Source: Octopus bimaculoides (lineage: Eukaryota). Taken from it: a stretch of DNA of 64,000 nt. Both the position numbers and the translations under genes were made by a program. Positions 1 through 64,000 of this stretch are shown here, piece after piece (within the stretch, counting starts at the first letter, position 1; every line of letters begins with the position of its first letter). The stretch lies in NCBI RefSeq assembly GCF_001194135.2, contig NC_069007.1, positions 20,858,418 through 20,922,417 on the forward strand, in the 5' to 3' direction. The notes beneath the pieces were generated by a model. The model had not been told where the DNA came from and made no database searches. It was given only the letters and a program-made list of their open reading frames with translations.

Positions 1-370
1 AATGGATCTCCGTCGTTCGTCGATAAGAATTCAGGTGTAAGACCAACTGAATTACCTACCCCTGAATTCCCGTGAGTCGCTGGTACGTGGAAGTCTTCAT
101 ACAAGAACCTCTGACACGAAGCTGACCTCTTTGGAATTGCTGGTAGAGCAGTTTCCTACTGTCCAATTTCATTCTGGTCAACTGGACACTGCAGAAAGTG
201 TCATTTGTCCAAAGTGTCACGCAGTAGGACAGAACGAGGGACCTCGTGGTTAAGGAAACGTCTTGACCATTCGGCCGTACTGTGCCAACATATATCTTCG
301 CGCGCGCGCGAAGAAACTGCTTGATGACGTGGAACTTCGCAAGAAAGTTTTAACACTGGAAAACTTCAAG

Positions 371-715
371 GTGCGTACATCAAGGTTTATTTCTAAAGCA
401 TATCTGTGTCTGTCTATCTATCTATCTATCAATTTATTTTTATCTATCTATTTATCTTTATTTATCTATCCACCTGTTAGTCTGCCTATCGATCTGTGTG
501 TCTCTCTATCCATCTGTGTGTCTCTCTATCCATCTATTTATCTATCTATCTCTATCTACCTACGTACCTATCTATCTATCTATCTACCTACCGATGTACC
601 TATCAATCAATCAATCTATCTGTCTATCGATATAGAAATACAGTGAAATTTCCATTGTTGAAGTTCTACTTATTAAGATTCCTCAATATCTTGTCCTGTT
701 TTTCTCTAATTTCAG
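371..715 (+). other. Putative 5'UTR intron of ZF1
   Basis: Donor AAG|GTGCGT at 370/371; pyrimidine tract plus TTTCAG acceptor ending at 715; contains a (TCTA)n tract. Confidence 0.6.
410..625 (+). repeat. Degenerate (TCTA)n microsatellite
   Basis: Direct inspection. Confidence 0.95.
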
Positions 716-952
716 AATATCAGATGAAAAGAACATTTGACTGCAGTTCTTATTTATTTTATGTTTTAAAGACTAATGGAAGATACACAAAACAAACACC
801 TTCATTTTTGTATAAATCTCTGAAGAATTACAGTGAAATATTTCTTGTGAATTGAGATTGAGAACAAAATCTATCTACTTCACAATTTGGAATTTATTCA
901 AAATGATTTGATATTCAAGTGAAAATTGGAGAAAATTTACCTTTTAAATGTG

Positions 953-2071
953 ATGGCAGCAAAGTCATTACACCAGTGTGATATATGTAAAAAGACTTTC
1001 TCTCATGGAGGCAACCTTACTACCCACAAACTCATTCATACAGGAGACAAACCCTATCACTGTGATATCTGTGGGAAATCATTCTCTCGAGCAAGTACTT
1101 TAACTACACACAAATATATTCATACTGGAGAGAAGCCATATCGCTGCGATATCTGTGGTAAATTATTCTCTCATGCAGGTACCTTAACAAGACACAAACG
1201 TATTCATACAGGAGATAAACCATATCGCTGTGATATCTGTGGTAAATCATTCTCCCAAAATGATCATTTAGGTAGCCACAAACACATTCATACTGGAGAG
1301 AAGCCATACCATTGTGATATCTGTGGCAAGTCCTTCTCAGAGACAAGTAGCTTAACTGCTCACAAACGCTTTCATACAGGTGAGAAGCCTTATCACTGTG
1401 ATGTCTGTGGTAAGTCATTCTCTCAGAGAGGTAACTTATCTACACACATGTTTATTCATACAGGAGAAAAAAAATACCATTGTGATATTTGTGGTATGTT
1501 ATTCTCACGCAGGTTTCACTTAACTCGACACAAACTCACTCATACAGGCGAGAGATCATACAGCTGTGATATCTGTGGTAAATCATTCTCTGAAAGTAGT
1601 ATCGTAATTAAGCACAAACGCATTCATACCGGAGAGAAACCATATCACTGTAATATCTGTGGCAAATCATTCTCAGGAGGAAGTACCCTAACTATTCACA
1701 AACGGATTCACACAGGAGAGAAACCATATCACTGTGACATCTGTGGTAAATCTTTCTCTGCAAGTTTTGGTTTAACTAGACACAAACGAATTCATACAGG
1801 AGAAAAGCCATATGAGTGTGATATCTGTGGTAAAACGTTCTGCGATGGAAGTGCATTAGTTACTCACAAACGGATTCATACAGGAGAGAAACCATATCAC
1901 TGTGACATCTGTGGTAAGTCTTTTGCGCAAAGTGGTGAATTAAACCAACACAAATGCATTCATACTGGAGAGAAACCATATCAATGTGACACCTGTGGTA
2001 AATCATTCTTGCAAAGAAGACTTCTAACTGCTCACAAACATACCGTTACAAGGGATAAATTATGTGATTGA
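953..2071 (+). CDS. ZF1: C2H2 zinc-finger protein, 12 fingers plus 1 degenerate (CD family)
   Basis: Track ORF 926-2071 starts at TTG; first ATG at 953. Repeated C-x2-C-x12-H-x3-H with TGEKPY linkers; the last finger lacks its second His. Confidence 0.92.
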
Positions 2072-2265
2072 CCATCATCCTCATTTAACATCTGTTTTTC
2101 CATGCTGGCATGTGTTGAATGGTTTTTGACATGCAAGCCAGAGGATTGCACCAAGCCTTACTGTCTGGTTTGGCATGGTTTCTATTGCTGGAGGCCCTTC
2201 CTAATAACAATCACTTTACAAAGTGTACCAGGTGCTTTTGACATTGGCACAGCACTAGCGAGGTC
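2072..2265 (-). mobile_element. (ATG)n-tailed SINE/LINE-tail family C at the ZF1 stop; other copies at about 8430-8525 (+), 8810-8960 (-), 12440-12520 (+), 16400-16540 (+), 18920-18980 (+), 30256-30375 (-), 30465-30650 (+), 31436-31575 (-), 39086-39345 (-), 46271-46500 (-) and 53219-53320 (-)
   Basis: Recurrent CATCATCATTTAACGTCC..TTCCATGCT(A/G)GCATGGGTTGGAC..GGCTGCACCAG..CTGGATGCCCTTCC. Strand assigned by assuming the (ATG)n run is the 3' tail. Confidence 0.75.
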
Positions 2266-4149
2266 AAACATATTCATACAAATTTACTCACAAGGCATTG
2301 GTCGGCCTGGGAACAGAAGACAATTGCCCAAGGTGCCATTAATGGAACTGTACCTCAAACCATGTGATTGCGATGCAAATGCCTCACAGCCATCTCTCCA
2401 TGGGAAATCATTCTCTGAAACTGCTTACTTTCTCACAAATGCTTTCATACAAGACACCAACCATATTACCAAGATATCTGTGGGAAATTAATCTCAGTTA
2501 ACTATTCTGTGTAGTCATATTCATGAGTAATTCTTAATATCAAAATTAGTTCTATGAAAGAAAAAATTTATCTTATATAACCACATATGTATACACACAG
2601 GAAAGACTATATAACTGTGCAAACACCCTGTGACATATGACTATTTCCACCTTGTTGAAATAACTTAAGGTATTTTTTTAATAAAAGCATTCTTTTATGA
2701 TATTTGAATATATTCTGTTTACTGTTTCTTTTATGTTTGCCTGTCCAAAGTGATGACGACCATCTGGTCATCATTAAGAATGACTAATGTCTTGCACAAT
2801 GAATCTTCATTTTCGCGCTAGAATTGTTGTTGCTTTGGTGGCCTAACAGGTCAGGATGTTTAGAAGTGGAGGTTTCAAATCTCTGCCAGAAATTACAAAA
2901 GACATTATTAAATACTTTTATTTAAGCAACCAAATTTCACTCACCAAAAATATTGTGTGTGTAGGTGTGTGCAAAGAAGGGACCACAAGGCAGCCTTCAC
3001 ATGGTAACCAGATCTCCCTCATATAGTTATAGTAAATACAATATTTGAAGTAAATTTAAGTATCTTAATTTTCTCATAAAAATTGTTGCTGCTTTGGTGG
3101 CCCAGTAGGTAAGGGTGTTTANNNNNNNNNNNNNNNNNNNNNNNNNNNNNNNNNNNNNNNNNNNNNNNNNNNNNNNNNNNNNNNNNNNNNNNNNNNNNNN
3201 NNNNNNNNNNNNNNNNNNNNNNNNGTCTTATTAAACATTTTCATTTTTTATCTCTAGAGATTAAAAAAAAAATGAAAAATTTTAGTAAGACTCCTAAATG
3301 CAGGCCCTGGGTGGGATTGAACCCTGCCCAGGATGTTCAATGTGACTGTCTAATTATGTCTCTACCCACGAGACCACCAAGACACCCAACATTAATGTCG
3401 TAAATTAAGAGATATTTAAATCTATCATAACTAAAGATAAAAAAAAAACAAACTATCTCATCACAGCTGTAGCTCAGTAATTAATCGCAAATTGGGGACC
3501 TGTTTAGATGCCTTTGTAGGTACGGCAAAGGTCTGTAGCGGGCTGAAGGGACATGCCATATCACGTTGATATGATGTAGCGTGTAGATGTAATGCTTAAA
3601 GGTTCTCGCATTGGAGTAACCAGTGAAGAACATCGAAGAATCAACGCCAAGAAGGAAGAAATATTATTTACATATATTTATTCGTTTGTCCGACAGGTAG
3701 AAAGACAGCAGTAATTGTAGTGACAGTGATAAAAAGGTTGGCTCGCCTGTTGGTAGATGATAGTGTGGAGGTTGCTGTTTGCCAGTAGAGAGTGAAAGAG
3801 TAAGGAATGCACGGTGCTGACGAGAGAGGAAGAAAGGATAAAGGGAGCATCGTCTTTCTTGCGGCCGAAAGCTTCTCTTCGTATGTCGAGCGAAGGACGA
3901 AGGGAAGTGCTGCTCCTTGGTCACGACTGACACAAAAGAGGGAGAGATCGGAAATGCTCCCTGTTATATAGACTATGGTCGGTAATGTAGGTCGAACCTT
4001 AAACAAAGGACTGACCTTTCCTCTGTCGATCATCTGGTGTGGAGATGCAAACGAAGGATTTCCCGCTTTTTTTGACAAGCAACAAGCGGGTGGATTTGGT
4101 TCCAGATCTCAGGCAGGGCCACGTGAAGTCCCTACAGGCCGAAACAGCT

Positions 4150-4298
4150 TGGCACCAGCTTCTACAGCTGAGTGAACGGGAACAACGTGAAATAAAGTGT
4201 CTTGCTCAAGAACACAACACACAACGCGGTCCGGGAATCGAACTCACTGACTCCCGGTTGAGAGCCCGATGCTCTAACCACTGAGCCATGCGCCTTCA
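4150..4298 (-). mobile_element. tRNA-derived SINE family B
   Basis: Reverse tRNA head GGGAATCGAACTCAC...CTAACCACTGAGCCATGCGCC plus GCTGAGTGAAC..GTCTTGCTCAAG body. Confidence 0.8.
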
Positions 4299-4398
4299 GT
4301 TTAGACAGTAACCATGGTGATATTCAATAAACTATTATGTTCTCCCTTTCGCTTTTGTGTCAGCTGCACCCTTTGTGGTTTTATGTATTAAAGAGCCT

Positions 4399-4500
4399 AA
4401 GTCACATGACGCATCTTACTTCCGGTTTGTTCCGTTTTCTCAACTCTTTGGATCCAATTTAAAGAATAAACAAAGATTTATTTATTTATTGCCGTAACAG
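4399..4500 (+). promoter_or_regulatory. Putative ZF2 core promoter and non-coding exon 1
   Basis: AAGTCACATGAC (4399-4410), ETS-type ACTTCCGG (4418-4425), donor CAG|GTAAAT at 4500/4501. Confidence 0.65.
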
Positions 4501-4996
4501 GTAAATTATAATATATATATATTGAACACAGATATGATCTAATTAAAGGTATTGTATAGCAAATACTGTGATACATAGAAATGCCGTAGTTTGTTATATA
4601 CTAATGCAGTGGAGGTCACTCGAAATCGCGAATAACGTTATCAACCGGTTATTGTTATCAAAATTAATAGGTTCAAACTTTATATTTGTGTAACGTCACC
4701 TGTTAGGTGTTAGTCAATATTGTACGGAAATGATCACAATAAGCGGCTTTTCCACTATATATGATTCTTGTGAAATTTCTTTTTAATCGCCAACTTGTGT
4801 GTGTGTGTGTATGTATATATATATGTTTGTCAATATCTTTCTCCTCAAGGCGGGGGGAGCTCGAAGAAACGTTAGCACGCCGGGCGAAATGCTTAGCAAT
4901 ATTCATGTCTTTACGTTCTGAGTTCAAATTTTCATTATTTAATCTCTACTTTTAAAGTATATTCTATATCTCATCTTATTTCTTTTTTTATTTCAG
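4501..4996 (+). other. Putative 5'UTR intron of ZF2
   Basis: GT at 4501; TTTTTTTATTTCAG acceptor ending at 4996. Confidence 0.65.
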
Positions 4997-5350
4997 AGTA
5001 CCAGAGGATATTTAGCATGAAAGAAGATTTTACATCAAACACATCATGAATATATATAAAAATATAATCTTTAAGATGAAATTTACATGCTACACAGAAG
5101 GAATATTACCCTGTTTATATAAATCTCTGGGTGTGTGTGATTATTAGTAACATTTCTGTACTTTACTGCATGGAATGGGTACAGGAAAACCAATCCTGCA
5201 TTCTAACTAAATCTGGATTGCAAAGGAATTTGCAGCACCCTCAGATATTGACAATGATTACAGTTGATGGAAATATAGCAATACAACTGAGAAATAGAAA
5301 AAGATAAGAGAGAAAAACATTTGAACATTGTGGTGAGAGAAGAAAAAATA

Positions 5351-6955
5351 ATGGAAAATGAATTATGTGAGAATGAGGTTAATTGTAAAACACAGTCTTT
5401 AAAGATTGATTTTACTGAAGATATAACAAAAGATGAAGAAAAAACATCATTTCGCTGTGATATCTGCAACAAGTCTTTTCTAAAAAACGAACAGACTATT
5501 CACAAATGTTTTCATACAAGAGGTGATCCTTATCACTGTGACATCTGTGGTAAATCATTCTCTGAAAAGGTTCATTTGATTACACATAAACGCATTCATG
5601 CAAGCGTCAAGCCATATCACTGTAATATCTGTGGTAAATCTTTCTCTCAGAATCATAGTTTAGCTATTCACAAATGCATTCACATTGTAGTTAAGTCATA
5701 TCATTGCAATATCTGTGGTAAATCATTCTCTGGAAATAGTGACCTAACAACTCACAAACGCATTCATACAGGAGAGAAACCATATCAGTGTGATATCTGT
5801 GGCAAATCATTTTCTCAGAACCATCATTTAATTACCCACAAGCATATTCACACAGGAGATAAACCGTATAACTGTGATGTCTGTGGTAAATCATTTTCTC
5901 AGAAAAATAATTTAACTATTCATAAACGTATTCATACAGGAGATAAGCCATATCACTGTGATTTGTGTGGTAAATCATTCTCTCAAAATCACAGCTTAAC
6001 TACTCACAAATACATTCACACTGGAGAGAAACCGTATCACTGTGATATCTGTGGTAAATCATTTTCTCAAATAAATAACTTAATTACTCACAAGCGCATT
6101 CATACAGGTGAGAAACCCTATTCCTGTGATATCTGTGGTAAATCGTTTTCTCAAAGTTATGACTTGAGTAAACACAAACGAATTCATACAGGGGAGAAAC
6201 CATATCACTGTGATACTTGTGGAAAATCATTTTCTCAGAACCATATCTTAACTAACCATAAACGTATTCATACAGGAGAGAAACCATATCACTGTGATAT
6301 CTGTGGTAAATCGTTCTCTCAGAATGTTGTGTTGACTAAACATATGCGCATTCATACAGGAGAGAAGCCATATCATTGTGATATTTGTGGTAAATCATTT
6401 TCACAAAGTGATGTCTTAACTAATCATAAACGCATTCATACAGGAGAGAAGCCATATCACTGTGATATTTGTGGTAAATCATTTTCACAAAATCAACATT
6501 TAACTAAACACAAACCGTTCCATACAGGAGAGAAACCATACTACTGTGATATCTGTGGTAAGTCATTCGCTGGCGACTTGAATACTCATAAACGCATTCA
6601 TAGTGGAGAGAAGCCATATCACTGTGATGTCTGTGGTAAATCATTCTCTTTAAATCAACATTTAACTAAACACAAACTTATTCATACAGGAGGGAGGCCA
6701 TATCACTGCAATATCTGCGGAAAATCATTTTCACAGAGCGATGTCTTAATTAAACACAGACGTGTTCACACAGGAGAGAAGCCATATGTGTGTGATATCT
6801 GTGGTAAATCATTCTCTCAGAATCATACCTTAATTTCTCACAAACACATTCACACAGGAGAGAAGCCTTATCACTGTGATATATGTAAAAAGTCTTTCTC
6901 TCAAAAGGCTAACTTAACTACTCACAAGCAAATTCATACAGGAAAGAAAGCATAA
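5351..6955 (+). CDS. ZF2: C2H2 zinc-finger protein, about 18 fingers (CD family)
   Basis: Track ORF 5321-6955 starts at TTG; first ATG at 5351 (MENELCEN...). Finger 1 is 1 aa short and finger 14 is 2 aa short. Confidence 0.92.
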
Positions 6956-8202
6956 CACTGTGATAATTATATCAAATCATTCTCTCAAATAAGTAGCTTT
7001 ACTTGATGGAAGTGCTTCTTGCAACCGAGTTGTGGTAAATTATTCTCTTACACAATTTTATTACATGCAAGTATATTTAATGGGGAGAAAATCCTTATCA
7101 AATGTTCGAGGCCTGATGTCGTAATCTGTATCATAATCAAAGGCTGAGGGGATCCAGACCGTCAAGTGTTTGCCTGAACCTGGAGGAATGAGGTGATTTG
7201 AAAGTGAAACTAGCCAACTTTCAGCCTGATGTCAATGCCTTGATTCAGGATCACCATGCTCATCCCTCACATTGATGTTGTCAATTCCAATAAAAGATAT
7301 TCCAACAATTTGATGCGTTTTTCACATTTTCTAACCATGGAAATAATTTCATAAAAATTAAAAGTTTAATACTGTATACTCGTACACATAGTTTTAAATG
7401 TTAAAAGTGAGTCATCTTCAACAGAATTTCTAGATTTGTCATACATGTATATTTTAGCTAACATTTTAATTGCCAGCATCCAGTACCCAGTACACATTTA
7501 AGGTAAGTTGTAGTGCACCTGAGAACTGTACACAGTAATTTCATTATTATTATTATTATTATTAGCAAATGCAGGTCTGAAGTAGTTTTCAACAATGTCT
7601 TAAATGTTGCCATATCTTCATAACTGGACTTCAATGTATCTCAATTTCTCAGTTATATGGTTATTTAAAATAAAATATCAAATACGTTAGATATATGATA
7701 TAATAGGTACATTTTAATTATTGACAGACAATTTTTTTATTATCTACTAAAGGATTAGTAAATAAACTATTATACTTGCGACACAAGGGTAATGATTGAC
7801 AGACTTCTGGAAAAGCTCTCACTGTCACAGGGAGACAAATAAAGGCAAGGAATTGGGTGAATGCTTGAAAGTATATCTATTGATCCTTTGGTAAAGAAAA
7901 AAAGAAGCTGTCTGTCAGCAAAAGGAAGAATTCCATATAATGCCTGGCAGAGAATCAAAATGGTTTAGGAAGGCTGAGGAGTAAAGGCTGAAAGATTCTG
8001 TGGAAGATGAGAAATGGTAATTTGATTGACAAGAATAAGAAAATAAAGCAATTTCTTTTATTCTCAAACACGAAAGGTATACGTAATTACATAAATAATC
8101 CACAATAAAATCCAAATCGAACACCAAAGCAAATACAATCACGAACAAAAGAAGAAACAACAGTTCTATATTTAAGAGATGAGGAATTATGTACATTAGA
8201 CA

Positions 8203-8388
8203 GATATTTGTCTTCATCTTGTTTGTTGTTAACACAAAGTTTTGGCTGATATACCCTCCAGCCTTCATCAGGTGTCGTGGGGAATTTTCGAACCTGGGTT
8301 CTCATTCCTAGGGTATTTTTCGATGAAGGCTGGAGGGTATATCAGCCGAAATGTTGTGTTAACAACAAACGAGATGAGGACAAATATC
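8203..8388. repeat. Inverted repeat, 67-bp arms (5 mismatches) with a 52-nt loop; possible Penelope-like element end
   Basis: 8203-8269 is the reverse complement of 8322-8388; carries CTGATGA-stem-GAAA-like boxes. Confidence 0.85.
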
Positions 8389-9059
8389 CATCAAATGTAA
8401 ATGTGCCAGTGACACATAAAAGAGTTAGGAAGGGACTAGAGTCTGGTACAGCTGGCCAGCCCTGGTCAAACCTTCCAACCCATGCCAGCAAGGACAACAG
8501 ACATTAAATGATGAGGATGATGATTACGAAAAACAGAATAATGGATAACAATCACCAGAAGTCCGTCTTTTTTTAAGGTGATGTGGTTACCTTGGAAAAT
8601 ATGCAGCACTATGGGCTAGTGTCTTCCATTATAGTCTGGGCTAACCAATGTTGTGTGAGTGAATTTGGCTGACAGAAACTGTATGGAAGCCATCACGCAT
8701 ATGTGTGTGCTTGTTCCCCCATTGCGTGATAAACTGTGTTGGTTTGTTTATGCATCTGTAACCTAGCAGTTTAACAAAAGAGACCAATAAAGTAACATTA
8801 TTGGATTTCCATCTTCGCATGGGTTAGACTTTTGACGGGGACTGGCAAGGCTGGAGAGCTGCACCAGACTCCAGTCAGCTGTTCTAGCATGATTTCTACA
8901 GCTGGATGCTCTTCCTGATGCCAACCACTCTACCGAGTGTACTGGGTGTCTTTTACGTGTAATGAAATCGATTTGTTAGATTAAACCCTTCAAGGCAGTG
9001 CCCCAGTATGACTGCAGTTCAATCATTCAAACAAGTAAGACATAAAAGATATTGTACTG

Positions 9060-10142
9060 TTAAGGCTTCTCTCCAGTGTGAATGTGTTTGTGAGTCATCA
9101 AGTTATGATTCTGAGAAAATGATTTACCACAGAAATCACAGTGATAGGGCTTCTCACCTGTATGAATGCGCCTGTGAGTGTTTAAGTTATTTATTTGAGA
9201 GAAAGATTTACCACAGGTATCACAGTGATATGGCTTATCTCCTGTATGGATATATTTGTGTTCAGTTAAGTGGTGATTTTGAGAGAATGATTTACCGCAG
9301 ATATCACAACAGTATGGTTTATCTCCTGTATGAATGCGTTTGTGAGTAGTTAAGTTATTTATTTGAGAGAACGATTTCCCACAGATATCACAATGATATG
9401 ACTTGTCTCCTGTATGAGTAGGTTTATGCTTGGTTAAATGATGATTTTGCGAGAATGATTTACCGCAGATATCACAGTGATATGGTTTCTCTCCTGTATG
9501 AATACGTTTGTGCTTAGTTAAAACATCACTTTGAGAGAATGATTTACCACAGATATCACAATGGTAAGGTTTTTCTCCTGTATGAATGCGTATGTGTTTA
9601 ATTAAACCGTCATTTTGAGTGAAGAATTTGCCACAGATATCACAGTGAAATGGTTTCTCTCCAGTATGTATTCGTTTGTGATTAATTAAAATATGATTCT
9701 GAGCAAATGATTTACCACACACTCCGCAGTGATATGGTTTCTCTCCTGTATGAATGCGTTTATGAATAATCAAGTGATGGTTTTGAGGAAACGATCTACC
9801 ACAGATATCACAGTTATATGGCTTCTCTCCGGTATGAATGCGTTTGTGAGTAGTTAAGTGATGACTTTGAGAGAATGATTTACCACAGATATCACAGCAA
9901 TGGGGTTTCTCTCCCGTATGAATACATTTGTGAATAGTCTGTTCATCTTTTTGAGAGAATGACTTTTTGCAGATATCACAGTGAAATGTTTTCCTTTTCA
10001 TTATACCAACAGAAAAATCAATCGTTTTCAATTTATTCTCACGTAATTCATTTTCCATAATTTTTTCTCTTCCCTCACCACACAGATGTTTTTCTTCATT
10101 TTGTTCCAATACTACATTCATAAGAAATTGCCATATTTGCAT
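9060..10142 (-). CDS. ZF3: C2H2 zinc-finger protein, 11 fingers, inverted paralogue of ZF2 (CD family)
   Basis: Track ORF 9060-10148; ATG at 10142, and ATG at 10058 is homologous to the ZF2 start (MENELREN). Shares EQTIHKC and HLTKHKP motifs with ZF2. Confidence 0.92.
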
Positions 10143-10401
10143 CAACAATGATCTTAGTCAATTTCCGAAGATGCCACTGACCACTCTGTCATCCGAATTT
10201 ACTTACAATGCAAATTCATCGGAAACATATTCCAGATAGCAAAGTAGAGAATTATTACTGATAATCTCATACAGAAAAAAACATTTCTCAGTAAACTTAT
10301 TTCAGGTTTATATATCCAGGATTATCTCTTTTCCATGGAGCATGTTCCTTGATGATGTTTCTGGTGTAAAGACTTCTTTTACAGGAATGTCTTCTGAGAT
10401 T

Positions 10402-11938
10402 CTGAAAAGTAGAGAAGTAGTATAAGACACAGAAAATATTTAAAATGTCGAGATTCAACATTTTCATAAAAACTGGTTCTCTGAAGACGAGTGTTCAGGT
10501 TGATCCGATGAAGGGAACAGCCTGTTTGTGAAATCAACAAGCAAGTAGCTGAGCACTTAACAAAAATGTGGACCCTTAATGTAGTTCTAGAGAGATTCAG
10601 TGTGATGAGGATGGCCCTTAACTCATTTTTGCAGGCTGAGTGGACTGGAGCAGCATGAAATAAGGTATTTTGTTTAACTCTTGAAGCGCTGGGATTTGCA
10701 CTTCCGTAGCGTGGACTGCTGAACACATTTTATGAAAATGAGACTACCATGCACAGATAAAAAACAAAAAAATAGTTAAAATATCTTCTTAGTATATAAT
10801 GGTGGCAAGTTTTACATCATCTGAAAAGTCATTAGTTGAACTATTAGTCCTCTTACATTCTGCGAAATATTGGAGTGTTTGAGAGACATTAGACACCAAC
10901 AAACATCCATAAATTAAATGCATCTATCTCGGCCATGATCGTTGCCTGATGGCTATGATCGTGACCTGTCTCGCCTTATGTGTTAAGGAAAAGCAATGTG
11001 CCACTGGGAATCGAACTCACAACCTTATAATCTGGAGCCTAATACCCTAACCACTAAACCATGCACCTTCACACCTTTTTATAAGAAGAAACTGTAGAAT
11101 ATAAACAATTGCTTCAACAAGTTCAAATCCTGCCGAGGCCGACTTTGCCTTTCATCCTTGATAAATTAAGTACTAGTGAGACACTGGGGTCGATGTAATT
11201 AACTAGTCCCTTTCCCCCAAAATTTCAAGGCCTTGTGCCTTCAGAAGAAAAGATTATTACAAGGGTGAGTTAGGAAGTAATCCGATTTTTATTTGCACTA
11301 CTTTTTAACTCAGGGCCGCAGTCCAATGACTGAAACAAAGATAATAAAAATTAAAAAAACAATTATAATTTATTCTTTTATTGGCCACAAGGGCTAATGT
11401 AAACAAACATTAACGAACATGCAACAACATAAAGAAATAACACAAGACGACACAAAGGGTTTTACTGCGTGTAAAACAATAAAAACGATTAAAATTAAAC
11501 AATGTAAATCTCCCTAAAAAGGGAATCGCTTTAAGGTTACTCGTAGAAAAACCCCACAAAAGCCACGGGTGCCTGATCAAGAGGGCAAGAGCCCTTCTGC
11601 TATTTTTTTCACAGGTGTATACTCAGAAAAGGCAATTATAATTAAGAGCTTCAAGCACCTGCTGTATATGAATTCCCAGGAATTGTGTGGAAAAGAGCGA
11701 TCAATAATGTTTACTTTGGTATTATTTGGCGACATAAAATATACACATATTTATGATTATATATACCAACTTTTAATTAAATTATATACACTGGAAGCCG
11801 TTTCGAAAATAAGTAGCTGTTAAAGGAATAAGTTTGGAAACCTACTGAATTTGATCACAGTAACCAGTTGATGACATGATCTCCGATGCTAATAAGCGAC
11901 TTCTTTTGTATTAGTGTTCAATGTGTATTATATCTTAC
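10402..11938 (-). other. Putative 5'UTR intron of ZF3
   Basis: Donor as above; acceptor CTTCTCTACTTTTCAG ending at 10402; contains SINE fragments. Confidence 0.6.
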
Positions 11939-12053
11939 CTGTTGTGGTTGAAATAAATCGATATTTATTGTGAAATAACCTTTTAATTTTCATTTAACGT
12001 TTATGAAATGTCACAAAAATCCGGAAGTGAAAGCTGTCACCTCACGTGACTTA
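11939..12053 (-). promoter_or_regulatory. Putative ZF3 core promoter and non-coding exon 1
   Basis: Minus strand reads AAGTCACGTGA...ACTTCCGG (CCGGAAGT on + at 12021-12028); donor CAG|GTAAGA at 11939/11938, with similar spacing to ZF2. Confidence 0.65.
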
Positions 12054-12229
12054 CCCTCTCTAATTAATAAAACCACAAAGCAACGTTGTTGTCAAAACAA
12101 AACTGAAAACGCTTTGAGACGTTGTTACAGCATGGCCGCGGTCCATTGACTGAAACATGTAAAAAGACAAAAAGGAGCGCCATGGTTACTTACCATCTAA
12201 TTCAAATGAGTTTTCGTAAATGTCGCTCC

Positions 12230-12420
12230 CGCCAACGTCGCCTTTTCTTCTTGGTGGTGGTGGATTTGGCGGTGAGAGTAATCATCGTGTTTGACAATCG
12301 AGGTGGGGATAGTTGTAGTGGTGAAGGTGGTGGCAATGATTATTGTAGTGGTGGTGGTGGTGGTGTTGGTAGTAGGCAAAGGTGGTGATGACGATGGTTG
12401 TAGTGATGTTTGGTGGCAGT
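12230..12420 (+). repeat. Degenerate (GGT)n/(GTA)n trinucleotide tract
   Basis: Direct inspection. Confidence 0.9.
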
Positions 12421-12594
12421 ATAGAAACCATGCTAAAACAGATGGTGGAGATTGATGCAGCTCCTGTCAAACTGTCCAACCCATGCCAGCATGGAAAACA
12501 GACGTTAAATGATGAAGATAATAATTGTTTATTTCTACGTTTTTCTAAATGTAGTTTCTTGACCGAAGAGAGGTTATTACTATTATTATTGTTA

Positions 12595-12812
12595 AGCTGG
12601 CAGAATCGTTAGCATGCCGGGTGAAATGTGGTATTTCGTCTGCTGCTATGTTCTGAGTTCAGATTCAGCCAAGGTCGACTTTGCCTTTCATCCTTTGGGG
12701 TCAATGAATTAAGTATCAATGAAATACTGAGGTCAATGTAATCGACTAGTCCCCTACCCACAAAAATTTCAAGGCCTTGTGCCTTCACTACAAAGGATTA
12801 TTATTATTATTA
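12595..12812 (+). mobile_element. tRNA-derived SINE family A; other copies at about 4847-4932, 11120-11262, 26287-26460 (-), 28525-28720, 40465-40570, 40628-40830 and 43940-44010
   Basis: Shared GCTGGCAGAATCGTTAGCA..GTTCTGAGTTCAAAT..GACTTTGCCTTTCATCCTTT..GGTCGATAAATTAAGTAC core. The central domain resembles the MetaSINE domain from memory (unverified). Confidence 0.8.
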
Positions 12813-13631
12813 TTCAAAGTAATATACATTCAATTCTTAACACACAAATCTAGAGATGGAGTGTATTTTATTTTTTTGTGTTGTGTGTCACATAAAGATA
12901 TTGAATAATATTTTGTGCCAGTGTTTTGGTAATGTGTCAATTTTGTAAAAAATAATTTAAACTATTCAGATAATATTTTAATTAAAAAATATATATTTTC
13001 TCAAAATTTTTTACATACATTTCATAATTTCTTTTCACTTATTGAAAATGTTTACAAAACAATCATCTCAATAATAGTTTCTTCCAATAAATATTAGTTC
13101 ATGTTTTAACAACATAGTTTTTGAATGAAAATAATTCCACACACATTTCCCACATCTATAAGCTTTTACCTCTGCATTTTTCAGCCGTTATTAAAGAGAA
13201 TATGTCTCTAAGAAACTTCAAAGACAAATGAGTGATTAGATCTTTCGCCAGGGTGAATTTCTGGATAAAATACCACGATTCAAAATATTATTTCCGAGAT
13301 ATTTCACAGCGAAAATTATTTCCCTCCGCATTCCACTTGCAGATTATAAGTGTTGTTGTGGTTTACAGTGAATGATTCCTAAATATTTCAGTGAGAATCC
13401 TTTTTTCTGTTTTTCTTCTTCTCTCTTTTTCAGTTCATTTGTATACTTCAAGTTAATGAGGACATCTTAAATATTTTATCGAAATGCTTTCTCTCAAGCA
13501 AGCACACATTTATAGACTACAAAGCGAGAATTGAAGGAGAATGAACTTTGACATATTATATCAAGATAAATATTCTTCTGTGTACTTCTTGGGAGATAGG
13601 GAGCTGTAAGTTTCGGTTGCAAGAGAATTTC

Positions 13632-14621
13632 TCACGTTTCACAATTGGAAGAATTTCTTTTGGTATGTATACGTTTGTGTCTGTTTAAATAATCCCCAGT
13701 GACGAACGATTTCTCACATATTTCACAGTGATAGGGTCGTTCGCCAGTGTGCCTCCGTATATGGATAACAAGACTAGAATTCTGAGTGAAAGATTTACCA
13801 CATATTTCACAATGAAACTGTTTTACTCCCGTGTGGATCAATTTGTGTCTACTTAAATCATCGTTTTTGACAAATGATTTTCCACATGTTTCGCAACGAT
13901 AGGGCTTTTCTCCTGTATGTATTCTATTATGTTTTGTTAAGACACTGTTAGAGACAAAAAATTTCCCACATGTTTTACATTGATAAGGCTTTTCTCCGGT
14001 GTGACTACGAATGTGGGCAATAAGATTCGAATTATTACTGAAAGATTTACCACACACTTGACAGTGATAAGGCTTTTCTCCGGTGTGACTACGAATGTGG
14101 GTAATAAGATTGGAATTATTACTGAAAGATTTACCACACACTTGACAGTGATAAGGCTTTTCTCCGGTGTGTATTAATCTGTGTGCTGTTAAGTTAGTAT
14201 TAGCCACAAACGACTTCCCGCAGATTTCACAGTGAAATGGTTTTTCTCCTGTATGGCTACGTACGTGGATAACAAGATTAGAATTCTGAAAGAAAGATTT
14301 CCCACAAATTTTACAATGAGACGATTTTTCTCCGGTGTGTCTACGTTTGTGTCTTGCTAAATTACTTTCAGAGACAAAAGGTTTCCCACACACATCACAG
14401 TGAAATGTATTCTCTGCTTTGTGTAAATCTGTGTGTTTGAACAATTCATCTTCGGATGAGAATGTTTTTCTACAAATATCGCAACGATATTCAGCAATAT
14501 TTCTTTGTTCGGTAAATGTCTCGCTATATAAAGGTTTCTCACCATTGTATGTTGGTGTAATTGGACTTCCATCGTTAATTACCGTGTTATTAGAAGAATC
14601 CAAGTGATTAACGTCTTCCAT
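13632..14621 (-). CDS. ZF4: C2H2 zinc-finger protein, 10 fingers (MEDV family)
   Basis: ORF MEDVNHLDSSN...; ends CET*. Confidence 0.93.
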   Translation of the reverse strand: MEDVNHLDSSNNTVINDGSPITPTYNGEKPLYSETFTEQRNIAEYRCDICRKTFSSEDELFKHTDLHKAENTFHCDVCGKPFVSESNLARHKRRHTGEKSSHCKICGKSFFQNSNLVIHVRSHTGEKPFHCEICGKSFVANTNLTAHRLIHTGEKPYHCQVCGKSFSNNSNLITHIRSHTGEKPYHCQVCGKSFSNNSNLIAHIRSHTGEKPYQCKTCGKFFVSNSVLTKHNRIHTGEKPYRCETCGKSFVKNDDLSRHKLIHTGVKQFHCEICGKSFTQNSSLVIHIRRHTGERPYHCEICEKSFVTGDYLNRHKRIHTKRNSSNCET

Positions 14622-14972
14622 ATTAATTAACCAGGAATTCTTAAAAGCTGTAGAAATGTCTGTTGCTATTTCGGACTTGTATCGAAAGATCGCCGGTTCA
14701 ATTTGTTATTAGATATCACGGGACTTTGTTTACATGCTGTAATTAATTTAGCTAAACCAATTATAATACAAGGTTGGCGGTGTTGTTTGTAATATTGTCC
14801 CTTCTTTAAATTTACGATGTAGCGTAGTTTGTGATGTAAGGAGATATAGAATTAAGCAGATATAGAACACCAACAATGTAACATATAAGTCACTCCTATG
14901 CTATCCACATTGTGACGTTTATCATACTACAATTCAGAATTAAATTAACCAAACTTAACACAATAAGGTAAT

Positions 14973-15050
14973 GTCGGTGAGAATTTCCCCCTCACCTTAT
15001 GTACAACGGTGATATAAATTAATAGTCCCTTACATAATTCAAGACATTCA
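14973..15050 (-). promoter_or_regulatory. MEDV upstream cassette (ZF4), displaced by extra sequence
   Basis: Matches consensus TTAAATTATGTTAGGG..TCACCG(G/T)T..AGGGAAA..CGACA; a second GGCGGTG box at 14776. Confidence 0.6.
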
Positions 15051-16684
15051 TAAAAAGCCTTCCGATGATAAGAATTTAGTCTTTCAAGTGTATCCCAATT
15101 CATGGTAAAGCAAAATGACAATAACGTATCAACGAAAGAGCCTCAGTTTGGTCACTCGACCAGCATGAAATAACAGTCAATTCCCCTCAAACCAGACCCT
15201 TTTGCCTTAGAAAAGAGACGTTCGGCAGTGTCGTCCTATGTATACAAAAATGAGATCGACACGGTTGAAAATGCTTTTCATTTTAGCTCTGAGCGATCAT
15301 GCTAATCTAATAGTAAACAACAACGTTTAACTTTTCCCTCCAACGGTTATAGAGTTGATTTTAGGCACCAATTCGCAGTGTTGTAGACGTCACGCCGTAA
15401 TGACTGTCTCCACCCCCGCCAAATCGTTTTAACAACTGCATGCTTAAACCGATATGCAAATATATATATATATATATATANNNNNNNNNNNNNNNNNNNN
15501 NNNNNNNNNNNNNNNNNNNNNNNNNNNNNNNNNNNNNNNNNNNNNNNNNNNNNNNNNNNNNNNNNNNNNNNNNNNNNNNNNNNNNNNNNNNNNNNNTATA
15601 TAGTGAAGGCAGGCATCAGCCAAATTAATTAAAAACAATGTGAATAAACAAGTATTACATTTAACAGAATATTCTGAATGCTAAAGGGATATTGAGAAAG
15701 AAAATAACATTAACAAATATAGCTTAAACATTTTAATTTAAAATGCATACAATTATTATAAAGAAATATTTCAATTTATATGTAAATTATTTGAACATTT
15801 TGTCGTAAATTTAAGAGGTAATATTTTACATAAATTTCTCATATTTCTGTTTATGAAGCATCTTTTTAAGAAGTCATTTCAGTAACGTTTTTCACCTGTG
15901 TATATTTTACTTAAATTCAAACATGGCTTTTCAACAGAATTAATTTCCCCCTCATTTCAAATTTATAAAGTCATTTTTTAACTTTGTGTCTTTCCAATGA
16001 TAATGAGACAAACAGTGAATGATCTTCCTCCAAGGTATATTCTTGGATTGTAATACTAGAATTTAGAGAATGATGATAGCATATTTCACAGTGAAAGGTT
16101 TCTTCTGTCTGTGATCAGCTATGAATCACATATGAAGATTTACTTAATCCAGTTATTTCCCTTTGATATAGATTTTATCTAATGTATATTCCAGTCGTGG
16201 GCAACCTGCAAAACTTTCTGAATGGCACCCCTAATGAAAACTGGTCTTGAATTTGTTTTAGTAGTGTGGCCCACCTTATGATGAGTTGCATTTCATGCAG
16301 TCTTGCTTCACAAGAACGATTTCCAATGTCTGGTGTGTTCACTTGTCAAAGTTCACAAATAATGATTTCCTAGTTAAAGATGTAAAAGACACCCAGTACA
16401 CTTTGTGGAATGGTTGGCGTCCAGCTGTTGAAACCAAGCCAAAACAGGCTGGAGCCTGGTGCAACTCTCTGCTGGCTTACCAGCTCCAGTTAAACTGTCT
16501 TACCCATGCTAGTGTGGAAAACAGACCCTAAATGAAGATGATTCTCTTTCAAAGAACATATTTGTGGGCCTACATGATACGAATTCAAAAAGAAAGTGAT
16601 TTCTGGTATTTTATGCCCACATATGTTCTCCAATGAATACTTGTTGACACATTATAGGTTTAGATTAAAAAAGAGACACATGTC

Positions 16685-18400
16685 TTATGTTTCACATTTG
16701 AGAGGCTTCCCTCTAGTGTGCAATCGTTCATGTCTTTTTAAAAGACTGCTAGAAATGAAAGATTTCCCACATATTTCACAACAATAGGGTTTTTCTCCCG
16801 TGTGTTTCCGTTTGTGTATGTTTAAATCACTGTTATTAACAAAGGATTTCCCACACACTTCACAGGCACAAGGTTTTTCTCCAGTGTGTCTACGCTTGTG
16901 ACTCATAAGATCAAAATTTCGAGAGAAAGATTTCCCACACATATCACAAAGATATGACTTTTCTCCCGTGTGTATTTGCTTGTGCACAACAAGGGAAGAA
17001 TTTTTACCGAACGACTTGTCACATATATTACAATGGTAAGGTTTCTCTCCTGTATGACTACGTACGTGGATAACAAGTTTCGAATTGTGAGTGAAAGCTT
17101 TTCNNNNNNNNNNNNNNNNNNNNNNNNNNNNNNNNNNNNNNNNNNNNNNNNNNNNNNNNNNNNNNNNNNNNNNNNNNNNNNNNNNNNNNNNNNNNNNNNN
17201 NNNNNNNNNNNNNNNNNNNNNNNNNNNNNNNNNNNNNNNNNNNNNNNNNNNNNNNNNNNNNNNNNNNNNNNNNNNNNNNNNNNNNNNNNNNNNNNNNNNN
17301 NNNNNNNNNNNNNNNNNNNNNNNNNNNNNNNNNNNNNNNNNNNNNNNNNNNNNNNNNNNNNNNNNNNNNNNNNNNNNNNNNNNNNNNNNNNNNNNNNNNN
17401 NNNNNNNNNNNNNNNNNNNNNNNNNNNNNNNNNNNNNNNNNNNNNNNNNNNNNNNNNNNNNNNNNNNNNNNNNNNNNNNNNNNNNNNNNNNNNNNNNNNN
17501 NNNNNNNNNNNNNNNNNNNNNNNNNNNNNNNNNNNNNNNNNNNNNNNNNNNNNNNNNNNNNNNNNNNNNNNNNNNNNNNNNNNNNNNNNNNNNNNNNNNN
17601 NNNNNNNNNNNNNNNNNNNNNNNNNNNNNNNNNNNNNNNNNNNNNNNNNNNNNNNNNNNNNNNNNNNNNNNNNNNNNNNNNNNNNNNNNNNNNNNNNNNN
17701 NNNNNNNNNNNNNNNNNNNNNNNNNNNNNNNNNNNNNNNNNNNNNNNNNNNNNNNNNNNNNNNNNNNNNNNNNNNNNNNNNNNNNNNNNNNNNNNNNNNN
17801 NNNNNNNNNNNNNNNNNNNNNNNNNNNNNNNNNNNNNNNNNNNNNNNNNNNNNNNNNNNNNNNNNNNNNNNNNNNNNNNNNNNNNNNNNNNNNNNNNNNN
17901 NNNNNNNNNNNNNNNNNNNNNNNNNNNNNNNNNNNNNNNNNNNNNNNNNNNNNNNNNNNNNNNNNNNNNNNNNNNNNNNNNNNNNNNNNNNNNNNNNNNN
18001 NNNNNTTTTCACACTGAAACCGCCTCTCGCCAGTATGTATCGTTTTATGTCTTGACAAAATAATATTAGAAACAAAATATTTCCCGCATATATTACAATG
18101 GAAAGGTTTCTCTCCTGTATGACTACGTACGTGGATAACAAGTTTCGAATTGTGAGTGAAAGCTTTTCCACATATTTCACACTGATATGGTTTCTCCTTC
18201 TTATGTATGTCTTTGTGTGTGATTAATTCATGCTCTGAAAAATATGTTTCCTTGCAAATCTCACAGCTATATTCAGTAATATTTCTCTGTCTTGATCTCT
18301 GTTCAGTGAATTTTTCATTGCGTGCAAGTTTCTCACAGTTGTATGTTTGTGAAGCTGAATCTACATCGTTAGAAGATCCCAAGTGATTAACATCCTCCAT
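16685..18400 (-). CDS. ZF5: C2H2 zinc-finger protein interrupted by a 903-N gap; 7 complete fingers visible (MEDV family)
   Basis: MEDV ATG at 18400 (another in-frame ATG at 18472). Fingers on both sides of gap 17104-18006; continuity across the gap is assumed, not seen. Confidence 0.8.
   Translation of the reverse strand: MEDVNHLGSSNDVDSASQTYNCEKLARNEKFTEQRSRQRNITEYSCEICKETYFSEHELITHKDIHKKEKPYQCEICGKAFTHNSKLVIHVRSHTGEKPFHCNICGKYFVSNIILSRHKTIHTGERRFQCEXXXXXXXXXXXXXXXXXXXXXXXXXXXXXXXXXXXXXXXXXXXXXXXXXXXXXXXXXXXXXXXXXXXXXXXXXXXXXXXXXXXXXXXXXXXXXXXXXXXXXXXXXXXXXXXXXXXXXXXXXXXXXXXXXXXXXXXXXXXXXXXXXXXXXXXXXXXXXXXXXXXXXXXXXXXXXXXXXXXXXXXXXXXXXXXXXXXXXXXXXXXXXXXXXXXXXXXXXXXXXXXXXXXXXXXXXXXXXXXXXXXXXXXXXXXXXXXXXXXXXXXXXXXXXXXXXXXXXXXXXXXXXXXXXXXXXXXXXXXXXXKAFTHNSKLVIHVRSHTGEKPYHCNICDKSFGKNSSLVVHKQIHTGEKSYLCDMCGKSFSRNFDLMSHKRRHTGEKPCACEVCGKSFVNNSDLNIHKRKHTGEKPYCCEICGKSFISSSLLKRHERLHTRGKPLKCET
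17104..18006. other. Assembly gap (903 N); other gaps at 3122-3224, 15481-15596, 50069-50141 and 51792-51801
   Basis: Runs of N. Confidence 1.
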
Positions 18401-18519
18401 AATTAATGACCAGGAATTCTTAAAAGCTGCAGAGGTGTATGTTAATATTAATCTAAAATAATTCAGTTTCATTTAACTGTTTACATCATTTTATGGAATT
18501 TGCTGAACTAATTACAATA

Positions 18520-18610
18520 GCAAGTTGGCGGTGTCGCTAATAGTTTCCCCTTGCTATAATTATTCCGGTGTTTTAAGTTAAAAGTTCCTAATATAGTTTA
18601 ATCGATTCAT
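18520..18610 (-). promoter_or_regulatory. MEDV upstream cassette (ZF5)
   Basis: Sense strand: TTAAACTATATTAGGAAC..ACACCGGA..AGGGGAAAC..CGACACCGCC. Confidence 0.65.
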
Positions 18611-19017
18611 ATACAGTTCCAATTCGATCTGTTTGATTCTTCAGTTTCATCCAGTCTGCTATTAGTTCTGATGAGAAGAACTCTGATTGAAGAAGAAAAA
18701 ACAAAACAAACTTGATGAATATCGTTGTTACATTTTGAAAGCAACGAGAAAGATATTCGGAAAAAAATTCGCCTGGCAGATGCCAGCAGCGGAATTCTGT
18801 TTTAAGCATCGCATATAACCCAGAAAAAGACCCTTAAATGTGTTTACGGGGAGAACGATATTGAAAAACATAATAACGTCAGAACCACACCTGGAAATGG
18901 CACCATCTTTTGGCTTACCAACCTCTTGTCAAACCATCCAACCCATGTCATCTTGGAAAACAGACGTTAAATGATGATGTTTTGCCAGTCATAATTAATG
19001 AGATTGTCTTATAAACT

Positions 19018-19237
19018 TTAAACCTTTCATTACTGTATTTATTTTGAGATGCTCTGTGTTTCTTTCAATTAATTTTAAATATAACAAAGAATTTAGTAAA
19101 ATAACTTAGCTATCATTCAGCTAGTGTTAAGAACATAAATTGTGACTAAGGTTTGGTGGAAGATTTTAATTCAAAACTTATGAAAACAAGACATTTGTAC
19201 TACAGAGCCAGAGGTGGGTTGGTAACAAAAGGGTTAA
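19018..19237. mobile_element. Second TTAA MITE family (fragment also at about 35703-35765)
   Basis: TTAAACCTTTC ... AAAAGGGTTAA. Confidence 0.65.
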
Positions 19238-19574
19238 AGACAAATAAAATCAAAGAGATCTTTCTGCAGGGTGTATCTGTTAATTACAAGATAACAAACA
19301 AGAGGGAATGAGTTCAAACATATTTTGATAATTTTCATGTAATTCACACGTTTTACAATGCTAACTTTAGTCGGATACATCAAGGAGCTGTCATGTTTTC
19401 AGTGAGCATAAAGACTTCTCCTCTCTGCCTTATCTTATCTCTGTTCAGTTGTTCCCCAGCACCAGAGGGTTGTCTCCTCCCCCCCTCCTGCCACAAAAGG
19501 AAATTAACGAAAGAGAGGATACTAGAACAAGAACCTGAGAGCTGGTAGAAAACAGTTATACAGGGGAGAAACAA

Positions 19575-19790
19575 GCAGCACCTTGGGCAAGTGTCTCCTA
19601 CCATAGCCTTGTGAGAGGATTTGATAGACGATGCTGGTGTGTTTATGTCCCCGTAACTTAGCAGTTCGGCAAAAGAATCCGATAGAATAAGTACTAGGCT
19701 TACAAAAAATAAGTCCTGGGGTTGATTTACTCGACTAAAGGTGGTGTTCCAGTATGGCCACAGTCAAATGACTGAAACGAGTAAAAGAGT
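19575..19790 (+). mobile_element. SINE family D; other fragments at about 60-285 (-), 8620-8790, 8983-9046, 42840-42990, 46580-46700 (-) and 49270-49490
   Basis: CACCTTGGGCAAGTGTC..CCGTAACTTAGCAGTTCGGCAAAAG..AATAAGTCCTGGGG..CAAATGACTGAAAC tail shared among the copies. Confidence 0.75.
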
Positions 19791-19875
19791 TAAGATTTCT
19801 CTGAAATGAGATTCCATTTCTATATTAAAAGATGAGAATACAATGAGATTGAGTTCCAATATAATTACACTAAGA

Positions 19876-20094
19876 TTAACCCTTTAAAATTCAGATTACC
19901 CTGTCAAAATGTAAAGCTTATTTATTCACATTGCTTTGAATTAATGATGCATTATCTCATAACTTTCAGATTTTGATGATGGAATTATTCATTTTTAGAA
20001 TGACACTGTAGGGTAGGTGTGAAAGGCTAAATCTAGCCAGTTTGTACACAAAACAGAAATATTATTTTTGCTGGTTCAAATGCTAAAGGAATAA
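19876..20094. mobile_element. TTAA MITE, about 220 bp; also at 25104-25330 and 35234-35450
   Basis: TTAACCCTTTA..CTAAAGG(GTTAA) inverted ends and a shared internal sequence (GTAGGGTAGGTGTG). Confidence 0.75.
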
Positions 20095-20154
20095 ATGGTC
20101 TCCAGTGTTTACTTGTTACTGGTCTATAAATTTAGACTTACAAGCAAAAACCTC

Positions 20155-21930
20155 TCATGTCTCACATTTTAAAGACTTCCCTCCAGTGTGTATGCGTACA
20201 TGTCTCTTTAAAAGACTGCTTGTAATAAACGATTTCCCACATATTTCACAGTGAAACAGCTTTTCTCCCGTGTGTTTCCGTTTGTGTATGTTTAAATCAC
20301 TGTTATTAACAAAAGATTTCCCACACACTTCACAGGCACAAGGTTTTTCTCCAGTGTGTCTACGCTTGTGACTCATAAGATCAAAATTTCGAGAGAAAGA
20401 TTTCCCACACATATCACAAAGATATGACTTTTCTCCCGTGTGTATTTGCTTGTGCACAACAAGGGAAGAATTTTTACAGAACGACTTGTCACATATATCA
20501 CAATGGTAAGGTTTCTCTCCTGTATGTATTTGATTGTGACGTTTTAAATCGTGGTTTTTAAGAAAAGCTTTCCCGCAGATTTCACAGTGATAAGGTTTCT
20601 CTCCAGTGTGTATTTTTTTGTGTGCTTTTAATAAGCTATTAGTCAGAAAAGATTTCCCACAAATATCACAAGAATAAGGATTTTCACCAGCATGCATCAT
20701 TTTATGAACTACAAGTTGTGAATTCACATAGAACGATTTCCCACATATATCACAGTGGAAAGGTTTCTCTCCAGTGTGGATTCGTTCATGTGTTTTTAAA
20801 TCACTGTTATTTACAAACGATTTGCCACAAATTTCACAATGATGTGGTAATTCTCCAGTGTGTCTACGTTTGTGAACTACGAGATTAGAATTATCAGAGA
20901 AAGATTTGCCACATATGTCACAGTGAAACGGGTTTTCTCCAGTGTGTATCCTACTATGTCTTTTCAAATTACTGCTATAGAGAAAAGACTTGCCACAAAT
21001 TTCACAACTGAAGGGTTTTTCACCACTATGTATTCGTTCATGAGTTTTTAAATCACTGTTATTTACATAAGATTTGCCACATACTTCGCACACATACGGT
21101 TTTTCTCCTGAGTGCCGACGTTGGTGGATTGTAAGCTTAGCATTTTCAATAAAAGACTTCCCGCATATTTCACAATGAAACGGTTTTTCTCCAGTGTGTC
21201 TACGTTCATGGATGACAAGTTTCAAATTATTTATAAAACTTTTTCCACATATTTCACAGTGTAACAATTTCTCTCCAGTGTGCAGCCTTTTGTGAATTGC
21301 CAAACTACTATTGGAGACAAAACACTTCCCACAAACATTACAATTGCATGGTTTCTCTCCAGTATGACTACGTATATGAATGACAAGTTTCGAATTATTA
21401 ATAAATGATTTTCCACATATTTCACATTGAAATGGTCTCTCACCAGTATGTATCGTCTTATGACGTGACAAAATAATATTAGAAACAAAATATTTCCCGC
21501 ATATATTACAATGGAAAGGTTTCTCTCCGGTGTGACTGCGTACGTGGATAACAAGACTGGCATTCTGAGTGAAAGATTTTCCGCATATTTCACACTGATA
21601 TGGTTTTTCTCCAGTGTGTATCCTTTTGTGAATTGCAAGATGAGAATTATTTACAAACGATTTCCCACATATCTCACAGTGAAATGGTTTCTCTCCTGTA
21701 TGTGTTCTTGTGTGTGTTGTTAGAAAAACGTTCGATGGGAAAGATTTCCCGCATATTTCACAGTGGTAGGGTTTTTCTGTCTTGTGTATTTCTTTGTGTG
21801 ATAATAATTCCTCTTCCGACGAGAATATTTTACTACAAATCTCACAGTTTTTTTCAGTAATATTGCTATGAAATGATTTTCCTTCAGCAAATGTTACGTT
21901 GGAAGTGTCCAAGTCCTTAACGTCTTCCAT
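20155..21930 (-). CDS. ZF6: C2H2 zinc-finger protein, 20 fingers (MEDV family)
   Basis: ORF MEDVKDLDTSN...; ends CET*. Confidence 0.93.
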   Translation of the reverse strand: MEDVKDLDTSNVTFAEGKSFHSNITEKNCEICSKIFSSEEELLSHKEIHKTEKPYHCEICGKSFPSNVFLTTHTRTHTGEKPFHCEICGKSFVNNSHLAIHKRIHTGEKPYQCEICGKSFTQNASLVIHVRSHTGEKPFHCNICGKYFVSNIILSRHKTIHTGERPFQCEICGKSFINNSKLVIHIRSHTGEKPCNCNVCGKCFVSNSSLAIHKRLHTGEKLLHCEICGKSFINNLKLVIHERRHTGEKPFHCEICGKSFIENAKLTIHQRRHSGEKPYVCEVCGKSYVNNSDLKTHERIHSGEKPFSCEICGKSFLYSSNLKRHSRIHTGENPFHCDICGKSFSDNSNLVVHKRRHTGELPHHCEICGKSFVNNSDLKTHERIHTGEKPFHCDICGKSFYVNSQLVVHKMMHAGENPYSCDICGKSFLTNSLLKAHKKIHTGEKPYHCEICGKAFLKNHDLKRHNQIHTGEKPYHCDICDKSFCKNSSLVVHKQIHTGEKSYLCDMCGKSFSRNFDLMSHKRRHTGEKPCACEVCGKSFVNNSDLNIHKRKHTGEKLFHCEICGKSFITSSLLKRHVRIHTGGKSLKCET

Positions 21931-22065
21931 ATTAATTAACCAGGAATTCTTAAAAGCTCTAGAAATATCTGTGATTATAATCTATAACGGTCCAGTTTCT
22001 TGTCTTAGATGTAATGAGACAATGTTTACATGATCTAATTAACTCACCTGAAGTAATTACAAAGA

Positions 22066-22155
22066 TACGGCGGTGTCGTTCATATATTTTCCCCTCACCT
22101 CAATGATACCGGCGACAAAATTGAAAGATGCCTAACATAATTTAAAACATTCTGA
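22066..22155 (-). promoter_or_regulatory. MEDV upstream cassette (ZF6)
   Basis: Sense strand: TTAAATTATGTTAGGC..TCGCCGGT..AGGGGAAAAA..CGACACCGCC. Confidence 0.65.
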
Positions 22156-22629
22156 AATGCTAGAAAATTTCTTCGCATTGTTCTGTATATTTGTGTTGTT
22201 GTTGATGCCCGATCAATAATGTATATATGTATAATACATTTCAATTGTTTCATTTATTTTAAATAGTTTATTTCCTCACTTCAAATAGCGAAGAAGTGCC
22301 CTAATTTTTAGACAGCAAATAAGTCAAAATCTTCCTTTTATTGTACTACAGAAACAAAATCTTTCCCATGTCGCTTTGTTTGACAAAGTGAAATACAGTT
22401 GGCGTCTTAAAAAAGCTAATACAGCAAGCCCTGCTAACTGAACAGTAACCTTTTATTTTTTTTTCATTACATACAAACATTTGACTGCTATTTCTAGCAA
22501 GTCAAATGATAACTTAAGAGGTCCTTCGTTGATACGTATAAGATATTTATGTGGATGTTGTATTTTAGATTCACAATGGATTAGACACAATGCAAAGAAC
22601 AAACTGATATAACTGAATGTGATGCTGGA

Positions 22630-22710
22630 TGTAATAAATTGTATTAAGGACAGTTTAATTACGTCACCGGTATAATTGCGGTTTGGGAAAGTTTCTCAAC
22701 GTCGCGAACT
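22630..22710 (+). promoter_or_regulatory. MEDV upstream cassette (ZF7)
   Basis: TAAATTGTATTAAGGAC..TCACCGGT..GGGAAAG..CAACGTCGCG; more diverged than the others. Confidence 0.55.
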
Positions 22711-22836
22711 TGTCATCTTCATAATTAATTTAATTTATATCATGTTAGCGAAATCTCATTACTCAGAAACACTGAACCATAATGGATTATAGATACTGAC
22801 ATTTCTTAGCTGTTTACGAATTCCCTATCGGTTAAA

Positions 22837-24246
22837 ATGGAAGACGTTAATCAGTTGGACACTTCTGGTAAGACAATTCTTAACGATGTAGATTCGGTTG
22901 TGCAAACATACGATGACGAGAAACCTTTATATGGTGAAACAGTTATTGAACAGAAATCAATACAGAGAAATATTGGTGAATATAGTTGTGAGGTTTGTAA
23001 GAAAACATTTCCTTCACAACACGAAGTCTTCACACACAAGGAAACACACAAGAAGAAGTTAAAACCATATCGGTGTGAAATTTGCGGCAGATCATTCAAG
23101 CAGAATTCTCATCTTGTAGTTCACAAAAGAATTCATACTGGGGAAAAGCCTTTTGGCTGTGAAATATGCGGGAAATCATTCATTAAGAAACTGAATCTTG
23201 TCATTCACCTCCGTAGCCATACAGGCGAAAAACCCTTCCACTGTAAAATATGTGGCAAATCTTTCGTCTCCAAGAGTAATTTAGCAAGGCATGAAAGAAT
23301 ACACACTGGAGAAAATCCGTTAAACTGTGAAATATGTGGGATATCTTTTCATCATATTAATGATTTAACTACGCACAAAGGAAAGCACAATGGAAAAGAA
23401 CCATTTCACTGTGAAATATGTGAGAAATCTTTCGTCTCTAATAATCATTTAATAAGGCACCGAAGGATACACACTGGAGAAAAACCTTCTTCTTGTGATA
23501 TTTGTGGGAAATCTTTTCTTGATAGAAGTAATTTAACAACTCACAAATTAATACACAGTGGAGAGAAACGGTTTCAGTGCAAAATGTGTGGAAAATCTTT
23601 TACCCAAAATAATCATCTTGTAGTTCATAAAAGAAGACATACAGGAGAAAAGCCTTATCACTGTGAAATCTGTGGGAAGGCCTTTGTATCTAACAGTGAT
23701 TTAAAAACACATAAAATAACGCATACTGGAGAAAAACCTTTTCATTGCGAAACGTGTGGAAAATGCTTTACTCAGAAGTCCAGCCTTGTTGTTCACAGAA
23801 AAATACACACTGGAGAAAAGCTGTTTCATTGTGAAGTGTGTGGAAAGTCTTTCATTAATAATTTTAATTTTGTTATCCACGTCCGTAGTCACACCGGAGA
23901 AAAACCTTTCCATTGTGAAATTTGTGGAAAGTCGTTTGTCTGTAAAAGTAAGTTAGTGACACACATAAGAACACACACTGGAGAAAAACCGTTTCACTGT
24001 GAAATCTGTGGGAAATTTTTTCTTGATAGTAGTAATCTAACAATACACATAAGAATACATACTGGAGAAAAGCCTTATCGTTGTAAAACTTGTGGGAAAT
24101 CGTTTCTTAATAGTAGTAATCTAACGACTCACAAAAGAATACACACTGGAGAGAAACCTTTTCAGTGCGAAATTTGTGGAAGATCTTTCCGTGACAGCCG
24201 TAATTTAACACCTCACAAAAGAACACATTTGAGAAAAAAAGTTTAA
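22837..24246 (+). CDS. ZF7: C2H2 zinc-finger protein, 15 fingers (MEDV family)
   Basis: ORF MEDVNQLDTSG...; the last finger is unit 1 of the downstream 80-bp tandem repeat. Confidence 0.93.
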   Translation: MEDVNQLDTSGKTILNDVDSVVQTYDDEKPLYGETVIEQKSIQRNIGEYSCEVCKKTFPSQHEVFTHKETHKKKLKPYRCEICGRSFKQNSHLVVHKRIHTGEKPFGCEICGKSFIKKLNLVIHLRSHTGEKPFHCKICGKSFVSKSNLARHERIHTGENPLNCEICGISFHHINDLTTHKGKHNGKEPFHCEICEKSFVSNNHLIRHRRIHTGEKPSSCDICGKSFLDRSNLTTHKLIHSGEKRFQCKMCGKSFTQNNHLVVHKRRHTGEKPYHCEICGKAFVSNSDLKTHKITHTGEKPFHCETCGKCFTQKSSLVVHRKIHTGEKLFHCEVCGKSFINNFNFVIHVRSHTGEKPFHCEICGKSFVCKSKLVTHIRTHTGEKPFHCEICGKFFLDSSNLTIHIRIHTGEKPYRCKTCGKSFLNSSNLTTHKRIHTGEKPFQCEICGRSFRDSRNLTPHKRTHLRKKV

Positions 24247-24735
24247 CTGAAATTTGTGGAGAATCTTTCCGTGACAGCCGTAATTTAACACCTCACAAAA
24301 GAACACATTTGAGAAAAAAAGTTTAACTGAAATTTGTGGAGAATCTTTCCGTGATAGCCGTAATTTAACACCTCACAAAAGAACACATTTGAGAAAAAAA
24401 GTTTAACTGAAATTTGTGGAGAATCTTTCCGTGATAGCCGTAATTTAACACCTCACAAAAGAACACATTTGAGGAAAAAAGTTTAACTGAAATTTGTGGA
24501 AAATCTTTTTGTGGTAGCTGTAACTTAACAAGTCACAAAAGAACACGTGAGAAGAAAAAAATTGTTTAACTAAGAAATTTGTGGAAGATATTTTCAAATC
24601 AGCCGTAACTTAACATCTTACAAAAGAACACATGTGAGAAAAAAAGTTTAACAAAGAAATTTGTGGAAAATCTTATTGTGACAGCTGTAACTTAATACCT
24701 CACAAAAGAGCACATTTAAGAAATTTGTGGGAAAA
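24169..24735 (+). repeat. 80-bp minisatellite derived from the last ZF7 finger (about 7 units)
   Basis: GAAATTTGTGG recurs at 24169, 24249, 24329, 24409, 24489, then about 24574, 24656 and 24720; the first four units are almost identical. Confidence 0.95.
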
Positions 24736-24949
24736 TTTGACTCTGAAATCCCATTTTGTAGTTTACAAAAAAAATTAAAAATACATACCAAGAAACCTCT
24801 ACCTCATCACATCGACACAGTATTTACTTCACCAACTCGAAGCAAGTTGGTAATATCATGTAATGGATTTCCTTGTGTATACAACACATAAATGCAAATG
24901 TTGATTAAATAAATTAATTAAACCACAATCCGATGCTTTCCAATTGTTT

Positions 24950-25103
24950 TACTTTGATGTCATCCACATGCCTACTTCATCTGCTACCTCAACAACATCT
25001 TTTGCTACACACCCCACTACAGGGCTAACAGAGAAAAATGCCTTTGTTACCAGCAAAAATAGTAGTTCCCTCAACTTTCTCCATCCCATTCTTACTCTGG
25101 CAA
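24950..25103 (-). mobile_element. RTE-clade LINE fragment
   Basis: Translates IARVRMGWRKLRELLFLLVTK, homologous to the 40228 fragment; cut by the TTAA MITE. Confidence 0.7.
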
Positions 25104-26094
25104 TTAAACCTTTAGTATTTAAACCGGCCATATCCGGCCAAAATATTAAATCTGTTTTATGTTCAAACTGACCAGATCCAGGCTCTCACACCTACCCTAC
25201 AATGTTATTCTACATTAAGTAGTTACACCATCAAGATCTTGAAGATATGAGATAATGCATGATTAATTCAAATCAATGTGAATCAATAAGCATTATGTTT
25301 GATAGAATAATCTGAACACTAAAGGGTTAAACCTTCAAAACATCCACTTTCACTGTTCATAAGATCGCCTAGAAAATAAAAAAACTCTCAACTATATGAG
25401 AGGAGCAAACGTGAACACCAAACCATTAATCGTTAAATTAATGAAGTTAACATTTTCATAAATGATTTTAATTTCTAAGTTGACTTTGGAAATCATTATT
25501 GGACTAATTAACTTCTGTTATATTTAGCTTCTGTTAACTCAAGTCAACTTTAGTTAACTTCAATTCAATTAAAATTAACGGATCTTATAGTTTTGGCACT
25601 TTTTAAAGGTGGTTTTAGAGCAAAAACTGATTTTTTGTTGTTTATAATAAAAATTAATGTTAATAGTTTATCGATAACTTCCATTACATTAGGAAATAAT
25701 TAACTGATTAATGGTTATTGAAGTTAACTTTTTGGTTAACAGATTAACAGTTAACTTTTCAATTAACGGTGCCCATCTTTGCCATGGAGCCTTCTAGTTA
25801 TTTGAAAGGATCTACTTCCAATGCACTCTTACTGTGCAGCTATATGTAAAGCCTACCTCCTCCATTAGCTTATCTCTGTTTCCACGACACATTTTGTACT
25901 TATGTAATTTATACTGAGTATAGTCCTCACAGGGCCAGTTTCGCCCTGGACAGGATGCCAGTCCATCGTAGCATTACTCATTTTTGCCAGCTGAGTGGAT
26001 TGGAGCAACGTGATAAAATAAATACCAGCAAATTCAATAGCATTTTTGGAAATTTCAAAGTCAATATAAATAAATACCTTGACGCTTTTGTACG

Positions 26095-26160
26095 TCGCTT
26101 ACGACGTCGAGGGTTCCGCGAGTCCGCTGCCCTAACCACTGGGCCATTGCGCCTCCACTA
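26095..26160 (-). mobile_element. SINE family E head fused to its tail (internal deletion of roughly 300 bp)
   Basis: Head ...CGGACTCGC joins tail GGAACCCTCGACGTCGTAAGCGA. Confidence 0.75.
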
Positions 26161-26484
26161 TATGTTATATATAAAAATAAGATTATACATAATGTAAATC
26201 ATGATTAGAACATCAACCAACCAACGGAGATATGTATATAAATATATCTGAATATCTACATGTTTATTCGTGTAATAGTTCAGCAGGGGATGGGGCTAGT
26301 CGATTACATCAACCCCACTGCTGAACCAGTATTCGTTTCATCGACCTCGAAAGGAGAAATAAAAGGCAAAGTCGGTGGAATTTGAACTCAGAACGTAAAG
26401 ACGAGCAAAATGCCGCATTTTGCCTGGCGCGCTAACGATTCTGCTAGATCACCGCCTTAATCAACTTGATTACAAATGTTTGTG

Positions 26485-26570
26485 ATTGTATTAAATTATA
26501 TGAGGGAAATTCAACTAACGACGCCGTTGTCATTAAAAGAAGGGAAAAATTATCAACGACACCGCGCACT
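26485..26570 (+). promoter_or_regulatory. MEDV upstream cassette (ZF8)
   Basis: TTAAATTATATGAGGGA..ACGCCGTT..AGGGAAAAA..CGACACCGC. Confidence 0.65.
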
Positions 26571-26701
26571 TTGTATGGGAGAAATTGATTTGCTGAAATC
26601 GTGTTAAACATTGTGTTAGGATATCTAAGAGAAGCAACGGAACCGTAATACATTATATTTATAGACATTTGTGAACCTGTAAGCATTCCTGGTTAATTAG
26701 T

Positions 26702-28273
26702 ATGGAAGACGTTAATCACTTGGATACTTCTAACGATCTAGATTCAGTTCCACAGACATACAAGAGTGAAAAAGCTGTGTGTGATGAAACGGTAACTGAA
26801 GAAAGATCATCAAACAGAAATCTTACTGAATATAGCTGTGATATTTGTAGCAAAACATTTCCTTCCGAACAGGAAGCCTTCACGCACAAAGAAATACACA
26901 AGACAGAAAAACCTTATTGTGAAATTTGTGAGAAATTTTTCTTAAGAGATTCTCATTTTGTTATCCACAAACGTATCCACACTGGAGAAAAACCGTTTCA
27001 TTGTGAACTATGTAAAAAATCTTTTATTTCTAACAGCGATTTAAAAAGACACAGACGAATACATACCGGGGAAAAACGGTTTCACTGCGAAATATGTGGA
27101 GAAGCATTTATAGAAAGATCAAAACTTGCTATTCACATACGTCGTCATACTGGAGAAAAACCGTTCGAATGTGAAATATGTAAGAAATCGTTTGTTACTA
27201 ACGGTGAATTAACAAAACACACCACTTCACACACTCGGGAAAAACCATTCCACTGTAAAATATGCGGGGGAACTTTCATTGATAGTTCAAAACTTGTTAT
27301 TCACATACGCCGTCATACGGGAGAGAAACCATTCCATTGTGAAATATGTACGAAATCATTTGTCAGTAACGGTGAGTTAAGAAAACACGAGGCTGTGCAT
27401 ACTCCACAAAAACCATTTCACTGTGAAATGTGTGGGAAAGCTTTCGTTAGTGATGCAGATCTTGTTATTCACACATGTAAGCACGCTGGGGGGAAACCTT
27501 ATCACTGTGATGTGTGTGGGAAATCGTTTAAATCTGACAGTTACTTAACAAAACACAGAATCAGACACACTGGAAACAAACGCTTTCACTGTGAAATGTG
27601 TGGGAAGTCTTTCGCCTCTAAGAATAATGTAGTAAAACACGAAAGAAGACACACTGGGGAGAATCTGGTTTACTGTGAAACGTGTGGAAAATCGTTTGTC
27701 ACCAAAGACGACTTAAACAAACACAAAAGAATTCACACTGGAGAAAACCCTTTTCCCTGTGAAATCTGTGGGACCTATTTTCTCGATTTTAGTCATTTAA
27801 CAACGCATAAAAGAATACATACGGGAGAAAGGCCGTTTCTCTGTGACATTTGTGGAAAATCTTTTGCTCAGAATTCCTATTTTATCGTTCACAAAAGAAT
27901 TCATACTGGAGAAAAACCTTACCGTTGCGAAATCTGTGGAAAGTGTTTTGTATGTAAAAGTGATTTATCAACTCATGAAAGAACACATACTGGATTAAAA
28001 CCGTTTGATTGTAAAATATGTGGCAAAGCATTTGCTCGGAATTCGAATCTTATAGTTCACAGAAGAATACATACTGGGGATAAACCTTTTCATTGCGAAG
28101 CTTGTGGGAAACCATTTACCTCAAACAGTGATTTGACGATACACAGACGAATACACACTGGGGAAAAACCCTTTCACTGTAATATATGTGGGAAAAAATT
28201 TATTGCACACAGTCACTTAAAAAGACATGTACAAGTACATACAAGCGAGGGGCCTATCATATATGAAACGTGA
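26702..28273 (+). CDS. ZF8: C2H2 zinc-finger protein, 17 fingers (MEDV family)
   Basis: ORF MEDVNHLDTSN...; ends YET*. Confidence 0.93.
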   Translation: MEDVNHLDTSNDLDSVPQTYKSEKAVCDETVTEERSSNRNLTEYSCDICSKTFPSEQEAFTHKEIHKTEKPYCEICEKFFLRDSHFVIHKRIHTGEKPFHCELCKKSFISNSDLKRHRRIHTGEKRFHCEICGEAFIERSKLAIHIRRHTGEKPFECEICKKSFVTNGELTKHTTSHTREKPFHCKICGGTFIDSSKLVIHIRRHTGEKPFHCEICTKSFVSNGELRKHEAVHTPQKPFHCEMCGKAFVSDADLVIHTCKHAGGKPYHCDVCGKSFKSDSYLTKHRIRHTGNKRFHCEMCGKSFASKNNVVKHERRHTGENLVYCETCGKSFVTKDDLNKHKRIHTGENPFPCEICGTYFLDFSHLTTHKRIHTGERPFLCDICGKSFAQNSYFIVHKRIHTGEKPYRCEICGKCFVCKSDLSTHERTHTGLKPFDCKICGKAFARNSNLIVHRRIHTGDKPFHCEACGKPFTSNSDLTIHRRIHTGEKPFHCNICGKKFIAHSHLKRHVQVHTSEGPIIYET

Positions 28274-28855
28274 GGAAGCTTTCCCTTTGAAATCTAAATT
28301 TATAATCCACCAATAACTTGATTTCAAATTACCCTAAATGTAGCAATTTCTGTGCAGATTACTTCCTGGTAACTTAGTCACATTCAGATTTCCAGGTGGT
28401 GAGAGGAAACTGATTTTATGTGCAGGGCGTAGTTTGAAATTGGTTTCAGATTGCTCCTCCCTCCCCACTCACATCTTTTCCCAAATGCTCGTCACCCTGG
28501 TGGTAAATGAAAGAATTATTGGCGAGCTGGCAGAACCTTTCAAGCATCAAACCGAAATGCTTAGTGGTATTTCTTTCGGGTCTTTACATTCTGAGTTCAA
28601 AATCTTCCGAAGTTGACTTTGCCTTTCAGAGTTGATAAAATAAATACAGTCAGACTGGTTTTCATCTGCAAGCAACTTTCCACACTTCCTTAACATTGCA
28701 GGCCTTGTGACAAAATTTGAAACCGTTATGGGTATTCAGTAAATTATAATAAGTGTGCCAACATCTTGTTTTGTATGGAAATATTGTTTGCATTTAAAGT
28801 GTATAAATATATTTTGTTTTGTATATAAATATATTTCATTTGCATTCAAACTGTA

Positions 28856-29490
28856 TTAACCCTTTAGCATTCAGATGGTTTTGTCAAATGTAATACTTAT
28901 TTATGCACAACCATTCATCATCATCATCATTTAATATCTGTGGTCCATGCTGGCATGGGTTGGACAGTTTGACCAAGGCTGGAAGGCTGCACCAGACTCC
29001 AGTCTGATTTGGCATGGTTTCTACGGCTGGATGCCCTTCCTAATGCCATCCACTCTGAAAGTATAATTGGTGCTTTGACATGTCACTAGCACAGGTGCCA
29101 TTTGTGTGACACGACTGCAATTTTACTTGGCTTGATGGGTCTTCTCAAGCATAGCATAATGCCAATAGTCTCGGTCATTCGTCATTGCCTCTGTGAGGTC
29201 CAGCACTCAGAAAGTGCTTTTCACATGCAACCGGCATCAGCCACACAGCCTCCATGAGGCTCAACGCTCAAAAGATGCTTTTTACATTCCACTGGCACAG
29301 GTGCCAATTATGTGACACCAGCATCGTTTTGAATAAATGATGCATTATCACTTGGCTTCCAGATTTCAATGATGTGATTATTTTTAGATGACATTGCAGG
29401 GTAGGTGTAAAGGGCCGACTCTGTCCAGTTTGAACATAAAACATAGAATATTTGGGCCAGTTATGGCTGGTTTAAATGTTAAAGGGTTAA
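28856..29490. mobile_element. TTAA-flanked MITE (piggyBac-like ends) interrupted by a family C SINE (about 28914-29325)
   Basis: TTAACCCTTTAG ... TAAAGGGTTAA termini; the two halves join to match the uninterrupted copy at 19876-20094. Confidence 0.8.
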
Positions 29491-29834
29491 TATATTTTGA
29501 TTTGTACAATATACAATTTGATTGCATTTGAAATGTATAAATATACGTGTTTAATAAATTTGAACTTTGGCAACAGTTTTAAATTTTCAGCAAGTAAAAC
29601 AAAAAAAAAAAGTTTCAAATGCTTCCAAATGCAAACAAAATATAAATTTACACACTGCAAATTCAAATGAAATATATTTATGGAAAAAAATAAATTAAGA
29701 GTACAGTTGTAAGCCCTCTAATACAAATCGTTTTCTCTTTCTATATATATGTTTGTTTTTGTTCCTTCTTGAGCCATGCCTGGCTCATAAGGGCTAGTTT
29801 CCTGGTTTCATATAGGTTCCCCACCTGGACGAGA

Positions 29835-30035
29835 CACAGGTAAGCTGCAGAAGGAAAGAGTGAGAGAAAGTTGTGGCAAAAGAGTCAGCAGAAGTTCACC
29901 ATTACTTTCTGCCGGAGCTGCATGGAGCTTAGGTGTTTCACTCATAAACACACACACATCACCTGGTCTGAGATTTGAACCTGTGATCCCGTGACTGCGA
30001 GTTTGCTGCTCTAACTACTAGGCCATGTGCCTCTA
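29835..30035 (-). mobile_element. Older SINE related to family E
   Basis: Diverged GAGTGAGAGAAAGTTGTGG...GAGCTTAGGTGTTT...CTAACTACTAGGCCAT. Confidence 0.7.
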
Positions 30036-32201
30036 GTTTATTTATATATCTATATAATTATGATGATATAGAACATGGAGACTTGTTCATTCTCAAAATT
30101 TAATTTCTTTTATTTTACAATTTTATACATCATATTATTTATGGTCTTGATGACATACGTGTGTTTCTACTGCATGTATTACGGGCAGTTGCAGATGCAA
30201 TCGGGCATGATTTTTGGTGCAGCTTCTTCAGAATCTCTCCGTTTGGCTTATATATCATTATCATTTAACGTCCACCTTCCATGCTAGCATGGGTGGGACA
30301 GTTTGACAGTGACTGTTTTGGCAGGATTTTTACAGCTGGATGCTCTTCCTCACGTCAACCAGTTAACAGTGCAGTTTCTACCCTATTGCTGGTATCAGCT
30401 GGATGTTGAGCTGAGACACACCTGTCCAGCTTGTGCCATCATGAAAAATGGATACAAGACTAAATGATGGAACAGGTGCCACATAAAAAGCATCCAGTCC
30501 ACACAGTAAAGTGGTTGGCATCCAGCTGTAAAAACCATACCAAAACAGACACATTAGCCAGCTGTGGTCTTCTACCTGGCTGGCTCCTCCTGTCAAACCA
30601 TTCCACTCATGCCAGCATGGAAATCGGACATTAAGTGATAATGACGATGATAAAAATTACTTTCCAAATTTTTTTTTTTAATACATTTGAAAACACTAGA
30701 GACATTTTTAAATAAAATATGTTGGTGATATAAAGGAAAAACTAGTAACCAAGTTTTAAAAACAGAAATTAAGGTTTATTTGGATAAAAATGTTGAATTT
30801 CAATTAGATAACATTATGTAGGCAACAACGTTCACTTGTGATGTTTCAAATTCAATGAAGGCTGTAACATCATAAATTACCAGTCTCTGAGGATAGAGGG
30901 GCAAGCAATAAAAAAACCATATTCATAAATAAAATAGAAACACAAGCAATACTTTCATTATTATACAAGTCCTGTATTTTCCAGCATATCAGTCGACATA
31001 GCAGAGAATGTAAATATATAAACATCTAAACACCACCAGGTATCTTTCCAAGTCTTGCTGCATTTCACAAGGAATTTTTGGTCCTACAAAGTAGTCTTGG
31101 TGTAGGAGTCATCCTACCTTTTCTGGTTGTAAACAGGGATGGAGTTAATGCTTGTGGGGCCCTGGGCACTTCAAGTTCAGTGGGTCTCTCATACACAAAT
31201 TAAAATCCATGAAAAATTATCAAATTTACATCTCAAAATCAGTCTATTGCATTTAATTGAAATTGATTAATTAGTAGTTCTTAGGAAATTTAAATGCATC
31301 TGTCAGTGCAAAATGTCATCTCGACAAAGTACTGCAAGTTCCATCAATTTACCATTCTATACTACAATATTATCAAAACAACTTTCTTTTTATACTTTGC
31401 ATCTGAAAAATCTTTAATGAATTTCTCAAACTGTATATCATCATCATCGGTTAACATCCGCTTTCCATGCTAGCATGGGTTGGACGATTTGACTGCAGAC
31501 TGGCGAACCAGATGGCTGCACCAGGCTCCAATCTGATCTGGCAGAGTTTCTACAGCAGGATGCCCTTCCTAACTGCTCTCAACATCGAAAAGGCACAGAA
31601 TGTTTATTCTTTCATGGGTCACTGGAGATAATTCTTTATCAGATCCAATTTACTGAATGACTGTCCTCCTGAATAACTATTAGACATCAAGCTGATATAT
31701 ATATTCTAAGAACTACATCAACAGCTGGAAAACTATGAGCAAGCCCTTCATTACCGATTCAAAGAGCTTCTTCAAATGAGGTGAAATATGACCCAAGCTT
31801 ACAAAAGGCTGTAAACTACAATTTCTGCTATGAACACCTTACTAAAACCACAGGAAAAATCGATGAAACATCAGGTCTCTCTCAGCCAGAAATACTGCAA
31901 TGACAACAAAATACCAGGTCCCAGCTAGAAATACTGCAACGACCACGATACAATACTTCAGTCCAGTCGTTCTTGGAACTTTGGGTTCATAATTGCAGAA
32001 ATTTCCATGTGTAGAACACAAATTCGCAAACATTTTCCTGAAAATTCCAAAAAATAAAAAGTGATGATGGGTTACTTAAACCAGAAATTCCACTCATTTC
32101 CCCATATATTTGACAATAATAGAAGTTCCATCACCACAAACTTTATATTCTTTTGAGTGTTGTTAAATCATTAATGACAAATGATTTCTCCACATATTTC
32201 G

Positions 32202-33350
32202 CTATAAAACAGTTTTGTCTCTTGTGTGTATTTTTTTATGTAAACTAAGAGCTGAACTGTGAGAGAAAGATTTCCCACACAGCTCACAATGGAATGGTTT
32301 TTCTCCAGTATGTACTCTTTTGTGAGATACAAGATGAGCATTTTGAGTGAAAGATTTACCACAAGTATCACAGTGAAACCGTTTTTCTCCAGTGTGTGTT
32401 CTTTTATGAGTTCTTAAATTGCTGTTATCGAGAAAACTTTTCCCACAAATCTCACAATGAGAAGGTTTTTCTCCTGTATGGACTCTTATGTGTTTGACTA
32501 AATCGTTTTTAGAGAAGAAAGACTTCTCGCATACTTGACAGTGAAACGGTTTCTCTCCTGTGTGTATTCTTCTGTGTCTGGCTAAATTACTTCTAGAGAC
32601 GGAAGGAATTCCACATAGTTCACAGTGGAAAGGTTTTTCTCCGGTGTGACTCCGTATATGGATAACAAGACTTGATTTCCAACAGAAAGATTTTCCACAT
32701 ATTTCACAATGAAACGGATTTTCTTTAGCTTCTGTTTCTAAATCACCACTTATATCAAATTGTTCCCCATCTGTTTGATTTCCGGAGGTCTCCTCTCCAG
32801 TGTGGCTACGCATATGGAGAAGAAGATTCGGTTTATGAACGAAAGTATCACCACAGATTTCGCACCGAAACAGCATTCTTCTCGTGTGTACTTTTGTATG
32901 TGTTTTTAAGACAGAAAGATAAGCGAATGATTTTCCACACGTTTCGCAATGGAACGGTTTCTCTCCAGTGTGACTTCGTACGTGGATAATAAGTCCTGAA
33001 TTATGGAAGAAAGACTTCCCGCATATTTCACACGGAAACAATCTTTGTCTACTGTGTCGTCTTTTGTGCCATGTTAATTTTTTTCTAGAGGCAAAACACT
33101 TCTGACATATTTCACACTCATTTGTCTTTTCGCTCTTGTGTGTGCGTGTGTGCATAAATAATTCGTGTTCTGAAGAGAACATTTTCTTACAAATCTCACA
33201 GCTATATTCAGTAATATTTCCGTCTAATGATTTTTGATCAGTAAATGTTTCATCACATAAGGTTTTCTTACCGTTGTCTGTCTGTGAAATTGAATCTACA
33301 TCGTTAAAAACAGTTGCGTTAGAAGAATCTATGTCATCAACGTCTTCCAT
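32202..33350 (-). CDS. ZF9: C2H2 zinc-finger protein, 11 fingers split 5+6 by an acidic linker (MEDV family)
   Basis: Track ORF starts at TTG 33404; MEDV ATG at 33350. Confidence 0.93.
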   Translation of the reverse strand: MEDVDDIDSSNATVFNDVDSISQTDNGKKTLCDETFTDQKSLDGNITEYSCEICKKMFSSEHELFMHTRTHKSEKTNECEICQKCFASRKKLTWHKRRHSRQRLFPCEICGKSFFHNSGLIIHVRSHTGEKPFHCETCGKSFAYLSVLKTHTKVHTRRMLFRCEICGDTFVHKPNLLLHMRSHTGEETSGNQTDGEQFDISGDLETEAKENPFHCEICGKSFCWKSSLVIHIRSHTGEKPFHCELCGIPSVSRSNLARHRRIHTGEKPFHCQVCEKSFFSKNDLVKHIRVHTGEKPSHCEICGKSFLDNSNLRTHKRTHTGEKRFHCDTCGKSFTQNAHLVSHKRVHTGEKPFHCELCGKSFSHSSALSLHKKIHTRDKTVL

Positions 33351-33473
33351 ATTAGCTGAACTGGAATTCTTGCAAGCTATAGAATTATCTCTAACTCTAA
33401 TCAATTACAGAGCTGTTTCTAGTATTAAATATAATGGATATGCTTCAACTAGATATGATCACATTAGTCGAAG

Positions 33474-33562
33474 ATGGCGGTGTCGGTAAAAAAATTTTCC
33501 TGCTTCTCAGTGTTACCGGTGATATACACTTTAGTTCGCCTCATATAATTCAATACAATCAG
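33474..33562 (-). promoter_or_regulatory. MEDV upstream cassette (ZF9)
   Basis: Sense strand: TTGAATTATATGAGGCG..TCACCGGT..AGGAAAA..CGACACCGCC. Confidence 0.65.
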
Positions 33563-33584
33563 AAAATGTTTCAGTTTTATTAAC

Positions 33585-33652
33585 GTATTCGCTTCTGGTT
33601 TGATAAATTTGATAAATCTGGTGTATTCGCTTCTGGTTTGATAAATTTGATA
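33585..33652 (+). repeat. 30-bp direct repeat, period 38
   Basis: GTATTCGCTTCTGGTTTGATAAATTTGATA at 33585 and 33623. Confidence 0.95.
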
Positions 33653-33660
33653 GTGTTTCT

Positions 33661-33742
33661 GGTGTGTTAAATTATGTTAGGGACCTTTATCATCTGTCAC
33701 CGATGTTATTCAGGAGAGAACAGTTTTTCAGTGACACCGTAC
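33661..33742 (+). promoter_or_regulatory. MEDV upstream cassette (ZF10)
   Basis: TTAAATTATGTTAGGGAC..TCACCGAT..AGGAGAGAA..TGACACCGT. Confidence 0.65.
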
Positions 33743-33885
33743 TCTTAGTATTTTTATAATTAGTTCAGTTAAATTAATTAAATTACGTAAAGAAAGTTTC
33801 ATGATATCGAAGACATAACACTTAACTATAATAGATTATAGCCACAAACATTTCTACAGCTTTTAAGAATCCCTGTTCAATTAAT

Positions 33886-34986
33886 ATGGATTCAGTTGCA
33901 CAGATATACAATGGTAAGGAATCTTTATGTAATGAAACATTTACTAAACAAAGATCATTACGCAAAAATATTACTGAATATCTCTGTAATATTTGTAAGA
34001 AAACATTCTCTTCAGAAGATGGTTTATTAACGCATAAGAAAATACACAAGAGTAAAAAACCATTTCGCTGTGAAATATGTGAGAAATCTTATGTATCTAA
34101 AAGTAATTTAACAAGTCACAAGAGGATACATACTGGAGAAAGACTATTTCGTTGTGAAATATGTGGGAAATATTTTATCCACAATTGTAAACTTGTTGCC
34201 CATATGAGTAGTCACACTGGAGAGAAACGGTTCCATTGTGAAATATGTACGAAATCGTTCGTGAGTATAAGTAACTTGAAGGAACATAGGAACTTACACA
34301 CTGGAGAGAAACGGTTTCACTGTGAGATATGTGGGAAATCTTTCTTTTGGAAAAAGAGTTTTGTTATCCACGTGCGTTGTCATACGGGAGAGAAACCCTA
34401 TCGTTGTGATATATGTGGAAAATCTTTCGTATCTAGTAGCAATTTAGTACATCACAAAAAAATACATACTGGCGAAAAACCATTTCACTGTGAAATATGT
34501 GGTAAATCGTTTGTCGCTAATGACGAATTGACAAAACACAACAGAACACATACTGGAGAAAACCCTTTCCACTGTGATATATGCGGGGAATCGTTTCTTG
34601 ACAGTAGTAACTTAACAACTCATAAACGGACACACACCGGAGAGAGACCTTTTCACTGTGAAATATGTGGGAAATCTTTCAGACAGAATTCCCATCTTAT
34701 ATTTCACATAAGAAGGCATACTGGAGAAAAGCCTTTTCATTGTGAAATGTGTGGTTTATCTTTCGTTTCTAACAGTGACTTAACAATGCACAAAAGAAGA
34801 CATACTGGAGACAAACAGCATCACTGTGAAATATGTGGGAAATCTTTTGTCTCCAGCAGTGAACTGACATCTCATAAAAGAACTCACACTGGAGAAAACT
34901 GTGTTGTTTGTATGAAATCTTTTGTGTCTAAGAAAGAATTGCTGGCACATAAAAATACACACTTGAGTGATACATATTCCCCGTGA
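33886..34986 (+). CDS. ZF10: C2H2 zinc-finger protein, 12 fingers, N-terminally deleted MEDV-family member
   Basis: ORF MDSVAQIYNGKESLCNETF...; upstream sequence matches the MEDV 5' leader. Confidence 0.93.
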   Translation: MDSVAQIYNGKESLCNETFTKQRSLRKNITEYLCNICKKTFSSEDGLLTHKKIHKSKKPFRCEICEKSYVSKSNLTSHKRIHTGERLFRCEICGKYFIHNCKLVAHMSSHTGEKRFHCEICTKSFVSISNLKEHRNLHTGEKRFHCEICGKSFFWKKSFVIHVRCHTGEKPYRCDICGKSFVSSSNLVHHKKIHTGEKPFHCEICGKSFVANDELTKHNRTHTGENPFHCDICGESFLDSSNLTTHKRTHTGERPFHCEICGKSFRQNSHLIFHIRRHTGEKPFHCEMCGLSFVSNSDLTMHKRRHTGDKQHHCEICGKSFVSSSELTSHKRTHTGENCVVCMKSFVSKKELLAHKNTHLSDTYSP

Positions 34987-35934
34987 AATAGGTGACGAGT
35001 CTTTCATCTCTAAATCATATTTTAATAATACACAAACATACACACTAGCGAAAAATCGTATCATTGTGAAGTATATGGAAAATTACACAGTGTAACACGA
35101 TTTTTGTGTTTGGGTAGCAACTGCTATTTCTTATTTGCTTACCCCTACAAAGTATGAAAATTGGCAAAAAAATTAATTTTTCTTCAGACATGCATCATCA
35201 TCATCATCATCAAAAGTCTGAGATTCTGTCAGATTAACCCTTTAGCACTTAAACCACCCATATTTGGCCTAAATATTCTGTTTTATGCTTAAACTGGTTA
35301 GATCTGGTTTCTCACACCTATCATACAATGTCATTCTTAAAACTAAACAATCACATCATTGAAATCTTGAAGCTAAAAGATAAATTCGAAACAGTGTGAA
35401 CAGGTAATCATTACATTTGGAAGAGGAATCTGGAATGCTAAAGATTTTATGACCCTTTAACAATTTTGGAATTATATACATCTTTTATTTCCTTTACAAG
35501 AAACTGTAATATTACAAATAACACAAAAAAAAAAAAATGTCAATGTTCACAATTAGCTTCAATAAAATTAAGATATCTGCAAATTTGATTAAAATTCTTT
35601 TCGAAGAAAGGACTGTTGATGTTTCTTAACTGCCTAGATCATGTCTTACCTATCTGTCGTGACAATAGCTCCAACAACCTAACAATAAGTAAAATCTGTT
35701 CTTTTAACCCTTTCATTACCAACCCTGCTAAAACTGGTTCTGGCTCTGAGTACAAACTGGAATATGAGACAAGTTCTACTCATCAAACATCTACTCGTAT
35801 TTCTGTTACAGTTTGTAAAGGACTGAGTACAAAATGTGGTATTGCTTGGGAATATGAGATGGCACAACAGGCAGAGAATGGACTAAGGTTGGAGAAAAAT
35901 TAGGTGAATGTTCTGCTTAATATGTAATGACAGG

Positions 35935-36125
35935 ATGAAGAGGCACGTGGCTTAGTGGTTAGGGATGTTGGACTCTTGATCGTAAGGTTATGGTTTTGAT
36001 TCCTGGACCGGGTGACACGTTGCATATTTGAGCAAAACACTTCATTTCATGTTGCTCCAGTCCACTCAGCTGGCAAAAATGAGTAATCCTACAGTGGACC
36101 GGCATCCAGTCCAGGTGGGGAATCT
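35935..36125 (+). mobile_element. tRNA-derived SINE family B; other fragments at about 10620-10690, 10980-11075, 25935-26020 and 42640-42800
   Basis: A-box GTGGCTTAGTGGTTAG, B-box-like TTTGATTCC, body TTGCTCCAGTCCACTCAGCTGGCAAAAATGAG. Confidence 0.8.
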
Positions 36126-37689
36126 ACATGGCTGAGAAATGGAGCCGCAAATGCAGAATATAAGTTAGTCCTACAGCGAAAAATGTTCCTGAAGGTCAGC
36201 AATGGTCTTCCTAAGTCACGAGTGGACAGCCATCATCATATATATGTGCGTATATATGTATATATAGATGTGTGTGTGTGTGTATTAGCGTGTGGAAGAT
36301 TTAAGCGTCTTCCGTCTTGTCCAAATCTCGGGGATTTTGGCTTCGAAAATCTTCAGTCTCTTTCAACCTTTCACGGTGATTAGAGGCTAGGGAATGTGTG
36401 CACCAGGGGATGTACCCAGGCAGTTGAAGTGAGAGTCATCTTCACCTTGTTTTCAGTGTTTGTGGGGGGATGTTTTATGCACCTTTAAGTTCTTAAACAC
36501 CCAATGTAACGTGCTGGTTGGTCGTATAACATAGTTACAAGGTGTACGGTAGTTTCACTGTAACCGTATGAACTTTTAGCCAGGCGATTCCAGTACAGGA
36601 AACCTGGGGGGCCCAACCAGAAACATTCCTCACTCTTCGTACATTTCCGCAAAATAATTTGTCTTGAAGAATTCTGTGACAATAAATGGAAGTAACAATA
36701 GCGTTAAATAATCAAAACGAGGAACACGAAATAATTGTCATTTAACATATAATTTATGCGTATGTCAACAATATAACTATGGACATGGTGAATATTTTAA
36801 TAAAGATTTGGTTTGTTGCTTTCAAAACGTTTGCGCTTCTTCTCAAGTTACTTCTATAATACTGGACCCTAGCAGCGGGAAATTTAGACAGTGTCACGTG
36901 ACAACTTGCTGGGGGTAGCCTGCTGGAGCCTAGCAGCAGGTATAAAAAAGGGGAATTTGACAAGGCAGTCAGTCGGAAGCTGACACTCGTTGATGCTACT
37001 TCGAAGAGGCCAGGGAATAGAAGAAAGAAGACATGCACCCAGCACCAGAGCTGAAGACACCTCCGAAGGGGGGGGGGGGCTGCCACGTCAAAACGGCAGA
37101 GGAGTAGGGGCCGAAACCGGACGTGGTTCCTCCTGATGATGTCTTGAGCTAACTGGATCCTATAAAGGAGCTGTTGTGGTAGAAGACCACGAAACATGGT
37201 TAAAATTCCTGTATTATTCATTCAGTGAACATGGTGAGCATTTGGCGGAGGTAAAGAATACGTACTTCACCTGTTTTCGGCAGAACAAAAACCCAAACCC
37301 CAAACACCAGGTGTACGTATTTACTTTCGCCGAGCTTTTTAATAAAAAATACAAGTTTTGCAATTAAACTGTTTGAGCATTTCAGATAATTGTAACAAAG
37401 CAACATTTATTCTTCATTCGATGTTCGATATACTGCATATGTAGGGTGAGTACTTTCATTAAAAATGTTTGTTGCTCAAAATTGGTGAGAAACACAAGAG
37501 AATCAAATCTGCTCGTCTTTTTAATGGGAAGTTTGGTATAATCGGAACGGGAATTAGCTGCTATGTCTAGCGGGTGAAGCAATCCTATTGAGGTTCCATC
37601 GTTAAGCAATATTTTACTGGATGATAGTTTTTCTTTTTTAATCAATGTTGGATACAGTGGAACAGAGTAAATTGATAAAATTGATGATT

Positions 37690-37775
37690 CTGAAGGTGTT
37701 AAATTATGTTAGGGAACTTTTATTTATGACACCGGTGTCAGTGACAAGAGGAAAATATTTCGAACAACACCGTTG
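37690..37775 (+). promoter_or_regulatory. MEDV upstream cassette (ZF11)
   Basis: TTAAATTATGTTAGGGAAC..ACACCGGT..AGAGGAAAA..CAACACCGT. Confidence 0.65.
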
Positions 37776-37893
37776 ATTAGGAACCTTTATTATTTGGTTC
37801 GATTAATTTAATTATAATTAATAAACAACTAAACCACAGCAACTAAGACATGAAACTGAAACATAAGAGATTATAGTAATCGGGTGAATTAAC

Positions 37894-38949
37894 ATGGATC
37901 GCGTTAATCACCTGAACACTTCTAACGATGTTGGTTCAGTAATAGAAGCACACAATGGTAAGAAAGCTTTATGTAATGAAACATTTACTAAACAAAGATC
38001 AACGCGTAAAAATATTACTGAATACAGCTGTGAAATTTGTAAGAAGACTTTCTCTTCGGAGCATAAATTATTCGCGCACAAAGACACACACAAGAAGGGG
38101 AACCCCCTCGAGTGTGAAATGTGTAAGAAATCGTTTGTCTCCAAAATTAAATTAACAAGACACAAGAAAATACACGTCTGCGATAAACCGTTTCAGTGTC
38201 AGATCTGTGAGAAATCTTTCTTTCAGAATGCAGAACTCGTTATCCATGTACGTAGTCATACTGGAGAGAAACCATTCCATTGTCAAACATGTGGGAAAAC
38301 ATTCGTCAGTGGTCTTGTGTTAAGAAGACATATGAAAATACATACAGGAATAAAACCGTTTCGGTGCGAAATATGTGGGGAGTCTTTCGTTCGTAATCCG
38401 AATCTTCTGATCCACATACGTAGTCACACTGGAGAGAAACCCTATCATTGTGATATTTGTGAAAAATCCTTCGTTTCCAGAAGTAATTTGGCGATACACA
38501 AACGACGGCATACTGGCGAAAAACTATTTCACTGTGAAATATGTGGTAAATCGTTTGTCACTAATGGCGAATTAACAAAACACAACAGAACACATACTGG
38601 AGAAAACCCTTTTCAGTGTGACATTTGTGGGGAATCGTTTCTTGACAGTAGTAACTTAACAACTCATAAACGAATCCATACTGGAGAGAGACCTTTTCCC
38701 TGTGAAATATGTGGGAAATCTTTCACCCAGAATTCCCATCTTGCAGTTCACAGAAGAATGCACACTGGAGAAAAGCCTTTTCATTGTGAAACTTGTGGGA
38801 AATCTTTTGTGTCCAACAGTGATTTAACAACTCATAAAAGGATTCATACTGGAGAGAAACCTTTTCATTGTGAAATATGTGGCAAATCTTTCAGACAGAA
38901 TTCTAGTCTTGTTGTTCACAAAAGAATACACACTGGGGAAAAAGTTTGA
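37894..38949 (+). CDS. ZF11: C2H2 zinc-finger protein, 11 fingers (MEDV family)
   Basis: ORF MDRVNHLNTSN... Confidence 0.93.
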   Translation: MDRVNHLNTSNDVGSVIEAHNGKKALCNETFTKQRSTRKNITEYSCEICKKTFSSEHKLFAHKDTHKKGNPLECEMCKKSFVSKIKLTRHKKIHVCDKPFQCQICEKSFFQNAELVIHVRSHTGEKPFHCQTCGKTFVSGLVLRRHMKIHTGIKPFRCEICGESFVRNPNLLIHIRSHTGEKPYHCDICEKSFVSRSNLAIHKRRHTGEKLFHCEICGKSFVTNGELTKHNRTHTGENPFQCDICGESFLDSSNLTTHKRIHTGERPFPCEICGKSFTQNSHLAVHRRMHTGEKPFHCETCGKSFVSNSDLTTHKRIHTGEKPFHCEICGKSFRQNSSLVVHKRIHTGEKV

Positions 38950-39691
38950 TTATGAAATATAGCAGGAATCTTCCTTTCATTTGTGTAATTGCATAAAAAC
39001 TCCTACATTGTGAAATCTTTTGTCTCGAAAGGGATATCGCATGTCACAACTGCCTCCTCCCCACCAAAAGAAACATAACTGACACATCATCATCATTTGA
39101 TGTCTGTTTTCCATCCTGGCATGGATTGGATGGCTTGACAGGATCTTTCAAGGCCAGGGGCCACACCAGATTCCATAGTCTGTTTTTTGGTTGCCTTCTA
39201 CAGTTGGATGCCCTTCACGATGCCAATCACTTTACAGCGTGTACTGGGTGCTTTTTATGCAGCTCTATCACCAATGCTTTTTATGTGGCACCATTTCCAG
39301 TGGTTTTACATGGCACCAGCACCAGTGCTTTTAATGTGGCACCTGCACCCAAGAGAAAAATTCATTCAGTGTAAAATATGTTCTTGAGCAAAAATAAAAA
39401 AATAGTTGCCTGTACAGCTCAAGAATAACAATTGCAGGCAAAACTAATGGACAAAATCTGCTGCATCTTATTTTTCTGTGTTCATTACCATGTTACTAAG
39501 AATCTGCTTGAGAGGACATTTGACCTATTTCCTGTAATAGTAGGAATTTGGTGTAATGGAATTCAAAGTGACCCTCAAACTGCATATAAGGTGTTGCAAT
39601 CTTTATAAAATCAAAAAACTGAACTGTCACAAAATCTTGTTTTTGAGAAATAATTCTGATATTATTGTGTAAACTACTACATTTGCCAGCG

Positions 39692-39915
39692 TATGTGAGG
39701 AAGTACTGAAAAGTTCCTTGCTTTAATGGTATCACGAAAGGCCTGGTTGGAGGCTCAACCTTTCAAGTTCTTTTACAGGGCATAAAGAAACTGAAGAACC
39801 TCTAATATGTGTGTAAACCTAAGCGAAGAATATGGTGAATAAAATTGTAATTAACTGAATCTTCTCCATTTTCTTTTACCCAAACCCAGGAACTTTTTAG
39901 CACCCCCCCCTCATA
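39692..39915. mobile_element. Mariner-type MITE or deleted element
   Basis: Inverted ends TGAGG..TACTGAAAAGTTCC / GGAACTTTTTAGCACCCC..TCA with TA flanks; partial copy at about 49735-49790. Confidence 0.6.
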
Positions 39916-40096
39916 TGATGCATGTTTTACAGGGATATTTTGTGGAAGAAATATAATTAATGTTTGGTCATACACCCATTGAAGGATACTTCGATGTGCT
40001 TTTGTTGGGGGGAAATGTCTGATTCTATGCATGTAAATACAATATTATGACTATTACAGGAATAAAAAATGAAACCATAAATTTATCAAATAAACT

Positions 40097-40149
40097 ATGT
40101 TATAGGAGTACCATGTTATAGGAGTACCATGTTGTAGGAGTACCATGTT
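40097..40149 (+). repeat. 16-bp tandem repeat, 3.3 copies
   Basis: ATGTT(A/G)TAGGAGTACC. Confidence 0.95.
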
Positions 40150-40227
40150 TCAACTTTATCTTCTTTCAACTCAACTCTATAATTGTTTATATTAACAGGG
40201 GCAATAAACACTGAAGATGTTCAGAAA

Positions 40228-40395
40228 ACAGATTCCATCTCATGCCAGGGGAAGAAACTAGAAGTAGTTGATAGCTTCCGCTACCTAGGTGACCAAGTCT
40301 GTAGTGGGGGGTGGATGTTCTAAGAGCATTGCCACTAGAATAAGAATAGCCTGGGGAAAGTTCAGAAAACTCCTACCTCTGTTGGTAACAAAGAG
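40228..40395 (+). mobile_element. RTE-clade LINE reverse-transcriptase fragment
   Basis: Translates KLEVVDSFRYLGDQVCSGGGCSKSIATRIRIAWGKFRKLLPLL. Confidence 0.8.
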
Positions 40396-40890
40396 AAGTG
40401 GGTGTGCTTACACTGTAAAACCAGGAAAAAAAAAAAAGGCACGATCAGGCTCAAACTTCAACCACCGAGGACAACTCTGCCTTTCATCCTTTCAGGGTCA
40501 ATAAATTAAGTACCAGTGTCAATTTACTCCCCCTCCCCCACCCCCACAAAAAAACTTCTGGTCTTATACCAAAATTAATAAGAATTTTTATTGTTACATT
40601 TTATTATTGAAGAACATGTTGGAATTTGTTAGCACAGCGGGCAAAACGATTTGAGGTATTTCTTTCTGGTTTTTACGTTCTGAGTTCAAATTCTGATGAA
40701 GTTGATTTTTGCTTTTCATCCTTTCGAGGTCAATAAAATAATTTCGGCCTTTTGGCTAAGATCAAAGTGTAGTCAAGTTCTAGGATCAATGCAATCGACT
40801 GGTCAGCTCTCCTCAAAATTGCTGGTCTTGAAACCACTATACGGACAGAAGGGAGTGGTAGAATACAAAATTAGATTTGCACAAGATTTC

Positions 40891-41973
40891 TCACATTTCG
40901 CATTTAAAAGTCTCTCCTCCAATATGTATTTCTTTGTGTCTTTTTAAGCGACTGCTAGTGATAAAAGATTTTCCACAAATATCACAATGATAAGGCTTTT
41001 CTCCAGTATGTATTGTTTTGTGAACTGCAAGATGGGAATTTTGAGTGAAAGATTTCCCACATATTTCACAGTGGAAAGGTTTCTCTCCAGTATGGATTCG
41101 TTTATGTGTTGTTAAATTACTACTGTCCATAAAACATTCGCCACACGTATCACAGTGAAACGGATTTTCTCCAGTGTGAATTCTTTTGTGTTTCGTTAAA
41201 TCACCATTGGTGACAAAAGACTTTCCACATACTTCACAGTGAAACGGTTTTTCTCCCGTATGTATTTTTTCGTGTCTTACTAAATTACTTTTAGAGACGA
41301 AAGACTTGTCACATGTTCCACAATGATAAGGTTTCTCTCCGGTATGACTACGTATATGGACAACAAGACTCGAGTACTGAATGAAAGATTCCCCACATAT
41401 TTCACAGTGGCGCGGTTTTTCTCCAGTATGTATCCTTTTGTGACTTACTAAATAACTATTGTGCACAAAAGATTTTCCACAGACATCGCAGCGAAAGGGT
41501 TTCTCTCCAGTATGTATAATTTTATGCGTTGTTAAGTGACCATTTGTGATAAAAGATTTCCCACACATTTCACAGTGATATGGTTTTTCTCCAGTGTGAC
41601 TACGTACGTGAATTACAAGGTGAGAATTACTTATGAAAGATTTACCACATATTTTGCAGTGATACCGTTTTCCTCCGCTGTGACTACGTTTGTGTCTTGC
41701 TAATTGACTCTCAGAGACGAAGGATCTCCCACATATTTCACAGTAAGGTTTTTCTGGCTTGTGTACGTTACTATGTGTAAATAATTCATAGTCAGAAGGG
41801 AATGCTTTCTTACAGATGTCACAGCTATAGTTTGTAATATTTCTACGTAATGATCTTTGTTCAGTAAATGTTTCGTTATATAAAGCTTTCTTACCATTGA
41901 ATGTCTGTGTGATTGAATCTATATCGTTAAAAACAGTTGTATTAGAAGTATCCAACTGATTAACGTCTTCCAT
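40891..41973 (-). CDS. ZF12: C2H2 zinc-finger protein, 11 fingers (MEDV family)
   Basis: ORF MEDVNQLDTSN...; ends CEM*. Confidence 0.93.
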   Translation of the reverse strand: MEDVNQLDTSNTTVFNDIDSITQTFNGKKALYNETFTEQRSLRRNITNYSCDICKKAFPSDYELFTHSNVHKPEKPYCEICGRSFVSESQLARHKRSHSGGKRYHCKICGKSFISNSHLVIHVRSHTGEKPYHCEMCGKSFITNGHLTTHKIIHTGEKPFRCDVCGKSFVHNSYLVSHKRIHTGEKPRHCEICGESFIQYSSLVVHIRSHTGEKPYHCGTCDKSFVSKSNLVRHEKIHTGEKPFHCEVCGKSFVTNGDLTKHKRIHTGENPFHCDTCGECFMDSSNLTTHKRIHTGEKPFHCEICGKSFTQNSHLAVHKTIHTGEKPYHCDICGKSFITSSRLKRHKEIHIGGETFKCEM

Positions 41974-42119
41974 GTTAATTAACCAGGAATACTTACAATC
42001 TGTAGAAATGCCTGTGAGTATAATCTATTATGGTTCAATTTCTTGCCTTAAATATCATAGGAATTCGTTTGTTTAAATGATATAATTAATTTCTTTGGAC
42101 TAATTACAAAGATACTAAA

Positions 42120-42205
42120 GCGGCGGTGACGTTGAAAATTTTCCCTCGCCTTAACAACACCGGTGATAGAAAAGAAGGATCCCTAACACAATTTAATACA
42201 TTCAC
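42120..42205 (-). promoter_or_regulatory. MEDV upstream cassette (ZF12)
   Basis: Sense strand: TTAAATTGTGTTAGGGA..TCACCGGT..AGGGAAAA..CGTCACCGCC. Confidence 0.65.
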
Positions 42206-43080
42206 AAACGTATTGTATGTAACCCACGGTAAATATATAAATTAAAAACAGCACCCAGAAAAAATTCAAAATAGCTACCACATATCAATGAATGAAATTC
42301 AACGTGATTGTTTGATGTCTTAGAAACAGTAGTCAAATCACCCTCGAATCACAGCCTACTAAAAAGTGAAGACCTCCTTTGACAGTGGTGGTAGTTCGAG
42401 ACAAAAATAAATAAATAAAATGGACTGTCGCAGAAAAAACTCTATAATTATAGATCAATTCGATCAGGATCTAAAGAACTATTCTCTGATTTATATTTCG
42501 TTCAAAACGAACTATCATTAACGGAATATCTATACAAGTGTGCAGACCACCACCGACTTTGTTTCGTCATAACTTTCAGAGGATGGGAATTTTTTAATGT
42601 AATTCTCTACAAGTATCTTGTAAAAAAATGGTGGGAATAGAAAACACTTCATTTCACGTTGCCCCAGTCCTCCTTCGATCAGTGGGGAATGTTAGCCTGC
42701 TCGCCTCGCTAGCAGAGTGGCGTCGTTTGAAGGTTAAAACAACGCAAAAGCACATTGTGACCAGCGATGTGCAATAACATCTGACAGCCTGGTCGGACAC
42801 ATAATAACGTGATGTGGGTGTGTGATCCGACCACCAGCACCATCACTTGACAACCGGTGCTGGTTTGTTTACTCGTAACTTAGCATACCGTATCTGACTT
42901 TGAAGAAAACTATGTCGATTTGTTCGACTGACATACTTCAAAGCAGTAGACCAATATGGTTGCAGTTCAATAACTGAATCAACTAAAACAATGCTTATAA
43001 CTATAACCAAATCAATAACGGCGAAATCGATCATTCATAAAGATACTCCTCACTCTTCCTTCCACGTTACTGCATGTCTT

Positions 43081-43303
43081 GTCACCTGACCAAAACTAAC
43101 CAATGAAAAACGTATACTTCGACTTCCGCCGGTACTTAAATTCTTCCATTCATTATTTTGTCTTTTAAAGGTTCTGAAGACGACGAGAAAATACGAGTAA
43201 CGGATTTAGCTGTATACATCATATTGATTTCAATTACAGATTAGGATTGTACTACAGATATAGTCCATACTGAACATTGATGTATGTATATATACTATAG
43301 CAG
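43081..43303 (+). promoter_or_regulatory. Putative ZF13 promoter and exon 1
   Basis: GTCACCTGAC (43081-43090), CCAAT (43100), ACTTCCG (43122-43128), donor CAG|GTAATG at 43303/43304; acceptor TTTCAG ends at 44137. Confidence 0.5.
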
Positions 43304-44571
43304 GTAATGTTATACGTTTGAATACTAATTTACGACTTATAGTAAAATTCATATGCAATCATGAACTTGGTGTATATTTCATAGCATCAAATGATTCTAA
43401 GTAAACTTTAGTCATTGCTCTTCTTTTATACAATGCTTAGAAATTTGTGTATGGCAGGCGTCAAGGATCATTATTACGCGCTTTAGAGTAATTCGACTGT
43501 ATGTGAAGTTTGGAAACAGGAACATGAAAAACCTACGTGGAGAAAACGAAACGAATTATGTGAATCTACAGAACATGTTTCTTTTGTACCTGCACGAAGA
43601 CGATGTAGAGAACCGCATTTGCCATTACAATCTTATATATTGTAACAATGTCTTTAATTTAAAGCTGTTCACTACGTGCAATTTTAATTATATTTAACAA
43701 TCAGTCGTTTTTTTGGAGGAAGGTGGTGGTCAATTGAAGTAAAATTGTCAAAAGTTTGATTTTGTAGTAAAAGTAAAAAAATATTTTTGTCTTTATAGTT
43801 AAGGAAAATTTTTAGAATTCCATAGCATTCAATGGTGCGTTTCTTTCCTTTATTTATTTATTTTATTTTAAATTTAATTTTCAGAAATAATATATGTTCT
43901 TTTGCAGCGTACGAACATTTCGTTGTTTGCATCTCATTGTAGGTGGGGTCGATGTAATCGACTTCATCTCTTTGTCTGTCCTCTCTATGTTTAGCCCTCC
44001 GTGGGCAATAAATAAATAAATATGAGTTTGTGATATAGTTTGTTCTAAAAGAACATCAACGTTTAAGTGGAGATAAATATTACCTCTCAGCGTCAATGCT
44101 GTCTCTGCCACTAATAGTGTTTTCTCTCTGATTTCAGAATAACAGACAACATTGCCATTAAAGAATGTTTAACTTCAGATGCGTCTTCAAAATCATCTTT
44201 TAAAGAATAAGAGAATGTCTGTATAGACCTGGAGTAGAACCAATGTGGAATATTTCCTCTGGACTGAGATTTTTAGCAGGATTTGTGTTTCACATTCAGA
44301 AGTGTGTACAAGAAAATTTTTGCAGTCTAATTTAACTTGGCCAAATTTACGAAAGACTTTTGCGTCATCTTTAGCTGCTGACAACTGTTACAATTGATGG
44401 AATTGTAGTAGTAGAAATATTTGAGAATAAAATATAAAAATAAAAAAAAAAACAACAACATTCATATATTGTTTTGAGAGAAGAAAAGCTCTCCCAAATG
44501 ACAGTGAGAACAAGTTTAAGTGTAGAACAAAGCTTTATAAGATTGATCTTCTTGATGCGATCCTAAAAGAG

Positions 44572-46011
44572 ATGGGGAAAGTCATGTACCACTGTGATAT
44601 CTGTAAAACCTCATTCTCCCAGAAATCTAATCTAACCACTCACAAACGTGTTCATACTGGAGAAAAACCATATCACTGTGATATCTGTGGCAAATCATTC
44701 TCTCAAAGAAGTCACTTAACTACTCACAAACGTACTCACACTGGAGAGAAAGCATATCATTGTAACGTTTGTGGTAAGTCATTCGCTCAGAATGGTGACT
44801 TAACCACTCACAAGCGTATTCATACAGGAGAAAAACCATATCATTGTGATATCTGTGGTAAGTCATTGTCACGAAATCATAGCTTAACTAAACATAAACG
44901 TATTCATACTGGAGAGAAACCATATGACTGTGATATCTGTGGTAAATCATTCTCTGAAAGAAGTGCCTTAACTACACACAAACGCATTCATACAGGAGAA
45001 AAACCATATCAATGTCATATCTGTGGTAATTCATTCTCACAAAAATCTACCTTAACTAAACATAGACGCTTTCATACAAAAGAGCAGCCATATCATTGTG
45101 ATATCTGTAATAAAACATTTTCTTCGAGAAGTAATTTAACTACTCACAAACGTGTTCATACAGGAGAGAAACCATATTGCTGTGATGTATGTGGAAAATC
45201 ATTCTCTGTAAAAAGTCACCTAACTGTTCACAGATACATTCATACAGAAGAGAAACCATATCACTGTGATATTTGTGGTAAATCATTTTCTCAAAGTGGT
45301 AACCTAACTAGCCATAAGCATATTCATACAGGTGAGAAACCACACAACTGTGATATCTGTGGTAAATCATTCTCTGTGACAAGTCATTTGACTACTCATA
45401 AACGTTTTCATACTGGAGAGAAGCCATATCAGTGCGATATCTGTGGTAAGCCATTTTCACAGAAATCTAATTTAACTAAACACAGACGGTTTCATACAGG
45501 AGAGAGGCCATATCGCTGTGATGTGTGTGGTAAATCATTCTCTGGAAGTGGTGACTTAACTAAACACAAGCGCTTTCACACAGGAGAAAAACCTTATCGC
45601 TGCAATATTTGTGGGAAATCCTTCTCTGGAAGTGGTGTCTTAACTACACACAAACGCATTCATACAGGAGAGAAACCATACGGTTGTGATATTTGTGGTA
45701 AATCATTCTCTCAAACAAGTCACTTAAGAATTCACAAACATGTTCATACAGGAGATAAACCATATTACTGTGATGCCTGTGGTAAGACATTTTCTTTAAG
45801 AAGCCACTTAACTAAACACAAACGTATTCATACTGGAGAGAAACCATATCACTGTGATATCTGTGGTAAATCATTCTCTGAAGGAAGTACCTTAACTAAA
45901 CACAAGCGTATTCATACAGGAGAGAAACCATATCAGTGTGATATCTGTGGTAAATCCTTCACTTCAGGAAGTAACTTGACAACTCACAAACACATTCATA
46001 CAGGCCGATAG
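44572..46011 (+). CDS. ZF13: C2H2 zinc-finger protein, 17 fingers (CD family)
   Basis: [14 protein letters not shown]...; essentially fingers only. Confidence 0.93.
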
Positions 46012-47685
46012 CTTAACTCTACACAAATGTATTGTGTTAGGAGCAATGTTACATAACATTTTTGTAAAATCAATCTCCCATAAAAATAAAAAAAACAGAA
46101 TTCCTGTTAAATACATGGATGAGTAGCCATATCAGAGTTCAGAGTTTCTCTGTGAGAAAAAGGCTTATATAAATGATAAATGTATCATTGGAAATATAAC
46201 CATGTGATTGCAAACCCATTTTATATAACCACAGCTATATTACATTTGCAACACGATTTGCTACTGTGATCATCATCATCATCATCATCATTTTAAAATC
46301 CACGTTTTGATGCTTGCATGTGTCAAATGGAATTCATTGAGGCAGGTTTTCAATGGCTGGATACTCTTCCTGTCACCAACTTTCACTTGTCTGTAAGTAA
46401 GGGAATATTTCCCCATGGTGGTCATATCTTCAATGAATATTGGAAATGAATAGTACCATTCATATGACTGGCACTCATTTACAACTATCACACGATATTA
46501 AGACAAGGAGGCACACACACACACACACACATTATATATGAAGGACGTCTTTCAGTTTCTCTCTACTTAATCCAGTCACAGGGCTTGGTTGGCCTGTGGC
46601 TACAGTGGAAGACGAATACCACTTCAAAGTGCCATGCAGAAGGACTGAAACTGAAAACCGAGTGTTGGGAAGCCAACTTAACCGCACAGCCATGCCTGTC
46701 CCTGTTATTCTTGATAAAAACATTCTTTCAGAATATTACTACAGAAGGACTATGTAGCATATTTTCAGATGGAAGGGAAGAGACTATCGGTTCATTGGAC
46801 ATTGAGAGTAAATAACTGCTCTGAACAAATGATCATCATCAGCTTTATTTTGTATCCGAGAGTTTAATTTCTTCTTTGCTTCTCTCATTCGTTTGTGGTG
46901 ATGGCGTTGATGACTCTAGACTGATTCTTGCATAGAAGAGTCATTGGTATTGGTTGCATGGCAATGTTGATGGAAGATGAGGTTGATTTTTGTTGCCTCT
47001 TTCTCTTCTGATGGCTCCAAAGATTTCGGTTCTGATGGTGATGAAACACCACCACTTGGTATGCTCTCAGGCTTGTGTTTCAAACCATAAACCCTGATTC
47101 TTCAATAAAATTGGTTTACTCTTAAATTATTCTACTGTTATTTAATATATCTGTAGTGGATCTTGTATGCATGAAGTGGATTCAATCCACCATAGTGTTA
47201 ATTTAAATTAACACTGCAACAGAACTTTTCCCACGGTGGAACAATAGTTTTTCTCTGACAGCAGTTTCGCATTTTCCAGATGCCTTATCAGGGGAAAAAT
47301 CCAGGTGGAATATTGAAGAATAATGGGGTGATCAAAACGGGACAACGGATGTAAAACAAACAAAGTAAGGGGTTAATTTAGTTAAGTTTTATTTGTTAAA
47401 TGCTGTTGTTTGGAATTTTCTGCAGAAAATAGTCTGTGATGGTGAGTGGGGTGGCACTAGGATTGTGGCTTTAAAACCAAGGGGGCAGCAGCCTGAAAAA
47501 GCTTGGGAAGCACTGCTATAAAGTATACCATATACAGCAGTATATAGTTATTGGATACACCAATTTTACTTATTAAGTGCATTCCTGGAAGCTATTGTTT
47601 TCATCTTATATCTCATACACAAAATGTAGCAACAAAAATCAGTGCTGGCCACAATTTCTAGAGAATATCTGTAGAGATAACCTTA

Positions 47686-48056
47686 TTTGTTGGCACTCCG
47701 TCGCTTACGATGTCGAGGGTTCCAGTTGATCCGATCAACGGAACAGCCTGCTCGTGAAATTAACGTGCAAGGGGCTTCACACTCCACAGACACGTGTACC
47801 CTTAACGTAGTTGCCGGGGATATTCAGCGTGACACAGTGTGACAAGGCTGACCCTTTGAATTACAGGCACAACAGAAACAGGAAGTAAGAGTGAGAGAAA
47901 GGTGTGGTGGAAGAGTACAGCAGGGTTCGCCACCATCCCCTGCCGGAGCCTCGTGGTGCTTTAGGTATTTTCGCTCAATAAACACTCAGAACGCCCGGTC
48001 TGGGAATCGAAACCGCGAGCCCGCTGCCCTAACCACTGGGCCATTGCGCCTCCACC
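47686..48056 (-). mobile_element. Full-length tRNA-derived SINE (family E) with a 12-bp target-site duplication
   Basis: tRNA-like head GGAGGCGCAATGGCCCAGTGGTTAGGGC on the minus strand; GAGATAACCTTA at 47674-47685 and 48057-48068. Confidence 0.9.
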
Positions 48057-49937
48057 GAGATAACCTTAACAAAGTAATGTAAAAGCACATTGTTAATGCA
48101 GTAGAATGTGGGATTGACTTATAAAAACGTTTAGTATATTATGCTTGCATAACAGAATACCACAAGTCATTATTATTTATGTACCAGCTTCCAGGAATGC
48201 ATTTAATATGATGTCTCGTATACAAAATGTAGCAACAAAAATCAGTGCTGACCATAATTTCTATAGAATATCTGTAGAGATCAGAAGTCGGCAAGCAGTC
48301 AGGAATGTTAGCACACAGATGGACGAAATGCCGTTTAGCATCTTGTCTAGTGTGCCAACGATTCTGCCAACTCGCCTCAAATTATTACCCACTGAAATAC
48401 GTAAATTTCCCCCAACTTCGGAATTGTGCTTTTAAACCCCTAACTGTGTAAAGTGCCTCTGGAACCCTTAACTGTATTAAGAGCCTCAGGACTTATTGAG
48501 AGACTGCTGTTAAAAGTAGAGTTATTTCCCCTGTTACTTAATTACTAAATCTTCGGTTGTTTCACACACGTCTACGTAACTTGATCAGTTCCACTTTACA
48601 ACTGATATTTAACGGGATCCAATTAAATCCACATGATTGGTAATTAACTGTGTAAAGAAAGAGATACAGCATTCATTATTACGTTGATCTACATCAACTT
48701 TTGTTATAAAAACCTAGAAATTCCCTCGAAACTGTTATTGTCCAGTCTGATTTAAGTTCAGACGTCTCGATCGCATCGTCACATTTTCCTCTTTAGCTTT
48801 ATATACTAATTATGTAAGTATTACATTTATATAAACACTTATATTGTATATATATGTCATGTTGATACATTTCTTTCTTATGATTTCGTATTACACTTGA
48901 AATAGCCTGACATCTCCGAAAGAAGAAATCATTTTCGTCTTTAATAAACGTAAAATAATTTGTATATACACACAGTCACAGATCTGTGTGTATATGTTTA
49001 CATGTATGTCTGTGTATAAATAAATAAAAATATATATCTATATATATATATACTGCTGGTATATAAAAATGTATTTTCTGAAATTGCAAATTATTTAAAA
49101 TATAAATATATAATTTTCAACAGAGAGAATTTATCAAAATAGAGAACAAATGAAGTTTGAAGTTAAGTTTAAAAATAAATGTGATACTTATACTCTGGAA
49201 TGGTGTCGAATTTGTTCCAATAACTTTCCGAAGATTTCGTCCTTAAATTCATAACGCCACATGCATATATTTGTGTGTGTGTGTCTGCATTTGTCCCCCC
49301 AACCTAAGTCGCTTGACAACCGATGTTGCATTGTTAACGTCTCCGTAACGTAGCAGTTCGGCAAAAGAAACCGATAGAGTACGTACTAGTCTTACAAAGA
49401 ATAAGTCCTGGGGATCGATTTCTTTGACTAAAATCCTTGAAGACTGCTCCATCATGGCTGTAGCCAAATGACTGAAGTAAAAGAGTAAAAAAATATATAG
49501 ATATAGATAGAGGGAGAGAGAGTGTTCAAATTTAGTGAAAACAAAAGATAAAGAAAGGTGAGAGAAGGGGACAACAGGTATGTGTATTAGTTTAATGCTC
49601 TGGAAGAATGGAAAAGTCATTGATGTTTCGAGGCTACACTCTTTGGTAGAAAGGATTAAGAGGGGGGGGGGATGAAAAACGATGATAAGTGTGTGAATCA
49701 GAGAGTGAAATAAAATCATAATTAACTGACCCTCCTGTATTTTCTTTTACCCAAAGCCAGGAACTTTTTACATCACCTTGTACATATACACCTATCAGTC
49801 TTGTAAATGGAAGACTATATTGGTTAAGTTCATTTGTTCACATGAAGGAATATATCTACAGTTTATGAGTGTAGAAATAAAGTAAAATTTCACTGTTGTA
49901 TCTCGACTTATTAAGTAACCACTCCTTCTTATTCACT

Positions 49938-49953
49938 TCCTCTATTATTTCAG
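49938..49953 (+). other. Splice acceptor upstream of ZF14
   Basis: TCCTCTATTATTTCAG|GACATCAGA, homologous to the other CD-family acceptors. Confidence 0.65.
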
Positions 49954-50363
49954 GACATCAGACGACGTTGACAGAAGCGAATTCTTCACTTCAGATGTAT
50001 CATCTATATTAGCTTTTAAGGATTCAAGGAGGTTGTTATACAGAGATATAATCCATGCTGAACTATTGNNNNNNNNNNNNNNNNNNNNNNNNNNNNNNNN
50101 NNNNNNNNNNNNNNNNNNNNNNNNNNNNNNNNNNNNNNNNNGGACAAATTTATGAAGGAGTTCACAGCATCTTTAAATACCAACAAAGATCTCATTTGGT
50201 GGAAGTATAGGAGAGGCATGTTCATTGTGATTAAACTATATATATATTAAAGAAAGAACAGTAAAAATATTCTCAATATCTATGTATTCTGGTGATAGAG
50301 AAAAACTCATGGGAATATGAATTATATAAGAAGCTGAAAGGATTGATATCTTTTTCTTGGGAA

Positions 50364-51326
50364 ATGCCAAAAGTAACAGGAAAATCATCATACGACTGTG
50401 ATATCTGTAAAAAGTCCTTCTCTCAAAAGTGTAACCTTAAGACGCACGAATGCATTCATACAGGAGAGAAGCCATTTCACTGTGATATCTGTGGTAAATC
50501 ATTCTCTCAGACAGGTGGTTTAACTGCTCACAAACGTAGTCATACAGGTGATAAACCTTATCATTGTGATATATGTGATAAATCATTCTCTCATACAGGT
50601 AGCTTAACTACACACAAATATATTCATACTGGAGAGAAACCATATCACTGTGATATCTGTGGAAAATTATTCTCTCAAAATGATACCTTAGCAAAACATA
50701 AACGTATTCATACAGGAGAGAAACCATATCACTGTGATACTTGTGGCAAGTCCTTCTCTCAGACAGGTACTCTAACAAGACACAAACGTATTCATACAGG
50801 AGAGAAACCGTATCATTGTGATGTCTGTGGTAAATCATTTTCTCATACTGGTAATTTAACTATACACAAATATATTCATACAGGAGACAAACCATATCGC
50901 TGCGATATCTGTGGTAAATCATTCTCTCAGACAGGCAGCTTAACTACACACAAGTACACGCATACAGGTGAGAAGCCATATCACTGCGATATCTGTGGTA
51001 AATCATTCTCTCAAACCAGTCACTTATCTGCTCACAAGTATATTCATACAGGAGAGAAACCATATTGCTGTGATGTCTGTGGCAAAGCATTCTCAGAAGG
51101 AAGTAAATTAACTAAACACATACGTAGTCACACAGGAGACAAACCCTATCCCTGTAACATCTGTGGTAAATCATTCTCTGATGGAGCTGTCTTGACCAAA
51201 CACAGACACATTCATACAGGAGAGAAACCATATCAGTGTGACATTTGTGGTAAATCATTCTCACGTAGTGGTGATTTAGCTAAACACAGACGTGTTCATT
51301 TAGAGATAGAAACCATAATGCTATGA
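50364..51326 (+). CDS. ZF14: C2H2 zinc-finger protein, 11 fingers (CD family)
   Basis: Track ORF starts at GTG 50292; ATG at 50364 (MPKVTGK...). Confidence 0.9.
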
Positions 51327-51452
51327 TGATTATCATCCAGTATTTTAAATCTGGGACTTGTCCCCGTTAACAGGTGTGGCTGGATCTACCTTGATGCCAT
51401 AGCAACCACCCTCACTTCTCAAACCAACCTTCCCAATCTCTTCCTCCACCTG

Positions 51453-51468
51453 TCCTCTATTATTTCAG
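51453..51468 (+). other. Splice acceptor upstream of ZF15
   Basis: Identical 16-mer to the ZF14 acceptor. Confidence 0.6.
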
Positions 51469-51952
51469 GACATCAGACAACATTGACAGAAGCGAATTCT
51501 TCACTTCAGATGTATCATCTATATTAGCTTTTAAGGATTCAAGGAGGTTGTTATACAGAGATATAATCCATGCTGAACTATTGTGAAATATTTCTTCTGA
51601 ACTGCAATTTATAAATTTCTCAACTTCAGCATCTGGAATGTGTGTGAGATGCTTTTGTGTTCTACATAATCATGGACAAATTTATGAAGGAGTTCACAGC
51701 ATCTTTAAATACCAACAAAGATCTCATTTGGTGGAAGTATAGGAGAGGCATGTTCATTGTGATTAAACTATATATATATTAAAGAAAGAACNNNNNNNNN
51801 NGAGGCATGTTCATTGTGATTAAACTATATATATATTAAAGAAAGAACAGTAAAAATATTCTCAATATCTATGTATTCTGGTGATAGAGAAAAACTCATG
51901 GGAATATGAATTATATAAGAAGCTGAAAGGATTGAAATCTTTTTCTTGAGAG

Positions 51953-52999
51953 ATGCCAAAAATGACAGGAAAATCATCATACGACTGTGATATCTGTAAA
52001 AAGTCCTTCTCTCAAAAATGTAACCTCAACACGCACAAATGCATTCATACAGGAGAGAAGCCATTTCACTGTGATATCTGTGGTAAATCATTCTCTCAGA
52101 CAGGTGGTTTAACTGCTCACAAACGTAGTCATACAGGTGATAAACCTTATCGTTGTGATATCTGTGGAATATTATTCTCTCAAAAAGATAACCTAGCAAA
52201 ACATAAACGTATTCATACAGGAGAGAAACCATATCACTGTGATACTTGTGGCAAGTCCTTCTCTCAGACAGGTACTCTAACAAGACACAAACGCATTCAT
52301 ACAGGAGATAAACCATATCACTGTGATATCTGTGGTAAATCATTTTCTCATACTGGTAATTTAACTATACACAAATATATTCATACAGGAGACAAACCAT
52401 ATCGCTGCGATATCTGTGGTAAATCATTCTCTCATACAAGTAGGTTAACTACACACAAGTACATGCATACAGGTGAGAAGCCATATCACTGCGATATCTG
52501 TGGTAAAGCATTCTCTCAAAACAGTCACTTATCTGCTCACAAACTAATTCATACAGGGGAGAAACCATATTGCTGTGATGTCTGTGGCAAAGCATTCTCA
52601 GAAGGAAATAAATTAACTAAACACATACGTAGTCACACAGGAGACAAACCCTATCCCTGTGATATCTGTGGTAAATCATTCTCTCAGACAGGTAGCTTAA
52701 CTATACACAAGTACACGCATACAGGAGAGAAACCACATCAGTGTGATATCTGTGGTAAATCATTCTCTCAAACCAGTCACTTATCTGCTCACAAGTATAT
52801 CCATACAGGGGAGAAACCATATCCCTGTGATATCTGTGGCAAAGCATTCTCAGAAGGAAGTAAATTAACTCAACACAAACGCATTCATACAGGCGAGAAA
52901 CCATATCAGTGTGATATCTGTGAAAAATCTTTCTCACGTAGTGGTGATTTAGCTAAACACAGACGTGTTCATATTGAGATGGAAACCATAATGCTATGA
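51953..52999 (+). CDS. ZF15: C2H2 zinc-finger protein, 12 fingers, close tandem duplicate of ZF14 (CD family)
   Basis: ORF MPKMTGK...ETIML*; same N- and C-termini as ZF14. Could be an uncollapsed haplotype. Confidence 0.82.
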
Positions 53000-54332
53000 T
53001 AGCTGTAATAAATCTTTTTCTCAAAAAGCTAATTAACGTGTGTATGCATTTCTGCAGAAAAATAACAAATGATATCAAAAATCACTCCAGAATATTAACA
53101 GAATTTACATAAATGTATATTTAAGGGAAACAAAATATATAGGTGTGATAACAATCTTCAAATGTTATATTTTATATAACCACGTCTGTATCTACACTGG
53201 TATATGAACATAACACTGTCATCATCATCATTGTTTAACGTCCACCTTCCATGCTAGCATGGGTGAGATGGCGTGACAGGGGCTGGTCAGGCAGATGTCT
53301 GCACCAGACTTCTGTGACTGTCATATTTTGAACAAAAGTATTACTTAAATGGAATATATAAATAAAAGTATTTATTTGTATATTTGGTCTTACATATCTG
53401 CTGAAGGAAAAATAGATGCTTTGGATGTCTCTAGGCCATGATAATATATACATGTATCTAATATATATATCTTCTGGATTTTATATCAATTGTTTCCTTT
53501 TTATTCTGGTTTAAATTTTATAATGTATGCTTCCCATCAAAAGAATAATTCTATTTATAGTACGGTTCCTTCCCAATTTGATGGGTAGACTGAATGTTCA
53601 TTTACAAGTACCACTGCAACATTAACTTTTAAACGGCAGGAAAGGTTTGCATGAGTGTACAGTAATACCTCACTTTACAAGGACCCACTTTATGAGACCC
53701 AGGATTTACAAGCTTTTCTGAGTTTTACTTTCTGTTTACGAGATTTTGCTTTATGAACGTTCTCCAAGAACAAATTAACTCATATATCGAGACATTACTG
53801 TATCTTGTAAACAGGTACAAAAAATAACAACACAACAAAAGGTATCTCTTTTTCTAAAGGACAATTCTTATATTTATTTTCATTTCAAACAAATTTTAAA
53901 AATTTATAATCCTCGTTAGTCTCTCGCACAATAAAACTTACAATACCATTATGAATGAGTGTCATAAAGTATTTGTTTCCATTTGCAATCAGTGGATGGA
54001 GAAGAATCTGTACACTTTTCCCATTTAGAGCTGGTTGAAGCATCAGTTTTTTTTTTCTCTGCTGTGTAGAGTGTCATCACCATCTGATGATGAAGGAAGG
54101 TCAGAAAAAAAGAAAAGAACTTCATCGCTGTATAAATCTTCTGTTTGCAACCCGATTTCTGGTTTTGATAGGGCCGCCTATGCTTAGGCACATGTGAGGC
54201 AGTAGACAGTCAGGCATCAATTAATGATGAAACACCAGTTGATGGTGTCCAGAAATTAACATCTACATAAAGTGGTTGGTATAATTTGTGAATTACCACC
54301 ATCGTCAATGTTTTAATATTCATTCTGCATGC

Positions 54333-54645
54333 AAAGTGGTGAGCTGAAATGTTAGCATGCCGGGCGAAATGCTTAATGGTATTTCGTCTGTCTTTATGTT
54401 CTGAGTTCAAATTACGCTGAGGTCAACTTTGCCTTTCATCTTTTCAGGGTTGATAAATTAAGTACCAGTGGTGTACTGGGGTTGATCTAATCGACTGGCC
54501 CCTCTCACAAAATTTCAGGCCTTGTACCTAGAGTAGAAAAGAATATTCATTCTACATGTAAGGCGGCAAACTGGCTGAAACGTTAGGATGCCAGGCGAAA
54601 TGCTTAGCGGTATTTTGTCTGTCTTTACGTTCTGAGTTCAAATTC
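54333..54645 (+). mobile_element. SINE family A full copy followed by a second 5' half
   Basis: Two heads, each preceded by ATATTCATTCT(G/A)CATG(C/T)AA. Confidence 0.8.
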
Positions 54646-54659
54646 GATGGTGGTTTCAA

Positions 54660-54836
54660 CAGTTTCAAGAGAGGGGGTATCTGTGTAACGGAAAAAGTCC
54701 AGGACGACCACAAGTTTCAGGAAATAAAAGTTGATTGTGAGTAAATACTTGTGACTTAGCTGGAGTTTTTCTATTGCTTTTCCTTATCAAAATATAGCGT
54801 AATGAAATTGGTTCATTCTTTTTGAATACCCCTGTA
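54660..54836 (+). mobile_element. Tc1/mariner remnant
   Basis: Fragment translates G-Y-L-C-N-G-K-S-P-G-R-P-Q-V-S (GRP motif); TIR-like end GGTTCATTCTTTTTGAATACCCCTGTA. Confidence 0.55.
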
Positions 54837-54980
54837 TAATTCAACGTTAGGTGAAACAAAATCAGCCTAGGACATGCACAGGTGTCTTACTACAGAGGAA
54901 ACACATGGCTAAAGCAAGACAGAGGAACATGCACAAGTATCTTGCTATAAAAGAAATACATGGCTATCATGATCAACGTT

Positions 54981-56462
54981 TCATGCAGTGTGCATTGTTG
55001 CATGTTTCTTTAAGCTATCACTTCTGGTAAACGATTTCCCACATATTTCACAAGGATGCGGTCTTTCTCCGGTATGTGTTCTTCTGTGAACTATTAGATT
55101 TGAATTATAAGAAAAAGATTTACCACATATTTCACAACACAGTTTTTCTCCAGTGTGGATTTTTTTGTGTTGTGACAAGACATTATTATTGGAGAAAGAT
55201 TTGCCGCAGATGTTACATTTAAAGGATTTCCCTCCAGTATGTGTCCTTCTGTGAGCAGAAAGATAAGATTTATGAAAGAAACTTTTCCCACATATTTCAC
55301 AGTAACAAGTTTTCTCTCCACTGTGTATTCTCTTATGGACAGAAAGATTGAAATTATTAGAGAAATATTTGTTACATATTTCACAATGACTGAGTTTTTC
55401 TCCAGTGTGTGTTCTTCTGTGTCTTTTTAAAGAATTATTCAAACTAAAAGACATTCCGCATATCTCACAGACAAATGGTTTTTCTCCAGTGTGTGTTGTT
55501 TTGTGTCTTTTTAAAGAATAATTCAAGCTAAACGACTTCCCACAAATCACGCAGAGAAAAGCTTTTTCTCCGGTGTGTGTTCTTTTGTGTCCAACAAGAT
55601 TGGCATTGTTAGAGAAAGATTTGCCACAAATTTCACAACAATATGGTCTTTCCCCAGTATGGGTCCTGTTGTGTATTTTTAATTTACTACTACACATAAA
55701 TGCTTTCCCACATATTTCACAGTGGAAGGGTATTTGTCCAGTATGGGCCCTGTCATGTAGTTTTAACTTACTACTAGATATAAATGCTTTTCCACATATT
55801 CTACAGTGATACGGTTTCTCTCCTGTATGAGTCCTGTTGTGCTCTTTTAAGTGACAACTAGTTACAAATGCTTTTCCACATATTTCACAGTGATAAGGTT
55901 TTTCTCCAGTATGGATCCTTTTATGTGTTTTTAACTGAATATTAGACACAAATGATTTTCCACAAACTTCACAGCAGAAGGGTTTTTCTCCAGTATGAAT
56001 CCTGTTGTGTATTTTCAAATTTGTTCTCGACACAAAAGTATTTCTGCATATTTCACAGTGATAGAGTTTTTTCCCAGCGTGTGTTTTTATGTGTTGTGTT
56101 AAATTACTTTTAGAGCCAAATGCTTTTCCACATATTTCACAGGGATAAGGTTTTTCTCCCGTATGAGTTCTGTTATGTATTTTTAATTGACTACTACACA
56201 CAAACGACTTGCCGCATATTTCACACTGATATGGTTTTTTCCTATTGTGCATTTCTTTGTGTTCGAAGATTTCCTGTTCTAAAGAGAAAAGTTTCCCACA
56301 AACATCACATTTATGTTTCGTAATATTTACCTGGAACAATCGTTTAGTAAATGTTTCCCCATGTAGAGATTTCTCATATTTCTCCGTGTCCCTAACTGTA
56401 TTTGTATTGTTAAAAACAGTTGTGTTAGACGTATTGAAGTCCTTAACGTCCTCCATGTTCAT
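54981..56462 (-). CDS. ZF16: C2H2 zinc-finger protein, 16 fingers (divergent MEDV family)
   Basis: ORF MNMEDVKDFNTSN...; MEDV ATG at 56456. Confidence 0.93.
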   Translation of the reverse strand: MNMEDVKDFNTSNTTVFNNTNTVRDTEKYEKSLHGETFTKRLFQVNITKHKCDVCGKLFSLEQEIFEHKEMHNRKKPYQCEICGKSFVCSSQLKIHNRTHTGEKPYPCEICGKAFGSKSNLTQHIKTHAGKKLYHCEICRNTFVSRTNLKIHNRIHTGEKPFCCEVCGKSFVSNIQLKTHKRIHTGEKPYHCEICGKAFVTSCHLKEHNRTHTGEKPYHCRICGKAFISSSKLKLHDRAHTGQIPFHCEICGKAFMCSSKLKIHNRTHTGERPYCCEICGKSFSNNANLVGHKRTHTGEKAFLCVICGKSFSLNYSLKRHKTTHTGEKPFVCEICGMSFSLNNSLKRHRRTHTGEKLSHCEICNKYFSNNFNLSVHKRIHSGEKTCYCEICGKSFFHKSYLSAHRRTHTGGKSFKCNICGKSFSNNNVLSQHKKIHTGEKLCCEICGKSFSYNSNLIVHRRTHTGERPHPCEICGKSFTRSDSLKKHATMHTA

Positions 56463-57378
56463 TCACGAATTCTTCGAAGCTGGAGTACGTCTGTGAGTTA
56501 ATTACGGTTTAGCTTTTTGTCACTAATATCAAGAAGGTCTGTTTAATTGCGTGGAACTACAACGATCGTTCCATGTATACATATTACTTAGCAGCAGAAA
56601 AACTGTTGCCGACTGGGTCCCTATATCCATGTAGAGGCAATCAATTTCTATTTACGTATTGTCAAAGTACTCGATACAAATAAGCGTGTGTGTATATATG
56701 TGGATCTAGATATTAACCTATGTGTGTGTGTGCTGCTGAATGTAGTTTAGCAATGCGAAATGGCACAAGACAACGATAGATGGATAGTTAACTCTACAAC
56801 GGATTCTTTGTTTCTTAAGAACCACAGAAAACGATTTAACTCTCGGACAAACAGGCTCGTAGGTTCAATACCTTCTTTAACTCTGTGTGTTAATTAGTGA
56901 GAGAGATCCTATTAAATTGTGACAGTTGTTTACGCTGGTGAGTAGAAGAAAAGTCCACAGTTTGTGATGTGTTTTGCCAATCCAAATAATTTGTGTTTTC
57001 GCTTTGAAATCCAAACGAAAAGTGTGTCAGCAAAAGTTGAATGATTTGTTGGTCGTTAAAAGTTATTTACTGTCTTCTTCCTGTAAATTAGGGAACAATT
57101 AACGATGTTATTTTTGTGATGAAATGAAATATCAATCATGAAGGTAATGGAAATCACCGATCCAGGAACACGCGGAGGTTCTCTTACCTTAGCCACAATT
57201 ATTAACGTTTACTTTAACTTGAGATAATTACTACAGAAAACATTAATAAAATTGCTCCCCTTGTTTCAATGACATCGGTGACATACGTAAAAAATCCTGT
57301 ATGTAATTTGATTTATACAGACATACGTACTACATACATATAATCAAGCAATATATTCCTGGTAATGTCATATAATCA

Positions 57379-57562
57379 GGAGGCGCAATAGCCCAGTGGT
57401 TAGGGCAGCAGACTCGCGGTTTCGATTCCCAGACCGGGCGTTGTGAGTGTTTATTGAGCGAAAACACCTAAAGCTCCACGAGGCTCCGGCAGGGGATGGT
57501 GGCGAACCCTGCTGTACTCTTTCACTACAACTTTCTCTCACTCTTTCTTCCTGTTTCTGTAT
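57379..57562 (+). mobile_element. SINE family E, 5' half
   Basis: Same head and body as the 62572 copy; abuts the transposase remnant. Confidence 0.85.
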
Positions 57563-57564
57563 TT

Positions 57565-58185
57565 CAAACATGAATTGCTTGATGAATCCGAGTTTGATGT
57601 GCAAAGGGTGGAAAATGATCTTATTTCACTCAACTAAAGGTTCTTCCAATATATTGGCAGTTCTACATGGAGCCATATTTGCTCAAAGCAGCCAGTCTGT
57701 CTTAACATAGTGATTTACTCGGTCTCTACTGTCTCACATGCAAGAAAATGCATGCGTATTTAGTATAACCAGATCGCTGTCCCATGAAAAAATTCACCAT
57801 CCTTAAGTCAACGCAGAAGATCCATTTATGATCATGATACAATATCTTCTCTAAAACCAACTTAATTTCTTCATATTTTCCCTTCAGAGGTGTTGAGTGG
57901 CCGAGTGGAACAGAGCCATACATATTTCCATTGTACAACAATATATATTTTAAATTACGCTTAGAGTTGTCTATGAAAAGACGCCATTCCTTTGGTTTGT
58001 ATTCCTCAATGCCAGGTTTATTAAGAAGCCCACTGACATCTCTGCAGTAAACCAGCTCTTCCTCTTTTGTGAAGAAAGAAAGGAACTCTTCATGCCAACT
58101 CCAATAGCAGGCTATATGGACACCATTCTCTGGAAGATTATTTTCTTTCAGTCGGGAAGCCAACAGTTCTGCAGAGTTTGACAGA
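57565..58185 (-). pseudogene. Disrupted DDE DNA-transposon transposase, most like Chapaev3 (CMC)
   Basis: SAELLASRLKENN...EWRLFIDNSKRNLK..LLYNGN...CVDLRMVNFFMGQRSGYTKY, then after a frameshift DSRDRVNHY...HPLHIKLGFIKQF; stops and frameshifts present. Superfamily assigned from memory. Confidence 0.7.
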
Positions 58186-58559
58186 AGTACTCACCAAGAG
58201 GAATGGAGAGGCAAAGCTCCACCTGCGGGTGCTAGTTCAGGCACAACCTTATGCAATTCCCTTTAGACACAATAATCACCTTATGGGATATCTATTGAAT
58301 GACTTAGCTCCAAGCCTGTCTTTGAAGCAATTTGATGGATTTCAATTGGTCTAAGTTGCAACAGTTTTGACCACTGCACCATGCTGGCTGTTCTAACTAT
58401 AACCAGTTACAGCCCAGTCTTCAGAAACTGGATGGTTACAATGTACGGCTGTATACATTTCATGGTCAAACTGAATGGCTACCCATCATAATTTTTTCAA
58501 TTTACGGAGTCGCTCTGCCGAGGATAACACTCCTCTGTTTTTACTTTATTTTTGGCCTT

Positions 58560-58930
58560 GGACCTTGGCTGTGGAGGCTAGAGGTGTCCAAGAGATACGC
58601 TGCTTGACCTAGGACACAAGATAGCAGTGTGTGCATACAAGAACAATGTGGCTGTTATGGTGTTGAGACACATCAGGTACCGAAATGATCAGCACCATTC
58701 TGGGAGAATAACAGGAATATGCATTGACTGGGAGAGGTGTTTGTGGGTCGCAACTAACACCTGGAGAGGTAGGTCAGAGTAGAAGTGAGGGTTCCTTTGT
58801 TGGATAGTAAATGTGCTTGAGGTCAGGTTCGAACAAGGTTCACAGGTGGATAAAAGCGAGGAAGAAGTTGCAATCTGAGTGGCCAGTGTCATCTAGGACT
58901 TCAACTGAGAGAGAAATGGGGAATCTGCAG
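58560..58930 (-). mobile_element. Probable LINE (CR1/L2-like) endonuclease-region remnant
   Basis: GC-richer decayed coding-like segment; only a weak motif resemblance. Confidence 0.3.
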
Positions 58931-59289
58931 TCTTAATGACCAAGTGAGGACATTTTAAACACACAAAATTTGAGAGAAAATCCTTTTACAAGAATATATT
59001 TTTGTTGATTTAACTTTATTTAAAATTTAATTTTTCAAGTAATTGTGAATTTTATAAACATCTATTATATTTCTTTATTGACACTTCTTTAATCATAATT
59101 GTGTTTGAAAAAGAAATTAAAAAAAAAAAAAATTGTACTGCAGGCACTTTGAAATCTGGTGTTTAAAAAAGAATTGTCTTTAGAGGTTTTTGTAAATAAT
59201 TATATTTTATATTGTAGTAGATATAGCAGCGCAGACATGGATGTGTAGTTAAAAAGGAAAGTACAGCAAGATAGATTTGCCAGCAGATA

Positions 59290-59460
59290 GGAAACCCAGG
59301 TCAAGACCAAACAGGTGATGGTTGGATGACATCCATAGATGGAGTTGGTTATGCTTTGGAATCCAGTCAGAAAGTTTAATGATAGTTGCATTTGACAGGA
59401 TCCAGTTCAGTAATGGGTAGAATAGAATGGCAGATGGATGGATCATGGCTGCATAGTTTC
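59290..59460 (+). mobile_element. LINE (RTE-like) 3' coding remnant
   Basis: Decayed G-x-P-R-x-R-W-L-D-D-I-like motif. Confidence 0.45.
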
Positions 59461-59629
59461 TCTTCTTTATATGAAAACATTTGTGTTAAGCTAAATCACA
59501 ACTACAACAGAATGGAGTATCACGCATACTACACCGATGTGGTTTCTTAGCCGTATATATGTGTTTTTGTTTATTTAAGACAACTCCAAAAGAAAATGAT
59601 TCACCAGAAACATCACAGTGATATCCTTT

Positions 59630-60571
59630 CTATCCTGTGTGAATGCATTTGTGCCTAGATAAGCCTCCTGCCTGAGAGAAAAATTTACCACAGATATCAC
59701 AGTGATATGGTTTCTCTCCTGTGTGAGTACGTTTATGTCTAGTTAAGTCACTACTTCTAGCAACTGATTTACCACAGATATCACAGTGATATGGTTTGTC
59801 TCCAGTATGAATGCGTTTGTGTCTAGTCAAATCACTACACCCAGCAAACAATTTACCACAAATATCACAATGATATGGTTTCTCTCCTGTATGAATGCGT
59901 CTGTGTCTTACTAAAAAATCAATTTGAGAGAATGTTCTACCACAAATATCACAGTGATACGGTTTGTCTCCAGTATGAGTGCGATTGTGTCGTGTTAAAG
60001 CACCACTTTCAGAGAATGATTTACCACAGATATCACAGTGATATGGTTTTTCTCCTGTATGAATGCGTTTGTGTCTTGTCAAGAAATCACTTTGAGAGAA
60101 TGCACTACCACAGATATCACAGTCATATGGCTTATCTCCTGTATGAGTACGGTTGTGTCTTGTTAAAGCCCCACTTTCGGAAAATAATTTACCACAGATA
60201 TCACAGTGATGAGCTCTCTCTCCTGTATGAATGCGTTTGTGGTAAGTTAAGAGACTTTTTTGAGAGAATGATTTGCCACAGATATCACAGTGATACGGTT
60301 TCTCTCCTGTATGAATGAGTTTGTGAGAAGTTAAGTTATGATTTACAGAGAATGATTTTCCGCAGATGTCACACTGATATGGTTTTTCTCCTGTGTGAGT
60401 ACGTTTGTGTTTAGTCAAGTTACTACCCCCAGCAAACGACTTACCACAGATATTACAGTGAAATGGTTTCTCTCCAGTATGAATGAGTATGTGAGTTTTC
60501 AGATTAGATTTTTGAGAGAACGACTTGTGACAGATATCACAGTCATATGAATTTTCTGTTCCTTTCAGCAT
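59630..60571 (-). CDS. ZF17: C2H2 zinc-finger protein, 11 fingers (CD family)
   Basis: [17 protein letters not shown]...; TAG stop in a TGEK linker followed by decayed in-frame fingers. Confidence 0.92.
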
Positions 60572-60989
60572 TCTTCAAGATAAATATATAAATTTTTTTC
60601 AATTTCTCAGAAAACTACTCTTACTCTATCACATGGATATTACGGGTGTTTTTCCTTCTTTATTTTAAAATTTTTTAATCACAATGAATATGTCTCAGCT
60701 AGAATTTCTTCAAATGAGATCTTCATAGCTATATAACAACGCTGTGTACTCCTATATAAATTTGTCCAAGCTTATTTAAAATACAGAATCATCTGCTACA
60801 TATTCCAGACAGTGAAGCTGAGAAATTTCTCAAGTAATTCCTGTTCAGAAGAAATATTTCACATTAATTCTTTGCAGATTTATGTAAATGGGATTTTCAT
60901 CTGTTTTGTACAATATCTTCCTTTAACCTTGAATTGATGACGGTGATAATGATGTATTAGAAGTTCTTCTGGCAATGTCATCCGATGTT

Positions 60990-61008
60990 CTGAAATGAAG
61001 AAACAGAA
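60990..61008 (-). other. Splice acceptor upstream of ZF17
   Basis: Minus strand TTCTGTTTCTTCATTTCAG|AACATCGGATGAC. Confidence 0.65.
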
Positions 61009-62571
61009 TAAGGTATAGAGAATACTTAAAAAGATGTGATTCAACATTGGAAATTTTACTTTAATTTCTATATTGGCAAACTGTAAATAAGAAACCAAGT
61101 TTTCTATGTTAGTGGAATCTTTGGAAGATAGATTCAAAAGAAGGCCTAAGTGGTGACGGCTAACCAGAAGATGCAGTATAGAGAAGTTACATAAGATAGT
61201 ATTGATTGGTGATACATGGTACTACCAACCACAGTTTAACATGCATCAAAATGAGGGTAATTATAGAAACTGGTATATATATATATATACATATCAGTGG
61301 TGACTGTTGTTTGCTGCTTGCAACAGCTACTGTTGGCATGCCAACTCGCGTGCGTTCTCTCAATCTCTTTCGCGTCCTTTCCCACTTCCCTAACACAACA
61401 TTTTTTACGGAGACTGCCGAATTGATGTAAATAAAGAGATGACAGAAAAAAGGATTAGTATCGAAAGATCGCCATTTTTTTTAACCGAAAATATTTCTCT
61501 CACGTGTTTTAAGTCCGGACTGGGGTGGTGAGAGTGACAAAAAAAAAAATCATAAATTTTCAAAATCTTTTTTCTTTTTTCCATGAAAAGATGCTTTCCA
61601 TCATTCCGAAGACTGTGTTAAAAAAAAAAATTGGAAAAAATCGCCGTCAAAACGGAGAGATTCCAACTTATATGGACCGTCTAAACCAAAACTCCCCCAC
61701 CCCACCCCCTTCCAAAAAATTTTGCCTACAAATTTCTTTGTCGTCGTATTCTGCACCATTTGAAAGGTATTTGTATAAAATTTCGTTAAAGAATACCCAT
61801 TTTCAGCAAAGTTGAGTGTGGAGAATGTCGGGTCTTGTGAATATTCCGAAACTCCTCTCAACTCATCGGAAACATCTTTACATACTCTCTATCTACAGGA
61901 TCGAAGCGGTTATTTGTTGCAAAAATTCGTTAAAAAGTATCCATTTCTTTTTTTCTGGAAGCAACAAAGTCGGGTCGGGTCGGGGCTGGGCTGGGGTGTA
62001 CACCTACCTCATTACGTAGTAATATCGTTCTGACATTAAACGAAGATATCTCTCATAATGGTACCTCACTTTTTTTTATCAGTTTCTCTCCAAAACATCC
62101 ACAAAAATACATGCGTGTCCGCACACATATTATCTAGCAATACATTACTAGTTATGGCGTACGAATATTGCGTGCATTTTTCCTCACTGATGGACAACTT
62201 ACTGGAAATATATATTAACATGTGCATTCCCAGAACACATACACACATATTAATAATACTTACTTAGATCCCAATAAGAAAGACGTCACTGCATATTCAA
62301 GTAGTCGTTCTATGAAAGTATATAAATAATACTTAGATACCAACATAGGCACAGTGTAAAATAGGTCACAGTGTTCTCTGCGATTTAACTGTTAGTTACC
62401 AGTTACCAGTCATGAATACTCAATTGGTGCCCGTTAAATAAGAGTTACGAAGATGAGATGCTTGTGAAACTGGAGCACAAAGGGCACTGACTCTAGCGCT
62501 GTTCCGGTGTAGCGCTTTCACAATACGTTCATTCATTTTATTTCCCGTTAACTTCAGATTACGAGAAGACA

Positions 62572-62924
62572 GTGGAGGCGCAATGGCCCAGTGGTTAGGG
62601 CAGCGGACTCGCGGTCATAGGATCGCGGTTTCGATTCCCAGAGCGGGCGTTGTGAGTATTTATTGAGTGAAAACACCTAAAGCCCCGCGAGGCTCCGGCA
62701 GGGGATGGTGGCGAACTCTGCTGTACTCTTCCACCACAACTTTCTCTCACTCTTTCTTTCTGTTTCTGTTGTACCTGTAATTCAAAGGGCCAGTCTTGTC
62801 ACACACACTGTGTCACGCTGAATATCTCCGAGAACTACGTTAAGGGTACACGTGTCTGTGGAGTGCTCAGCCACTTGCACGTTAATTTCACGAGCAGGCT
62901 GTTCCGTTGATCGTAAGCGACGGA
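62572..62924 (+). mobile_element. tRNA-derived SINE family E, near full length
   Basis: High identity to 47686-48056; small 3' internal deletion. Confidence 0.88.
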
Positions 62925-63821
62925 TATTTCTCTGATATTCAAATGACGTTTGCTAATTTTTCACCCAATATCTCACTTATTTCTATTTGAAATGTTATTT
63001 CGATCATTCCAGCATATTTCTAAGGTTGTTCATAAAAAAATTCCAGTTAATAGAATTATGGCAGGTAATGGGTTAAAGCTCCGTGGCTCAACAGCGTGAC
63101 ACTGGAATTGCCATGGCAACAAATGGCTTTGGCTTCCGCTCGGGAGGACAATGGACTTGTTTGATTGGCTAAAATTACGGAGATTTAATTGCTTCTAACT
63201 TTATTATTATCAATTTCCCGGAAAAATTAATGCAGTTGTCTTTATCAGCAAGTAAGACTACATCGAAAGTACGTTTTCTGAACATTTTCAGGCTAACATT
63301 TGACAACATACGAATAACTGGAAGAAATGAAAAGATCCGCTCTGAATAATAAATAATTATCTTTGAGAAGCACCATTCCATTTACAGAAGCTTCTTTTCC
63401 TGCTGCTAAGTATATTCAACCTTAACCGTTTTATTCAACTGAGCATCCAGGGAATTAAGTGCCACTATATCTCCCGGTATCTCTTCAGTAAGTCGCATAT
63501 TTTATGTTCTTGATGCTTATATAAATACCGTTTCCTTGTCGATACTGGGACAGCATTCACCCTAATTACAGAAATTACTCAAAACACATCTACTCAGTCC
63601 AAAACATTTATGTTACTCAATGAGTTCCACTTTACAATTGATATTCAGTTGGAGATCGAAATAAATATACGTGGTTGGTAATTAACTGTGTAAAATAACG
63701 TTTAAATCACAGAGCATGTTGTGACATATTCTACACTGGGTCCTATATTAATTAATATTTAAATATTATTATATACTGTCATAGAACGACTACTTGAAAA
63801 TATAATTAGATCTGAGTAAAT

Positions 63822-64000
63822 ATTATCGGAATCGTTGACACGCCGAGCAAAGTGCTTAGCGACATTTTGTCCATCCTTACGTTCTGAGTTCAAATTCCGC
63901 CTAGATCGCCTTTCACCCTTTCGGAATCGATGAGATAAGTAACAGTCGAGCCCTGGTTGGGTCCATGAAATTGATTTGTCCCCTTCCCCAAAATTTCAGG
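63822..64000 (+). mobile_element. SINE family A running off the window end
   Basis: Same core motifs as the other family A copies. Confidence 0.8.

Follow-up and report, generated by a model that had tools for sequence, protein, structure and literature searches.

The 64,000-nucleotide stretch of Octopus bimaculoides DNA analysed here (the window) contains 17 zinc-finger (ZNF) ORFs. Ten C2H2 ORFs, all between positions 13632 and 56462, have an MEDV-type leader at their start (Table 1), which is absent from the remaining seven, all with other short leaders. The N-terminal tetrapeptide is MEDV in eight members, MDRV in g37894+ and MDSV in g33886+, the last because codons 2–18 are deleted and the ATG is kept. 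Run against a six-frame translation of the window, the leader HMM detects these ten copies (nine at 58–103 bits and g21930- at 27 bits) and no further match better than E = 1.6. The ten N-termini noted in the first-pass annotation are confirmed. Such a pattern is far beyond chance. In all ten copies the leader and all the fingers form one uninterrupted ORF with no exon boundary, the leader is always at the N-terminus of the finger array, and the copies can be aligned from about -250 through the array. The genes g33350- and g33886+ are arranged head-to-head, 536 bp apart.

Table 1. Members of the MEDV-type subfamily and the conserved block upstream of them. Coordinates are those of the window.
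Gene	Start codon	Feature	Coordinates	Leader profile (bits)	ORF	Fingers	Particulars
g14621-	14621(-)	Leader (44 aa), finger 1 and linker	14406..14621 (-)	82.8	329 aa; 13632-14621 incl. stop	10	4-aa in-frame deletion in C-block
g18400-	18400(-)	Leader and finger 1	18188..18400 (-)	82.3			Without 5-aa NTTVF segment; ORF enters gap after finger 3; putative 3' part 16685-17103
g21930-	21930(-)	Leader and finger 1	21769..21930 (-)	26.8	591 aa	20	Middle of leader lost by 22-aa in-frame deletion; N-block MEDVKDLDTSN and C-block next to finger 1 remain
g22837+	22837(+)	Full-length leader (50 aa up to first Cys) and finger 1	22837..23067 (+)	95.5	469 aa	15	Finger 1 linker one residue longer, HKKKLKP
g26702+	26702(+)	Leader and finger 1	26702..26911 (+)	79.9	523 aa	17	Without 5-aa segment; finger 1-finger 2 linker one codon shorter (deletion)
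g33350-	33350(-)	Full-length leader and finger 1	33123..33350 (-)	96.0	382 aa	11	
g33886+	33886(+)	Truncated leader (MDSV...) and finger 1	33886..34062 (+)	57.9	366 aa	12	C-block intact
g37894+	37894(+)	Leader (MDRV...) and finger 1	37894..38106 (+)	82.0	351 aa	11	Without 5-aa segment; in-frame stop two codons 5' of ATG
g41973-	41973(-)	Full-length leader and finger 1	41749..41973 (-)	102.7	360 aa	11	One-codon deletion in finger 1-finger 2 linker; structure-prediction query
g56456-	56456(-)	Leader and finger 1	56232..56456 (-)	83.2	491 aa	16	Most divergent copy in window; in-frame stop three codons 5' of ATG
g14621-		Conserved noncoding block, about -250 to -1 (example; 5' of every member)	14622..14870 (-)				

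The only assembly gap inside a member is the 902-N gap at 17104-18005 in g18400-, 3' of its leader. The gap falls after finger 3, so the leader and finger 1 of this gene are unaffected; its frame across the gap and total number of fingers are not readable, since 902 is not divisible by 3 and the identical finger sequence KAFTHNSKLVIHVRSHTGEKP is found at both edges. Three more gaps (15481-15596, 50069-50141, 51792-51801) lie between genes or adjoin ZNF ORFs of another subfamily.

The leader has the consensus MEDVNxLDTSN(xTVxN)DxDSVxQTxNGEKxLxxETFTEQRSxxxNITEY with a mean column identity of 62%. In-frame deletions of 1, 4, 5, 17 and 22 aa give it lengths between 28 and 50 aa. Only two parts are kept throughout and are retained even by the deletion variants: the extreme N-terminus MEDVxxLxTS (N-block) and the 15 residues adjoining finger 1, ETFTxQRSxxxNITEY (C-block). 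Loss of the whole leader was found in no copy of any species seen. The first 20 residues have a net charge of -2 to -7, and the whole leader one of -2 to -10 in seven of the ten copies; S, T, N and Q make up 29–44% of it, and each leader has 0–1 cysteine.

A search of 1.84 billion representative proteins with the leader profile returned only ZNF proteins of O. bimaculoides and O. sinensis, apart from a single false positive from a bacterium; neither fish ZNFs nor proteins of squid, cuttlefish or other molluscs were matched. Three other chromosome records carry related genes that share the leader, finger 1 and the upstream similarity. When the ten N-termini were scanned against Pfam (hmmscan, E<=10), the only matches were C2H2-type and lay over finger 1, with no KRAB, ZAD, SCAN or BTB, while a scan of full-length g33350- gave zinc-finger families only. 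The leader has no match among PDB sequences, and Foldseek gave none at E<=0.001, the best being ordinary zinc-finger arrays. The leader is a genuine feature without precedent in the databases, and it is limited to one Octopus ZNF subfamily. The first-pass annotation was right that KRAB, ZAD and FiNZ are missing here; its term "cephalopod analogue" of these domains is too wide for a leader that matches only Octopus proteins and heads only part of the ZNF ORFs of the window.

Finger 1 follows the leader directly and has the conserved acidic motif F-S-S-E-H-E-L-F-T-H. Its ligands C-x2-C-x12-H-x3-H are invariant in all ten copies, it matches PF00096 or PF13912 above or near the cut-offs, and AlphaFold2 models it as a normal beta-beta-alpha finger (pLDDT 77–80). 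It had been described as atypical, and all the helices quoted for it are present. The linker to finger 2 is HK.EKP or a variant and never HTGEKP (0 of 17), whereas 55 of the 119 other fingers have exactly HTGEKP and most of the others close variants. The helix net charge is -1.7 in finger 1 versus +0.47 in the 119 other fingers, and values of -2 or below are found in 65% versus 0.8% of helices. As to the premise of the first-pass annotation that acidic recognition helices are poor DNA binders, finger 1 of Zif268 (RSDELTR) has D and E at +2 and +3 and binds DNA. Helix positions -1, +1, +3 and +5 of the octopus finger 1 are nearly invariant, and the entropy at -1, +1 and +3 is 0.64 bits, compared with 1.8–2.7 bits in other fingers. 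The helix is conserved across paralogues and species and the helices of the other fingers vary; therefore, finger 1 gives no paralogue-specific DNA recognition. As finger 1 is under purifying selection (omega 0.29–0.31, p<=1e-6) and its "specificity" residues hardly change, its sequence makes a shared, non-target-specific role plausible, possibly in protein interaction.

The leader itself is less constrained. Its maximum-likelihood omega is 0.62 for 10 sequences (p = 0.017 versus omega 1) and 0.71 for 15 sequences (p = 0.028), compared with 0.31 and 0.29 for finger 1 in the same sets and 0.155 for fingers 2-3; the pooled NG86 (Nei-Gojobori pairwise) omega is 0.67 (bootstrap 0.47–0.93). Constraint on the leader is thus weak, with omega only marginally below 1. 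Of the findings that the first-pass annotation named as refuting the effector idea, dN/dS near 1 and frequent frame-preserving loss are in part seen in the leader. We note that the amino-acid divergence of the leader equals that of the fingers (pN 0.25 versus 0.24–0.28; tree dN 1.7 versus 1.6 and 1.5), and its silent sites show about half the divergence seen in the array. If the array dS were the true neutral yardstick, the leader omega would be ~0.2–0.3, a constraint like that of a finger. The array dS may, however, be inflated by exchange between fingers, signs of which are neighbouring fingers with 97% identity at 13977-14171 and an 80-bp array at 23962-24723.

We suggest that in this Octopus-restricted subfamily an intact finger 1 is preceded by a decayed finger remnant, disordered and weakly constrained, and not by an acquired effector domain; we give this reading about an even chance. 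In hhalign the leader profile aligns with 105 double-finger units at a score of 14.9 (P = 0.0095), which none of 150 column-shuffled controls reaches (mean 7.2, maximum 13.7). The leader segment TQTxNGEKxLxxET pairs with a 14-residue segment of the finger unit, placing a putative HTGEKP-like linker relic at the leader centre. In 5 of 17 leaders the finger HMM outscores 199–200 of 200 shuffles, LCDETFTDQKSL in the leader retains the F-x5-L spacing, and a related copy still has KTHTGEKVLCDETF. The signal depends mainly on the GEKP motif and is weak in DNA comparison, where nhmmer scores one copy at 3.2 bits and two others at about 0. Contiguity in one ORF and the HTGEKP-like relic argue for decay of former fingers rather than gain of an effector exon. 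A decayed finger is also found 3' of the stop codon in five copies, and degenerate fingers inside and after arrays are a known trait of ZNF clusters (PMC2865497). Like the relic fingers described there, the leader would have lost the zinc ligands, appears to keep traces of the TGEKP linker and of F-x5-L, and shares one exon with the array. However, unlike them, it keeps its start codon and end blocks across paralogues and two species, and so persists more than an inert relic needs.

A rival is the proposal of the first-pass annotation, in which the leader and the acidic finger 1 are a true effector module, functionally analogous to KRAB, ZAD and FiNZ, acting by cofactor recruitment or dimerisation; recruitment would go via short linear motifs in the disordered acidic tail, dimerisation via finger 1 and the strand beside it. 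The proposal is in agreement with the extra strands that AlphaFold2 draws, at low confidence, beside finger 1, with N-terminal retention in 15 of 15 intact genes compared from O. bimaculoides and O. sinensis loci, with the survival of both end blocks in deletion variants (N-block omega 0.45), with a leader omega significantly below 1 and a leader dN not above that of the fingers, and with the acidic, conserved helix of finger 1. The acidic, Glu-rich composition is also a trait of FiNZ and KRAB (PMC10547256). Nevertheless, we regard the module as unlikely. The standard test shows weak constraint, and frame-preserving losses of 1–22 aa are frequent, being present in eight of the ten window leaders. 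The AlphaFold2 model of g41973-, built on an alignment of only 11 sequences and thus liable to miss a real fold, shows fingers 1 and 2 as normal folds (pLDDT 77–87) and gives the leader no confident fold: pLDDT is below 50 for residues 1–24, called disordered, and 52–67 for residues 24–48, with low-confidence strands at 24–31 and 34–41 (a beta-hairpin, 24–41) and at 46–51 adjoining finger 1 (pLDDT 52–67). Besides, a module of one subfamily leaves the octopus ZNF expansion at large unexplained. What stands of the proposal is a lineage-restricted N-terminal sequence with no known domain in front of a constrained finger.

Like the octopus leader, the FiNZ of cyprinid fish is a short, lineage-restricted, acidic N-terminal sequence without similarity to known domains, and each marks one large tandemly expanded poly-ZNF subfamily; the acidic enrichment of FiNZ is found in the leader as well. 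However, FiNZ is highly conserved, is 28 aa long and has an exon to itself, 5' of the finger exon, whereas the leader varies in length (28–50 aa), is contiguous with the fingers and has an omega of about 0.6–0.7. Knock-down evidence of transposon repression exists for FiNZ. KRAB (PF01352) is likewise acidic and N-terminal on fast-duplicating clustered poly-ZNF genes, but it is a folded TRIM28-binding module of about 45–75 aa on separate exons, unlike a leader without confident fold or exon boundary. Membership in the KRAB-ZNF family was rejected, PF01352 being absent at E<=10 and the leader not on a separate exon; the ZAD-ZNF family was rejected as well, PF07776 (the N-terminal C4 zinc-coordinating ZAD) being absent and the leaders having 0–1 cysteine. 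In Drosophila, single N-terminal C2H2 fingers dimerise via an adjacent strand (PMC12774644). The dipteran CGx-Phi C2H2 fingers of that work resemble the octopus finger 1 in being conserved independently of the DNA-reading array and in having conserved residues right before the finger (NITEY in octopus, where AlphaFold2 tentatively draws an extra strand). The octopus finger 1 is, however, continuous with the array and not isolated, and the strand is predicted with low confidence; the CGx-Phi motif is not found, the residues before finger 1 being RNITEY(S/R) with no CG dipeptide.

Conservation at the nucleotide level offers another explanation, in which the block from about -250 to +150 would act as a conserved 5' regulatory unit (promoter, 5' UTR, initiation context), or the 5' ends would undergo gene conversion, and the peptide would matter little. 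Noncoding conservation fades with distance from the start codon (p = 0.32 at -30..0, up to 0.50 at -250..-170). GC-rich CACCG motifs lie further 5' in the block, and only members have the bipartite CACCG...ACACCG motif in front of them, with 4 exact matches versus 0.06 expected. Divergence of the leader at the three codon positions is nearly flat (0.33/0.19/0.29, without excess at the third), and its silent sites are 2–3 times less diverged than those of the array, which is not accounted for by GC3. In the g33350-/g33886+ pair pS is 0.15 in the leader and 0.10 in finger 1, compared with 0.63 in the remaining gene, and leaders diverge less within the window (0.27) than between the window and other loci (0.33), a difference that finger 1 does not show. 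On the other hand, change is lowest at second positions and omega stays under 1, and therefore there is some selection on the peptide. RNA structure prediction gave no stable fold (z-scores -1.4 to +1.35), silent sites are unsaturated (0.38) even when the compared loci come from different chromosomes and species, a setting that makes gene conversion unlikely, and the possible inflation of array dS weakens the contrast with the array. We find a mostly nucleotide-level origin of the conservation rather improbable.

That the MEDV-type Met is internal, CAG/CTTTTAAG being a splice acceptor to upstream coding exon(s) with the true N-terminus or effector elsewhere, is very improbable: the upstream block does hold TTTCTACAG/CTTTTAAGAATTCCTGG, a putative acceptor whose end is about 10 nt 5' of the ATG, its acceptor-like TTTCTACAG is kept in most copies about 27 nt 5' of the ATG, the frame from there to the ATG is open in eight of ten copies and the RefSeq model XP_052833736.1 carries 106 extra aa upstream, but in-frame stops interrupt this frame in the other two, the related Logan contig L001 has CAT in place of CAG, all 19 aligned family sequences have this Met (the copy lacking codons 2–18 included), in a Kozak-like context (A(-3)/G(+4)), four of five RefSeq/UniProt-derived models begin there, the 106-aa extension has no Pfam match, and inspection of the ORF list showed no non-finger ORF of at least 90 codons directly 5' of members.

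Returning to the decayed-finger reading, we propose that the ten genes are tandem duplicates within a single poly-zinc-finger subfamily restricted to Octopus, whose 5' unit (about 250 bp of noncoding DNA, the start codon, an acidic leader of ~50 aa and the distinctive finger 1) would come from a single ancestral gene. The leader most likely originated from one or two N-terminal fingers that no longer have zinc ligands, and today it would be a weakly constrained tail, acidic, rich in S, T and N and for the most part disordered. Finger 1 and the adjoining C-block may jointly serve a function shared by the subfamily, e.g. protein–protein contact, self-association or capping of the array.

The AT-rich window, with its five N gaps, carries 17 long C2H2 zinc-finger (ZNF) ORFs on both strands, and ten of them share the N-terminus described in the first-pass annotation. 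The leader, from the start methionine to the first cysteine of finger 1, begins with MEDV in eight members, with MDRV in one and with MDSV in one; the last (g33886+; members are named by ATG position and strand) results from deletion of codons 2-18 with the ATG spared. It is 28-50 residues long, acidic and S/T/N/Q-rich (net charge of the first 20 residues -2 to -7), with the consensus MEDVNxLDTSNxTVxNDxDSVxQTxNGEKxLxxETFTEQRSxxxNITEY and a mean column identity of 62%. The finger C-x-I-C-x-K-x-F-S-S-E-H-E-L-F-T-H-K-x-I-H, the linker K-x-E-K-P and 10-20 canonical fingers follow. Run against the six-frame translation of the window, the leader profile retrieves exactly ten copies (27-103 bits; next match E = 1.6), which agrees with the number and positions first reported. 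The atypical first finger and its non-TGEKP linker are also seen as described, and HTGEKP never occurs in the finger 1 linker. The linker between fingers 1 and 2 is one codon short in g26702+ and g41973- (EKPY-CEIC), which have lost the residue that elsewhere separates the conserved aromatic position from the first cysteine of finger 2. The linker between the fifth and sixth fingers of g33350- has an acidic insertion of ~24 aa (ETSGNQTDGEQFDISGDLETEAKEN).

Positions of the family members and of other features in the window and in related loci
Feature	Position	Strand
Member ATG, g14621-	14621	-
Member ATG, g18400-	18400	-
Member ATG, g21930-	21930	-
Member ATG, g22837+	22837	+
Member ATG, g26702+	26702	+
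Member ATG, g33350-	33350	-
Member ATG, g33886+	33886	+
Member ATG, g37894+	37894	+
Member ATG, g41973-	41973	-
Member ATG, g56456-	56456	-
g26702+ region with short linker	26702-26911	+
g41973- region with short linker	41749-41973	-
g33350- with linker insertion	32205-33350	-
CACCG-N(25-50)-ACACCG motif	18529-18570	
CACCG-N(25-50)-ACACCG motif	33478-33521	
CACCG-N(25-50)-ACACCG motif	33698-33739	
CACCG-N(25-50)-ACACCG motif	37730-37772	
ORF without MEDV leader	923-2068	
ORF without MEDV leader	5291-6952	
ORF without MEDV leader	9063-10157	
ORF without MEDV leader	44431-46008	
ORF without MEDV leader	50265-51323	
ORF without MEDV leader	51950-52996	
ORF without MEDV leader	59633-60574	
Near-identical fingers of g14621-	13977-14171	
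902-N gap in g18400-	17104-18005	
80-bp tandem array	23962-24723	
Non-finger ORF	57729-58190	-
Interspersed repeat	47684-48054	
Interspersed repeat	62571-62913	
Interspersed repeat, O. sinensis CM016873.1 locus	64277-64656	
Interspersed repeat, O. bimaculoides 31-kb locus	56-442	
Gene model of XP_029645730.2, O. sinensis CM016873.1 locus	10001-63618	
Family member ORF, same O. sinensis locus	9935-10687	
Its continuation in another frame	10647-10928	
Related member, Logan SRR11869391 contig	1570-2308	

The paralogues are still homologous over ~40-250 nt before the ATG, and their similarity is lost within ~80 nt of the stop codon; in five copies a decayed finger comes after the stop. The upstream block holds TTTCTACAG/CTTTTAAGAATTCCTGG, present in front of members only, and a Kozak-like context with A at -3 and G at +4. 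We argue from the sequence that the MEDV ATG is the start codon, because the methionine is invariant in 19/19 aligned family sequences, in-frame stops lie just upstream of it in two copies, and the 17-codon deletion of g33886+ leaves it untouched. A noncoding 5' exon spliced at CAG is possible. A bipartite GC-rich motif, CACCG-N(25-50)-ACACCG, lies ~110-190 nt upstream of member ATGs, with four exact matches vs 0.06 expected; most of the remaining members have degenerate forms in their upstream region. The motif is a candidate promoter element common to the members.

The leader has no Pfam match at E<=10, with C2H2 models found only over finger 1, and a full-length member matches zinc-finger families only. 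The initial statement that a known effector domain of the KRAB or ZAD type is absent is thus borne out. Against PDB sequences the leader profile gives only noise (E>=0.79). A search of 1.84 billion representative proteins with it gives nine matches, one being a bacterial repeat false positive; the eight real ones are five named ZNF proteins of O. bimaculoides or O. sinensis, one UniParc record and two Logan/ENA fragments, and no squid, cuttlefish or other mollusc protein is among them. Four of the five RefSeq/UniProt-derived models begin at the leader methionine; the fifth, XP_052833736.1, has a 106-aa upstream extension with no Pfam match. The loci of three matched proteins, taken from chromosome records of O. 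sinensis (two) and O. bimaculoides (one), have the same architecture and similar sequence even just upstream of the ATG. Word-indexed homologue searches return nothing for the leader alone and two Logan fragments only for leader plus finger 1; with a full-length query they are swamped by vertebrate poly-ZNFs and give no orthologues. Exact-sequence look-up of four plus-strand window proteins gives no match. No 1:1 orthologues of the window genes were found, and the recovered O. sinensis and O. bimaculoides loci hold related, non-orthologous members. Seven ZNF ORFs of the same window carry other, shorter leaders, e.g. MENEL...KIDF and MPK(V/M)TGKSSYDC. Since only Octopus proteins matched and these seven ORFs have other leaders, the leader module marks one Octopus subfamily and not cephalopod ZNFs at large, and its proposed status as a cephalopod analogue of known effector domains has to be given up.

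The seven other ORFs belong to a different subfamily with CDICGKSFS-type fingers, in which the first finger, too, is often atypical (e.g. SQKDEQTIH). At the O. sinensis CM016873.1 locus the public gene model covers 53 kb and the family member is a contiguous ORF continuing in another frame; this copy is probably frameshifted, or its gene model an annotation artefact. The member on the Logan contig has a leader with intact HTGEK, a frameshift after finger 2 and CAT where the putative acceptor would have CAG; it is probably a pseudogene, or else its sequence carries a read error. An interspersed repeat of ~350-380 bp occurs twice in the window in opposite orientations, with copies of 86-92% identity at the O. 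sinensis and O. bimaculoides loci. In the style of its gaps the window is like the O. bimaculoides assembly, whose 31-kb locus contains 4019 N against none at the O. sinensis loci, a hint at most as to the species. A 154-codon non-finger ORF (…EWRLFIDNSKRNLKYILLYNGN…GYTKYACIF…) without a Pfam match looks, by eye, like a transposon-derived fragment.

The finger arrays are in turnover. In g14621- a pair of neighbouring fingers, with a period of 84 bp, has 97% DNA identity, which marks a very recent duplication within the gene and is evidence that turnover is ongoing. A tandem array of a truncated finger unit (7-9 copies, 83-87% matches) begins within the last fingers of g22837+ and extends ~480 bp beyond its stop codon; its period is 80 bp rather than 84 bp, and therefore every extra copy is out of frame. 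The only gap inside a member follows finger 3 of g18400-, so that its leader and finger 1 are intact. The same finger sequence (KAFTHNSKLVIHVRSHTGEKP) borders this gap on either side, which suggests a repeat-induced assembly break, and its length of 902 is not divisible by three; the continuity, reading frame and finger count of g18400- are provisional for both reasons. Three other gaps lie between genes or next to ZNF ORFs of another subfamily. At its C-terminal end g18400- has fingers very similar to those of g21930-, and the two are thus probably sister genes.

Among paralogues and related members, ML omega for the ten window genes is 0.62 in the leader (LRT vs omega = 1: p = 0.017), 0.31 in finger 1 (p = 9e-7) and 0.155 in fingers 2-3; when five copies of O. 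sinensis, O. bimaculoides and Logan-contig origin are added (15 sequences) it is 0.71 in the leader (p = 0.028) and 0.29 in finger 1 (p = 5e-11). The pooled Nei-Gojobori (NG86) omega of the leader is 0.67 (bootstrap 0.47-0.93), and its N-terminal ten residues are the most constrained part (0.45 vs 0.71-0.75 elsewhere in the leader). In-frame deletions of 22, 17, 5 (three copies), 4 and 1 aa are found in the leader, and the full 50-aa form is kept in 2/10 copies. The fingers need the frame regardless, therefore these deletions show tolerance of loss and not selection for the leader. For the effector module proposed at first pass the outcome is divided: omega significantly below 1 speaks for it, whereas the height of these values and the common deletions speak against it.

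The leader omega depends on what is taken as neutral. Tree-wide dN is flat (leader 1.7, finger 1 1.6, fingers 2-3 1.5), whereas dS climbs along the gene (2.8, 5.1 and 9.7). Divergence over the three codon positions is near-uniform in the leader (0.33/0.19/0.29) and has the usual third-position excess in finger 1 (0.24/0.18/0.46); in colinear pairs over whole arrays silent divergence is lower in the leader (pS 0.15-0.38 vs 0.45-0.68). Array dS as the yardstick would put leader omega at ~0.2-0.3. We consider the array, not the leader, to be the outlier, because silent sites of the leader have diverged (~0.3-0.35) about as much as the proximal 5' flank (0.32-0.40) and somewhat less than the 3' flank (0.41), and because the g14621- finger pair and the array past the g22837+ stop are evidence of ongoing finger exchange. 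A live alternative is that the 5' end is constrained as nucleotide sequence, or that 5' ends are homogenised by gene conversion, either of which would keep leader silent divergence low; the head-to-head pair g33350-/g33886+ is suggestive here. The dS gradient may thus come from exchange between fingers, from 5' constraint or from 5' conversion. Base composition (GC3 0.25 in the leader, 0.37 in finger 1, 0.29 in fingers 2-3) and RNA structure (eight leaders fold no better than shuffles, z -1.4 to +1.35) were rejected as causes. In repeat arrays dN/dS is strongly dependent on the neutral yardstick chosen.

The AlphaFold2 prediction, run with the ten window sequences and one homologue, gives pLDDT below 50 for leader residues 1-24, a low-confidence beta-hairpin at residues 24-41 (pLDDT 52-60), a strand at 46-51 that leads into finger 1, and normal fingers 1 and 2 (pLDDT 77-87). 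Foldseek against the PDB returns generic zinc-finger arrays only, none at E<=0.001. The leader centre, (T/H)(Y/H)(N/T)GEKP(L)(Y/C)xETF-x5-L-x2-N-x3-Y, reads as the canonical H-TGEKP-F-x-C-E...F-x5-L-x2-H-x3-H pattern minus its zinc ligands, and one related copy retains KTHTGEKVLCDETF. Profile-profile comparison of 17 leaders with 105 double-finger units aligns the leader centre to the linker (P = 0.0095), with 0/150 column-shuffled controls matching the real score. For five leaders a finger HMM scores higher with the real sequence than with all, or almost all, of the shuffles; the signal at the DNA level is weak. We regard the case for a relic-finger origin as evenly balanced; such an origin agrees with the unbroken ORF and with the decay that terminal fingers of ZNF clusters are known to undergo (PMC2865497). 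The leader would then be an example of terminal fingers that, though decayed, live on as a conserved N-terminal sequence.

Finger 1 behaves differently from the rest of the array. Across 17 sequences, which come from two or more species, its helix hardly varies at positions -1 (S), +1 (E), +3 (E) and +5 (F), with entropies of 0.64-0.83 bits vs 1.8-2.7 bits in other fingers and a helix net charge of -1.7 vs +0.47. With such a helix, finger 1 is not used in paralogue-specific recognition, and we infer that it may have a role shared across members. The closest functional precedent is the single N-terminal C2H2 finger of dipterans, which dimerises through an adjacent strand (PMC12774644); however, the CGx-Phi motif that defines the dipteran fingers is absent from the octopus region.

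The leader is a real and previously undescribed feature. It is best understood as an N-terminal piece specific to one subfamily, probably derived from decayed fingers and in large part disordered, and joined to a conserved finger which does not set target specificity. Subfamily-specific, loosely constrained and largely disordered in prediction, the leader does not sustain the initial view of an effector domain that would serve cephalopod ZNFs as KRAB does. A role as effector or in dimerisation is still conceivable mainly for finger 1 and the adjoining 15 residues, and is fairly unlikely there. It is likewise doubtful that finger 1 joins with the C-terminal half of the leader in a protein-interaction unit peculiar to Octopus, through which the proteins would self-associate or recruit co-regulators. 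If true, this would give the subfamily a shared effector function and represent an independently evolved counterpart of KRAB, ZAD and FiNZ, made from decayed fingers rather than an acquired exon. With the leader loosely constrained and the unit subfamily-specific, finger 1 and the 15 residues before it are the better experimental target.

Octopus genomes hold some of the largest C2H2 zinc-finger expansions known, and to our knowledge no effector domain has been described for their proteins. A survey of cephalopod C2H2 genes does not mention N-terminal motifs (PMC12513265), and a metazoan ZNF study predicts that octopus ZNFs bind transposons and names no effector (PMC10547256). A conserved N-terminal unit would offer an experimental handle on the action of at least one octopus ZNF subfamily.

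Follow-up and report, generated by a model that had tools for sequence, protein, structure and literature searches.

The window, that is, the whole stretch of 64,000 nucleotides of Octopus bimaculoides DNA that was analysed, holds ten MEDV-type C2H2 zinc-finger (ZNF) genes, ZF4 to ZF13, together with seven ZNF neighbours from another subfamily. A preliminary description had reported a CpG-retaining cassette upstream of nine of the MEDV-type start codons. With an nhmmer profile search of the window we obtained 10 copies at E ≤ 10, namely all nine cassettes noted previously plus one more, ~800 bp 5' of ZF13 and beyond the range described before. The cassette is thus real, as is also apparent from the 8 matches to TTAAATTATGTTAGGGA with up to three mismatches (0.5 expected), a number never attained in 100 shuffles. 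All 10 copies have the orientation of the gene, as had been claimed, and lie 5' of an MEDV-type start codon, the cassette being present at 10 of 10 MEDV-type genes and at 0 of the 7 neighbours; orphan cassettes were not found in the window at E ≤ 10. The cassette (boxes A to D) forms the distal third of a homologous block that spans from about −240 to the ATG (boxes A to G). The copies are as follows, with E-values from nhmmer.

14622..14809, minus strand: ZF4 proximal copy, boxes C to G (model positions 57-233), adjoining the ATG at 14621; E = 3.1e-25
14810..14938, minus strand: intervening DNA of ZF4; by alignment it is homologous to the initial ~150 bp of the spacer that the long-form genes ZF13, L002 and L003 have
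14939..15054, minus strand: ZF4 distal copy, boxes A to E1 (model positions 3-127), cassette 15054-14972; E = 7.8e-15, cassette E = 3.6e-15
18401..18614, minus strand: ZF5 5' block; cassette 18614-18527, ATG 18400, no N from cassette to ATG; E = 1.8e-43
21931..22157, minus strand: ZF6 5' block, short form; cassette 22157-22069, ATG 21930; E = 3.2e-61; box E1 carries a consensus-like splice donor, CAG/GTGAGT
22621..22836, plus strand: ZF7 5' block, head-to-head with ZF6; cassette 22621-22705, ATG 22837; E = 1.6e-44
26477..26701, plus strand: ZF8 5' block; cassette 26477-26565, ATG 26702; E = 1.2e-50
33351..33565, minus strand: ZF9 5' block; cassette 33565-33476, back-to-back with that of ZF10 about 90 bp away, ATG 33350; E = 1.2e-45
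33655..33885, plus strand: ZF10 5' block; cassette 33655-33740, ATG 33886; E = 2.2e-56; in the protein alignment the gene shows a 17-codon N-terminal deletion (MDSV...)
37686..37893, plus strand: ZF11 5' block; cassette 37686-37773, ATG 37894; E = 5.1e-42 over model positions 2-194 only; the TTTCTACAGCTTTTAAGAATT box was lost through a ~25 bp deletion, as seen in the alignment
41974..42209, minus strand: ZF12 5' block, short form; cassette 42209-42122, boxes E to G 42119-41975, ATG 41973; E = 2.6e-60 for the block, 2.9e-22 for the cassette and 2.2e-32 for the proximal part, with alignments
56457..56560, minus strand: ZF13 proximal boxes E2 to G, directly 5' of ATG 56456 (MNMEDV...), from alignments
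56480..57186, minus strand: ZF13 long spacer between E1 and the proximal boxes, with a donor-like start (AAG/GTAAGA) and the end CTCCAG/C; candidate 5'UTR intron
57248..57320, minus strand: ZF13 cassette, boxes A to C with a degenerate box D, ~800 bp 5' of the ATG; cassette E = 4.5e-8

In ZF5 to ZF12 the cassette runs from a box A start between −195 and −223 to a box D end at roughly −126 to −148, in agreement with the 125-150 bp reported earlier, and the reported displacement in ZF4 was likewise found, with the cassette at about −420. Since the distal copy of ZF4 comprises boxes A to E1 and the proximal copy boxes C to G, boxes C to E1 are doubled in this gene. The head-to-head pairs ZF9/ZF10 and ZF6/ZF7 are separated by 535 bp and 906 bp, respectively, from ATG to ATG, which leaves little room for a transcription start site (TSS) outside the blocks. 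Neither of the two assembly gaps overlaps a cassette or a cassette-to-ATG interval: the one at 15481-15596 lies ~430 bp past the distal cassette of ZF4, and the one at 17104-18005, the length of which is an estimate only, lies within the ZF5 coding region ~395 bp downstream of the ATG at 18400, the ZF5 cassette, block and ATG (18614-18400) being uninterrupted sequence.

The same block was present 5' of all four relatives that we fetched: L001 (a Logan contig), L002 and L004 (O. sinensis) and L003 (O. bimaculoides). The only cassette matches in the 88 kb thus fetched are those 5' of these four genes. In ~152 kb of octopus DNA in total, 14 of 14 profile matches are therefore gene-oriented and upstream of MEDV-type genes, without a single orphan, the 14 members being the 10 in the window and the 4 fetched. 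Octopus genomes are repeat-rich, and SINE-like repeats of 160 bp occur in the same intergenic regions, so that the cassette might be imagined as an interspersed repeat or a derivative of one (SINE, MITE or LTR fragment) adjoining genes by chance. This distribution argues against such an origin, as do the failure to find consistent terminal inverted repeats, the absence of a tRNA-like or Rfam match to the block and its unbroken continuation to the start codon. We therefore regard a repeat as extremely improbable, and the transposon origin raised in the preliminary description found no support.

Upstream of about −240 the paralogues align no better than shuffled sequence (identity 0.41 with 36% gaps, shuffled baseline 0.40), and positional homology among the 3' flanks was not found. 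The earlier statement that the surroundings are unalignable therefore holds for the DNA upstream of the block but not for that between cassette and ATG, which has a gap-free pairwise identity of 0.64 versus 0.65 for the cassette; the block interior as a whole has an identity of 0.645 with 11.6% gaps. Nucleotide conservation continues ~140 nt into the coding sequence, where the third positions of the first 75 codons reach 0.64 versus 0.60 for the cassette (14 genes). The comparison with neighbouring 5' sequence that the preliminary description had proposed thus goes partly against it. The cassette does not exceed the rest of the block or third codon positions in conservation; constraint per site, taken over the whole cassette, is therefore modest, and part of the similarity may be plain shared descent. 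Taken further, the block could be a passively co-duplicated flank, the still alignable remnant of the duplication unit, similar by descent or occasional 5' gene conversion rather than by selection, with sequence-specific function perhaps confined to a few tens of bp immediately 5' of the ATG. The closeness of the cassette (0.60-0.65) to the rest of the block and to N-terminal third codon positions (0.64-0.74) fits this, and so does the trio of genes with a long spacer, in which conservation of the cassette (0.58) is close to that of the spacer (0.52-0.62). Moreover, identity between ZF5 and ZF6 is 89% over the 3' halves but only 71% over the block, which indicates that recombination or conversion occurs in the cluster. 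Against a passive flank stand the unalignable 3' flanks and the fact that in every paralogue homology is lost at one and the same position, about −240. In the first finger, which is clearly orthologous, third codon positions (0.53-0.60) and four-fold sites (0.46) are both less conserved than the block. Block pairs are at most 77% identical, which argues against recent conversion, and the cassette persists in relatives from two other species despite N-terminal proteins only ~50% identical.

The boxes themselves provide further evidence on this point. They read TGTATTAAATTATGTTAGGGA (A), TCACCGGTRT (B), GAGGGAAAA (C), CGACACCGCC (D), TTTGTAATTAGTTCA..AATTAATTA (E1), ATCATGTAAACA (E2), AAACTGAACCRTAATAGATTATAG (F) and CATTTCTACAGCTTTTAAGAATTCCTGGTTAATTAAT-ATG (G), and the conserved columns are indeed clustered (p = 0.007 for the variance of means over 8-column windows). 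The distance from A to B is 28 ± 1 bp in 14 of 14 copies and free of indels in 12 of them (the exceptions being ZF9, with 29, and L002, with a 1-nt alignment gap), although the intervening 14 nt are poorly conserved and the rest of the block has 11.6% gaps. The best-conserved element is CACCG of box B, the hypermutable CpG of which is retained in 13 of 14 copies. CpG retention had been noted before and is borne out: the observed/expected ratio, 0.62 over the whole window and 0.66 for the proximal part, rises to 1.39 for the cassette, and two CpG columns are intact in all 8 window copies that were aligned. A consensus RNA structure of the block was not found. We consider a passive flank unlikely. 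Two conserved subsites at a rigid 28-bp spacing with unconserved filler, together ~45 bp or the footprint of ~15 fingers, are circumstantially compatible with a docking platform for the cluster's own poly-ZNF proteins, through which these would regulate their own or each other's genes, as the preliminary description had suggested for autoregulation; this would be compatible with a promoter location. KRAB-ZNFs frequently target other KZNF genes (PMC10547256). The finger arrays of the paralogues differ greatly in number and sequence, however, and core-promoter geometry accounts equally well for the spacing; docking seems very unlikely.

Signs of transcription were sought between box B and the start codon. 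In the 8 short-form genes this region contains 13 sense-strand ATGs where 26.4 are expected (shuffling gives P about 0.0015, a statistic that counts homologous sequences as independent), while CAT, the complement, is found 31 times; in the region of box A there are 14 ATGs versus 8.7 expected. The candidate first exon of L003 contains 4 ATGs, and the ZF13 spacer is itself ATG-poor. The context of the start codon is conserved (−3A, +4G). That the block is coding sequence could be ruled out by in-frame stops 5' of the ATG in ZF7, ZF8, ZF11 and ZF13. In the long form, seen in ZF13, L002 and L003, boxes E1 and E2 are separated by an alignable spacer of ~600-700 bp, with an identity of 0.54 versus 0.43 after shuffling, and ZF4 retains ~150 bp of it. 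Donor-like sites follow E1 in ZF13 (see above), L002 (AAG/GTGAGC) and ZF6, but donor and acceptor positions vary across paralogues and are not conserved. Taken together, the CpG-keeping CACCG boxes, the fixed A-B spacing, the shortage of sense-strand ATGs and the alignable spacer suggest function.

The cassette could also act at variable distance as a regulatory element located upstream or in an intron (an enhancer, an insulator or an alternative-promoter module), with the true first exon further upstream or the TSS in proximal boxes F-G. Across the family its distance to the ATG indeed ranges from ~130 bp to ~1.8 kb, while sequence and orientation are kept, and the proximal boxes (TAATAGATTATAG ... 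TTTCTACAG) are conserved like the cassette and always abut the ATG. Box E contains TAATTA cores and GTAAACA, which we take to be homeodomain-like and forkhead-like, respectively. In RefSeq, the O. bimaculoides model XP_052833736.1 begins ~1.3 kb 5' of the cassette and splices in 50 nt 5' of the ATG at an acceptor within box F, so that the cassette is intronic in that model; its upstream exon is transposon-like, however, and may be a chimeric prediction. The ~90 bp between the cassettes of ZF9 and ZF10 hardly leave space for an upstream exon, and the ATG depletion from box B onwards, but not in box A, fits transcription through boxes C to G. On balance, a regulatory element other than a core promoter seems rather unlikely.

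With moderate confidence, we favor the view that the ~240-bp block is a subfamily-specific proximal promoter and 5' leader of octopus MEDV-type C2H2 ZNF genes. The proposal of the preliminary description, a portable core promoter or 5'UTR module duplicated along with the gene, is thus the best-supported reading of the sequence, except that the unit is larger and extends to the ATG. Transcription would start within the cassette, probably close to box B, with the AT-rich box A at a fixed distance upstream in a TATA-to-initiator-like geometry and boxes C to G as the 5' leader. In a putative older long form an intron of ~600-700 bp would separate boxes A-E1 from E2-G, and deletion of this spacer in most window genes would have brought the cassette to −130/−225. 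The common block would give the paralogues a shared basal regulatory input. If each duplicate needed the block for expression, survivors had to carry it, which would explain the sharp start of homology at about −240 amid decayed intergenic DNA and 3' flanks. A shared promoter-leader is the kind of feature expected in duplicated genes; this particular block seems not to have been described before.

The TATA consensus is TATAWAWR, the initiator is YYANWYY or TCAGTY, and the DPE lies at +28 to +33. Like a TATA-plus-initiator core promoter, the cassette has an AT-rich TAAATTAT that precedes the conserved TCA of box B by ~31 nt, with rigid spacing and free intervening sequence. Unlike such promoters, boxes A and B both fit the consensus poorly, which speaks against the promoter reading, and box D, at about +34 to +41 from the predicted TSS, does not coincide with the DPE. 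A second parallel is the CSE of the clustered vertebrate protocadherins, a conserved CpG motif that is associated with methylation and has a functionally critical spacing to a neighbouring element (PMC3333863). In both cases a short, gene-oriented, CpG-containing conserved motif lies 5' of every tandem paralogue (there, each variable exon) amid diverged promoters, the link with methylation being a feature of the CSE. The CSE is ~22 bp long and bound by CTCF, whereas the octopus unit, of ~240 bp, comprises at least 7 boxes and, by eye, resembles the CSE/CTCF motif only in a CACC..G..G fragment. Protocadherin variable exons are alternative first exons and the octopus genes are complete single-ORF ZNF genes; stochastic promoter choice is not implied for them. 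The FiNZ-ZNF genes of zebrafish chromosome 4 belong to another phylum and have another N-terminal domain (FiNZ instead of MEDV...), and their promoters were defined by CAGE and expression, whereas the octopus block is known from sequence conservation alone. Their family is massively duplicated; of the MEDV family 14 members were seen. According to PMC10547256 (citing Hadzhiev et al. 2019 and 2023), the promoters of these genes have a distinct architecture in common, which in the 'sharp peak' genes includes a TATA box, and the genes are expressed jointly; like the octopus genes they form a lineage-specific, duplicated C2H2-ZNF subfamily defined by a short novel N-terminal region.

The window is AT-rich (36% G+C, CpG observed/expected 0.62) and densely filled with single-ORF C2H2 zinc-finger (ZNF) genes of two kinds. 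Ten genes (ZF4 to ZF13) are of the MEDV kind, with the N-terminal variants MDRV, MDSV and MNMEDV, and seven form a second subfamily with CDICGKSFS fingers. Using a profile built from eight aligned copies of the cassette (boxes A to D, the distal ~90 bp of a ~240-bp block that continues through boxes E to G up to the ATG), we found exactly ten cassettes in the window at E ≤ 10. A cassette lies upstream of, and co-oriented with, every MEDV gene in the window (10/10) and every relative fetched from elsewhere (4/4), and the profile search placed none at a gene of the second subfamily (0/7). That the cassette exists is confirmed by the box A motif, which occurs 8 times as compared to 0.5 expected. 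The preliminary description had counted nine cassettes in front of MEDV start codons; all nine are present, but the count was incomplete, the tenth lying outside the range that was covered. The positions of these features in the window are as follows.

14621, 18400, 21930, 33350, 41973 and 56456, minus strand: start codons of MEDV genes
22837, 26702, 33886 and 37894, plus strand: start codons of MEDV genes
57320-57248, minus strand: tenth cassette, ~800 bp upstream of ZF13
710, 4991, 10407 (minus strand), 44132, 49948, 51463 and 60995 (minus strand): second-subfamily ZNF genes, located by their splice acceptor TTTCAG/RAYATCRGA

This acceptor and exon start are conserved in 7/7 second-subfamily genes, 300-400 bp ahead of the first finger, which makes these multi-exon genes with promoters elsewhere, unlike the MEDV genes. 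Neither of the two assembly gaps touches the finding. The gap at 15481-15596 lies ~430 bp beyond the distal ZF4 cassette; the 902-N gap at 17104-18005 falls in the middle of the ZF5 coding region, and the ZF5 block and ATG are uninterrupted. Relatives of the MEDV N-terminus were found in octopus only (RefSeq and UniProt entries of O. bimaculoides and O. sinensis, and one Logan contig). They were recovered solely by profiles of the N-terminal region, the full-length ZNF protein search being dominated by generic vertebrate ZNFs; P0195, P0269, P0241 and P0140 from the representative search proved to be unrelated ZNFs. For 11 proteins encoded in the window, no exact match was present in the protein and contig collections.

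Several further features of the window were observed. SINE-like interspersed repeats of ~140-170 bp are present at 19621-19790, 31437-31573 and 8186-8402, and the window's interspersed repeats have many copies in L002, an O. sinensis locus, to which they are 88-94% identical; identity to copies in the O. bimaculoides locus L003 is ~87%. ZF5 and ZF6 share 89% identity over their 3' halves (16623-17056 versus 20095-20526), including ~60 bp past the stop codon, whereas their N-termini and 5' blocks are only ~71% identical, a contrast suggestive of gene conversion or of a duplicate of chimeric origin. A tandem array at 23962-24723 (80-bp period, ~9 copies, 83-87% matches) runs from the last ZF7 fingers past the stop codon. 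Its unit is a zinc-finger repeat cut from 84 to 80 bp, which puts the array out of frame; it amounts to a finger-derived satellite.

The block consists of the following elements, in order towards the gene.

Box A, consensus TGTATTAAATTATGTTAGGGA
Box B, consensus TCACCGGTRT
Box C, consensus GAGGGAAAA
Box D, consensus CGACACCGCC
Box E1, consensus TTTGTAATTAGTTCA..AATTAATTA
Box E2, consensus ATCATGTAAACA
Box F, consensus AAACTGAACCRTAATAGATTATAG
Box G, consensus CATTTCTACAGCTTTTAAGAATTCCTGGTTAATTAAT-ATG

Conservation is highest in the CACCG of box B, with 14, 12, 14, 14 and 13 of 14 copies agreeing at its successive positions; its CpG is lost solely in the O. sinensis locus L002 (CACCTG). The spacing from box A to box B is 28 bp in all 14 copies, except for 29 bp in ZF9 and a 1-nt alignment gap in L002, and the 14 nt between these two boxes are poorly conserved. 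Boxes B and D are 37-39 bp apart, and the conserved columns are clustered (p = 0.007). The near-constant distance of 125-150 bp from the start codon proposed earlier for ZF5-ZF12 was borne out, with the first position of box A between -195 and -223 and the last of box D between about -126 and -148. The same applies to the retention of CpGs, since the observed/expected ratio of the cassette, 1.39 (resting on 2-3 conserved CpGs), exceeds that of the window (0.62) and that of the proximal block, boxes E to G (0.66), and two CpG columns, within CACCGG and CACCGC, are kept in 8/8 aligned window copies. The ~90-bp cassette, with 37% G+C, was rejected as a CpG island, for which the minimum values are 200 bp, 50% G+C and a CpG observed/expected ratio of 0.6. 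At the other end of the block, the context of the MEDV start codon is conserved, with A at -3 and G at +4. At 41965-41992, at 21925-21946 and at the equivalent ZF4 site, the start codon lies within a 22-bp near-palindrome, TTCCTGGTTAATTAAyATGGAA, centred on TTAATTAA, which may bind a protein or form a small hairpin that encloses the AUG.

We also examined how far homology extends around the cassette. Upstream of about -240 the paralogues are at the level of shuffled sequence (identity 0.41 with 36% gaps, versus 0.40 shuffled), in line with the earlier statement that the surroundings are unalignable, but that statement fails for the region from about -240 to the ATG, which aligns throughout (66-75% in BLAST). 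Gap-free pairwise identity is 0.65 in the cassette, 0.64 in the rest of the block and 0.645 in the whole block, so that the cassette taken alone does not show the higher conservation, relative to its neighbouring 5' sequence, that the preliminary description had asked of it. In the three genes with the long form of the block (see below), conservation of the cassette barely exceeds that of the spacer. Third codon positions are less conserved than the block in the first finger, the orthology of which is clear (0.53-0.60; four-fold sites 0.46), and in later fingers (0.41-0.54), but not in the N-terminal coding region (0.64-0.74). Over the first 46 codons, third positions reach 0.74 and four-fold sites 0.81, and the cassette is not higher; over the first 75 codons of all 14 genes, third positions are at 0.64 versus 0.60 for the cassette. 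Because the cassette is no better conserved than the rest of the block or the N-terminal third positions, what is conserved as a unit is rather a ~380-bp 5' module that extends from -240 to about +140. The N-terminal non-finger region itself (the initial ~140 nt of every MEDV coding sequence, for example 14621-14480 and 18400-18260) has third positions at 0.74 and first positions at 0.70, the former far more conserved than finger third positions (0.41-0.60). Nucleotide-level conservation thus extends beyond the 5' block and into coding DNA, which could be due to DNA or RNA constraint, to conversion of 5' ends, or to the inclusion of non-orthologous fingers in the comparison.

The evidence for constraint on the block is therefore mixed. 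That the block is a passive flank co-duplicated with the genes would agree with the uniform identity along it, and we consider this rather unlikely in view of several features that favour constraint: the sharp homology boundary at about -240, the nearly indel-free A-to-B module, the retention of a hypermutable CpG, the clustered columns, the absence of positional homology among the 3' flanks of the paralogues, and the persistence of the block in other species, beside relatives with N-terminal protein identity of only ~50%. A transposon origin, which had been raised as a possibility, was not upheld. No orphan cassettes were found in the ~152 kb of octopus DNA searched, no consistent terminal inverted repeats flank the block, and Rfam and ARAGORN returned nothing on it, with no tRNA and no Rfam family at gathering score; we regard a remnant of this kind as extremely improbable.

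All four related loci carry the block in gene orientation (4/4), as their sole cassette matches. In L001 (Logan SRR11869391) it has a shortened form, with TCACCGGTG 115 bp before the ATG and box G conserved. In L004 (O. sinensis CM016886.1) a contiguous block is followed by an inserted 1.6-kb tandem repeat (1400-3000; ~300-bp period, at least 5 copies) and only then by the ATG of XP_029652431.1, whose coding sequence is frame-shifted; this gene may be a family member disabled by separation from its own block. A long form is present in L002 (O. sinensis CM016873.1) and L003 (O. bimaculoides CM046628.1), in which boxes A to E1 lie 660-850 bp upstream and boxes E2 to G adjoin the ATG. ZF13 has this form as well. 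The displacement of the cassette noted earlier for ZF4 is real and reflects a retained ~150-bp fragment of the long-form spacer, followed by a second copy of boxes C to E1. Since the spacers of ZF13, L002 and L003 can be aligned (identity 0.54 versus 0.43 shuffled) and a fragment persists in ZF4, the long form is old, and the compact arrangement probably derives from it by deletion. Donor-like sequences are present just after E1 in ZF13 (AAG/GTAAGA), L002 (AAG/GTGAGC) and ZF6 (CAG/GTGAGT), and AG dinucleotides precede box G, at positions that are not kept in all copies. Two gene models at these loci look wrong at their 5' ends. The O. sinensis model XP_029645730.2 (L002 3001-56618) covers 53 kb, and XP_052833736.1 (L003 3001-14333) opens with a transposon-like exon (MSLIVTFCITNIGG...) that lies 2.1 kb ahead of the MENV start codon.

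The reading that we favour, with moderate confidence, is that the block would serve as the proximal promoter plus 5' leader of the MEDV subfamily. This is suggested by the head-to-head gene pairs, which leave little space for a transcription start site (TSS) elsewhere: the ATGs of ZF9 and ZF10 are 535 bp apart and their cassettes 90 bp, and the ATGs of ZF6 and ZF7 are 906 bp apart. In the eight short-form genes, ATG occurs 13 times on the sense strand between box B and the start codon as compared to 26.4 expected (P about 0.0015, a statistic that rests on related and hence non-independent sequences), and CAT occurs 31 times. The shortage is most marked between box B and E1, and the box A region has 14 ATGs versus 8.7 expected. 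This pattern is expected of a 5' leader in which upstream ATGs are selected against, and it would place the TSS near box B. The fixed 28-bp spacing puts the TAAATTAT of box A at about -31 of the box B TCA, a geometry that would resemble that of a TATA box and initiator, although the matches to either consensus are weak. Further points weighing against a TSS near box B, besides these weak matches and the non-independence of the sequences, are the four ATGs in the candidate first exon of L003 and the start of the RefSeq model XP_052833736.1, ~1.3 kb upstream of the cassette. The acceptor used by this model lies 50 nt ahead of the ATG, which would suit a regulatory element located upstream or in an intron, the TSS being elsewhere; in view of the crowded head-to-head pairs we regard this alternative as unlikely. 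The 90 bp between the back-to-back ZF9/ZF10 cassettes (33476-33655) and the adjacent DNA also hold a ~38-bp direct repeat (ATTTATCAAACCAGAAGCGAATAC...).

Other readings of the block were tried and rejected. A structured 5'UTR RNA was not predicted from 12 copies by RNAalifold (0 pairs, 0 kcal/mol). An upstream coding exon is interrupted by in-frame stops at -9 (ZF11, ZF13) and about -30 (ZF7, ZF8), and by frequent indels that are not multiples of three. Splicing within the short form (GTAAAC donor, TTTCTACAG acceptor) was dismissed because the GT and AG are not kept in all paralogues, and an upstream ORF (ATG-TAA in box E2) is present in 3/9 genes only. Resemblances in the block to putative sites for Grainyhead (AACCGGTT), ETS, NFAT (GGAAAA), forkhead (GTAAACA), homeodomain (TAATTA) and MEIS (TGTCA) factors, CTCF and YY1 were considered as well.

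The rigid two-site geometry, in which box A is followed at 28 bp by the CACCG of box B and this at ~38 bp by the CACCG of box D, together with CpGs that could be methylation-sensitive, admits a more far-reaching reading, namely that the cassette is no ordinary promoter but a platform dedicated to control, coordinating the whole octopus-specific ZNF subfamily through a multi-finger reader that might be encoded in the cluster. We consider this decidedly improbable, and a docking site for the cluster's own ZNFs very improbable indeed. If true, the platform would imply auto- or cross-regulation, or promoter choice among paralogues, like CTCF and the conserved sequence element (CSE) in protocadherins but independently evolved in cephalopods. 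Should the block be no more than an ordinary promoter that the genes share, as under the reading that we favour, it helps to annotate and study them and is unsurprising in principle. Current models fuse or truncate MEDV-type genes, XP_029645730.2 and XP_052833736.1 being examples, and the combination of box A, 28 bp and CACCGG provides a simple tag to find and correctly annotate their 5' ends.

Cephalopod genomes contain very large lineage-specific expansions of C2H2-ZNF genes, the regulation of which is, to our knowledge, essentially unstudied. The block is a concrete, testable candidate cis-element that one such subfamily has in common in no fewer than two or three species of octopus, and no published description of it was found in the literature searched. 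A 2025 survey of cephalopod C2H2 expansions, in which the words promoter, motif and upstream are absent, predicts switched regulation in tandem duplicates (PMC12513265). In the protocadherin clusters, the CSE precedes every clustered variable exon; this CpG-containing element is a CTCF-binding site, its spacing matters, and it is linked to methylation state (PMC3333863). The FiNZ-ZNF genes on zebrafish chromosome 4 have a common promoter architecture (PMC10547256). Although it has no sequence in common with either of these systems, the octopus block resembles both in providing one putative promoter module for each member of a tandem family.

Follow-up and report, generated by a model that had tools for sequence, protein, structure and literature searches.

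About 1,800 C2H2 zinc-finger genes are said to have been counted in Octopus bimaculoides by Albertin et al. in 2015, and the birth and regulation of octopus genes of this kind are poorly known. The cephalopod expansion of the family is very large in octopus genomes (PMC9068888), and tandemly expanding C2H2 gene clusters are also formed by the FiNZ-ZNF genes of fish and the KRAB-ZNF genes of vertebrates (PMC10547256). In these clusters (cephalopod, KRAB-ZNF and FiNZ-ZNF), as at the locus described here, local tandem duplication goes together with genes of the same family on both strands, fingers are gained and lost via in-register recombination of 84-bp units, and divergence falls partly in the recognition helix. 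Drosophila lola and mod(mdg4) use alternative 3' exons, each coding for its own zinc-finger module; the shared 5' exons supply a BTB domain, and no finger exon has a start codon of its own. A further precedent is the Drosophila Adh-Adhr pair, in which a promoterless downstream duplicate is reportedly expressed on a dicistronic mRNA (work attributed to Brogna and Ashburner, 1997).

The window analysed here, i.e., a stretch of 64,000 nucleotides, comes from O. bimaculoides chromosome CM046627.1, a 2015 short-read assembly rebuilt with Hi-C. We focus on two neighbouring genes on the forward (+) strand, as are all stranded features of the pair given below: ZF14 (CDS 50364-51326, 320 aa, 11 C2H2 fingers) and ZF15 (CDS 51953-52999, 348 aa, 12 C2H2 fingers). 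Both encode poly-C2H2 proteins, with tandem C-x2-C-x12-H-x3-H fingers, TGEKP-type linkers and nine residues ahead of finger 1. Pfam finds finger families only (zf-C2H2 in 11 stretches of the ZF14 translation; PF00096 with E = 7e-60 and PF13465 with E = 3e-93 for ZF14, 5e-67 and 4e-102 for ZF15), and neither protein has an N-terminal effector domain (KRAB, SCAN, BTB or FiNZ). Exact look-ups of the two CDSs found no stand-alone product for either. Protein searches with full ZF14, its N-terminal 88 aa and ZF16 returned generic poly-zinc-finger proteins, with best identities of 58-76% and no near-identical protein among the matches listed, from which ZF16 itself is absent and whose lengths stay at or below ~1.75x the query. 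An Rfam search of the window gave no match.

Extent of the duplication and the assembly gaps

The first-pass annotation had drawn attention to assembly gaps in the pair, and these were examined first: two are present, both in leaders, and the coding sequence and reading frames of ZF14 and ZF15 are untouched by either. Gap 1 (73 N, 50069-50141) lies in the non-coding ZF14 leader, 222 bp 5' of the ATG at 50364, and its flanks are collinear with the ZF15 copy, where the matching interval measures 90 bp (51584-51673). Gap 2 (10 N, 51792-51801) lies 151 bp 5' of the ZF15 ATG at 51953; the 47 bp before it (51745-51791) recur exactly after it (51802-51848) as a contig-end overlap, so that no sequence is missing and 57 bp, i.e., the 10 N and the repeated contig end (51792-51848), are artefactual. 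Over the repaired gap 2 join the ZF15 copy is 100% identical to the uninterrupted ZF14 copy, and each leader measures 427 nt once the gaps are repaired. The position of both gaps inside the identical leader is what would be expected of a short-read assembler at a true exact repeat of ~400 bp, and for annotation use both the 57-bp artefact and the ~90-bp content of gap 1 are correctable.

By BLAST and MAFFT, copy A (the ZF14 unit, 49938-51327, ~1407 bp with gap 1 set to 90 bp) is homologous to copy B (the ZF15 unit, 51453-53000, 1491 bp after removal of the 57-bp artefact). The homology begins 16 bp ahead of 'tttcag|G', which would place the exon starts at 49954 and 51469, and it ends with ATGCTATGAT at 51318-51327 in copy A and 52991-53000 in copy B; the limits first proposed, from 16 bp ahead of the acceptor to the ZF14 stop, prove exact in the alignment, and the distance from that stop (TGA, 51324-51326) to the second acceptor again measures 142 bp. 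The description of ZF15 as an "exon-sized" duplicate stands as far as truncation is concerned, but the size is only approximately that of an exon, for the copied segment includes 16 nt 5' of the acceptor-like motif and ends within a relic finger. Most likely, a ~1.41-kb segment reaching from 16 bp 5' of this motif to just past the stop was duplicated in head-to-tail orientation, the two copies being separated by 125 bp of filler. This spacer (51328-51452) is unique within the 70.5 kb examined and matches neither the 3' flanks nor the acceptor-upstream regions of the paralogues. A reading of it as a 'catcatcat...' SINE-like repeat fragment was rejected, as the alignment scores fall within the shuffle range.

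An assembly artefact, i.e., a ZF14 unit misplaced through contig chimerism, double placement of a repeat contig, presence/absence variation between haplotypes or an error in copy number, has to be weighed at this point, given that the local sequence is short-read shotgun that was only re-scaffolded with Hi-C and that both gaps lie inside the pair, as in false duplications and uncollapsed haplotigs of short-read assemblies. Moreover, the gap-free interval 50142-51791 opens and closes with the same 118 bp (50142-50259 and 51674-51791, 118/118 identical), a loop-like path, and the ZF15 array is joined to its leader across gap 2, on the strength of the 47-bp overlap. However, the junction from ZF14 stop through spacer to second acceptor runs within that same gap-free interval, which makes uncollapsed haplotypes unlikely, and the acceptor-proximal ends (49938-50068 and 51453-51583, 129/131 identical) differ by two substitutions (at 49964 and 49967), so two distinct junctions exist. 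With a shared leader that has two entries and two exits, any linear resolution keeps the order upstream flank (U), leader, ZF14, spacer, leader, ZF15. Nor are the usual signs of false duplication found: only the leader is near-identical, the homology ends in continuous sequence away from the gaps, the sequences outside the two copies are unrelated, and the copies are ~5% diverged with structural differences. At a dS of 0.10 and with three finger indels they are far too different for alleles, and the uncollapsed haplotype that had been raised as a real alternative is accordingly disfavoured. We regard an artefact of any of these kinds as quite improbable and are largely confident that ZF14 and ZF15 represent a genuine local tandem duplication in a C2H2 zinc-finger cluster.

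Divergence of the finger arrays and signs of constraint

When fingers are matched one to one, the two arrays differ at 38 of 792 sites, which puts their divergence at ~4.8% and not at 10-17%. The dS between the arrays is 0.10 and dN/dS 0.36 (Fisher p = 0.006), and their sole indels are three whole-finger, in-frame ones. Finger 3 of ZF14 (A3) is lost in ZF15, and A10 is a hybrid of B9 and B11 of ZF15. Sequence specific to ZF15 lies in finger B3 (52148-52231) and in the B9-B11 trio (52652-52903). This dS is close to the level between O. bimaculoides and O. vulgaris, whose genome-wide divergence is 8% (PMC6472339), so the pair may be older than the split of the species, and the sequences indicate that ZF14 and ZF15 are paralogues, not alleles. 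None of 92 zinc ligands has changed, all 48 of ZF15 are intact, and the probability that ~25 random substitutions would spare both the ZF15 reading frame and these ligands is ~0.016; the intact ZF15 ORF shows signs of constraint. Changes in the recognition helix affect five of the nine shared fingers, four of these at canonical contact positions. Whole-finger loss and point changes would have diverged the arrays in this way, and the two proteins should therefore bind different DNA.

The leaders (49954-50363 and 51469-51952) tell a different story from the arrays, with differences at 2 of 317 sites (p = 3e-6 against synonymous sites) and ~396 of 427 nt mismatch-free, 306 of them sequenced in both copies. 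Such identity points to gene conversion, which would be the simplest way to uphold it and which could preserve a silent ZF15 too, so that the argument from constraint is weakened. The duplication could then be real and ZF15 transcriptionally dead or passively read through, its ORF upheld by conversion with ZF14 and other paralogues and not by selection, a young pseudogene in the making, with the identical leader as a mark that the copies still exchange sequence. Partial duplicates that become fixed tend to decay, and ZF15 has neither a near-identical annotated protein among the matches listed, nor a stand-alone gene call, nor the conserved 5' flank of its family. We nevertheless consider a dead ZF15 rather unlikely: the arrays are not homogenised (4.8% divergence and different finger sets), and conversion thus fails to explain their integrity, whereas a dN/dS of 0.36 at dS 0.10, 48 intact ligands and indels confined to whole fingers in frame speak against a dead copy, as does the retention of a strong AATAAA and of the acceptor context.

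The leaders themselves are non-coding. No frame is free of stops (10, 5 and 9 in the three frames), and an in-frame TGA stands two codons 5' of the ZF15 ATG, so nothing coding could be shared with an upstream exon, and in-frame fusion of shared coding 5' exons to either finger ORF is ruled against. Upstream ATGs number 10 in the 427-nt leader, with ~8 expected by chance, which would be odd for a functional 5' UTR. A 38-codon ORF at the start of the leader was rejected as coding, as no in-frame splice path from it to the finger ORF was found and it has no relatives among 1.84 billion proteins, where one spurious repeat protein was matched.

Flanking regions and the possible expression of ZF15

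Just ahead of the ZF14 leader lies a 3' splice-site-like motif (pyrimidine tract plus TTTCAG, 49938-49953, with a putative exon from 49954). The form ATTTCAG|RA (ATTTCAG|G in ZF14 and ZF15) is invariant in 5-6 paralogues, ZF15 included, and pyrimidines make up 70-84% of positions -40 to -4 in six paralogues. By resemblance and conservation, this motif may be a splice acceptor, and together with its pyrimidine tract it would make a more convincing 3' splice site than initiator. Further 5', ZF14 has a conserved flank (49782-49937, with TAGAAATAAAGTAAAATTTC...CTTATTAAG) homologous to those of ZF18, ZF17 and ZF1, where the homology starts at -172, -100 and -85, respectively, with nothing shared beyond. 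This upstream block of ~85-170 bp is thus common to ZF14, ZF17, ZF18 and ZF1, and ZF15 keeps its last 16 nt only. Since homology among paralogues reaches 85-170 bp 5' of the motif, something functional is to be expected there that ZF15 is missing, and the label "promoterless" that ZF15 had been given is borne out by the paralogue comparison in the sense that the family's conserved block is absent. This block might represent promoter sequence, a short 5' exon, or the 3' end of an intron with its branch site, for which CTTATTAAG, of which ZF15 has no copy, is a conserved candidate; if it is a promoter and not an intron, the motif is no acceptor and ZF15 is simply promoterless. No conserved exon 1, donor or promoter was found 5' of ZF1, ZF13, ZF14, ZF17 or ZF18, where only repeats lie past -172, and the only two donor candidates (AAA|GTAAAA at ~49880 and CAG|GTGTGG at 51371) are weak.

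At the 3' end the asymmetry is reversed. The 84-bp array of ZF15 runs on past its stop to 53037 (TRF), as a relic 13th finger that extends 38 nt into the 3' flank (53000-53037), includes an AATAAA (53007-53012) and aligns to finger units with a score of 60 (shuffle mean 19 +/- 3.4). The ZF14 array ends at 51317 (TRF) and its 3' flank scores 21. These comparisons indicate that relic finger plus AATAAA is the ancestral 3' end, kept by ZF15 and missing from ZF14. The 142-bp interval that follows the ZF14 stop indeed lacks AATAAA as first reported, and ATTAAA as well, but this is not unusual for the cluster, where the first AATAAA or ATTAAA stands 7-997 nt past the stop across 18 genes. For ZF14 it is an ATTAAA at +435, and the first polyadenylation-signal-like hexamers 3' of its stop fall within the ZF15 leader (TATAAA at 51610, ATTAAA at 51762 and 51778).

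Without the upstream block in ZF15 and without the ancestral 3' end in ZF14, the pair resembles a single transcription unit carrying two ORFs, with what would be a single 5' control region, two finger-only ORFs that are complete and have their own ATGs, and one strong polyadenylation signal. Having lost the family's upstream flank, ZF15 may depend on ZF14 for transcription, and in view of its intact ORF and signs of constraint, expression via the ZF14 upstream region is a reasonable reading. A tandem duplicate served by that region is the best explanation overall, although we advance it tentatively, and co-transcription with ZF14, from which ZF15 expression would follow, seems to us possible to nearly the point of probable. 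Transcription of ZF15 would start from the ZF14 upstream region, and both shared-promoter splicing and read-through are plausible on the present sequence. In one route, an upstream donor would join the retained ZF15 acceptor, the ZF14 exon being skipped; in another, a pyrimidine-rich 95-nt GT...AG interval, as read from the sequence (51374-51468), would be removed from between the ORFs, from the donor-like CAG|GTGTGG 47 nt 3' of the ZF14 stop (CAGGTR expectation 0.08 per 125 bp) to the ZF15 acceptor. The last 60 nt of the spacer are 68% pyrimidine and 45% C (top 1.25% of windows). The more specific proposal, that a single promoter and 5' exon would give two complete zinc-finger proteins via tandem acceptor choice or a dicistronic mRNA, we hold to be doubtful. 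As a general cassette mechanism of diversification, which had also been suggested, it does not hold: the arrangement is a one-off in the cluster, and the other leader-bearing paralogues have their own upstream block and lie kilobases apart.

ZF15 might instead be an independent gene, either with a start of its own in the spacer, the end of ZF14 or the leader, or as a member of a single-exon family in which ATTTCAG is no acceptor and a minimal promoter lies inside the duplicated part. The window's other subfamily is compact, with CGACACCGCC, GATTATA and TTTCTACAG motifs conserved ~130 nt or less from the ATG and the ATGs of ZF9 and ZF10 head to head 536 bp apart; public single-exon CDSs exist for ZF8-11, ZF16 and ZF17, one model starts at the ZF15 ATG, and a conserved exon 1 was found 5' of none of the compared paralogues. 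However, the public calls are CDS ranges only and silent on transcription starts, the motif and its pyrimidine tract look more like a 3' splice site than an initiator, and ZF14, ZF17, ZF18 and ZF1 share upstream homology that ZF15 lacks. We judge independence unlikely, and expression through the ZF14 upstream region remains the preferred reading.

In the public automated gene calls, ZF14 is fused to ZF13 and ZF15 to ZF18 in two different chimeric models, so a corrected locus has annotation value. These pairings count against a ZF14-ZF15 unit. Tried as products of a single GT-AG intron, the public 708-aa and 483-aa products gave three and one candidates, respectively, none of them in the collection, and this derivation was rejected.

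Comparison with known systems

In a gene family that duplicates this fast, a partial tandem duplicate is nothing very unusual, and ZF14/ZF15 is likely to be just such a case, another tandem ZNF duplicate. If the pair does share one promoter, it would illustrate how a partial copy remains expressed and acquires a new binding array (here with three finger-level changes), and the octopus ZNF expansion would gain DNA-binding proteins via partial-gene tandem duplication in which promoters are not duplicated. In known C2H2 clusters the unit differs from the one seen here, a partial gene without its 5' flank and with 142 bp from stop to the next acceptor-like site, and unlike KRAB-ZNF and FiNZ-ZNF genes, ZF14 and ZF15 are without a KRAB, FiNZ or other effector exon.

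As in lola and mod(mdg4), one promoter could serve adjacent finger-encoding terminal exons behind acceptors, whose DNA-binding modules would be mutually exclusive; however, ZF14 and ZF15 are only two putative exons, each a complete ORF, and given the own ATG and the upstream stops in each, sharing could extend no further than a promoter and 5' UTR. The likeness to Adh-Adhr lies in tandem paralogues of which the downstream one is without a 5' control region, at a short intercistronic distance. Adhr expression is demonstrated, whereas that of ZF15 is putative and deduced from sequence, and the inter-ORF leader of 569 nt (repaired) with 10 AUGs would hinder reinitiation. Cephalopod protocadherins are reported to be without a variable-exon mechanism (PMC9068888). 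Clustered protocadherin and UGT1A loci likewise draw protein diversity from one locus with an array of paralogous large exons, but there variable first exons with their own promoters are joined to shared constant exons, the mirror image of ZF14/ZF15.

Limits of the duplication and the assembly gaps

The zinc-finger genes ZF14 and ZF15 belong to two copies, A (49938-51327) and B (51453-53000), whose homology, as delimited by BLAST and MAFFT, starts 16 bp 5' of an acceptor-like 'tttcag/G' and ends at ATGCTATGAT. The putative exon starts are 49954 (ZF14) and 51469 (ZF15), and the ZF14 stop (TGA, 51324-51326) is followed by 142 bp, with neither AATAAA nor ATTAAA, before the second acceptor-like motif. 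These limits, the 142-bp interval and its lack of AATAAA agree with the first-pass annotation. Its description of ZF15 as an exon-sized duplicate does not hold exactly: the segment starts 16 nt before the exon and stops short of the exon's probable 3' end. As both ends miss the putative exon ends, it is not a natural exon, and duplication at the DNA level is favoured over an RNA-mediated one. The ZF15 tail and 3' flank form a decayed 13th finger (alignment score 60, where shuffles give 19 +/- 3.4); the TRF array of ZF15 extends to 53037, and the 'CNKS' codons of the relic supply an AATAAA at 53007-53012. Copy A breaks off within this relic, and the ZF14 3' flank shows no similarity to it. ZF15 is a partial tandem duplicate: ZF14 has the 5' flank without the ancestral 3' end, which ZF15 keeps together with the acceptor-like site while lacking the 5' flank.

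Exact matches to three of the window's ORFs put it on the Octopus bimaculoides chromosome CM046627.1 (assembly GCA_001194135.2, ~20.86-20.92 Mb), where sequence and gaps are of short-read origin. The window contains five N gaps and, on both strands, 17 ORFs with 7-20 C2H2 fingers; one of these, the 595-codon 'ORF' of ZF5 (16688-18472), spans a 902-N gap (17104-18005), so neither its length nor its number of fingers is real. Gap 1 (50069-50141, 73 N) lies in the ZF14 leader, the non-coding stretch between motif and ATG, 222 bp before the ATG; the sequence on either side of it aligns collinearly with copy B, in which the corresponding interval measures 90 bp. Gap 2, in the ZF15 leader (51792-51801), sits between exact 47-bp overlaps (51745-51791 = 51802-51848): no sequence is missing, 57 bp are artefact, and over the join copy B, once repaired, matches the unbroken copy A exactly. 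After repair both leaders measure 427 nt, and the coding frames are untouched. That a short-read assembler left both gaps just in the leader is explained by an exact repeat of ~400 bp.

The first-pass annotation had taken these gaps as grounds for suspecting an uncollapsed haplotype. Against this stand a synonymous divergence between the arrays (dS 0.10) close to the genome-wide level between O. bimaculoides and O. vulgaris (~8%, PMC6472339), three finger-level indels, unrelated flanks outside the copies, and a junction of stop, spacer and motif inside the gap-free stretch 50142-51791. Moreover, the common leader can be entered from two sequences (that upstream of copy A, U, and the spacer between the copies, which two bases tell apart) and leads out into two arrays; hence every linear resolution holds U-leader-ZF14-spacer-leader-ZF15. 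We consider it probable that the tandem duplication is real; the remaining risk is that the contig is chimeric, that the copy number is wrong or that the arrangement is polymorphic for presence/absence.

Diverged finger arrays behind a homogenised leader

The ZF14 product has 320 aa and 11 fingers (A1-A11), that of ZF15 348 aa and 12 fingers (B1-B12); Pfam yielded finger families alone and no effector domain in either. The fingers pair one to one (A1=B1, A2=B2, A4-A6=B3-B5, A7-A9=B6-B8, A11=B12), A3 is without counterpart in B, B9-B11 are an older internal copy of the A7-A9/B6-B8 trio, and B9 and B11 are combined in the hybrid finger A10. This pairing implies a 13-finger ancestor from which one unit was lost in B and two in A. 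Matched fingers differ at 38 of 792 nt (dS 0.10, dN 0.037, dN/dS 0.36, Fisher p = 0.006), with no zinc ligand altered and 8 of the 19 amino-acid changes in recognition helices (a weak trend, p = 0.08). In simulation, 25 random substitutions spared the ZF15 ORF and all 48 of its ligands in just 1.6% of trials. Both ORFs are intact and show signs of constraint.

Each leader is interrupted by stops in every frame (10, 5 and 9) and holds ten ATGs ahead of the start codon. In ZF15 and ZF17 the ATG follows an in-frame TGA by one or two codons, so the proteins begin at that ATG. Between the copies, the leader segment 49968-50346 shows zero mismatches in 306 sequenced positions, and the whole leader two differences in 317 sites (p = 3e-6 vs synonymous sites). 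Both are CpG in copy A and CpA in copy B (49964 and 49967 vs 51479 and 51482), the pattern that deamination of methylated CpG would leave. The copies have been homogenised in their leaders, for which gene conversion of the 5' part would be the simplest reading.

A 38-codon ORF directly after the motif had no relatives in 1.84 billion representative proteins (one match was rejected as a repeat artefact). The TGA closing it belongs to a block, GTGRAATATTTCYTSTGRA, far better conserved than the remaining leader in five paralogues (50069-50100 equivalent (51583-51602), 60870-60850, 833-852, 44245-44265), for which a donor site and a regulatory element are possibilities.

Acceptor-like motif, upstream block and spacer

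Leaders homologous to that of ZF15 occur in five paralogues (ZF1, ZF13, ZF14, ZF17 and ZF18), and in all six copies ATTTCAG/RA is invariant and preceded by a tract of 70-84% pyrimidine. ZF18, just beyond the window (66457-67059, within window-equivalent 65520-67059; seven fingers, one degenerate), has the same motif (exon start 65687), the upstream block and a ~376-bp leader insertion (66003-66379). This block (TAGAAATAAAGTAAAATTTC ... CTTATTAAG) is common to ZF14, ZF17, ZF18 and ZF1, its homology beginning at -172, -100 or -85 depending on the paralogue, and ZF15 retains just the last 16 nt of the region. Further 5', the upstream regions compared have repeats alone in common. The block may be the 3' end of an intron, branch site included, or a short 5' exon followed by a mini-intron, or it may act as a compact promoter.

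Compact genes are plausible in this cluster, given the conserved motifs that members of a second subfamily (ZF4-ZF12, ZF16; 13600-42100, 54984-56620; N-termini MEDVNHLDTSN...) carry within ~130 nt of the ATG (CGACACCGCC at ~-130, GATTATA at ~-60, TTTCTACAG at ~-27) and the mere 536 bp between the ATGs of the head-to-head ZF9 and ZF10, which suggest compact, possibly bidirectional promoters.

Repeat families lie at like distances upstream of ZF14 and ZF17/ZF18: a tRNA-like SINE (47732-48055 and 62572-62913, 88% identity) and an abundant 'gcttgacaaccgatg...' element in opposite orientations (49265-49487 vs window-equivalent 64961-65184); Rfam gave no match at gathering score. A SINE-like element, 'catcatcatcat-ttaacgtcc-catgctagcatggg' (28915-29080, 30255-30370, 31440-31500, 46265-46400, 53215-53320), occurs a few hundred bp 3' of ZF13 and ZF15 and at other places in the window; derivation of the spacer from it was rejected, the similarity not being significant.

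Nothing else in the 70.5 kb examined matches the 125-bp spacer, which bears no resemblance to repeats or to the flanks of paralogues. Pyrimidines make up 68% of its final 60 nt and C alone 45% (top 1.25% of windows), and it contains a donor-like CAG/GTGTGG (51371-51379; CAGGTR expectation 0.08 per 125 bp); these features of the spacer were noticed post hoc. With the ZF15 acceptor, this CAG/GT delimits a 95-nt GT..AG intron-like interval (51374-51468), pyrimidine- and C-rich and starting 47 nt 3' of the ZF14 stop, which looks like a mini-intron.

Possible expression of the pair and known systems

From this arrangement we infer that ZF14 and ZF15 may form one transcription unit. The pre-mRNA would start upstream of ZF14 and stay uncleaved until hexamers in the ZF15 leader (51610, 51762, 51778) or the AATAAA at 53007, so that one donor would face two competing acceptors: use of the first would give a ZF14 mRNA with ZF15 within its 3' UTR, and use of the second a ZF15 mRNA. 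Alternatively, removal of the 95-nt interval would yield a dicistronic mRNA. The missing polyadenylation signal in the 142 bp is uninformative here, since the first hexamer lies 7-997 nt past the stop across cluster genes. The first-pass annotation had proposed both modes, the former as a cassette mechanism of ZNF diversification; as each of the other paralogues with this leader is preceded by an upstream block of its own and spaced by kilobases, the pair represents a one-off event and no cluster-wide cassette system.

Public gene calls on the chromosome are CDS ranges only. ZF8-11, ZF16 and ZF17 are called as single-exon CDSs from the first ATG. A 708-aa product running from the ZF13 ATG (44572) to the ZF14 stop (51326) and a 483-aa product from the ZF15 ATG (51953) to the ZF18 stop (67059), across two opposite-strand genes, look like predictor chimeras; a 304-aa product from the ZF12 ATG to 39281 (39281-41973) likewise looks chimeric. 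Single-intron reconstructions of the 708-aa and 483-aa products found no match in the protein collection searched. No call joins ZF14 and ZF15, and the calls speak neither for nor against co-transcription.

The pair is an ordinary outcome of the tandem duplication known from rapidly expanding ZNF clusters (PMC9068888, PMC10547256). It would matter more if RNA showed two proteins from one promoter. Alternative finger exons are found in lola, where they come with shared coding exons, and Adh-Adhr is a dicistronic pair. Competing acceptors would make ZF14/ZF15 resemble lola in its finger exons, but not in the shared coding exons, which the pair lacks; a dicistronic mRNA would instead make it resemble Adh-Adhr.
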